DNA of 31,645 bases from Candidatus Eiseniibacteriota bacterium (GCA_035689165.1 DASSLZ010000246.1:1-31645); one strand, 5' to 3'. Shown: positions 1 through 31,645, counted from the stretch's first letter. Notes: generated by a model not told the origin, from the letters alone. A program made the numbers and translations.

Positions 1-183
1 CGCTCGGTCTCGTTGGCGCTGGGTTCGCTTTGGCGCTGGGTCTTGGTGGCCACGGATCTCGAGGGCACAAAAAAACGGGCGGGCAGTGCGCTCGTTTGGA
101 TTTCATCTCGGTGAGGCGAAGGGTTCACTTTCGTGATCTTCGATCTCACGTTCTGAATTCCACGAGCACCCTGCACCGCCCAA

Positions 184-273
184 CAAGCGGCCGCTTGGCG
201 CATCTCTCTATGTCAACGGGCCCGGTCGGGGACCGCTGATCGATCAGCGGTCGTTCTCGCATCAAAGCGAGAA
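184..273. repeat. Cluster of palindromes and inverted repeats in the left intergenic region
   Basis: CAAGCGGCCGCTTG (184-197) is a perfect 14-bp palindrome. GACCGCTGATCGATCAGCGGTC (231-252) is a perfect 22-bp palindrome. TTCTCGC-ATCAAA-GCGAGAA (254-273) is a 7-bp inverted repeat. Confidence 0.85.
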
Positions 274-281
274 GAGTGCCA
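266..281 (-). promoter_or_regulatory. Putative sigma54 -24/-12 promoter pointing out of the left edge
   Basis: Minus strand reads TGGCACTCTTCTCGCT: GG-N10-GC spacing, TGGCAC intact, -12 box TCGCT (one mismatch to TTGCW). Confidence 0.4.
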
Positions 282-466
282 ATCAGGGGGCGTTTCCGCG
301 TGGAGCGGGGCGCGCTGCGACATCGATGGTTACGCGGCCCGCGCGAGTAAGGGAATGCGCCCGGCGCCGGCGACGCCCGGGCGATTCTACAAATGACAAC
401 GACGAGTGCGCCTCGACGGGAGCGAGACCGTCGCGCGGACTCGCCGTCTTCGCGTTCACCTCGCGG

Positions 467-482
467 TGGCACACCTGTTGCG
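467..482 (+). promoter_or_regulatory. Putative sigma54 -24/-12 promoter of the topIB operon
   Basis: TGGCACACCTGTTGCG matches TGGCAC-N5-TTGC. It lies 33 nt before the ATG at 516, leaving room for the SD GAGGGA at 501-506. Confidence 0.7.
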
Positions 483-515
483 CCGCGCTCCTGCTCAGTC
501 GAGGGACCTGTGCCA

Positions 516-1514
516 ATGACCATCATCGAACGACTCCAGACGAACGGCATATGCCGGACCGGCTCGCCAGCGCGGGGATACCGCTATCGCTCCGCCAAGG
601 GCGCCGTCTCGCGTGAGGATCTGGCGCGTATCGACGCGCTGAAGATTCCTCCCGCGTGGACCCGCGTCGCCGTTTCGCCCTCGCCGAAATCCGCCGTGCA
701 GGCAGTGGGGCAGGACGCCGCCGGCCGGTGGCAGTACCTCTACCACGAGGCGCACGCCGCCCGGCGGGAACGGAACAAGCAGGAGCGGCTGGTCCGGTTC
801 ATCGCGGCACTGCCCAGGATGCGCCGCGCCGTCGCGCGCGACCTGCGCCGCCGGGGGCTTCCGCGCGAGAAGGTGCTGGCCGGAATCCTCAAGATCCTGG
901 GCACCTGCTTCCTCCGCCCGGGCAACCAGGTCTACACCGCGCAGAACGGGAGCTACGGCCTCGCGACGCTCCGGCGCCAGCACGTCAGCGTGGCGGGGGA
1001 CACCGTCGTGTTCGACTTCATGGGCAAGTCCAAGAAGCGCCAGCGCCGCGAGCTGGTCGATCCGGGTATCGCGCGGCTCGTGCGAGCGCTGCTTCGTTAT
1101 CCGGGAGAGGTCTTCAAGTTCCAATCCGAGGACGGCTCCATGGCCGACGTGCACACGGGGCACATCAACGCCTACATCAAGGAGGTCATGGGCGAACAGT
1201 TCAGCGCCAAGGATTTCCGTACGTGGGCGGGATCGCTCCTCTGCGCATGCGCCCTGGCCCGCGCCGGGGTGGAGCGAGCCCACACCCAGCATGAACGGAA
1301 GAAGCGGATCGCCGCGGCCCTGCGCGAAGTCGCCGACCACCTCGGCAACACGCCGGCCGTCTGCCGGTCCTCGTACGTGTTCCCGGCGGTTCTCCGGAAG
1401 TACGAGCAGGGTCGAGTGATCGGAACGTACTTCGAGGACGTGGCCGAGCTCTCCAACGGCAACGCGCGCCGCGTCGAGCGAAGCGAGCGGGCCCTGATCG
1501 AGCTGCTCCGATGA
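516..1514 (+). CDS. topIB: DNA topoisomerase IB (bacterial, poxvirus-like)
   Basis: Catalytic motifs FLRPGN (R), FMGKSKK (K), SAKDFRTW (K,R) and LGNTPAVCRSSYV (N,Y); N-terminal IPPAW and DAAGRWQYLYH. Start moved from 393 to ATG 516 because of the SD and promoter. Confidence 0.95.
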   Translation: MTIIERLQTNGICRTGSPARGYRYRSAKGAVSREDLARIDALKIPPAWTRVAVSPSPKSAVQAVGQDAAGRWQYLYHEAHAARRERNKQERLVRFIAALPRMRRAVARDLRRRGLPREKVLAGILKILGTCFLRPGNQVYTAQNGSYGLATLRRQHVSVAGDTVVFDFMGKSKKRQRRELVDPGIARLVRALLRYPGEVFKFQSEDGSMADVHTGHINAYIKEVMGEQFSAKDFRTWAGSLLCACALARAGVERAHTQHERKKRIAAALREVADHLGNTPAVCRSSYVFPAVLRKYEQGRVIGTYFEDVAELSNGNARRVERSERALIELLR

Positions 1515-3382
1515 GCCCTCGTCCCGCCCGCCCCGGCGCCAAGCTGGTCGTGATCCGTCCCGGAGACGGGGTCCCGACCCGGAACCGTCGCTCTGTCCGG
1601 GGGCAGGCGCGTTCGGAGCGCGACCCCGCCGAGCCGCGTCCGGACGGATCGGCTCCGACCGACCTCCTCATCCTCCACATCGGCTCCGGTCGCCTCACGC
1701 CGGAGGCGATGACGGCAGCCGCCAAGACGGTGTTCGAGCCGCGCGGCCTGACGCATCGGACGGTGACGGTCGAGGCCGGGCGCGGCGCCGAAGCGTCGGT
1801 GCGTCGCCACGTCGCGCGCGCGATCCGCGAGGGCTGCACGCGGATCGTTGCCGCGGGAGGCGACGGCACGGTCAGCATGGTGGCGCAGTGCCTGGCGCGG
1901 CGGCGCAAGCGCGACGTCCCGGTGTCGCTCGGCATCCTTCCCGGAGGCACCACGAACGTGCTGGCCCGCGAGCTGGGTATTCCGCTCGATCTGGAACAGG
2001 CGATGGCGGTGATCGCCGAGGCCGGCCAGGTCGTGGAGCTGGACGCCATCCTCGTGGGCCGGCGGTACGTCTTCACGCAGGTGGGCCTCGGCCCGGACGC
2101 GCTCATGATTCGCGACACGACCCGCGAGCGCCAGGAGAAGCTGGGCCGCCTCGCCTACGTCCTCACGTTCGTCAAACGCGCTTTCGGCTTCCGCCCGCGG
2201 TGGTTCACGCTGCGTCTCGACGGCGTCGTCGTGCGCGAGCGCGCCTGGCAGATCGTGGCCGCCAACGTGGGCACGGTGGGGGCGCCTCCGTTCACGTGGG
2301 GTCCCCGCATCGATCCCACCGACGGCATCCTCGATCTCTGCATCTTCAACGTGAACCGGAAACGCGACTTCGGAAAGCTGCTCTGGCGCGCCTTGACCAG
2401 CCGCCACCGGAGGGACGGGAACGCGCGTTTCTATCGCGTGAAGGACCGCGCCGTCGTGGAGTCGAGCCAGCCGGTGCTGGTGCAGGGCGACGGCGAGATC
2501 ATCGGGCGGACCCCGGTGACGCTGCGCCTCGTCCCCGCGGTCCTCAGGATCCTGGTCGCGAAGCCGGTGGCCGGCGTCGTTCCCACCGAGCCCGCCGCGG
2601 CGGCGGCGGAAGCGGCTCCATTGGCGGAGGACCGCGGGGTGGTTGCTTCGGAAGAGCCCGCTGCGGCATCGGCGACCGCTGCGGCGCCGGCGACCGCTTC
2701 CGCGCCGGCGGCCGCCTCGACGCCGGCCGTGGGCCCGAACGCCGCACCCGAGGCCGCGCCCACCGTGACCGAGGACGTGGCCCTGATGATCGGCGAGCGC
2801 TCCACCACGTGGCCGCTCCAGGGGATCTTCCGCCACCCGCTCGCGGCGATCGAGGCGTACGACGCCGCGATCTTCCTCCACCTCAACAACATCTCGTTTG
2901 GCAAAGGGGTGGACCGCGGCCTGGAGGCGCTCTCGCGCTTCCTTCACTACGGCGAGGGGTGGGCCGTCGTGGTGCTGCTCATCCTCTTCGTGAACCTGCG
3001 CCAGGGGCTGGAGGCCGCCGTCGTGGCGCTTCCCGCGCTGTGGGCCACCATGATCACGGTCAACGTCGTCCTGAAGCCGATCTTCCGGCGCCGCCGGCCC
3101 TTCATCGCCTTCGTGAAGGCGCGCGTCATCGGAACGCGGCCGCGCGACTTCTCCTTTCCCTCGGGGCACGCCGCGGCCGGGTTCGCCGGCGCGGTTCTGC
3201 TCGGCATGTTCCTGCCGCGCTGGGCCCCTCTCTTCTATCTCTTCGCGATCGCGGTGAGTTTCTCGCGGATCTATCTCGGCGTGCACTACCCGAGCGACGT
3301 CCTCATGGGGGCGTTCGCCGGAAGCGTCCTGGCCGTGGTCTATCGCGCGCTGATCCACCTTCTCGTCGCCGCCGGCGCCTGA
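1511..3382 (+). CDS. Diacylglycerol-kinase-family (YegS/BmrU-like) lipid kinase fused to a C-terminal PAP2 phosphatase
   Basis: Kinase motifs AAGGDGT, ILPGGTTNVLARELGI, GLGPDA, DGILD and QGDGE. An Ala/Pro linker follows, then the PAP2 triad KPIFRRRRP, SFPSGH and SRIYLGVHYPSDV among hydrophobic helices. ATGA overlap with topIB. Confidence 0.9.
   Translation: MSPRPARPGAKLVVIRPGDGVPTRNRRSVRGQARSERDPAEPRPDGSAPTDLLILHIGSGRLTPEAMTAAAKTVFEPRGLTHRTVTVEAGRGAEASVRRHVARAIREGCTRIVAAGGDGTVSMVAQCLARRRKRDVPVSLGILPGGTTNVLARELGIPLDLEQAMAVIAEAGQVVELDAILVGRRYVFTQVGLGPDALMIRDTTRERQEKLGRLAYVLTFVKRAFGFRPRWFTLRLDGVVVRERAWQIVAANVGTVGAPPFTWGPRIDPTDGILDLCIFNVNRKRDFGKLLWRALTSRHRRDGNARFYRVKDRAVVESSQPVLVQGDGEIIGRTPVTLRLVPAVLRILVAKPVAGVVPTEPAAAAAEAAPLAEDRGVVASEEPAAASATAAAPATASAPAAASTPAVGPNAAPEAAPTVTEDVALMIGERSTTWPLQGIFRHPLAAIEAYDAAIFLHLNNISFGKGVDRGLEALSRFLHYGEGWAVVVLLILFVNLRQGLEAAVVALPALWATMITVNVVLKPIFRRRRPFIAFVKARVIGTRPRDFSFPSGHAAAGFAGAVLLGMFLPRWAPLFYLFAIAVSFSRIYLGVHYPSDVLMGAFAGSVLAVVYRALIHLLVAAGA
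2670..2723 (+). repeat. Three imperfect 18-nt tandem repeats encoding part of the Ala/Pro linker
   Basis: CGGCGACCGCTGCGGCGC / CGGCGACCGCTTCCGCGC / CGGCGGCCGCCTCGACGC. Confidence 0.75.
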
Positions 3383-3393
3383 CCGGAGGAACA

Positions 3394-4266
3394 ATGCCCC
3401 AGAAGACCTCACCCAAGAAGGCGCAGCGACCGCCGCAGAAGCAGCGGCGCCAGCCGGGGCGCGAGCGCCTCATGAAGCCGCGGCCGCGGTACGACGATCC
3501 CGCGCGCCGCCCCTGCGGGCGGCTCCAGGGCAAGGCGGCCCTGATCACGGGAGGGGACAGTGGCATCGGACGCGCCGTGGCGGTGGCGTTCGCCAAGGAG
3601 GGAGCCGACGTGGCGATCGTCTACCTGGAGGAGCACGAGGACGCGCGGGAAACCCAGCGGCTGGTCCAGGAACAGGGCCGGCGCGCCCTCCTGATGGCGG
3701 GCGACGTGGGGGACGAGTCGTTCTGCCGCGAGGCGGTGCGCCGGACGGTCGCCGAGCTCGGGAAGATCGACGTGCTCGTCAACAACGCCGCCGAGCAGCA
3801 CCCCCAGGAACGCCTGGAGAAGATCACGGAAGAGCAGCTCGTCCGCACCTTTCGGACGAACGTCTTCTCCATGTTCTTCCTGACGCGCGCCGCCCTCCCC
3901 CATCTCAAGAGCGGCGCCTCGATCGTGAACACGACCTCCGTGACCGCCTATCGGGGGAGCGCGCATCTGATCGACTACGCGTCCACGAAGGGGGCGATCG
4001 TCTCCTTCACGCGCTCCCTCGCCCAGGCGCTCGCCGACCGGAAGATCCGCGTGAACGCCGTGGCGCCGGGGCCGATCTGGACGCCGCTCATCCCCTCGAC
4101 CTTTCCGCCGGACCAGGTCAAGACCTTCGGCTCGGACGTTCCGATGGGCCGCGCCGGCGAGCCGGTCGAGGTCGCTCCCCATTACGTCTTTCTCGCCTCG
4201 GAGGAGGCCTCCTACACCACGGGACAGGTCCTCCATCCCAACGGCGGGGAGATCGTGAACGGATGA
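3394..4266 (+). CDS. SDR oxidoreductase, YdaD/YhdF (general stress protein 39)-like
   Basis: ITGGDSGIG, NNAAEQH, YASTK, NAVAPGPIWTPLIP, and C-terminal GQVLHPNGG. SD GGAGGA precedes ATG 3394, which lies inside the 1888..4266 ORF. Confidence 0.92.
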   Translation: MPQKTSPKKAQRPPQKQRRQPGRERLMKPRPRYDDPARRPCGRLQGKAALITGGDSGIGRAVAVAFAKEGADVAIVYLEEHEDARETQRLVQEQGRRALLMAGDVGDESFCREAVRRTVAELGKIDVLVNNAAEQHPQERLEKITEEQLVRTFRTNVFSMFFLTRAALPHLKSGASIVNTTSVTAYRGSAHLIDYASTKGAIVSFTRSLAQALADRKIRVNAVAPGPIWTPLIPSTFPPDQVKTFGSDVPMGRAGEPVEVAPHYVFLASEEASYTTGQVLHPNGGEIVNG

Positions 4267-4661
4267 GCGCCGACGATGCTCCGCGCGAGGCGGACCGCTC
4301 CCTCTCGATTCTCGTCGTCGATGACGATCCCGACTCGGCGGACAGTCTGGCGCTGCTCCTCGAGCACTGGAACCACGCGGTCTGCGTGGCCTACGACGGA
4401 GCGCACGCCCTCGAGACCTTCCGGCGGCAACGGCCGTCGATCGTTCTGGTCGACATCGGGCTTCCCGACATGGACGGCTACGACGTGGCGCGCGCCCTCA
4501 AGGCCGAGGAGCATCCGGCCACCCTCGTGGCGCTGACCGGCTTTGGCCAGGATGGAGACCGGCGCTCTTCGAAGGAAGCGGGCTTCGATCACCACTTCGT
4601 CAAGCCGATCGATCTCCGCAGCCTTCGCGAGCTGCTCGATGCAGCCATCGCGAAATCTTGA
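4263..4661 (+). CDS. Stand-alone response regulator receiver protein
   Basis: ILVVDDD, LVDIGLPDMDG (phospho-Asp), ALTG and VKP; no output domain. ATGA overlap with the SDR gene. Confidence 0.9.
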   Translation: MSADDAPREADRSLSILVVDDDPDSADSLALLLEHWNHAVCVAYDGAHALETFRRQRPSIVLVDIGLPDMDGYDVARALKAEEHPATLVALTGFGQDGDRRSSKEAGFDHHFVKPIDLRSLRELLDAAIAKS

Positions 4662-4691
4662 GGCCGGGAGGCCTTGGCCGCAGCGCGCCGT

Positions 4692-4707
4692 TGGCCTTCA
4701 TATTGCA
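4692..4707 (+). promoter_or_regulatory. Putative sigma54 promoter of the DUF948-ytxH pair
   Basis: TGGCCTTCATATTGCA: GG-N10-GC spacing with TGGC and a perfect TTGCA, 90 nt before ATG 4798. Confidence 0.55.
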
Positions 4708-4797
4708 CCTCACCCAGAAGAGAAGGGGTTGGGCCAAAGGAGCGACACCGAGGGTGGTTCCAACCGCAAGGCCGATTGGGCCGGAGGAGGATGAAGG

Positions 4798-5220
4798 ATG
4801 TCGCTGCTACTCGAGATCTGCTTTGTAATTGTAACAATTGCGGTAGTGGCCATCGCCATCGCCACGGTACGCGCTCTCCAGCGGGTGGGGAAAACGACCG
4901 AGAAAGTCAACGAGCTCTCTGAAGAAGTTCGCGGCTGGATCGCTCAGTTGAAGCAGGTGACGAGCGGCGCCGAGGAACTCGTGGCCTCCGCCAAGGAAGT
5001 CGTGCCCCCCGTGCGGCGCGTCGTGGACCGCTTCGAAGCGATCGGCGTACGGACCGCCCAGCTCTCAGACGCCATTCTGGAAGAAGTCGAGCGTCCCGTC
5101 ATGACCGCCGTCGCCGTCGCGCGCGGGGTCCGAACGGGGACGGCGTACTTCTTCGAACGAATCACCAATCGTTTTCATCGCGGCCGCGCCGCGACGAACG
5201 GAGGCTACGCAGATGAATGA
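4798..5220 (+). CDS. DUF948 (YoxC/YtxG-like) membrane-anchored helical protein
   Basis: N-terminal TM helix followed by an amphipathic coiled segment; strong SD GGAGGAGG; overlaps the YtxH gene, the usual pairing for this family. Confidence 0.7.
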   Translation: MSLLLEICFVIVTIAVVAIAIATVRALQRVGKTTEKVNELSEEVRGWIAQLKQVTSGAEELVASAKEVVPPVRRVVDRFEAIGVRTAQLSDAILEEVERPVMTAVAVARGVRTGTAYFFERITNRFHRGRAATNGGYADE

Positions 5221-5623
5221 GAATCCTTATCTGAACGAAGAGTCCAGGGGCGGCGCCTCCGGGATGTCCGGCTTCGTGCTCGGCGCGATCGTAGGCGCCG
5301 GAGTAGCGCTGCTGTTCGCCCCCGCGGCCGGCACCGACACGCGCCGTAAGCTGGGCGAGACGGCCAAGCGCCTGGGCAGCAAGGCTCAGGAAATGGGCAG
5401 TGCGGCGCGCGACAAGATGCAGGAAGTGGGCAGCGCGGCCCGGGACAAGGTGCAGGAGGGTACCGACAAGCTTCATGAGCGTTTTGGCAGCGGAACGTCG
5501 TCCACGACCCCGGGGCAGGGCTTCGAGGCGGGCCGGCGGGAGCCGGTTCCCAGCACGGGCAGCACCACGAATCCTGGGCAGACGGGGCGTACCGGCACGA
5601 CGCCGGGACGCTCGAATCCCTAG
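5213..5623 (+). CDS. YtxH-domain general stress protein
   Basis: GFVLGAIVGAGVALLFAPAAGTDTRRKL signature; SD GGAGG; 8-nt overlap with the upstream gene. Confidence 0.88.
   Translation: MNENPYLNEESRGGASGMSGFVLGAIVGAGVALLFAPAAGTDTRRKLGETAKRLGSKAQEMGSAARDKMQEVGSAARDKVQEGTDKLHERFGSGTSSTTPGQGFEAGRREPVPSTGSTTNPGQTGRTGTTPGRSNP
5387..5452 (+). repeat. Two 33-nt tandem repeats (11-aa units) in the YtxH gene
   Basis: QEMGSAARDKM / QEVGSAARDKV; the third unit starts QEG. Confidence 0.85.
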
Positions 5624-5661
5624 TCGAGGTTCGAACATAGGAAAACCCCCCACAAGGGGGC

Positions 5662-5742
5662 GGCACCGCGGAGGTGTAGGCCGGACGGCAAGGGCTCAGG
5701 CTCGGCCGTATGCGAACTACACCTTTCGCGGGCCTTTTTTTT
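5662..5742 (+). terminator. Long hairpin followed by T8: intrinsic terminator or structured 3' end downstream of ytxH
   Basis: 5662-5679 pairs with 5717-5734 (17 bp, one bulge per side) and is followed directly by TTTTTTTT (5735-5742). Confidence 0.7.
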
Positions 5743-5757
5743 CGGTCCAAATCCGCA

Positions 5758-5766
5758 TGCTATCCT
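5758..5766 (+). promoter_or_regulatory. Extended -10 element (TGcTATCCT) of a probably leaderless kinase transcript
   Basis: TATCCT ends exactly 6 nt before ATG 5773; no SD is present. Confidence 0.55.
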
Positions 5767-5772
5767 GATCGG

Positions 5773-8463
5773 ATGCAACGCCCCTCCGCACGCGACCTGA
5801 TCCGCGCCGCAGGCGTCGCGGCCCTGTACTACGGGGCGGGGAGGCTGGGCCTTGCGCTCGCGTCGGTCAACTCCAGCGCGACGGCGGTCTGGCCTCCCAC
5901 AGGCATCGCGATCGCGGCCCTCCTCGTCTTCGGTTACCGCATGTGGCCCGCAATTCTCGCGGCCGCCCTCCTGGTGAACGTTCCGGTGTCGGGAGCCGGC
6001 GTCGTGTCGGCCGCCATCGCCGCCGGGAATACCCTCGAGGCGCTCGCCGGAGCCTGGCTCGTGCATCGCTTCGCCGGAGGAGCCGCCGCTTTCGAGGAGC
6101 CGCGCCGGATCTTCGCCTTCGCCGGGATGGCGCTCCTGGCCACGGCGGTGAGCCCCACCGTCGGCGTGACCGCGGTGGCGGGCGCCGGCGCCGTTCCGTG
6201 GAGCGGGTACGGGCCGATGTGGCTCACCTGGTGGCTCGGCGACCTCTCGGGCGCGCTCGTCGTGGCTCCGTTCCTGATTCTCTGGCTCTCGCGTCCCCGC
6301 GTCCGGTGGAAGCTGCGCCGCTCCGGGGAAGCCCTCGCTCTGTTCGCGTCGCTCATCCTCATCGCGTCGCTCGTGTTCGGGGGCGCCTCCAGCTTCCCGG
6401 GAGGGGCGCCTCCCCTCGAGTTCCTCTGCGTTCCCGTGCTGGTCTGGGCGGCGTTCCGATTCTCGCAGCGTGAGGCGTCGACGGCGACGGTGCTGCTGTC
6501 GGGGATCGCGATCCTGGGCACCCTTCGCGGCGCCGGACCCTTCGCCCGCGCCGACGTGAACCAGTCGCTGCTCCTCCTGCAGTCCTACACCTCGGTCTCC
6601 GCGGTGCTCGTGCTCGCTGTCACGGCGGCGCTCACCGGGCGCCGGCGCGACGAGGCGGGCGTGCGCCGGCTGGCCGGGGAGCTGGAGCGCCGCGTCGAGG
6701 CCCGCACCGCCGAGCTGAAGCGCGCGGTGCAGACCCTGCGCGAGGAGGCGCGCGAGCGCGAGCGGGCCCAAGAGGCGCTGGGAACGAGCGAGGCGCGGCT
6801 TCGCGAAGCGCAGCGGGTCGCGCGCGTGGGGAGCTGGGAGTGGGACATCGAGCGGGACTCGCTCTGGTGGTCGGAAGAGCTGTACGGGATCTACGGCGTG
6901 GATTCCGCCTCCTTCCCCGCCACCCTGGAGTCCTTCATCGCGCTCGTGCATCCCGAGGACCGGCCCCTGGTCCGGCGGGTGATCGAGGCGGCCCACCGGA
7001 ACCGGCAGCCGTTCAAGATCGAGCACCGCATCGTGCGCCCCGATCAGACGGTGCTCACCATGAGCGCGCGCGGCCGCGTGGTCACCGACGAGCAGGGGCG
7101 GGCAGTGCGGATGCTCGGCACCGGACAGGACGTGACTGACGAGAAGCGGGCCGAGGAGGAGCGCTCGCACCTCCTGGTGGAGCGCGAGGCACGGCGCCAG
7201 GCGGAGGAAGCGAACCGGCTCAAGGACGAGTTCCTGGCCACCCTCTCCCACGAGCTGCGGACGCCGCTCAACGCGATCGTGGGCTGGGCCAACCTGCTCC
7301 GCGAGGGGAACCTGGATCCCGCCACGACGACCCGCGCGGTGGAGACGATCAGCCGCAACGCCCAGATCCAGAGCCGACTCATCTCCGACATCCTCGACAT
7401 CTCCCGGCTCATCGCGGGCCAGCTGGACTTCAAGCTCCAGATGGTGAGCCTCGAGAACGTGATCGAGGGGGCGCTCGACACCATGCGCCCCGCGGCGGAG
7501 GCGAACGGGGTGCGCCTCGAGGCGAATCTCGCTCCCGGGATCGGCTCGGTGCTCGGAAGCCCCGACCGCCTGCAGCAGGTCGTCTGGAACCTTCTCTCAA
7601 ACGCGATCAAGTTCACGCCGAAGGGGGGACGCGTCTGGATCGTTCTCGCCGCGCGCGAGTCGAGCGCCGTCATCCGCGTGGAGGACGAGGGGATCGGCAT
7701 CGATCCCGACTTCCTGCCGCACGTCTTCGAGCGCTTCCGGCAGAAGAATCCTTCCAGCTCGCGGCGGCACGGCGGCCTGGGGCTGGGGCTCGCGATCGCG
7801 CGGCACATCGTCGAATTCCACGGCGGCACGATCACGGCGGAGAACCGCGAGAGCGGGCGGGGCGCGCGGTTCGTCGTGACGATGCCGCTCGTGGAAGCGA
7901 CCGAGGCGGCCCGTCCCGGTGAAGGCGACGCCGCGGGGCGGAGCGCCGCGGGCGCCGATCGACGCCCCGCGCCGTCCGGCGCGCCGCGCGCCGCCGCGCC
8001 GGCCGAAGGCGCGGAGGCGGAGCCCGCGCCGAACCCGCTCGCGGGGGTGCGCGCGCTCCTCGTCGAAGACGAGGCCGACTCGAGGGAGCTCCTGGCGCGG
8101 CTCCTCACGAGCTGCGGCGCCGAGGTGCGGGTCGCGGGCAGCGCGGCCGAGGCGCTGGGGCTTCTGGTCCGCGAGCACCCCAACCTCCTGATCAGCGACA
8201 TCGCGATGCCCGGTGAGACCGGCTACGACCTGATCGAGCGCGTTCGCGCGCTCCCTCCCGAGGCCGGCGGCCGGATCCCCGCGATCGCGGTGACCGCCTA
8301 CACCGGCGCGGAGGACGCGCGCCGCGCGCTCCGCTCGGGCTATCAGGCCCATCTCTCGAAACCGGTCCAGCTGCGGGAGCTGGTGCGCCTGGTGGCGGAT
8401 CTCAGGGACGGCTCTTCGCTCCCGCTCGAATCCCCCGGACCCTCGGGACCGCATGGCCGCTGA
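5773..8463 (+). CDS. Hybrid sensor histidine kinase (MASE1-PAS-HisKA-HATPase-REC)
   Basis: MASE1 (AVWPPTGIAIAALL, WWLGDLSG), PAS (GSWEWDI, VHPEDR), H-box SHELRTPLN, N-box NLLSNAIKFT, DEGIGI, GGLGLGL, and receiver LISDIAMPGETG...SKP. Confidence 0.95.
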   Translation: MQRPSARDLIRAAGVAALYYGAGRLGLALASVNSSATAVWPPTGIAIAALLVFGYRMWPAILAAALLVNVPVSGAGVVSAAIAAGNTLEALAGAWLVHRFAGGAAAFEEPRRIFAFAGMALLATAVSPTVGVTAVAGAGAVPWSGYGPMWLTWWLGDLSGALVVAPFLILWLSRPRVRWKLRRSGEALALFASLILIASLVFGGASSFPGGAPPLEFLCVPVLVWAAFRFSQREASTATVLLSGIAILGTLRGAGPFARADVNQSLLLLQSYTSVSAVLVLAVTAALTGRRRDEAGVRRLAGELERRVEARTAELKRAVQTLREEARERERAQEALGTSEARLREAQRVARVGSWEWDIERDSLWWSEELYGIYGVDSASFPATLESFIALVHPEDRPLVRRVIEAAHRNRQPFKIEHRIVRPDQTVLTMSARGRVVTDEQGRAVRMLGTGQDVTDEKRAEEERSHLLVEREARRQAEEANRLKDEFLATLSHELRTPLNAIVGWANLLREGNLDPATTTRAVETISRNAQIQSRLISDILDISRLIAGQLDFKLQMVSLENVIEGALDTMRPAAEANGVRLEANLAPGIGSVLGSPDRLQQVVWNLLSNAIKFTPKGGRVWIVLAARESSAVIRVEDEGIGIDPDFLPHVFERFRQKNPSSSRRHGGLGLGLAIARHIVEFHGGTITAENRESGRGARFVVTMPLVEATEAARPGEGDAAGRSAAGADRRPAPSGAPRAAAPAEGAEAEPAPNPLAGVRALLVEDEADSRELLARLLTSCGAEVRVAGSAAEALGLLVREHPNLLISDIAMPGETGYDLIERVRALPPEAGGRIPAIAVTAYTGAEDARRALRSGYQAHLSKPVQLRELVRLVADLRDGSSLPLESPGPSGPHGR

Positions 8464-9289
8464 CGGAAGGGGGCGTGTCGCGCGGACGGGCGAGCCGCTC
8501 GGCCTGATGGGCGTGTTCGCCCATCCCGACGACGAAACGCTGGGCGTGGGCGGCGTCTTCGCGCGCTATGCCGCCGAAGGGGTACGGACCTCCCTGGTCA
8601 CGGCGACGCGGGGCGACCGCGGCCGCTTCCGCGGCATTCGCCACGGGGAGGGTCCGGAGCATCCCGGTCCCGAGGCGCTCGCGCTGATCCGCGAGCAGGA
8701 GCTGCGCGCCGCGTCGCGCGTGCTCGGGATCGAAGACGTCACGCTTCTCGACTACGGCGACGGCCGCCTGGATGAAGCCGACCCGCGGGAGGCGGTGGCG
8801 CGGATCGCGGCGGAGATCCGCCGCGTCCGGCCGCACGTGGTGCTCACGTTCGCTCCGGACGGAGCGTACGGACATCCGGATCACATCGCGATCTGCCAGC
8901 TCGCCACCGCATCGGTCGTCGCGGCCGCCTCGGGGGACGCGCCGCACACCGTCTCCAAGCTCTACTACATGGCGACGACCCAGGCGCGCTGGGACGCCTA
9001 CCAGGCGGCGTTCAAGAAGCTCGTGTCGCTGGTGGACGGCGTGGAACGCCAGGCGCAGCCGTGGCCGGAGTGGATGGTCACGACCACCGTGGACACGCGC
9101 GAGCAGTGGCCCACCGTGTGGCGCGCCGTCGTCTGCCACGACTCGCAGGTGGGAGGCTACGAGAAGCTGAGGCATCTCGCGCCGGAGCACCACGAAGCGC
9201 TATGGGGCCGCCAGCAGTTCTATCGTGTTCTGAGCGTCGTGAACGGAGGCCGCGGCATGGAAACCGATCTCTTCGAGGGGTTGCGATGA
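8453..9289 (+). CDS. PIG-L/LmbE family deacetylase (MshB/BshB-like)
   Basis: VFAHPDDE, TRGDRG, REQEL and YGHPDH. The start is uncertain and could be a downstream GTG/ATG. Confidence 0.9.
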   Translation: MAADGRGRVARTGEPLGLMGVFAHPDDETLGVGGVFARYAAEGVRTSLVTATRGDRGRFRGIRHGEGPEHPGPEALALIREQELRAASRVLGIEDVTLLDYGDGRLDEADPREAVARIAAEIRRVRPHVVLTFAPDGAYGHPDHIAICQLATASVVAAASGDAPHTVSKLYYMATTQARWDAYQAAFKKLVSLVDGVERQAQPWPEWMVTTTVDTREQWPTVWRAVVCHDSQVGGYEKLRHLAPEHHEALWGRQQFYRVLSVVNGGRGMETDLFEGLR

Positions 9290-10836
9290 CGACGAAGACG
9301 GATGGAGGCGCCGCGTCCGCCGGCGCGAATCAGGCGGCGCGACGGCAGGCGCCGCTCGCGATGGATGCCGAGGCGTTCCGCGCGGCGGGGCACCGCCTGG
9401 TGGACCGCGTGTCCGATCTCCTCGCCTCGGTGCCGGAGCGGCCGGTGACGCGCGGCGAGGCGCCCTCCGGCGTGCGGGCCGCGCTCGACCTGAACGGGTC
9501 CCTGCCGGAGGAGGGTTGCGATCCGGAGGCGCTGCTCACGACCACGGCCGGGCTCCTCTTCGACCACTCGCTCTTCAACGGCCATCCGCGGTTCTTCGGC
9601 TACATCACGTCGCCCCCGGCGCCGGTGGGCATCCTGGGCGAGATGCTCGCGGCGGCGGTGAACGCGAACGCCGGCGCCTGGATCCTCGCGCCAGCAGCCA
9701 CGGAGATCGAGACCCAGACGATCCGCTGGATCGCGGAGCTGATCGGCTACCCCGCGTCGGCGGGCGGGATTCTCGTGAGCGGCGGCAACATGGCGAACTT
9801 CGTCGGCTTCTTCGCCGCGCGCGCCGCCCAGGCGCCCTGGCCCGTTCGCGAGAAGGGCGCCGCGGGCGGACCGCCGCTTCGCGCCTACGGCTCGGCCGAG
9901 ACGCACACCTGGATCCAGAAAGCGGCCGACCTGGCGGGCCTGGGCACCGAGTCGGTGCGGTGGATCGAGACCGACGGCGCGATGCGGATGCGCGTGGACG
10001 CGCTGCGCCGGAAGATCCGCGAGGACCGGGAGCGGGGCGACGTGCCGTTCCTGGTGGTCGGCACCGCCGGGAGCGTGGGGACCGGCGCGGTGGATCCGCT
10101 CCCCGAGATCGCGGCGCTCTGCCGCGAGGAGAAGGTGTGGTTCCACGTGGACGGCGCCTACGGCGGACTCGCCGCCGCGGTGCCCGAGGCGCCCGAGGAT
10201 CTCCGCGGGCTCGCTCTGGCGGACTCGGTCGCCGTCGATCCGCACAAGTGGCTCTACGCGCCGATCGAGGCGGGGTGCGCGCTGGTGCGCGATCCCGCGC
10301 GGCTGCGGGCGGCGTTCGCGTACCACCCGCCCTACTACCGCTTCGGTGAAGAGGGACTGAACTACGTCGAGTACGGTCCTCAGAACTCGCGCGGGTTCCG
10401 CGCGCTCAAAGTGTGGCTGGCCCTGCGGCACGCCGGCGCCCGCGGCTACCGCGCCATGATCGCCGAGGACATGCGCCTCTCGCGCGTGATGGCCGAGCGG
10501 GTGGACGCCGAGCCCGACCTGGAGCGCTTCACGCAGTCCTTGAGCATCACGACGTTTCGTTTCCTGCCCCGCGATCTGCGCGAGCGGCGGGGGGAGGCGG
10601 ATGTTGCGGAGTATCTCGACCGGCTGAACCAGGACCTGCTGGACCGCATCCAGAACGGCGGAGAGTGCTTCGTGTCGAACGCCGTGATCGGCGGCCGCTA
10701 TGTGCTGCGCGCCTGCATCGTGAACTTCCATACGGGGGAAGCGGACGTCGCGGCGGTTCCGGTGATCGTCGCGCGGGTGGGGCGCGAAGTGGACGCGGCG
10801 CTCCGTCCCGCCGCCCTCCGCGCCGCGCGGAGCTGA
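9286..10836 (+). CDS. Group II PLP-dependent decarboxylase (aromatic-L-amino-acid decarboxylase-like)
   Basis: HPRFFGYI, SGGNMAN, WFHVDGAYGG, VDPHKWL (PLP lysine), QNSRGFRALK and LRACIVN. ATGA overlap at 9286-9289. Confidence 0.93.
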   Translation: MTTKTDGGAASAGANQAARRQAPLAMDAEAFRAAGHRLVDRVSDLLASVPERPVTRGEAPSGVRAALDLNGSLPEEGCDPEALLTTTAGLLFDHSLFNGHPRFFGYITSPPAPVGILGEMLAAAVNANAGAWILAPAATEIETQTIRWIAELIGYPASAGGILVSGGNMANFVGFFAARAAQAPWPVREKGAAGGPPLRAYGSAETHTWIQKAADLAGLGTESVRWIETDGAMRMRVDALRRKIREDRERGDVPFLVVGTAGSVGTGAVDPLPEIAALCREEKVWFHVDGAYGGLAAAVPEAPEDLRGLALADSVAVDPHKWLYAPIEAGCALVRDPARLRAAFAYHPPYYRFGEEGLNYVEYGPQNSRGFRALKVWLALRHAGARGYRAMIAEDMRLSRVMAERVDAEPDLERFTQSLSITTFRFLPRDLRERRGEADVAEYLDRLNQDLLDRIQNGGECFVSNAVIGGRYVLRACIVNFHTGEADVAAVPVIVARVGREVDAALRPAALRAARS

Positions 10837-10858
10837 AGGGCGCCGCGGCGGCCGCGCG

Positions 10859-11470
10859 CTAGCGGAAGCGGACGGGCAGCCGCACCGACGCCGCGTGCTC
10901 CGGCAGGTCGGAGGGATTGCTCCGCTCGAGGATGAGCGTGCCCTCCTCGGTGTCGGGAGGCTCGAAGTCCAGGGTGAGGGAGAAGGGAACGTACTCGGGC
11001 GTCATCCAGTCGCCGGTCGCGCGCGCCACGCCCCGGGCCACGACCGAATCGCGCGCGTCCAGCAGCCGCACCGGGAACTCCGCCTCGAAGAACCACGATC
11101 CGCGCGCGCGTCCGGCGATCCAGAGCGGGCTCTGGGCGATCTGGTTCGGCCGGGGCGTGTCGAGGAGCACCGGGCCGAGGCGCGTGGCGCCGTCCTCGCC
11201 CGGCGAATCGGCGGCCGGCTCCTCGCCGCCCACCGGGATCCCGCCCGTCATCACCGCCCCCGAGTCGATCCCGTAGGGCGGCTGCCGCGGAGGCGGAGCG
11301 GCGAGGCTCTCGGCGATGCTCGCCGCGCTGGAATCGACCAGGTACCCGGCGTCGGGATTCGCCGCGTCCTGATCCCGCGGCAGCGGTCGCAGCGCGAAGT
11401 AGCCGAAGCCGGCGCCGGCCAGGAGGGCCGTGACCCCGGCAATCCACCAGATCCGCTGCGCGCGGCTCAT
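10859..11470 (-). CDS. Membrane-anchored Gmad2 immunoglobulin-like domain protein
   Basis: N-terminal TM (IWWIAGVTALLAGAGFGYFAL); C-terminal SPLWIAGRARGSWFFEAEFPVRLLD...WMTPEYVPF...ILERSNPS. ATG at 11470. Confidence 0.8.
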   Translation of the reverse strand: MSRAQRIWWIAGVTALLAGAGFGYFALRPLPRDQDAANPDAGYLVDSSAASIAESLAAPPPRQPPYGIDSGAVMTGGIPVGGEEPAADSPGEDGATRLGPVLLDTPRPNQIAQSPLWIAGRARGSWFFEAEFPVRLLDARDSVVARGVARATGDWMTPEYVPFSLTLDFEPPDTEEGTLILERSNPSDLPEHAASVRLPVRFR

Positions 11471-11478
11471 GGAGCCGC

Positions 11479-14400
11479 TCAGGCCACCAACACGCGGCGC
11501 CGCGCCGCGGCGGGGATGCGCGGCTCCGGCGTGAGGATGCCGTCCAGGTTCAGGGGGTCGGCGGCCGCGACACGCACGCCGGCGCCGGAGCCGGCGTCGG
11601 AGCGGCGCAGGCGGCGCAGGAGATCCACCGCCTCCGGCAGCGCGTATTGCTCGCCCGCGAAGCGCTGCACGAAGCGTCCGCCGCGCACATCTCCGCGCAG
11701 CTCCCACAGACGGTAGACGCGCACCAGCTCCCGCCACCGGACCGGAAGGCGTTCCCGGTCGAGCAGGCGGCGGAAGATCACGCCGTAGCGATCGATCAGG
11801 CGGCGGGCGAGGAACTCGATCTCCGCTTCCGCCGCGAGCGTGAAGGGCGCACCCGCGGCGAGCCGCCCCGCGGCAACGGGGTCATCGCCGGCTTCCCGAG
11901 GAACGCGCAGCACGGTCCACCGTCCCGGCGGCGCGAAGCGAGCGCGCTTCAAGGCGCCGCGCCGGCGGCTGGGCGGCGTGATCAGGCGGCGAAGCCCGCT
12001 CCAGGAATCGCACGTGACGAGCCCGCGGCCGATCAGCTCGGCGATCCCCATTTCGACATGGGCAGGGAGGAGGCCGGAGTGCCGCTCCAGGTCCTGCGCG
12101 AAGGAGGCCCCACGCGCCGCCAGAACCGAGAGGAGAACGTCGGCGTAGGTCGAGATCTCGCGCGGATCGATCTCGCCCTCCGCCGTGCCGACGGCCTCGC
12201 CATCGTCGGCGGGGGCGGGCGCCCGCGCCGCGGCGGGTGCCGCGAGCGAGAGCCAGAGGTCCAGCTCCTCGCGCGGCAGGAGCGCGACCGGCGTCGAGCG
12301 GATCGGCGAGCGTCCGCCGCCCCAGAGCCGCCCCCATGCCAGCTCTCCCGACAGGGTCGCCTGGTCCAGCCATTCCTGGCGGTAACCCTCCACGCGGGCG
12401 GGGAGGACGCTCGATTCCCAGGCCGCGGCCGGGATCTCGAACCCGGCGAGCTGTCGCGCAACTTCCACCACGCCGCGCGGGCCCTCGACTCGGTACCCCT
12501 CGGCCGCGTGCTGCCAGCAGGCGAGGAACCGCCAGAACCCGGCCGCGGTGACCGGCTCGATCTCGCGCCGCAGCCGTTCCAGGGTCTCGCGATGGATGCG
12601 CGCGAGGAGCCTCCGGTCGCACCACGCCTGGCGCCCGTCGAGCCGGCAGCGGAGCACGCGCCCTTCGACCTCGAGCGCCAGTAGATATTCTTCCGCCGAA
12701 GGCGGAAGAAAGCCCTCGCCCGCGCCCACGAACACGGGCCCAAGCGCCTCGAGCCGCCCGCGCAGCACCGTCTTCGGATCCGTCGGCGCCTCGACCGCGC
12801 GCCAACGGGCCTCCTCCCCCGCCGGCGCGTCGCGCAGCACGCGCCGCTGCGACGCCAGCTCCTCGATCCACGGCATCCAGCCGGAAATCTCCGCCTCCCG
12901 CTCCGTCACGTACCCCATCCAGAGAAGCGCCTCGTGCACCTCCTCGGCGTTCTCGGGGTCGGGCCATGCCTGCTCGCGCACGCGCGCCACGGCGTCGGGG
13001 TCGAGCGCGCCCAGCGTGTCGGCGGTCTCGGGATCCAGGAAGCGGCGCGAGCTGACCGCCTGCGTGCGGCGCTCTTCGAGCGGCGCGTCGTCGAGGAAGG
13101 CGTAGGGCGCCGCGTTCAGGATGCCGCGCGCGAACGCCGAGGGTTCGGGCGTATCCACGGCGACGCGCTCGATCGCGCCGGAGCGGAGTCCGCGCAAGAG
13201 CTCGAGGAAGCCGTCGGCATCCATCGCCTCCGTCAAGCAGTCCTCGATGGTCTGGCGCACGATCGGGTGCTCCCACGGCACCGGCAGCTCGCCGGGAGGA
13301 AGCGTCTCGGGGCAGGCGAGAACCTGGGGGAACGCCTGGATCAGCGCGTCCTCGGCCCGCATGCGCAGGAGCGGCGTCGGGACCCTCTTGCCGCCGCCCT
13401 GCGTGCGCGAGAGGAGGAGCGCGCGGGTCAGGTTCCAACGCCATCGCGTGCCGAACATCGGCTGGTCCAGGAGCGCCTGCACCAGGAGGTCGCGCGCGGT
13501 CGCCGGGTGCAGGAACTGGAAGACGTCGTCGAGCGGGAAGCTGTGATGCGGCCCCAGCGAGATGACGATCGCCTCCTCGTTGGCCGCGGCCTGCAGCTCG
13601 AAGCCGAAGCCCCGGCAGAAGCGTTTGCGGAGCGCGAGCCCCCAGGCGCGGTTGATCCGGCCGCCGAAGGGCGCGTGCACGACCAGCTGCATCCCCCCCG
13701 ACTCGTCGAAGAAGCGCTCGAGCACGACCCGCTCCGGGGTGGGGATCGCGCCCAGCGACCGCTCTCCTTCGCGGAGATAGTCGGAGAGCTGCGTCGCCGC
13801 CTCGGCCGAGAGCCCGAGGTCGTTCGTGAGCCACGCGGCGTCGCGCCCGCGGACCCGCACGCGTCCGACCGCCGCCGCCAGCTCGCGCGTGCGCGCCGGA
13901 GCCTCCCCCAGCCAGAAGGGGAGGGTCGGCGGAGCGCCGTGCGCGTCGGCCACGCGCACGATGCCGGGCTCCACGCGGAGCACCTGCCAGGAGGCGTTGC
14001 CGAGCTGGAAGACGTCCCCGCCGTTCGACTCCACGGCGAAGTCCTCGTCCAGGGTGCCGACGAACGTGCCCTCCGGCTCGACCACCACGCGGTACTGGCC
14101 GGTGTCGGGAATCGCGCCCCCCGACGTCAGCGCCGTGATCGAGGCGCGCCGGGTGGCGCGGAGCTTCCCGTTCACGCCGTCGCGATGGAGCAGCGCGGCG
14201 CGCCCCGCGGTGTGGAGGCGCACGACGTCGTCGAATTCCGCGCGCGCCAGGTCCTGGTAGGGCCACGCGCGCCGGAGCGTGTCGTAGAGCCGCTCCTCCT
14301 CCCAGGTCTCGGGAACGCAGGAGGCGACGATCTGCTGCGCCAGGATGTCGAGCGAGCGGCGCGGCATGGGCGTGCGGTCCAGCTCGCCCGAGCGGATCGC

Positions 14401-15603
14401 TTCGAGCAGCGCCGCCGCCGTGACCAGCTCGTCCTGGGTCAGCGGGAAGATGCGCCCCTTGGGGACGCGGCCCAGGCCGTGTCCGCTCCGGCCCACGCGC
14501 TGCAGGAAGACCGAGATCGCGGGCGTCACGCCGATCTGGATCGCGAGGTCCACGTCGCCGATGTCGATCCCCAGCTCGAGGGAGGCCGTGGCGACCAGCG
14601 CGCGGAGCGAGCCCTGCTTCAGCCGCCGCTCGGCGTCCAGGCGCCGCTCGCGCGAAAGGCTCCCGTGGTGGCTGGTCACCTGCTCTTCGCCGAGAACCTT
14701 GGTGAGGCGGGCCGCGATGCGCTCGGCCAGCTTCCGCGTGTTCACGAAGACGAGCGTCGTCCGATGCTCGCCGATCAGCTCGCCCATCCGCTTCGTGATG
14801 TCGTCCCACGTTTCATGCGAGCAGACCGTGGCGAGCGGCGCGTCCGGAAGCTCGATGCCCAGGTCCAGCGCACGCCGGTGGCCGGTGTCCACGATGGCGC
14901 AGTCGCGCCCCACGCCCACGAGGAGCTCCGCCACGTCGGTGACCGGCTTCTGCGTCGCCGAGAGCCCGATCCGCTGGATCGGCCCACCGGCCAGCGCTTC
15001 CAGCCGCTCCAGCGAGAGCGCGAGATGGGCGCCGCGCTTCGAGCCCGCGACGGCGTGGATCTCGTCCACGATCACGGTACGCACCGTGCGCAGCAGGGAA
15101 CGTCCCCCGGCGCTCGTGAGGAGGATGTAGAGCGATTCGGGGGTCGTGACCAGCACGTGCGGCGGGCGCCGTCCCATCGAGGCGCGCTCGCTGGCGGGGG
15201 TGTCGCCGGTGCGCACCAGGACGCGGACGGCCGCGCACTCGGGGTCCAGGAGCGTGAGCTCGGCGAGCGGCGCCTGGAGGTTCTTCTGCACGTCGTTGCT
15301 CAGCGCCTTGAGCGGCGAGACGTAGAGGACCTGGGTTTCGTCAGGCAGCGCGCCGCCCTGGCGGAGGAGGCCGTCCAGGGCCCAGAGGAACGCGGCGAGC
15401 GTCTTGCCCGAACCGGTCGGCGCCGCGATCAGGGTGTGCGCGCCGGAGCGGATCCGCGGCCACCCCTCGGCCTGCGCCGGGGAGGGGACGCCGATCCGCT
15501 CGCGGACCCATCGCGCGACCGTGGGATGGAAGCCGTCGAGGGGATCGCCCAGGCGATCGCGATCGCGGGCCTCTTCGGGCGTGGCCCCGTTTCGGTCAGC
15601 CAT
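11479..15603 (-). CDS. lhr: Long-form Lhr SF2 DEAD/DEAH helicase with C-terminal winged-helix/AlkZ-like region
   Basis: APTGSGKT, SPLKALSND, RTGDT, TTPES, DEIH, SAT, HHGSL, SLELGID and QRVGRSGH; C-terminal RYGVIFR...GDVRGGRFV...GEQYA. Confidence 0.93.
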   Translation of the reverse strand: MADRNGATPEEARDRDRLGDPLDGFHPTVARWVRERIGVPSPAQAEGWPRIRSGAHTLIAAPTGSGKTLAAFLWALDGLLRQGGALPDETQVLYVSPLKALSNDVQKNLQAPLAELTLLDPECAAVRVLVRTGDTPASERASMGRRPPHVLVTTPESLYILLTSAGGRSLLRTVRTVIVDEIHAVAGSKRGAHLALSLERLEALAGGPIQRIGLSATQKPVTDVAELLVGVGRDCAIVDTGHRRALDLGIELPDAPLATVCSHETWDDITKRMGELIGEHRTTLVFVNTRKLAERIAARLTKVLGEEQVTSHHGSLSRERRLDAERRLKQGSLRALVATASLELGIDIGDVDLAIQIGVTPAISVFLQRVGRSGHGLGRVPKGRIFPLTQDELVTAAALLEAIRSGELDRTPMPRRSLDILAQQIVASCVPETWEEERLYDTLRRAWPYQDLARAEFDDVVRLHTAGRAALLHRDGVNGKLRATRRASITALTSGGAIPDTGQYRVVVEPEGTFVGTLDEDFAVESNGGDVFQLGNASWQVLRVEPGIVRVADAHGAPPTLPFWLGEAPARTRELAAAVGRVRVRGRDAAWLTNDLGLSAEAATQLSDYLREGERSLGAIPTPERVVLERFFDESGGMQLVVHAPFGGRINRAWGLALRKRFCRGFGFELQAAANEEAIVISLGPHHSFPLDDVFQFLHPATARDLLVQALLDQPMFGTRWRWNLTRALLLSRTQGGGKRVPTPLLRMRAEDALIQAFPQVLACPETLPPGELPVPWEHPIVRQTIEDCLTEAMDADGFLELLRGLRSGAIERVAVDTPEPSAFARGILNAAPYAFLDDAPLEERRTQAVSSRRFLDPETADTLGALDPDAVARVREQAWPDPENAEEVHEALLWMGYVTEREAEISGWMPWIEELASQRRVLRDAPAGEEARWRAVEAPTDPKTVLRGRLEALGPVFVGAGEGFLPPSAEEYLLALEVEGRVLRCRLDGRQAWCDRRLLARIHRETLERLRREIEPVTAAGFWRFLACWQHAAEGYRVEGPRGVVEVARQLAGFEIPAAAWESSVLPARVEGYRQEWLDQATLSGELAWGRLWGGGRSPIRSTPVALLPREELDLWLSLAAPAAARAPAPADDGEAVGTAEGEIDPREISTYADVLLSVLAARGASFAQDLERHSGLLPAHVEMGIAELIGRGLVTCDSWSGLRRLITPPSRRRGALKRARFAPPGRWTVLRVPREAGDDPVAAGRLAAGAPFTLAAEAEIEFLARRLIDRYGVIFRRLLDRERLPVRWRELVRVYRLWELRGDVRGGRFVQRFAGEQYALPEAVDLLRRLRRSDAGSGAGVRVAAADPLNLDGILTPEPRIPAAARRRVLVA

Positions 15604-16237
15604 GGATCAGGCCCGCCACGATCTTCAAGTCCGCGACGAAGCGCGCCATCTCCCGCCGGCGCTCGTCGGAGCCGCGCTGGCGGAGGATGGAGGAGGGGTG
15701 CACGGTGGCGACCGTCCGCGGCGCGAGCGCTGTCGGCACGATGCGCCCGCGCATGGCGGTCACCTTGAAGTCGCGCGCGACGATCGCCTGAGCCGCGGTC
15801 GCCCCCAGGCAGACGAGCACGTCCGGACGGATCAGCTCCATCTCGCGCTCCAACCAGGGAAGGCATGCCGCGATCTCTCTCGCGCTCGGCTTCTTGTGCT
15901 TCCGCCGCTTCCCCTGCGGCTCCCACTTGAAGTGCTTGACCACGTTCGTGACGTAGGTCTCGTCGCGCGCGATCCGGGCCGCTTCGAGCGCTTCGTCCAG
16001 CACGCGGCCGGCCGGTCCCACGAAGGGATGGCCCGCGAGGTCCTCGTCGTTGCCCGGGACCTCGCCGACCAGGACGACCCGCGCCGTGCGCGGCCCCTCG
16101 CCAAAGACGGTCTGCGTCGCGTTCCGGTAGAGCGGACAGCCGCGGCAGCCGCGAGCCGCCTCGCGCAGCGAGGCCATCGTGAGACGCGCGGGAAGGAACT
16201 CGAGGGCGCTGGCGCCGGTGGTGGAACGCGGTGTCAT
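15596..16237 (-). CDS. udgX: UdgX-like family-4 uracil-DNA glycosylase / uracil-DNA binding protein
   Basis: 4Fe-4S cysteines (CRGCPLY; IAACLPW), ATQTVFGEG, GEVPG, TNVVKHFKW, KRRKHKKP (R-loop His) and TVHPSSILR. Confidence 0.88.
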   Translation of the reverse strand: MTPRSTTGASALEFLPARLTMASLREAARGCRGCPLYRNATQTVFGEGPRTARVVLVGEVPGNDEDLAGHPFVGPAGRVLDEALEAARIARDETYVTNVVKHFKWEPQGKRRKHKKPSAREIAACLPWLEREMELIRPDVLVCLGATAAQAIVARDFKVTAMRGRIVPTALAPRTVATVHPSSILRQRGSDERRREMARFVADLKIVAGLIHG

Positions 16238-16243
16238 GGGAGA

Positions 16244-16249
16244 ATTGTA
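16244..16249 (-). promoter_or_regulatory. -10 element (TACAAT) of a probably leaderless udgX-lhr transcript
   Basis: Minus-strand TACAAT ends exactly 6 nt before ATG 16237; no SD is present. Confidence 0.55.
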
Positions 16250-16295
16250 CCCCGGCCGGCGGGGCTCGAGCCATGCGGCGGAGCGTGCCGTGACA

Positions 16296-16318
16296 CGCGG
16301 CCGCGTCGAGCGGCCGCG
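16296..16318. repeat. GC inverted repeat, possible terminator of the LysM-lipoprotein unit
   Basis: CGCGGCCGC-GTCGA-GCGGCCGCG: 9-bp stem, no U-tract. Confidence 0.45.
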
Positions 16319-16331
16319 CGCCCGGCCCGCC

Positions 16332-16796
16332 TCACGTGCTCTTGACTTCGAACTCCTTCGTCGCGGCAGAGGTGCCGTTCACGAAGACCTCGACCTTGTA
16401 CTTCCCGACGGGGAAGCCGTCCGGCTTCGAGACGTGGAACTCGGTCACCGCCTGCCCGCTGGGGGCGATCGTCCGGGTCGATTCGTCCACGACCTGGCCG
16501 TCCTGGTACGTGAACCGCGTCTTGAGCTCGGCCGAAGGGGCCGACCCGTTGGTCACGACCGATGCGTAGATCGTCTGGTTCGGCAGGAACGTGTTCGTCT
16601 GGGTGGCCACGGTGTTGTCATTGGCGAGGCTCGTCCCGAGGTCGACGCGCGCCACCTGAACGCCCTGGGCCGAGGGAGTGGTCCCCTCCGTGCCCGAAGT
16701 GCTCGAGGTCTGGGTTCCGTTCTTCTGGCAGGCGCCGGTGAAGGCCGCAACCGTCAGGCAGAGCGCGACGGCGGCGGCACGGTGATCGAATCGCAT
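16332..16796 (-). CDS. Hypothetical lipoprotein, beta-rich (Ig-like)
   Basis: SD GGAGGA; signal peptide ending in lipobox FTGA-C; Thr/Ser linker; beta-strand-rich domain ending GKYKVEVFVNG. Confidence 0.8.
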   Translation of the reverse strand: MRFDHRAAAVALCLTVAAFTGACQKNGTQTSSTSGTEGTTPSAQGVQVARVDLGTSLANDNTVATQTNTFLPNQTIYASVVTNGSAPSAELKTRFTYQDGQVVDESTRTIAPSGQAVTEFHVSKPDGFPVGKYKVEVFVNGTSAATKEFEVKST

Positions 16797-16818
16797 ACGT
16801 CCTCCTTCACGTGGGGTG

Positions 16819-17073
16819 CTAGGGAAGCCGCAGGGTCCAGCCCGGCTCGATGTGGTCCGGATCGTGGATGCGGTCCTTGTTCGCTTCGTAAATCTTGTGC
16901 CACTGGCCGGCATCGCCGTAGTGATGCCGGGCGATCTTGGAGAGCGAGTCTCCGGGCTTGACGACGTACGTGGCTCCCGCGCCGCCGTCCTGAGCGGGCG
17001 ATGGCGCGGTCGACGACGATCCGCTCTGCACGTTGGAGAAATCGGGCCGGGATTGTTTCTTGTCATCCGCCAT
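16819..17073 (-). CDS. Small LysM-domain protein (84 aa)
   Basis: TYVVKPGDSLSKIARHHYGD...IYEANKDRIHDPDHIEPGWTLRLP; SD GAGG; no signal peptide. Confidence 0.92.
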   Translation of the reverse strand: MADDKKQSRPDFSNVQSGSSSTAPSPAQDGGAGATYVVKPGDSLSKIARHHYGDAGQWHKIYEANKDRIHDPDHIEPGWTLRLP

Positions 17074-17135
17074 GGCGGCACCTCGAATGGGGATAGGTCG
17101 ACTTCCGCCCCCGCAGACGCGGGACCGCGAAAGCC

Positions 17136-17151
17136 TGCATCCCCCATGCCA
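17136..17151 (-). promoter_or_regulatory. Putative sigma54 promoter of the LysM-lipoprotein unit
   Basis: Minus strand reads TGGCATGGGGGATGCA (GG-N10-GC), 62 nt before ATG 17073. Confidence 0.6.
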
Positions 17152-17203
17152 CCCGGGCGCCGGGGCGTCCCTTCGGGAACCGCTGCCGGGCGGGGGCGGC
17201 CCT

Positions 17204-17219
17204 GGGCACGCATGATGCG
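17204..17219 (+). promoter_or_regulatory. Putative sigma54 promoter of the second PIG-L gene
   Basis: GGGCACGCATGATGCG (GGCACG-N4-ATGC); the -12 C is 16 nt before ATG 17234. Confidence 0.5.
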
Positions 17220-17233
17220 ATCGCTCCCGGGCC

Positions 17234-18025
17234 ATGATCCTGATCGTGGGCGCCCACCCGGGCGACGAGTCGGCCGGCGCCTCGTCCGTTCTCTTTTCTC
17301 CCGACGACGTCTCGGTCCTCCACGCGACCGACGGCGCGCCGCGCGACCCCGCCGAGGCGCGAGCCAACGGGTTCGAGACCCGTGAAGCCTATGCGGCGGC
17401 GCGCGAGGCCGAGGCGCGGGCGGCGCTCGCGTTCGCGGGGATCCCGCCTTCGCGCCGCGTGACGCTGGGACAGATCGGGCGGGAAGCTTCCCTTCACCTC
17501 GCGGCGCTGACGCGGGCGGTCCTGGCGACGATCGAGCGGCTGCGCCCCGAAGTCCTTCTCACGCACGCCTACGAGGGGGGGCACCCGGACCACGACGCCG
17601 TCGCGTTCGCCACGCATGCCGCCGTGGCGCTGCGGCGCGCCTCCGGCTCGCCGGTCCCAGCCCTCTCGGAGATGGCCTCCTATCATCGGGGCCCCGGCGG
17701 AGGCTTCGAGTCGGGGGTCTTCCTGGGCGGTGCCGCGCCCGAAGACATCGTGCGCCGGCTGGACGCCGCCGCGCGCGCCCGCAAGTTGCAGCTCCTCGCG
17801 CGCTATCGAACTCAGTGGAGCTTCCTGCGACGGTTCCGCGTCGAGGAGGAGCGCTTCCGTCCCGCCCCTTTCTACGATTTCACGCGGCCGCCGCACGCCG
17901 GCCGCCTCTGGTACGAGCCCTTTCCCTGGGGCATGAGCGCGGCGCGGTTCGGAGATCTGGTGCGCTACGCGCTGCTGGAGCTGGGGCTCCGCCAGGCGGC
18001 CGAGCCCGTATCCAGCACGTCGTGA
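17234..18025 (+). CDS. PIG-L family deacetylase-like protein with atypical HPGDE motif
   Basis: VGAHPGDE, HATDGAP, REAEA and YEGGHPDHDA; C-terminal FTRPPHAGRLWYE. Confidence 0.85.
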   Translation: MILIVGAHPGDESAGASSVLFSPDDVSVLHATDGAPRDPAEARANGFETREAYAAAREAEARAALAFAGIPPSRRVTLGQIGREASLHLAALTRAVLATIERLRPEVLLTHAYEGGHPDHDAVAFATHAAVALRRASGSPVPALSEMASYHRGPGGGFESGVFLGGAAPEDIVRRLDAAARARKLQLLARYRTQWSFLRRFRVEEERFRPAPFYDFTRPPHAGRLWYEPFPWGMSAARFGDLVRYALLELGLRQAAEPVSSTS

Positions 18026-18029
18026 TTCG

Positions 18030-19808
18030 TCATCGCGCGGCACCCGCCGGATCGGCGACGAGGCAGCGAGTCAGCTGAGCGCGCCAGCGCTCTCGCGCGA
18101 GCTCGAGACGCGCGCGCTCGGGCGCACCCCGTTCCACCTCCGCGAAGAACGCGGTCTGGCCGGCGCGGTGCGCGGCGAATGCGGTGCGGTAGGCGTGAAG
18201 CGTGGCGGGCGCCGGCGGCGGTCCACCGGCATCGCCGTAGCCGCGGAGCATCGCCTCGGCCTGCGCCCCATGTAGATCCCATTCCTCCAGCGCTCCGGCG
18301 AGATCCCAGATCACCGGCTGCGGCCCCGTCCAGGTGTGGTCCACGTCGTGTCCGCCGACGTCGGTCTTCACGATGGCCCCCGACCGGGAGCGGATCCACT
18401 CATGGGGCGCCAGATGGCCGTCGCCGGCTCCGGGCGCGCTTGGCTCGTCGCGGCCCTTCCGAAACTCGGCCTCGGCCGCGCGGACCGCCTCGTTGCCGAG
18501 GATCTCCCCGGCGTTGGCGCGCAGCATTGCCGCCGTCCGCTCGCGCGCTTCGTGGGAGGCTTCGGGGGAAAGCGGCGGAAGGGCCGCCCGCGCGATGTAG
18601 GCGCCCATCCGGACCAGGAAGGGGAGCGAGGCGTCCTGGATGCCGAGAGGACGGCCGTCCACCCACTCCCAGGCCACGAAGCCGTGCATCTCGCCGAGCA
18701 GGCGCGGAGCGAACCCGAGCGCCGCGAGGGGAGCGGACCGCCGCGCGATCTGAGCCGCCAGCGTGCGCTCCATCCCCGGGGCGGTCGCGTGCCCGCAGAA
18801 CTTGAAGAGCACGCGGCCCCCGTCCTGCGAGGCGCAGAGAAGCTTGGGGCGCTCGAGCGGGCGCAGCACCGCGGGCCACGCCCGCTCCCCGCCGTAATGG
18901 GCTGCGCGCCACATGCCGCCGCCCACCTCGGTGACGCGGACGAGATCGCCGAAGGCCGTTCGCACTCCGGTCCAGAGCTCCTCGGCCAGTGTCCGCTCGC
19001 CGAACCGCTGCGGCGAATCCATCGCCGGGTAGGAGCGGAAGGATCGCCAGCGGGAGCGCGCCTCCGCCGGCGCGCCTCCCGGGCCGTTGCCATGCGCCGG
19101 GAAGAGGGCGATATCATCGATGCCGGTCCGCCGCATGGCCTCGGCGGCCGCGAGCATCGAGGAGCCGGACAGGCCGGGACCCTCGTCCACGACGATCCCG
19201 AAGGGCGCCCCGGGTAGCGGGACTTCCAGACGGCGCTCGAGGGGCTGGCCCGACGGGCGCACGGTGATCCGCTTGGCGCGGAATCCACGCGCCCTCAGCG
19301 TGGCCATGACGACCGCCGACAGCGTCGTCCCGATGGTTCGGATCCCAACCACGAGAACGCGCCGGTCGGGAGCGTTCTCGTGCTCGAGCGCCCAGCGGAG
19401 CGCCTGGTCCCGATAGGACTGCGGCATGAGGCCATAGAACGCGAAACCCTCGGGCACCTTCACGTCGACGGTGCCGCAGCGCCTGCGCAGCGGGGCGAGC
19501 GCGCGGCAGGAGGCGCCGACCGCCCGCGCCGCCTCCCCGGGCGTACCCGAGAAGGAGCGGTCGAAGGCCGTCGCGGCCAGGGTCGTGACACGGCGAGCGG
19601 CGGCCAGGTCGCGCGATCGAGCGCGTAGCGTTCCGACCTCCTCGGAGTCATCGAAGAGGGCCTGCTCGAGCTCGCCCGCGCGCTCGACCAGTCCGCGCAC
19701 GCGCGCCGGCCGGAGGTCCGCGGTTTGGGCCTGCTCGAGCATGAGGTTCAGCGTTTCGACGCAGCGCTCGAGCGGCTCCCGGCGCGAGGGATCTCCGTAG
19801 ACGATCAT
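18030..19808 (-). CDS. Hypothetical 592-aa protein with a PRTase-like central domain and a kinase/phosphotransferase-like C-terminal domain
   Basis: Starts MIVYGD with an ATGA overlap with the phosphatase stop. Motifs PEGFAFYGL, VVGIRTIGTTLS, IVVDEGPGLSGSS, DGHLAPHEW, KTD and WDLAGA. The domain labels are inferred from motif resemblance. Confidence 0.75.
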   Translation of the reverse strand: MIVYGDPSRREPLERCVETLNLMLEQAQTADLRPARVRGLVERAGELEQALFDDSEEVGTLRARSRDLAAARRVTTLAATAFDRSFSGTPGEAARAVGASCRALAPLRRRCGTVDVKVPEGFAFYGLMPQSYRDQALRWALEHENAPDRRVLVVGIRTIGTTLSAVVMATLRARGFRAKRITVRPSGQPLERRLEVPLPGAPFGIVVDEGPGLSGSSMLAAAEAMRRTGIDDIALFPAHGNGPGGAPAEARSRWRSFRSYPAMDSPQRFGERTLAEELWTGVRTAFGDLVRVTEVGGGMWRAAHYGGERAWPAVLRPLERPKLLCASQDGGRVLFKFCGHATAPGMERTLAAQIARRSAPLAALGFAPRLLGEMHGFVAWEWVDGRPLGIQDASLPFLVRMGAYIARAALPPLSPEASHEARERTAAMLRANAGEILGNEAVRAAEAEFRKGRDEPSAPGAGDGHLAPHEWIRSRSGAIVKTDVGGHDVDHTWTGPQPVIWDLAGALEEWDLHGAQAEAMLRGYGDAGGPPPAPATLHAYRTAFAAHRAGQTAFFAEVERGAPERARLELARERWRAQLTRCLVADPAGAAR

Positions 19809-20356
19809 CGCGCGACTTCCGGCGCCGCCGGCGCGGCGCTTCCGTTGAGCGAAGCCGGGTTCTCGAGTGTCTCGAAAACCGGAGGCGCGTCGTTCAGACG
19901 GACCAAGGTGGCTCCGTCCGCGGCCAGAACGGCGCCGTCGCTGTGGCGCTCGCGCTGGCGCTCGAGCGCGGCCACCGCCCGCACCTGCGTCTGGAGCATC
20001 GTCTCGCCGCCGGGAACGGGGGTCACGCTGCGGCACGTGTTGAACGCCCGCCAGGCGGGAACCGCCTCGAGCTCTTCGAAGGAGCGCCCGGTCCACTCGC
20101 CGAAGGACATCTCGCCCAGCGCGGGTTCGATCTCGGGCGCCAGCCCAAGCGCCGTCGCGATCGGGCCGGCGGTCTCGAGGCTCCTTTCGAGCGGACTCGT
20201 GACGAGGGCGTCCACGGGCACCGACTGGAATCGCTCGCGGAGCCAGTCGGCTTCGCGGCGGCCGCGCGCGTTCAGGTGCACCCCGGGCATGCGGCCCGCG
20301 AGAACGCGGCCGAGCAGGTCGTGCGAGGCATGGCGAACGAGGTAGAAGCGGGTCAT
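19805..20356 (-). CDS. Histidine phosphatase (PGAM-like) family protein, apparently with an internal deletion
   Basis: LVRHA, SPLERSLETA, GEMSFGEWTG and PGGETM are present, but the later SH motif region is absent. Confidence 0.8.
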   Translation of the reverse strand: MTRFYLVRHASHDLLGRVLAGRMPGVHLNARGRREADWLRERFQSVPVDALVTSPLERSLETAGPIATALGLAPEIEPALGEMSFGEWTGRSFEELEAVPAWRAFNTCRSVTPVPGGETMLQTQVRAVAALERQRERHSDGAVLAADGATLVRLNDAPPVFETLENPASLNGSAAPAAPEVAR

Positions 20357-20368
20357 CCGGCGGGGTGC

Positions 20369-20384
20369 AGCATCGGACGTGCCC
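20369..20384 (-). promoter_or_regulatory. Putative sigma54 promoter of the phosphatase-hypothetical unit
   Basis: Minus strand reads GGGCACGTCCGATGCT; the -12 C is 14 nt before ATG 20356. Confidence 0.55.
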
Positions 20385-20573
20385 CGATCGAGGCACCCCG
20401 TAAGTCATAACTTCACAAGCACATAGGTTTTGGGAGGGCGGGTCGCCCGCGGGCAATTCTACAAGGTCGTGAAAAGCGTTCTCATTGAACCGCCCAGCCC
20501 TGCCGACCGTCTATACTAGTACGGCGCCACCGCGCCGTCCCGCGTCCTAAATCCCGATTTTCGAGGTGGTTCC

Positions 20574-21545
20574 ATGGCTCTTCGCAGACGATCGTTCCAT
20601 GCACTTTATCTCTCGTTGCTCCTGGCCGCCGTGGCTGTTTTCGGCTTCGTCGCTGCCGGCCGGGCCAACAGCGGCTTGCCGGCATCGTCCAGGATGCTTG
20701 CATCCCTGCCTGGAACCGACCCCACCGACGCGGCTCAGCCCGCGGTTATGGGGCCGGCCGAGACGCGAACCGTTCCCGCATCCTGGCTCGGCCATTCGGG
20801 CCGGCTCCGCGCGGTCATCGACACGCCGGTCTCGTTGGAGTCGCAGCTGATCGCCGATTCGATCCAGGCCGCGAACCTGACGCCCGGACTGCACGATCTC
20901 GGCATCGTCACGCCGGACGGCGACGCCTTCTACGTGGTGTCGCTGCTGCCCTACGCAACCAAGGAAGGGAAGCGCCTGAACGGCTATTACGTCGGGGACT
21001 GGCCGCAGGGGGCCCCGACGGGGCGCTACGCGCCGCCCGCCGGGTTCATCGAGGTGACGCCCGAGAACGAAGCGACGCCCGTCTCGCAGAGCTTCAAGCT
21101 TCAAGACTTCCTCACCCACGACCAGCAGGGTGTGTGGCCCAAGGTCCTGGTGCTGAAGCCGAAGCTGGTCGACAAGCTCGAGCTGATTTCGGCGGCTCTG
21201 GCGGAGCGCGGACTGCCCAGCCATCTCCACGTGATGTCGGGATTCCGGACGCCGCAGTACAACGAGCAGGGTGTGGGGCCCAAGGGCGGCCGCGCCAGCT
21301 TGAGCCGGCACATGTACGGCGACGCCTCGGACGTGTTCGTGGATGAGAACGGCGACGGGATGATGGACGACCTGAATGGAGACGGAAGGACGACGGTCGC
21401 GGACGCCCGGGTTCTCTTCCAGGTGGCCGAGAGCGTCGAAGCGGCCCACCCCGACCTGATCGGGGGACTCTCGCCCTATCCTTCCAACGGCGTCCACGGA
21501 CCCTTCGTGCACGTGGACACGCGAGGCTTCAAGGCGCGCTGGTAG
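20574..21545 (+). CDS. Exported peptidase M15A / YcbK-like zinc metallopeptidase
   Basis: SGFRTPQYN, SRHMYGDASD (H-x6-D) and FVHVD; signal peptide with RRSF; SD GAGGT; TATACT at 20512-20517. Confidence 0.85.
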   Translation: MALRRRSFHALYLSLLLAAVAVFGFVAAGRANSGLPASSRMLASLPGTDPTDAAQPAVMGPAETRTVPASWLGHSGRLRAVIDTPVSLESQLIADSIQAANLTPGLHDLGIVTPDGDAFYVVSLLPYATKEGKRLNGYYVGDWPQGAPTGRYAPPAGFIEVTPENEATPVSQSFKLQDFLTHDQQGVWPKVLVLKPKLVDKLELISAALAERGLPSHLHVMSGFRTPQYNEQGVGPKGGRASLSRHMYGDASDVFVDENGDGMMDDLNGDGRTTVADARVLFQVAESVEAAHPDLIGGLSPYPSNGVHGPFVHVDTRGFKARW

Positions 21546-21593
21546 TCTTCAAGCGCGTTCCTCTCCGGCCGTACGACTTCCCGGCGCGGGGGC

Positions 21594-22682
21594 TCAGGCC
21601 CTCGCGCCGCTCAGTTCCGGAAGCGCTTCCTCGATCACGGCAGCGGTGAGCCGCGTCCAGTCGGGCGCGCCCACGCCGCCGTTCTTCGTTTTCTCGTCGG
21701 CGGCCAGGCGCAGCAGGGCCGAGGACGTGTAGGCGGCCAGGCGGTTCGGCCGGAGCACGCCGCCGCCGAGATATCCGGCGCGCAGCGCCTCGGCCCGGGC
21801 CGGCGCCATCTTCGTCCCTCCGCCTCGCTTCAGATCCGAGAGCATCATGTGCGCGATCAGCGTGCCCAGGTCGAGCTCCGGCTCCGCGAACGACGCGTCG
21901 TCGAGGTCCACCACCGAGATCCCGTCGGAGCCGAAGATGACGTGCGTGGGGCGAAGCTGCCGGTGAACCATCGAGGGGCTGCGCGACACGCCCCCATCGT
22001 CGGCCAGCTCGGCCTTCAGCACGCCGGCTCCGTCGCGCAGCCGGTCAGCGGCGCGCGCGTCGATCCCGGACTGCCGGAGCCGCGTCACGACGTCGTCCAG
22101 GTTCTGCGCTTCCGACGCCGCATCCCATCGCCCGAACGAAGGGCGCTCGGTGCTGCGGGCCGAGGGTCCCGGCGAACGGATCGCGTGAAACGAAGCCAGG
22201 GCGCGGCCGAGCCGCTTCAGGCTGGCGGCGACGCGGCTCTCGATCGGATCTTCGAGCACGCCCGCGAGCGGACGCCCGTCCATGGTGGTCTGGAGCAGAA
22301 GCTTGTGCTCGCGCGCGTATCCCAGCGGCGTGGGAACCCGGATCTCGGGCGCGGCGGCGGCGCGGAGGAAACGGAGGACCGGAAGCATCCGGTCGCCCTC
22401 GCCGGAGCGATACTGCAGGCCATGCCACGTGACGTCGGAGAAGGGAGAGCCCGCGCGCCGCGCGCTCACGCGGAAGCGGAGCGTCCGGCGGTTGTCGGGC
22501 CGCTCGCTCAACACGTCGACCGAACGGACCTCCTGAACGGTCCAGCCGGAGTCGGAAATCGCGTTCTGGAGAATCCGCGCCGCGCGGCTCGGATCGAGGA
22601 TGGGATCTCCGTGTCTCGTGTCCATCGGAGGCGACGCCGGCTCGCGCGAAGCGAAACCGCTGCTGCTGCTGATGTGGCTCAT
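21594..22682 (-). CDS. Aminoglycoside-phosphotransferase-like protein with degenerate catalytic loop
   Basis: IRVPTPLGY, VHRQLRPTHV, VVDLDDA and PELDLG. ATG 22682 has SD GGAG. The ORF-track GTG at 22763 directly abuts the promoter motif. Confidence 0.7.
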   Translation of the reverse strand: MSHISSSSGFASREPASPPMDTRHGDPILDPSRAARILQNAISDSGWTVQEVRSVDVLSERPDNRRTLRFRVSARRAGSPFSDVTWHGLQYRSGEGDRMLPVLRFLRAAAAPEIRVPTPLGYAREHKLLLQTTMDGRPLAGVLEDPIESRVAASLKRLGRALASFHAIRSPGPSARSTERPSFGRWDAASEAQNLDDVVTRLRQSGIDARAADRLRDGAGVLKAELADDGGVSRSPSMVHRQLRPTHVIFGSDGISVVDLDDASFAEPELDLGTLIAHMMLSDLKRGGGTKMAPARAEALRAGYLGGGVLRPNRLAAYTSSALLRLAADEKTKNGGVGAPDWTRLTAAVIEEALPELSGARA

Positions 22683-22763
22683 GGTGGCTCCGATCTGTCG
22701 AGCCCGGGTCGCGGGCGTCGGTCTTGGTGCGAGAAGAGCGAATGGGACTCGGAAGAGTGTCAC

Positions 22764-22779
22764 AGCAATGCCCGTGCCA
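22764..22779 (-). promoter_or_regulatory. Consensus sigma54 promoter of the APH-like gene
   Basis: Minus strand reads TGGCACGGGCATTGCT, an exact match to TGGCACG-N4-TTGCW. Confidence 0.75.
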
Positions 22780-23098
22780 TGATGTGTGGGTCCCCCATCC
22801 TTCGCATTGGCCTACGCTTCCGCCGCGCCCGCATCGTTTCGCGCGATCGCGGCTCCTCCGCCTTTTCTACAACTCTCCACGCGAACTGTCCCCGATCGAA
22901 CACTCGCGCGATGCGTCTCGTCATGAACCAGGCATTTCGAATTCATCAGGAGATCCGTCGGGAGAATCAGGCAGAGGTGGCGGAGGCAAGGATTCTAGAG
23001 GGAGTCGCTGCCGCGCGGACCGGACCCGCGGGGCGTCCCGTCGCGACCCGGACAGTCGCCCCGGCGCCCGCGGGCCGGCCGCGCGAACGCGACGCTTC

Positions 23099-23737
23099 TC
23101 ACCGAAGCATCGCGTATTCGGGCATCTCGCGTTCCAGCTCGTCGACGCGCGCCGCGCGCACGCGCGCCGCGATCCGTCCCGCGCCGTAGGCCACGGCGGT
23201 GGCGCCGAGGACTCCGGCGAGGAGTTGGAGCCCGGCGGGCATCGCCGGGACCGGATCGAAGACGCGATGGCGTCGGGAACCACGGAACTCGGAGACCTCG
23301 TCTTCGGCATCGTGCGGCTCTAGCCGGTTCAGCACCTCGCGCACGCCGCGAACGGAGGAGACCGCGCCGATCAGCGATTCCGCCTCTCCGCGCAGGATCG
23401 GTCCGTTCAGGACCACCGATCCGTCTCGCGCCTCCACGGACACCGCCCCCGGGTGCGTGACGTACCGGCACAGCTTGGCGCGCACGCGCTCGACGATCGC
23501 GTCATCCGGGCCCGATGGCGCGGCCGCGGCGGCTCGCGCGACGAGACCGCCGGCCCGGTTCCCCCGATTCTGAAGATCGTGCACCGCGTCATCGAGGAAT
23601 GCGCGGCTGTCCCCGAGCGCACCCGTGATCTGGTCGCGAATTCGCGCGCGGCGCGTCCGGCCCCGCGAGGGATCGAGGAGGTACATGAGCCCCGCGCCCA
23701 GCACGAGGCCGCGATAGAAGTTTGGTGACCGGACCAT
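23099..23737 (-). CDS. BON-domain protein with N-terminal YtxH-like anchor
   Basis: GLVLGAGLMYLLDPSRGRTRRA; BON domain DDAIVERVRAKL...VSVEARDGSVVLNG...SVRGVREVLNRL; SD GGGAGG. Confidence 0.85.
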   Translation of the reverse strand: MVRSPNFYRGLVLGAGLMYLLDPSRGRTRRARIRDQITGALGDSRAFLDDAVHDLQNRGNRAGGLVARAAAAAPSGPDDAIVERVRAKLCRYVTHPGAVSVEARDGSVVLNGPILRGEAESLIGAVSSVRGVREVLNRLEPHDAEDEVSEFRGSRRHRVFDPVPAMPAGLQLLAGVLGATAVAYGAGRIAARVRAARVDELEREMPEYAMLR

Positions 23738-23781
23738 GGATGCTCCCTCCCGTGGCGCACAACCGCGCTATACTTCGGCGC

Positions 23782-23797
23782 AGCAACAGGCATGCCG
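23782..23797 (-). promoter_or_regulatory. Putative sigma54 promoter of the BON gene
   Basis: Minus strand reads CGGCATGCCTGTTGCT (YGGCAYG-N4-TTGCW), 44 nt before ATG 23737. Confidence 0.7.
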
Positions 23798-23966
23798 CGT
23801 CTTCCGACTCGAGGAGTCGCGGGGCGGCGCCTCGGCTTACACCCGCCGCGGTTTCACCACGGCGCGTGCTTTCTTGTAACATTGGCCTGCAACTTTCGGC
23901 CCGCAGCGAGGGCGTCGCATCGGCGCGGAGGTCCCGCTTGATTCGAATGACGGTGAAGGAGCGAAG

Positions 23967-25439
23967 CTGAGCCGGTCCGACGCGCGGAGCTTCTTCGACG
24001 GCCGGACCTTCGACGACTTCCTCTTCCGGCCCGGCAAAGGGCGCGTCGGCTCGCGGCGCGAGGTGCGCCTCACGGGTCGTTTCACGGGCGCCATCGCGCT
24101 CGAGCTGCCCATCGTCTCCGCCAACATGGACAGCGTCACCGAGGGCCCGATGGCGCGCGCGCTCGCGCTGGAGGGAGGCATCGGTGTCGTGCATCGCGCC
24201 CTCCCGATCGGAGAGCAGGCGGCCGAAATCGAGCGCGTCAAGCGGAGCCACGGCTGGGTGGTCGAAGAGCCGCTCTGCCTTCCTCGAGGCGCGAGCCTTC
24301 GGGAAGCGCGCGACGTGATCCGGCGGCACGGCATCACCGGGATCCTCATCGAAGAGGAGCGGGGGAGCCGCGCGCTCGCGGGACTCCTCTCCAACCGCGA
24401 CATCCCGTGGGGGCCCGGGCACGAGGCCGAGCCGGTCGAGCGCTTCATGACCCCGTTCGACCGGCTGGTCACTGGCGCGCCGGGCATCGCGCTCGAAGAG
24501 GCGGAGCGCGTGCTCTACGAGCGGCGGATCGAGAAGCTCCCGCTGGTGGACGCGACGCGGAGGATCCGGGGCCTGATCACGAAGAGCGACATCCAGCTCG
24601 CGCGCGAGCGCCCCGAGTCCACCAAGGACGCCAAGGGGCGTCTCCGCGTCGCGGGCGCGATCGGAGCCCGGGGCGATTTCCTGGAGCGGGCGGAGGCGCT
24701 GCTCGACGCGGGCGCGGACGCCCTGGTCGTGGACATCGCGCACGGCCATTCCGAGGTGATGGAGCAGGCGGTGCAGGCCCTTCGGGCGCGGTTCGGCAGC
24801 GTCCCCGAGCTGGTCTGCGGCAACGTAGGCACGGCGGAGGGCGCGCGCTTCCTGCGGGACCTGGGCGCGGCGGCCGTGAAGGTCGGGATCGGGCCTGGGC
24901 GCGGCTGCCGCACGAGGCTCGAGACGGCGGCGGGGGTTCCGCAGCTCCAGGCGATCCATGAAGCGCGGATGGCCCTGGGCGAGGGAACGCCGATCATCGC
25001 CGACGGCGGCATAAGGCACGACAAGGATCTCTTCCTCGCGCTCGTCTGCGGCGCGGACGCGGTCATGCTGGGCAGCATGCTCTCGGGAACCGACGAAGCG
25101 CCCGGACGCGTAATTGAGGACCCATCGAGCCGAGAAAAGCGTAAAATATACCGTGGCATGACATCCCCCCAGGCGGTCTTCCAGGCGCTGTACGACGACA
25201 CCGATCCGGTCGAGCTGGAACAGGCGCTCGACACTCCATCGGAAGGACAGGAAATCCAGGTGCCGTACCGCGGAGGCGTCCGCGACGTGCTTCATCGCGT
25301 CCGCGGCCACCTGCGCTCCGCGGTGAGCTACGCGGGAGAGGAATCGCTCGCCTGCGTTCGCGAGCGTGTCCTCGCCAACCCCTCGGACAATCTGATCGCC
25401 CTCTCCGCGGCGTCCCGCCGCGAATCCTTCGACCGCTAG
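23967..25439 (+). CDS. IMPDH/GMP-reductase family oxidoreductase with CBS pair; divergent active-site loop; start uncertain (CTG 23967 proposed)
   Basis: TFDDFLFRP (upstream of the ORF-track start), PIVSANMDSVTE, CBS pair, VDIAHGHS, GNVGT, GIGPGRGCRTR, ADGGI, MLGSM, YRGM and SEG...VPYRG. 490 codons from the CTG. Confidence 0.88.
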   Translation: MSRSDARSFFDGRTFDDFLFRPGKGRVGSRREVRLTGRFTGAIALELPIVSANMDSVTEGPMARALALEGGIGVVHRALPIGEQAAEIERVKRSHGWVVEEPLCLPRGASLREARDVIRRHGITGILIEEERGSRALAGLLSNRDIPWGPGHEAEPVERFMTPFDRLVTGAPGIALEEAERVLYERRIEKLPLVDATRRIRGLITKSDIQLARERPESTKDAKGRLRVAGAIGARGDFLERAEALLDAGADALVVDIAHGHSEVMEQAVQALRARFGSVPELVCGNVGTAEGARFLRDLGAAAVKVGIGPGRGCRTRLETAAGVPQLQAIHEARMALGEGTPIIADGGIRHDKDLFLALVCGADAVMLGSMLSGTDEAPGRVIEDPSSREKRKIYRGMTSPQAVFQALYDDTDPVELEQALDTPSEGQEIQVPYRGGVRDVLHRVRGHLRSAVSYAGEESLACVRERVLANPSDNLIALSAASRRESFDR

Positions 25440-25693
25440 CGACCGCTGGCAGGCAGGCTCACTCCTTGCGACTTACATCCATGGGTGGCCGGGCGCGCGT
25501 GCCCGCGCTCCCGCCTCCAGCCGGCGACGGCAGGGAACGGGCAGGTAGGCTGCACGACTCCAATGTCTTCCCGTTCACGAATCAGCGCCGCCGGGGATCG
25601 CCTCGGAGCGTACAGCCGTGTCCCGCGCGGGGCGGTTGGAACAGATTACAGGGGACCACGGTAGAGTCTTCCATCGCAGGGAAGGAGGCGACG

Positions 25694-26383
25694 ATGGCTC
25701 AGATCGATCGCCGCAGCGAGACGGAGCAGGAAGAACAGCGACGGCTGGACGAGGAACGGCGTGTCCGTCAGGCCGAAACGGGGATGGGCCCGCGCCGCGA
25801 GACCAGCGAGGAATATCGCGAGCGCCGCCGTCGCATGGAGAGGGATCAGGGAGCCTGGCCGTACGCGGGGCCGTTGTCTGCAACCGGCTACCGACCGCCG
25901 GGCTATATGGGATATCCCGGCTACCCGAGCTATCCCTGGAGCCGTTTCTCCCACGGGATGGATCCCTCTTACGAAGACTGGCAGGGGCCCGGCTTCGGCA
26001 CGCACACGCCGGGCGGCTGGGAGCCGCGCGTCGAGACCTTCCGCCGCGGGGACGACCTGATCGTCCGTGTGGAGCTGCCGGGGTGGGACAAGGACGAGGT
26101 GAGCGTGTTCGTCGAGGAGGAAGACCTGATCGTGGAAGGAGCGCGCGAGGAGGGCGCCGAAGGAGACCCGGTCCGTCGGGACGAGGAGCGCCGCAAGGAT
26201 GAGCGGCGAGGCGAGTGGAGCGGCAGCCGCTACGCGGCCGAGCGCTTCTCCACGCGGGTTTCGCTGCCGGCGGGCGCCGATCCTGGCGACCTCAAGGCGA
26301 AGTTCAAGAACGGGGTTCTGGAAGTGAAGATTCCGATGCCGGAACGACGCACCGAGCGTCGGACGGTCAAGATCGACACCTGA
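25694..26383 (+). CDS. Hsp20/alpha-crystallin small heat-shock protein with long N-terminal extension
   Basis: SD AAGGAGG before ATG 25694; VRVELPGWDKDEVSV, RFSTRVSLP and AKFKNGVLEVKIP. Confidence 0.9.
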   Translation: MAQIDRRSETEQEEQRRLDEERRVRQAETGMGPRRETSEEYRERRRRMERDQGAWPYAGPLSATGYRPPGYMGYPGYPSYPWSRFSHGMDPSYEDWQGPGFGTHTPGGWEPRVETFRRGDDLIVRVELPGWDKDEVSVFVEEEDLIVEGAREEGAEGDPVRRDEERRKDERRGEWSGSRYAAERFSTRVSLPAGADPGDLKAKFKNGVLEVKIPMPERRTERRTVKIDT

Positions 26384-26423
26384 GAGACGGGAGAGCCGGC
26401 GCCGCATCCAAGCTAAGGGATCC

Positions 26424-29400
26424 ATGAAAATCGACCTCAATCGTTTTCGCGCGCCGCTCCGCTTCCAGGCAGGGGTGTTTCTCGACCGCAAGCTCTTCCG
26501 CGGCATGCCCGCGCCCAAGGCAGCCTCCGAGCCGGACCACGGCCGGAGGCTGCCGGCTCGGCTCTGGGCCGCCGCGGGCATCGGTCTCATCCTCTTTGCC
26601 CACTGGGAGATGTCGACGGCGGCCTTGGAGTCCCGCCTCTTCTCGTCGCTCGCTTCCCGGATGACCTACCGCGTGGAGCCGGGCAAGAGCCCACGGATCA
26701 CCTTCCCGAAGTCGGGCCCGTTCGACACGCGGCTCGGCTACTCGCGCGTGCCCGAGTTCGCGAAGCGGCTCGAGTCGCGCGGCTTCGAATACCAGTCCCA
26801 GGCCCGCTTCACGAAGACCATGGCGCTGGTCGCCGATCTCGGAGTGCCGCCCCCCTATCCCGAGCCCCCGGTCGCCGGGCTGGTGATCGACGGCTCGGGC
26901 GGCGAGCCCCTCTACGACGCCATGGGAACCCGGCGCACGTTCGCGCGCTTCGAGCAGATCCCGCCGGACGTCGTGAAGAGCCTCCTTTTCATCGAAAACC
27001 GCGAGCTGGACCGCTTCGACAGCCCGTACGCCAATCCGGCCATCGACTGGAGCCGCTCGGCCAAGGCGATGGTCATCTACGCGGCCAGCCGCCTCGGCCT
27101 CCCCACGCCGGTCGAGGGCGGGAGCACGCTGGCCGTCCAGATGGAGAAGTACCGCCATTCGCCGAGCGGCCGGACCTCCGGGGCCGTGGAGAAGCTGCGC
27201 CAGATGATCGGCGCGAGCCTGCGCGTCTATCGCCAGGGACCGCGGACGGTCGAGGAGCGCCGGCGCATCGTGCTGGACTACGTGAACACGGTTCCGCTGG
27301 GCGGAACGCCCCGCTATGGCGAGGTCTTCGGCATGGACGAGGGACTGCGGGTCTGGTTCGGCACCGAGCCGGAGAAGGTTTACGCCGCGCTGGCCAAGCC
27401 GCGCGTCACCAAGGCGCGCGCGCGGGCGCTCAAGGAAGTGCTCGCGCTGGTCTGCGCGGTGCGCGCGCCCTCCCGGTATCTCGTTTCGGACCGGGGGGCT
27501 CTCGAGGACCGGGTGGACAAGTTCGTGAAGCTGATGGCCAGCCGGGGGCTCCTCGAGCCCAAGCTCGCCGACGCGGTGGTCAAGACGCGGCTCCGCTTCG
27601 CCGACGTGTCGACCCAGCGCTACCGCACCCAGACCGACAAAGCGACGGTGCTCGTGCGCATGCGCCTCCGGAACCTGCTCGGCGTCCCGAATCTATACGA
27701 CCTCGACCGGCTGCACGTGAACGTGAAGACCACCGTGAACGCGGGGCTGGAACGCGACGTCACCGCCTTCTTCCACCGGATGAACGACGAGGGGTACGTG
27801 GACTCGACGGGACTCAAGGCGGCGCACCTCCTCCTGGACGGCGATCCGGACCGCGTCGTGTACAGCATGATCCTCCGGGAGCGCACGCCCACGGGAGACG
27901 TGGTGCGCGTGCACGCCGATAACGTGGCCGGGCCCTTCGACGTGAACGAGGGGACGAAGATGGAGCTGGGGAGCACCGCGAAGCTCCGGACCCTGGTCCA
28001 TTACCTGAACGTGATGTCGGATCTGCATCAGACGCTCTCGGCGCTCCCGGACGACGTGGTTCGGGATCGGGCGAAGGCGTCCCGCGACCCGCTGACGCAG
28101 TGGGCGGCCGAGACCGTCCGCGACAACCCGGGCATCACCCTGTCGGACTTCCTCTCGAAGTCGCTCGACCGGAAGTATTCGGCCAGCCCCTACGAGCTGT
28201 TCTTCACGGGCGGCGGACTGCTCACGTTCGAGAACTACGACAAGTCGGAGAACAGCCAGATCCTGCCGATCCGCGAAGCGGTCGTGCATTCGACCAACCT
28301 CGTCTTCATCCGGCTCATGCGCGATCTGGTCCGCTACCACGAGGCGCGGTTGCCGTACGACGCGGACAAGATTCTCGGACCCAAGGACACGCCCGAGCGC
28401 ACGTGGATGCTCCGCCAGGTCGCGGCCGAAGAGGGAACGCCGGAGCAGATGGCTTGGCTCTTCCGCACGCGCAACCGGTCGGCCCAGGACAACCGCCTTC
28501 GCGCGCGGATCGAGCGCGACGCCTTCGCGCGCATGACCCCCTACTGGCGGCGGCTCGGTTTCCCCTTCTCGCACCTCGTTCCTTCGTACGCGACGGCGAT
28601 CGGCAGCTCCTCGGACCAGCCGGCGGCGCTGGCCGATCTGATGGGCGTTCTGGTGAACGACGGCGTGCGCCGTCCACCCGCGTTGATCCAGGAGATCGCG
28701 TTTGCGAGCGACACGCCGTACGAGACGCGGCTGGATGCCCCCGCGCCGCAGGGCGGCGACCTGCTGGTGCCGCCCGAGGTGGCGCGGGCCGCCCGCTCGG
28801 TCCTGGGCGCGGTGGTCGAACGGGGCACGGCGGCGCGCCTGCACGGCGCCTTCGTCGACTCGACCGGGGCCCCCATCTGGGTCGGCGGCAAAACGGGTAC
28901 GGGAGACAACCGCTTCGACACCTTCGGGCGGGGTAGAAGGCTCATCTCCTCGCGGGCCGTGAGCCGGACGGCGGCGTTCGCCTTCTGCCTCGGCGACCGC
29001 TACTACGGCGTAGTCACGGCTTCGGTCCTGGGCCCCGAGGCCGACCAGTACACCTTTACGAGCGTTCTGCCGGTCGAAGTGCTGCGGCGGCTCGCTCCCG
29101 TCATCGAGAAGAGGCTGCGCCTGGTGGGGGGTACCGCTCCCCCCGGCGCGACCGTGGCCGCGGTCCAGGATGGCGCTGCGGAGTCCGACGACGTGTCGAC
29201 CGACTCCACGGCCGTCCCCGCGTCTCCGGCCAACGTCGGCGCCGCTCCCGCACCCGACACCGCTCCCGCCGCTCCCGCGGACATCAAGTCCGGAACGCCG
29301 GCCAAGACAGGGGAAGCGGACGACGCGCGGAAGATCCATGACGACGCGATGAAGAATCGCGATGCCCAGCGCGCGAAGGACCGGCGCCAGAACGAGCGCC

Positions 29401-29456
29401 GTCGCCAATGGGATTGGGAATCGCCGTCGCGCACTTCCGCCGGAGGGCGGCTCTAG
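26424..29456 (+). CDS. Large class-A-like penicillin-binding protein (GT51 transglycosylase plus transpeptidase)
   Basis: TM helix; FIENRE and GGSTLAVQMEK; transpeptidase motifs GSTAK (SxxK), HSTN (SxN) and KTGTG; Ala/Pro/Asp-rich tail. Confidence 0.88.
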   Translation: MKIDLNRFRAPLRFQAGVFLDRKLFRGMPAPKAASEPDHGRRLPARLWAAAGIGLILFAHWEMSTAALESRLFSSLASRMTYRVEPGKSPRITFPKSGPFDTRLGYSRVPEFAKRLESRGFEYQSQARFTKTMALVADLGVPPPYPEPPVAGLVIDGSGGEPLYDAMGTRRTFARFEQIPPDVVKSLLFIENRELDRFDSPYANPAIDWSRSAKAMVIYAASRLGLPTPVEGGSTLAVQMEKYRHSPSGRTSGAVEKLRQMIGASLRVYRQGPRTVEERRRIVLDYVNTVPLGGTPRYGEVFGMDEGLRVWFGTEPEKVYAALAKPRVTKARARALKEVLALVCAVRAPSRYLVSDRGALEDRVDKFVKLMASRGLLEPKLADAVVKTRLRFADVSTQRYRTQTDKATVLVRMRLRNLLGVPNLYDLDRLHVNVKTTVNAGLERDVTAFFHRMNDEGYVDSTGLKAAHLLLDGDPDRVVYSMILRERTPTGDVVRVHADNVAGPFDVNEGTKMELGSTAKLRTLVHYLNVMSDLHQTLSALPDDVVRDRAKASRDPLTQWAAETVRDNPGITLSDFLSKSLDRKYSASPYELFFTGGGLLTFENYDKSENSQILPIREAVVHSTNLVFIRLMRDLVRYHEARLPYDADKILGPKDTPERTWMLRQVAAEEGTPEQMAWLFRTRNRSAQDNRLRARIERDAFARMTPYWRRLGFPFSHLVPSYATAIGSSSDQPAALADLMGVLVNDGVRRPPALIQEIAFASDTPYETRLDAPAPQGGDLLVPPEVARAARSVLGAVVERGTAARLHGAFVDSTGAPIWVGGKTGTGDNRFDTFGRGRRLISSRAVSRTAAFAFCLGDRYYGVVTASVLGPEADQYTFTSVLPVEVLRRLAPVIEKRLRLVGGTAPPGATVAAVQDGAAESDDVSTDSTAVPASPANVGAAPAPDTAPAAPADIKSGTPAKTGEADDARKIHDDAMKNRDAQRAKDRRQNERRRQWDWESPSRTSAGGRL

Positions 29457-29929
29457 CTCCGGCCGCCGCGGGCGATGTGCGCGATCAGCTCCGTCAGGAA
29501 GGGCGCCTGGCCGGGATGGATGCGGCGCGCCGCCTCCTCCGGAGCGAACCAGGCGGCCCGGTCCACCTCCGGAAAGGTCCGCTGCCGTCCCGACCGCGGC
29601 GGCCACTCCAGCGTGAACGTATTGCTCCGTACCGCCGAGGCGTCCAGGTCGCCCTCGACCGCCCAGGCGTGGATCACCTTGCCGCTCTTCTGCCGTAGCG
29701 GGCGGAGCGGCGTGAAGGGACCCGCCGCGGCGGAGCCGGTCTCCTCTTCGAATTCACGGCGCGCGGCGTCGAGCGCGGGCTCGTCGTCCTCGAATTCTCC
29801 CTTCGGAATCGACCACGCGCCCCAATCCTTGTCCTTCCAGAACGGTCCCCCCGGATGCACCAACAACACTTCGAGCGAGCCGCCGCGGTGACGAAAGAGC
29901 AGGAGCCCGGCGCTCGTTCTATTCGACAT
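29453..29929 (-). CDS. NUDIX hydrolase (COG4119-like predicted NTP pyrophosphohydrolase)
   Basis: SAGLLLFR, VHPGGPFW, WSIPKGE...AARREFEEETG, LEWPPRSG and FPEVDRAAWF. Confidence 0.92.
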   Translation of the reverse strand: MSNRTSAGLLLFRHRGGSLEVLLVHPGGPFWKDKDWGAWSIPKGEFEDDEPALDAARREFEEETGSAAAGPFTPLRPLRQKSGKVIHAWAVEGDLDASAVRSNTFTLEWPPRSGRQRTFPEVDRAAWFAPEEAARRIHPGQAPFLTELIAHIARGGRS

Positions 29930-29943
29930 GGGAGGGTTGCATC

Positions 29944-30180
29944 ATGGCCACGATCACCTGGCTCACCAACGTGGACGAAGCCCTGGCGAAAGCCCGGGCG
30001 GGAAACAAGCCGCTTCCTCCTGGATTTTAGCGCGGCCCCGATGCGCTCGGCTTCCATCGGTTCCACGCCACATGGACACCCACGCAGCTGGTGCTGGAGC
30101 CCGACGGAACGGAGCGCTCGCTGCGCGAGCGCCATCCCGCGAGCGAGTGGACCCGGAAGGCATCCGTCTGGGCCGGTTAG
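29944..30180 (+). pseudogene. Fragmented thioredoxin-family (Trx plus TPR-like) gene relic
   Basis: SD GGAGG and ATG 29944 give MATITWLTNVDEALAKARAGNKPL. A shifted frame gives LLDFSAAPM, then FHRFHATWTPTQLVLEPDGTER and ERHPASEWTRKASVW-stop. The start frame has a premature TAG at 30028. Family assignment is by recollection. Confidence 0.7.
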
Positions 30181-30191
30181 CCGATCCGGTG

Positions 30192-30197
30192 TAGACT
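30192..30197 (+). promoter_or_regulatory. -10 element (TAGACT) of a probably leaderless M20 transcript
   Basis: TAGACT ends exactly 6 nt before GTG 30204; no SD is present. Confidence 0.5.
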
Positions 30198-30203
30198 GCC
30201 GGC

Positions 30204-31580
30204 GTGACCCCCCAGCCCGACCGGATGGCAGCCGTCGAGCGCGCCGTCGAGAGCCGCCTGGAGCGGAATCTCGAGGAGCTCGCGCGGCTCGTCGCGCAGC
30301 CGAGCATCGCGGCGCAGAACGTCGGCATGGACGCGTGCGCCGAGCTGGCGGCCGGAATGCTGCGCGAGCGGGGGTTCTCGGTCGAGTTTCCGCGCGTGCC
30401 GGGCTTTCCGGTGATCGTGGCGGAACGCCACGGCGCCTCCGACCGTACACTCCTCATCTACAACCACTACGACGTCCAGCCTCCCGAGCCGCTCGAGCTG
30501 TGGACCAGCCCTCCCTTCGAGGCGACGCGGCGGGGCGACCGCCTGATCGCGCGCGGCGTGAGCGACGACAAGGGGCATTTCACGGCGCGCCTGCTCGCGA
30601 TCGACGCGCTGCTCGCCGAGCGGGGCGACCTTCCGTGCCGGATCCTCTGGGTTCTCGAAGGGGAAGAGGAGATCGGAAGCCCCAACCTCCCGGCGTTCGT
30701 CCGCGACCACAAGGAGCGCCTCGCGGGGGACGCCTGCCTCTGGGAGTTCGGCTACGTGGACCCGGGCGGCGTGCCGGTGCTGCACGCGGGACTCCGCGGA
30801 ATCTGCTACGTCGAGCTGTCGGTCGAGACCGCGGCCCGAGACGCCCATTCGGGCGTCGGCGGCTCCATCTTCCCAAACGCGGCGTGGCGGCTCACCTGGG
30901 CGCTGGCCAGTCTCAAGGGCCCTGACGAGCGGATTCGGGTCCCGGGCCACTACGACTCGGTGCGGCCGCCCTCATCGCGCGACCGCGAGCTGATGGAGGC
31001 CATGCCCGAGACGGCGGGGGAGTATCGCGAGCTCTACGGCGTGACGCGGTTCTTGAGAGGGCTCGAGGGGGGCGCCGAGCTCCGCATCGCCGAGGTGTTC
31101 GAGCCGACCTGCACGATCTGCGGCCTGGACTCCGGCTATCAGGGAGCGGGCTCCAAGACGGTCCTTCCCGCCCGGGCGTCGGCCAAGGTCGACTTCCGGC
31201 TGGTACCCGACCAGACGCCGGCGGAGGTGCTTCAGAATCTACGCGCGCACCTCGACCGCGAGGGATTCCCGGACGTGACGATACGCTTCCTGGGCGGCAA
31301 TCCCGCGGGCCGCACCGATCCGGATCATCCCTTCCTGCGCCTGGTGGCCGAGACGGCCATTCCCGCGTTCGGCGTTCCGATGCGGATCGTGCCGATGATC
31401 GGCGGCTCCGGTCCCAACGAGTCGTTCATCCGATATCTCGGCGTACCGGTCGCCACGGCCGGCTTCGGCTACCCCGACACGAGGGCCCACGCTCCGGACG
31501 AGAACCTCCTCGTGTCGTTGTACGAGAAACACGCGAAGCACGCCGCCCGGCTCATCGACGCGTTCGCGAGCGGCTCCTGA
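30204..31580 (+). CDS. M20/M25/M40 family metallopeptidase (ArgE/DapE-like dipeptidase)
   Basis: YNHYDVQP, RGVSDDKG, EGEEEIGS, DAHSG, KTVLPA and AHAPDENL. Confidence 0.93.
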   Translation: MTPQPDRMAAVERAVESRLERNLEELARLVAQPSIAAQNVGMDACAELAAGMLRERGFSVEFPRVPGFPVIVAERHGASDRTLLIYNHYDVQPPEPLELWTSPPFEATRRGDRLIARGVSDDKGHFTARLLAIDALLAERGDLPCRILWVLEGEEEIGSPNLPAFVRDHKERLAGDACLWEFGYVDPGGVPVLHAGLRGICYVELSVETAARDAHSGVGGSIFPNAAWRLTWALASLKGPDERIRVPGHYDSVRPPSSRDRELMEAMPETAGEYRELYGVTRFLRGLEGGAELRIAEVFEPTCTICGLDSGYQGAGSKTVLPARASAKVDFRLVPDQTPAEVLQNLRAHLDREGFPDVTIRFLGGNPAGRTDPDHPFLRLVAETAIPAFGVPMRIVPMIGGSGPNESFIRYLGVPVATAGFGYPDTRAHAPDENLLVSLYEKHAKHAARLIDAFASGS

Positions 31581-31645
31581 GCTTCTCCTAGAGCCGGCCG
31601 CTCGTGGAGCGCTCGGTCGCGCGCGTGCGCGGCGAGCTCCCCGAG

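Follow-up and report, generated by a model that had tools for sequence, protein, structure and literature searches.

A putative sigma-54-dependent stress-protection island with a structured small RNA in a Candidatus Eiseniibacteriota genome

The window analysed here is a whole stretch of 31,645 nucleotides from a Candidatus Eiseniibacteriota bacterium. A preliminary description of this DNA had pointed out eight GG-N10-GC motifs in it, and a re-scan of the window found all eight at the same coordinates and on the same strands. The features are listed below by position, with the evidence in brackets.

69..258, minus: structured non-coding RNA of ~190 nt, ending in GCCCGCCCG-T7 (conservation, fold, covariation)
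266..281, minus: predicted sigma-54 promoter of the small RNA, TGGCAC-N5-CTCGC (motif scan; 7 genomes)
385..399, minus: candidate enhancer TTGTCATTTGTAGAA, common to the divergent promoters at 266-281 and 467-482 (near-invariant in 7 genomes)
467..482, plus: predicted sigma-54 promoter TGGCACACCTGTTGC of the TopIB operon (strict motif; G001 ortholog)
516..4661, plus: same-strand row of the next four genes, presumably co-transcribed (Pfam, NCBIfam, frame plot, start codons)
516-1514, plus: TopIB (Pfam, NCBIfam)
1511-3382, plus: DAGK-PAP2 fusion (Pfam, NCBIfam)
3394-4266, plus: YdaD-like SDR, subfamily NF005214 (Pfam, NCBIfam)
4263-4661, plus: single-domain response regulator (Pfam, NCBIfam)
4692..4707, plus: sigma-54-like promoter of TGGCC type, TGGCCTTCATATTGC (kept in G001 and G002)
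4798-5220, plus: DUF948 protein (Pfam; stress-protein pair with YtxH)
5213-5623, plus: YtxH protein (Pfam; stress-protein pair with DUF948)
5710..10836, plus: downstream same-strand genes of uncertain membership in the unit (Pfam; syntenic in G001 and G002)
5710-8463, plus: MASE1-PAS hybrid histidine kinase (Pfam)
8453-9289, plus: PIG-L protein (Pfam)
to 10836, plus: PLP-dependent decarboxylase (Pfam)
16332-16796, minus: predicted lipoprotein (translation)
16819-17073, minus: LysM protein (translation; Pfam LysM E = 4.8e-11)
17136..17151, minus: predicted sigma-54 promoter TGGCATGGGGGATGC of the LysM operon (strict motif; ortholog sites)
17204..17219, plus: predicted sigma-54 promoter GGGCACGCATGATGC, 15 nt before ATG (strict motif; G001 and G002)
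17234..18025, plus: PIG-L family deacetylase (Pfam; weak BshB-type match far below the NCBIfam cut-off)
18030-19808, minus: 592-aa protein without a family, overlapping the histidine phosphatase (frame by tblastx conservation and GC3)
19805-20356, minus: histidine phosphatase (Pfam)
20369..20384, minus: predicted sigma-54 promoter GGGCACGTCCGATGC, 13 nt before ATG (strict motif; G001)
20457..20464, minus: TTGTAGAA element, 81 nt upstream of GG (G001 has TTGTAGGA at the equivalent place)
21594..22682, minus: APH-fold kinase-like protein, start at ATG 22682 (Pfam APH)
22764..22779, minus: predicted sigma-54 promoter TGGCACGGGCATTGC (strict motif; 6 of 6 genomes)
22865..22872, minus: TTGTAGAA element, 94 nt upstream of GG (in a conserved block TGTTC-N6-GAACA, N14, TTGTAGAA)
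23099..23737, minus: YtxH-like and BON-domain protein (both Pfam matches just below the gathering cut-off: BON 26.5 bits against 27, YtxH 18.9 bits against 37.5)
23782..23797, minus: predicted sigma-54 promoter CGGCATGCCTGTTGC (strict motif; 8 of 8 family genomes)
23874..23893, plus: imperfect inverted repeat TTGTAAC-N6-CTGCAAC, 85 nt upstream of GG; on the gene strand it reads TTGCA-N9-TACAA

The motifs had been described as all intergenic, which is true once gene starts are corrected: TopIB begins at ATG 516 and not at the earliest start of the long ORF, ATG 393. GG and GC lie exactly 10 nt apart within a TGGCAC-N5-TTGC-like context, which places the motifs in the -24/-12 promoter class. As claimed before, six of the eight fit the strict pattern GGCAY-N5-WTGC. 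In 100 dinucleotide-preserving shuffles of the 31.6-kb window the mean number of strict matches was 0.74 and the maximum 4, so that no shuffle reached six. The two non-strict motifs are 266-281 (TGGCAC-N5-CTCGC) and 4692-4707 (TGGCCTTCATATTGC, in which C replaces A at the fourth letter of TGGCAC). When up to two mismatches to TGGCAC-N5-TTGC are allowed, this loose consensus is not enriched in the window (18 seen against 20.6 expected), and for this reason it was dropped as evidence; the signal is carried by the strict form and its context.

Is there an excess of oriented sites in the whole genome, as the preliminary description would predict? In the 2.9-Mb assembly, the N5 spacing gave 35 intergenic matches, 19 of which face a gene start within 300 nt, whereas spacings of N2-N4 and N6-N9 gave 5-13 intergenic matches with 1-3 oriented; these intergenic calls are approximate, as they come from a crude GC3-based gene caller with 79% of the assembly covered. 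The enrichment in intergenic, gene-oriented positions is therefore specific to the N5 spacing. The window is 1.1% of the assembly and carries 6 of the ~36 strict intergenic sites. Among the other matches in the genome are some before genes for type IV pilins and GspE-like ATPases, recognised by their N-termini; such genes are common sigma-54 targets.

The orthologous upstream regions were compared among related MAGs (up to eight with the motifs kept, mostly labelled Eisenbacteria), and it was found that the motifs are kept while the flanks have diverged. At the small RNA gene, TTGGCAC..CTCGC (266-281) is invariant in 7 of 7 genomes and the upstream spacer has diverged. The TopIB site (467-482) is present in at least two genomes, with TGGCACATCTGTTGC in the G001 ortholog; the LysM site (17136-17151) is found in four, with ortholog sites in G001, G006, and G009; the PIG-L site (17204-17219) in three, conserved in G001 and G002; and the histidine phosphatase site (20369-20384) in two, conserved in G001. 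The DUF948 site (4692-4707) is kept in all three genomes compared and is identical in G001 and G002 next to a diverged upstream flank, and a TGGCC-type promoter also precedes paralogous DUF948 genes that adjoin an enhancer-binding protein (bEBP) gene in three genera. TGGCAC..TTGC before the APH-like kinase gene (22764-22779) is retained in 6 of 6 genomes, and GGCAYG..TTGC before the BON gene (23782-23797) in 8 of 8 family genomes, although the identity of the proteins falls to ~41-49%. Retention was thus seen where orthologous proteins are only 41-50% identical and the intergenic flanks are unalignable. The letters that vary between relatives are exactly the N5 spacer, GGCA and TGC being fixed. 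Among the relatives, G001 and G004 stand very near the window genome: across the RNA locus their DNA is 94-96% identical to it.

The genome encodes the sigma factor that such promoters need. Contig C330 has an rpoN gene, a 481-aa frame that matches Sigma54_DBD (PF04552) at 218.9 bits and has the RpoN box RRTVAKYR at residue 459. There are 17 bEBP genes, counted as full-length PF00158 genes, and none lies within the window. That the activator is encoded elsewhere had been proposed, and a concrete candidate is now an NtrC-type bEBP on contig C35 (G000:C35:13181-14533), which has a REC domain, an AAA+ domain with GSFTGA and the Walker A sequence GLSGTGK, and a Fis-type HTH. It reaches no NCBIfam equivalog cut-off, the best being AtoC (396 bits against 714 required). 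Orthologs 87-97% identical to it occur only in the six congeners that also have the RNA and the BON gene, while G003, G007, and G008 have only paralogs of 43-45%. In G001, G002, G005, G006, and G009 the bEBP gene lies 1.5-4.8 kb from the RNA gene. On its flank, paralogs of DUF948, YtxH, and DUF892 follow a divergent TGGCC-type promoter. The assignment is based on this linkage and on the co-occurrence, both seen in MAGs that are related and not independent of one another. Three genomes of another genus (G010, G013, and G031) have a TTGTAG-N3-CTACAA palindrome downstream of the ortholog's 3′ end, with a sigma-54 promoter beside it in two of the three (G010 and G031). A 230-aa gene upstream of the bEBP gene has no Pfam family. 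The MASE1 hybrid kinase of the window might, at a guess, be the cognate kinase. The genome also has ~17 sigma-70-family genes, most of which are of ECF size, so other stress sigmas are possible and sigma-54 may not be the sole stress route.

A candidate binding site for the activator was found upstream of the promoters. An 8-mer of the TTGTAGAA type lies 81-112 nt upstream of five of the eight window promoters, which share four such elements, and upstream of 0 of 64 other candidate sites; its background is 0.0015 per 75-nt window, and the element was identified post hoc. The GGs on either side of the element at 385-399 are 83 and 112 nt away from it, and this two-promoter arrangement is retained in G002 and G009. 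The elements are conserved in the upstream regions of orthologs; TTACAAG is present in seven of the eight family genomes that keep the BON promoter and absent from G005. The architecture is variable: some sites have a single 8-mer, others a tandem, and others an inverted repeat spaced by N3, N5, or N9. In the window genome the element is absent upstream of the promoters at 4692, 17136, and 17204, and more than one activator may thus be involved. A search for enriched 7-mers upstream of all 36 strict sites gave nothing convincing, and in this comparison the shared element was confined to the window's promoters. TTGTAGAA was rejected as a general promoter word, as it is not enriched intergenically (8 intergenic against 35 coding occurrences). 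A composite pattern of element and promoter found no further members in five genomes, and a backwards control gave similar counts, so that the argument is carried by clustering and conservation and not by the count. The DUF892, DJ-1, and cupin promoters elsewhere have no TTGTAGAA within 260 nt. A reading as an ECF-type promoter was considered for GGAAC-N15-TTGT, which lies upstream of the APH-like gene, and was set aside because the orientation is inconsistent between sites.

The motif at 266-281 had been said to point off the left edge of the window, which turned out to be wrong: it faces a gene whose product, an RNA of ~190 nt, terminates inside the window near position 69. This RNA (69-258, minus) is previously unlisted. 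It is non-coding and structured and has an intrinsic terminator and a predicted sigma-54 promoter. It shows ~99% identity to G001, and conservation ends at the T-run. The fold has z = -6.3, and 6 of the 53 pairs in the alignment have compensatory changes. A protein-coding reading of 1-266 (minus) was rejected on account of indels of 1, 7, and 12 nt between relatives and the lack of a GC3 signal. Rfam 15 gave no match for the window or the RNA, at gathering score or at E up to 10. A covariance model (R1) run on 41 family genomes retrieved only the seven already known, so that the gene is restricted to a seven-genome subclade among them. A CGAAGAUCA motif is repeated in the RNA, and a glycosyltransferase gene adjoins the RNA gene in G001.

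Bulk-soil metatranscriptome contigs, which are assembled contigs that can contain DNA and not reads, fit transcript starts just downstream of two of the motifs. Contigs starting at 4733, 4748, and 4754 end at 5204, 5774, and 5635, respectively, and represent DUF948-YtxH at a depth of 15-85 against ~3-10 in most neighbouring bins. They begin 27-48 nt past the -12 GC of 4692-4707, against ~12 nt predicted, and none among the contigs listed spans that motif. The long RNA contigs terminate at 5635 and 5774. RNA-library contigs also cover the small RNA at 69-258, which is, together with the DUF948-YtxH unit, among the deepest metatranscriptome contigs.

The stress families named in the preliminary description are present: the YdaD-like SDR at 3394-4266, YtxH, BON, and LysM. 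DUF892 and DJ-1/PfpI genes on other contigs also carry conserved sigma-54 sites, and the general-stress families found in all are YtxH, DUF948, BON, LysM, SDR NF005214, DUF892, DJ-1/PfpI, and a YflT-like family. Known members of SigB, RpoS, or EcfG regulons are YtxH, YtxG-type DUF948, YdaD-like SDR, BON (OsmY), BON-LysM (YgaU), DJ-1/PfpI (YfkM, YhbO), DUF892 (YciE, YciF), and YflT. It is from these families that a role in general stress or desiccation is suggested. The idea that the lineage runs such a response through sigma-54 and an activator encoded outside the window is supported by rpoN, the bEBP genes, the N5-specific excess, the conservation, and the gene families.

How would the island work? 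RNA polymerase with sigma-54 would be held closed at each promoter. A kinase would phosphorylate an NtrC-type response-regulator bEBP, for which the C35 protein is the best candidate; the bEBP would bind the TTGTAGAA-type site, with its TTGTA/TACAA half-sites, ~80-110 bp upstream of -24 and open the closed complexes, turning the regulon on. The induced products would include membrane or envelope protectants (BON/YtxH, DUF948-YtxH, LysM with the lipoprotein), the operon of TopIB, lipid kinase-phosphatase fusion, YdaD-like SDR, and response regulator, and also the PIG-L deacetylase, the histidine phosphatase with the 592-aa protein, and the APH-like kinase. The ~190-nt non-coding RNA would be induced as well and probably adds a post-transcriptional arm to the regulon. 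In this scheme I infer the sigma-54 dependence, the binding of the bEBP to its sites, the induction by stress, and the role of the small RNA. With a probability of roughly 0.7, the eight motifs are genuine sigma-54 promoters that together form a stress-protection island, with a single bEBP working as proposed.

Something other than sigma-54 might recognise the GG-N10-GC blocks, such as a repressor or an ECF-type sigma factor, or the blocks might be kept simply by close kinship. The closeness of G001 and G004 over the RNA locus and the deviation of the 4692 site from TGGCAC would fit this, but it is very improbable, given that the motif survives at 41-50% protein identity between unalignable flanks, that variation is limited to the N5 spacer with GGCA and TGC fixed, that the genome-wide excess is specific to N5, and that matches elsewhere stand before genes for type IV pilins and GspE-like ATPases. 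An unlikely explanation, though one to be taken more seriously, is that the promoters are real but are divided among several bEBP circuits unrelated to each other, in which case there is no single regulon and the stress theme is a coincidence of neighbourhood. The genome has 17 bEBP genes to choose from, the shared element is missing upstream of three of the eight promoters, the DUF948 promoters are a distinct TGGCC sub-type, and the DUF892, DJ-1, and cupin promoters have no TTGTAGAA within 260 nt. Against this, five promoters have an element in common that no other candidate site has; within the genus, genomes carry the island, the RNA, and one bEBP together or lack all three; and the TGGCC-type promoter adjoins the same bEBP gene in three genera.

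The promoters may instead be driven by sigma-54 as parts of a specific programme, namely osmotic or desiccation dormancy, a resting stage, or envelope remodelling. The membrane and envelope members (BON, LysM, the lipoprotein, DAGK-PAP2, PIG-L), the glycosyltransferase beside the RNA gene in G001, and the accessory nature of the island within the genus would suit such a programme, which seems somewhat doubtful in view of the broad overlap with SigB/RpoS families (YtxH, DUF948, YdaD-like SDR, DUF892, DJ-1/PfpI, and YflT-like), although the observations fit both readings. The fullest reading is that this Eisenbacteria-like genus has a functional equivalent of the SigB/RpoS response built on sigma-54, in which one bEBP binds TTGTAGAA-type enhancers and directly activates at least eight stress-effector units and a lineage-specific 190-nt RNA as post-transcriptional arm, and that activator, RNA, and effectors form an accessory island that genomes acquire or lose in one piece. 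It is put forward tentatively, at rather less than even odds.

The system resembles the NtrC, ZraR, AtoC, and LuxO regulons in its GG-N10-GC promoters, its REC-AAA+-HTH_8 activator with a GAFTGA-type loop (GSFTGA here), its candidate enhancer ~100 bp upstream, and its divergent promoter pair with one enhancer; its targets, in contrast, are general-stress families, not genes for nitrogen, metal, or quorum responses. With SigB of Bacillus, RpoS of E. coli, and EcfG of Alphaproteobacteria it shares overlapping target families. Those factors, however, are of the sigma-70 family and are controlled by partner switching or proteolysis, while the sigma-54 class requires an ATP-driven activator and has tight off-states. 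Since its promoters are of the -24/-12 class, the system here is a functional analogue, not a member, of the SigB/RpoS/EcfG regulons. Sigma-54-dependent small RNAs beside a bEBP gene are known from LuxO-Qrr1, CbrB-CrcZ, and GlrR-GlmY. The RNA described here is like Qrr1, CrcZ, and GlmY in that it is structured, ends in an intrinsic terminator, follows a sigma-54 promoter (predicted here) with an activator site upstream (a candidate here), and has an NtrC-type bEBP gene nearby (1.5-4.8 kb in five genomes), but unlike them it has no Rfam family match and was found only in a seven-genome subclade. PspF-psp and RtcR-rtcBA also use sigma-54 and a bEBP for stress or adaptation; theirs are single operons, whereas here at least eight stress-effector units have sigma-54 promoters. 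The Borrelia Rrp2-RpoN-RpoS cascade likewise uses sigma-54 and a bEBP for stress or adaptation (PMC2940757). In that cascade sigma-54 serves only to produce RpoS, while here the effectors carry sigma-54 promoters directly. No precedent was found in the literature on Eisenbacteria sigma-54, on sigma-54 with YtxH, or on sigma-54 with general stress proteins or BON.

General stress responses are the textbook case of switching between sigma-70-family factors. In this lineage, sigma-54 seems to take the place that SigB or RpoS has in model bacteria, with eight promoters apparently under one NtrC-type activator. The same effector families are apparently wired to sigma-54, which works differently: it has no basal leak, needs ATP for activation, and takes its input from two-component systems. 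The analysis yields parts that can be tested: eight promoters, a candidate enhancer, a named activator gene, and a new small RNA. If true, either sigma class could drive the general stress regulon, which would then be a functional module of convergent origin, and the island would offer a first way into gene regulation in an uncultured soil phylum.

All eight of the GG-N10-GC motifs proposed in the preliminary description were found in the window. As it had also argued, those fitting GGCAY-N5-WTGC exceed chance: 6 of the 8 match, against a mean of 0.74 in window shuffles, which never reached 6. A looser consensus allowing two mismatches was not enriched in the window. As a composition-matched control, the spacer length was varied and the whole source assembly was scanned. 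The N5 spacer gave 35 intergenic matches, 19 of them gene-oriented, versus 5-13 and 1-3, respectively, for N2-N4 and N6-N9. Six of about 36 strict intergenic sites fall in the window, which is 1.1% of the assembly.

The units behind the motifs were mapped with Pfam, NCBIfam, frame plots and tblastx against relatives. Their start codons lie 13-96 nt downstream of seven motifs.

Motifs of the window and the units behind them
266-281 (-): conserved segment of about 190 nt at 69-258 (-), termed the RNA
467-482 (+): TopIB, 516-1514, followed in one unit by a DAGK-PAP2 fusion, an SDR (3394-4266; NCBIfam subfamily NF005214, the YdaD-like SDR of the preliminary description) and a single-domain response regulator
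4692-4707 (+): DUF948, 4798-5220, in one unit with YtxH, 5213-5623; MASE1-PAS hybrid kinase, PIG-L deacetylase and PLP-dependent decarboxylase lie 3' of these
17136-17151 (-): LysM protein, 16819-17073 (-), paired with a predicted lipoprotein
17204-17219 (+): PIG-L, 17234-18025
20369-20384 (-): histidine phosphatase (HisPhos), 19805-20356 (-), overlapping a 592-aa protein without a family
22764-22779 (-): APH-fold protein (APH-like kinase), 21594-22682 (-)
23782-23797 (-): YtxH/BON protein, 23099-23737 (-)

The synteny of these units is kept across congeneric MAGs. In the orthologous upstream regions the -24/-12 letters are retained, while spacers and flanks vary. The BON promoter is kept in 8/8 genomes, some with a protein at only 41-49% identity, the APH-like kinase promoter in 6/6 and the DUF948 promoter in 3/3; the others are kept in three (PIG-L), two (HisPhos), four (LysM) and three genomes (TopIB; G001, G002 and G009). 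Fixed letters amid changing flanks are what selection on a sigma-54 promoter would predict, and recent common ancestry alone would hardly explain this pattern. The source genome has rpoN, with Sigma54_DBD and the RRTVAKYR box, and 17 full-length genes for sigma-54 enhancer-binding proteins (bEBPs), none of them in the window, as the preliminary description had supposed.

The promoters at 17204-17219 and 20369-20384 are just 15 and 13 nt from the ATG, with no Shine-Dalgarno sequence, which would imply near-leaderless mRNAs. This geometry is retained for HisPhos in G001 and for PIG-L in G002, and the G001 PIG-L promoter is a few nucleotides farther from its ATG. A conserved AGTATAGCG block lies at 23766-23774 (-), 8-16 nt 3' of the -12 GC of the BON promoter, at or just past its predicted start site; it is retained in seven genomes and absent as such in G015, and the adjacent letters vary. 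The gene at 25466-26383 (+), 26 nt after an IMPDH-like gene, encodes a 305-aa protein with an Hsp20 domain at its C-terminus; no strict sigma-54 site was found upstream of it.

Motif 266-281 (-) was thought to point off the left edge. Instead, a conserved segment lies directly downstream, inside the window. Over roughly 190 nt, ending at GCCCGCCCG-T7, the identity between the window and G001 is about 99%, while the surrounding intergenic DNA has diverged. The segment is present in seven genomes of the genus and folds far better than shuffles (z = -6.3); compensatory changes occur in 6 of its 53 consensus pairs. It is thus predicted to be an RNA driven by this motif, the product of the eighth promoter. 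Indels of 1, 7 and 12 nt among relatives argue against a coding frame. Rfam gave no match, and a covariance-model search over 41 genomes of the family found none beyond the seven. The loop region carries a repeated CGAAGAUCA motif, with one full copy in the source genome and two in G005, G006 and G009; it may serve in binding.

Positions 1-20000 were aligned with four soil metatranscriptome assemblies. Contigs of 97% identity cover 4748-5774 (depth 39.5), 4754-5635 (84.5) and 4733-5204 (14.6); depth in most bins near 4733-5774 is about 3-10. None of the pieces listed crosses motif 4692-4707. One contig spans 69-224 of the RNA, and the depth over the RNA is 42 in run X16. These are assembled contigs of related strains, possibly including DNA, rather than a TSS map, and are consistent with the promoter model. 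A 619-nt contig of run X16 fuses 3398 directly to 4263; therefore, the whole SDR gene is missing in some related strain.

A shared upstream element is a candidate enhancer. The divergent RNA and TopIB promoters have an invariant TTGTCATTTGTAGAA between them. At the HisPhos, APH-like kinase and BON promoters, TTGTAGAA or TTGTAACA precedes the GG by 81-94 nt and is conserved in orthologs. The element, identified post hoc and variable in form, falls within the -60 to -135 interval of 5/8 window promoters versus 0/64 other candidate sites (PWM score >= 13); its chance in a random 75-nt window is 0.0015. The TTGTAGAA type is not a general intergenic word.

Sigma-54 sites on other contigs point to a wider regulon.

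Sites before genes outside the window
C299:17581-17600 (-): before DUF892 (YciE/F-like), conserved in relatives
C92:1137-1156 (-): before DJ-1/PfpI, conserved in relatives
C158:2860-2879 (+): before a cupin gene, a single site, examined in the source genome

The TTGTAGAA element does not occur within 260 nt of any of the three. Further sites lie upstream of type IV pilin and GspE-like ATPase genes, recognised by their N-termini.

A candidate activator was found through G001, where the RNA gene and an NtrC-type bEBP gene are 4.7 kb apart. The ortholog of this bEBP in the source genome, C35:13181-14533, has REC, Sigma54_activat, AAA_lid and HTH_8 domains and a GSFTGA loop, and reaches no NCBIfam equivalog cut-off. 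Within the genus, the six relatives that have both the RNA and the BON gene, and no others, carry orthologs of 87-97% identity; in G003, G007 and G008 there are just 43-45% paralogs. The distance from the bEBP gene to the RNA gene is 1.5-4.8 kb in five genomes. In three genera, a divergent TGGCC-type GG-N10-GC site, identical in sub-type to 4692-4707, adjoins the bEBP gene before DUF948, YtxH and DUF892 paralogs. Three genomes of another genus have a TTGTAG-N3-CTACAA palindrome beyond the 3' end of the bEBP ortholog, beside a sigma-54 promoter in two of them. The bEBP block is rearranged between C35 and G001:C60 (L123, L124), and C35 1-12606 corresponds to G001 DNA in inverted order 8-20 kb off. 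Between the RNA and bEBP genes of G001 (L123:4796-6606) are genes for a YflT-like heat-stress protein (Pfam score slightly under the cut-off) and a GT4 glycosyltransferase; the contig of the source genome stops short of the matching region.

The source MAG comprises 2.9 Mb in 360 contigs (70% GC, estimated completeness 83.5%), the window being contig C246. The phylum name is tentative: by the IMPDH gene, the closest relatives are MAGs for the most part assigned to Candidatus Eisenbacteria, and NCBI lists other MAGs of the genus under Bacteroidota, Omnitrophota and Limnocylindrales. Loci L021-L027 belong to one genus according to the genome tool, yet carry all four phylum labels; taxonomy labels in public databases cannot be relied on for this clade.

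No precedent for general-stress families under sigma-54 was found in the paper collection searched. Because about 17 sigma-70-family genes are present, sigma-54 is perhaps not the sole stress route, and others may operate in this organism. The motif observation is confirmed, and its reading as a general-stress regulon on sigma-54 is supported by the N5 enrichment, the conservation in orthologs, rpoN and the bEBP genes. The small RNA, the candidate enhancer and the candidate activator extend this picture of a lineage in which sigma-54 would run a stress-gene regulon.
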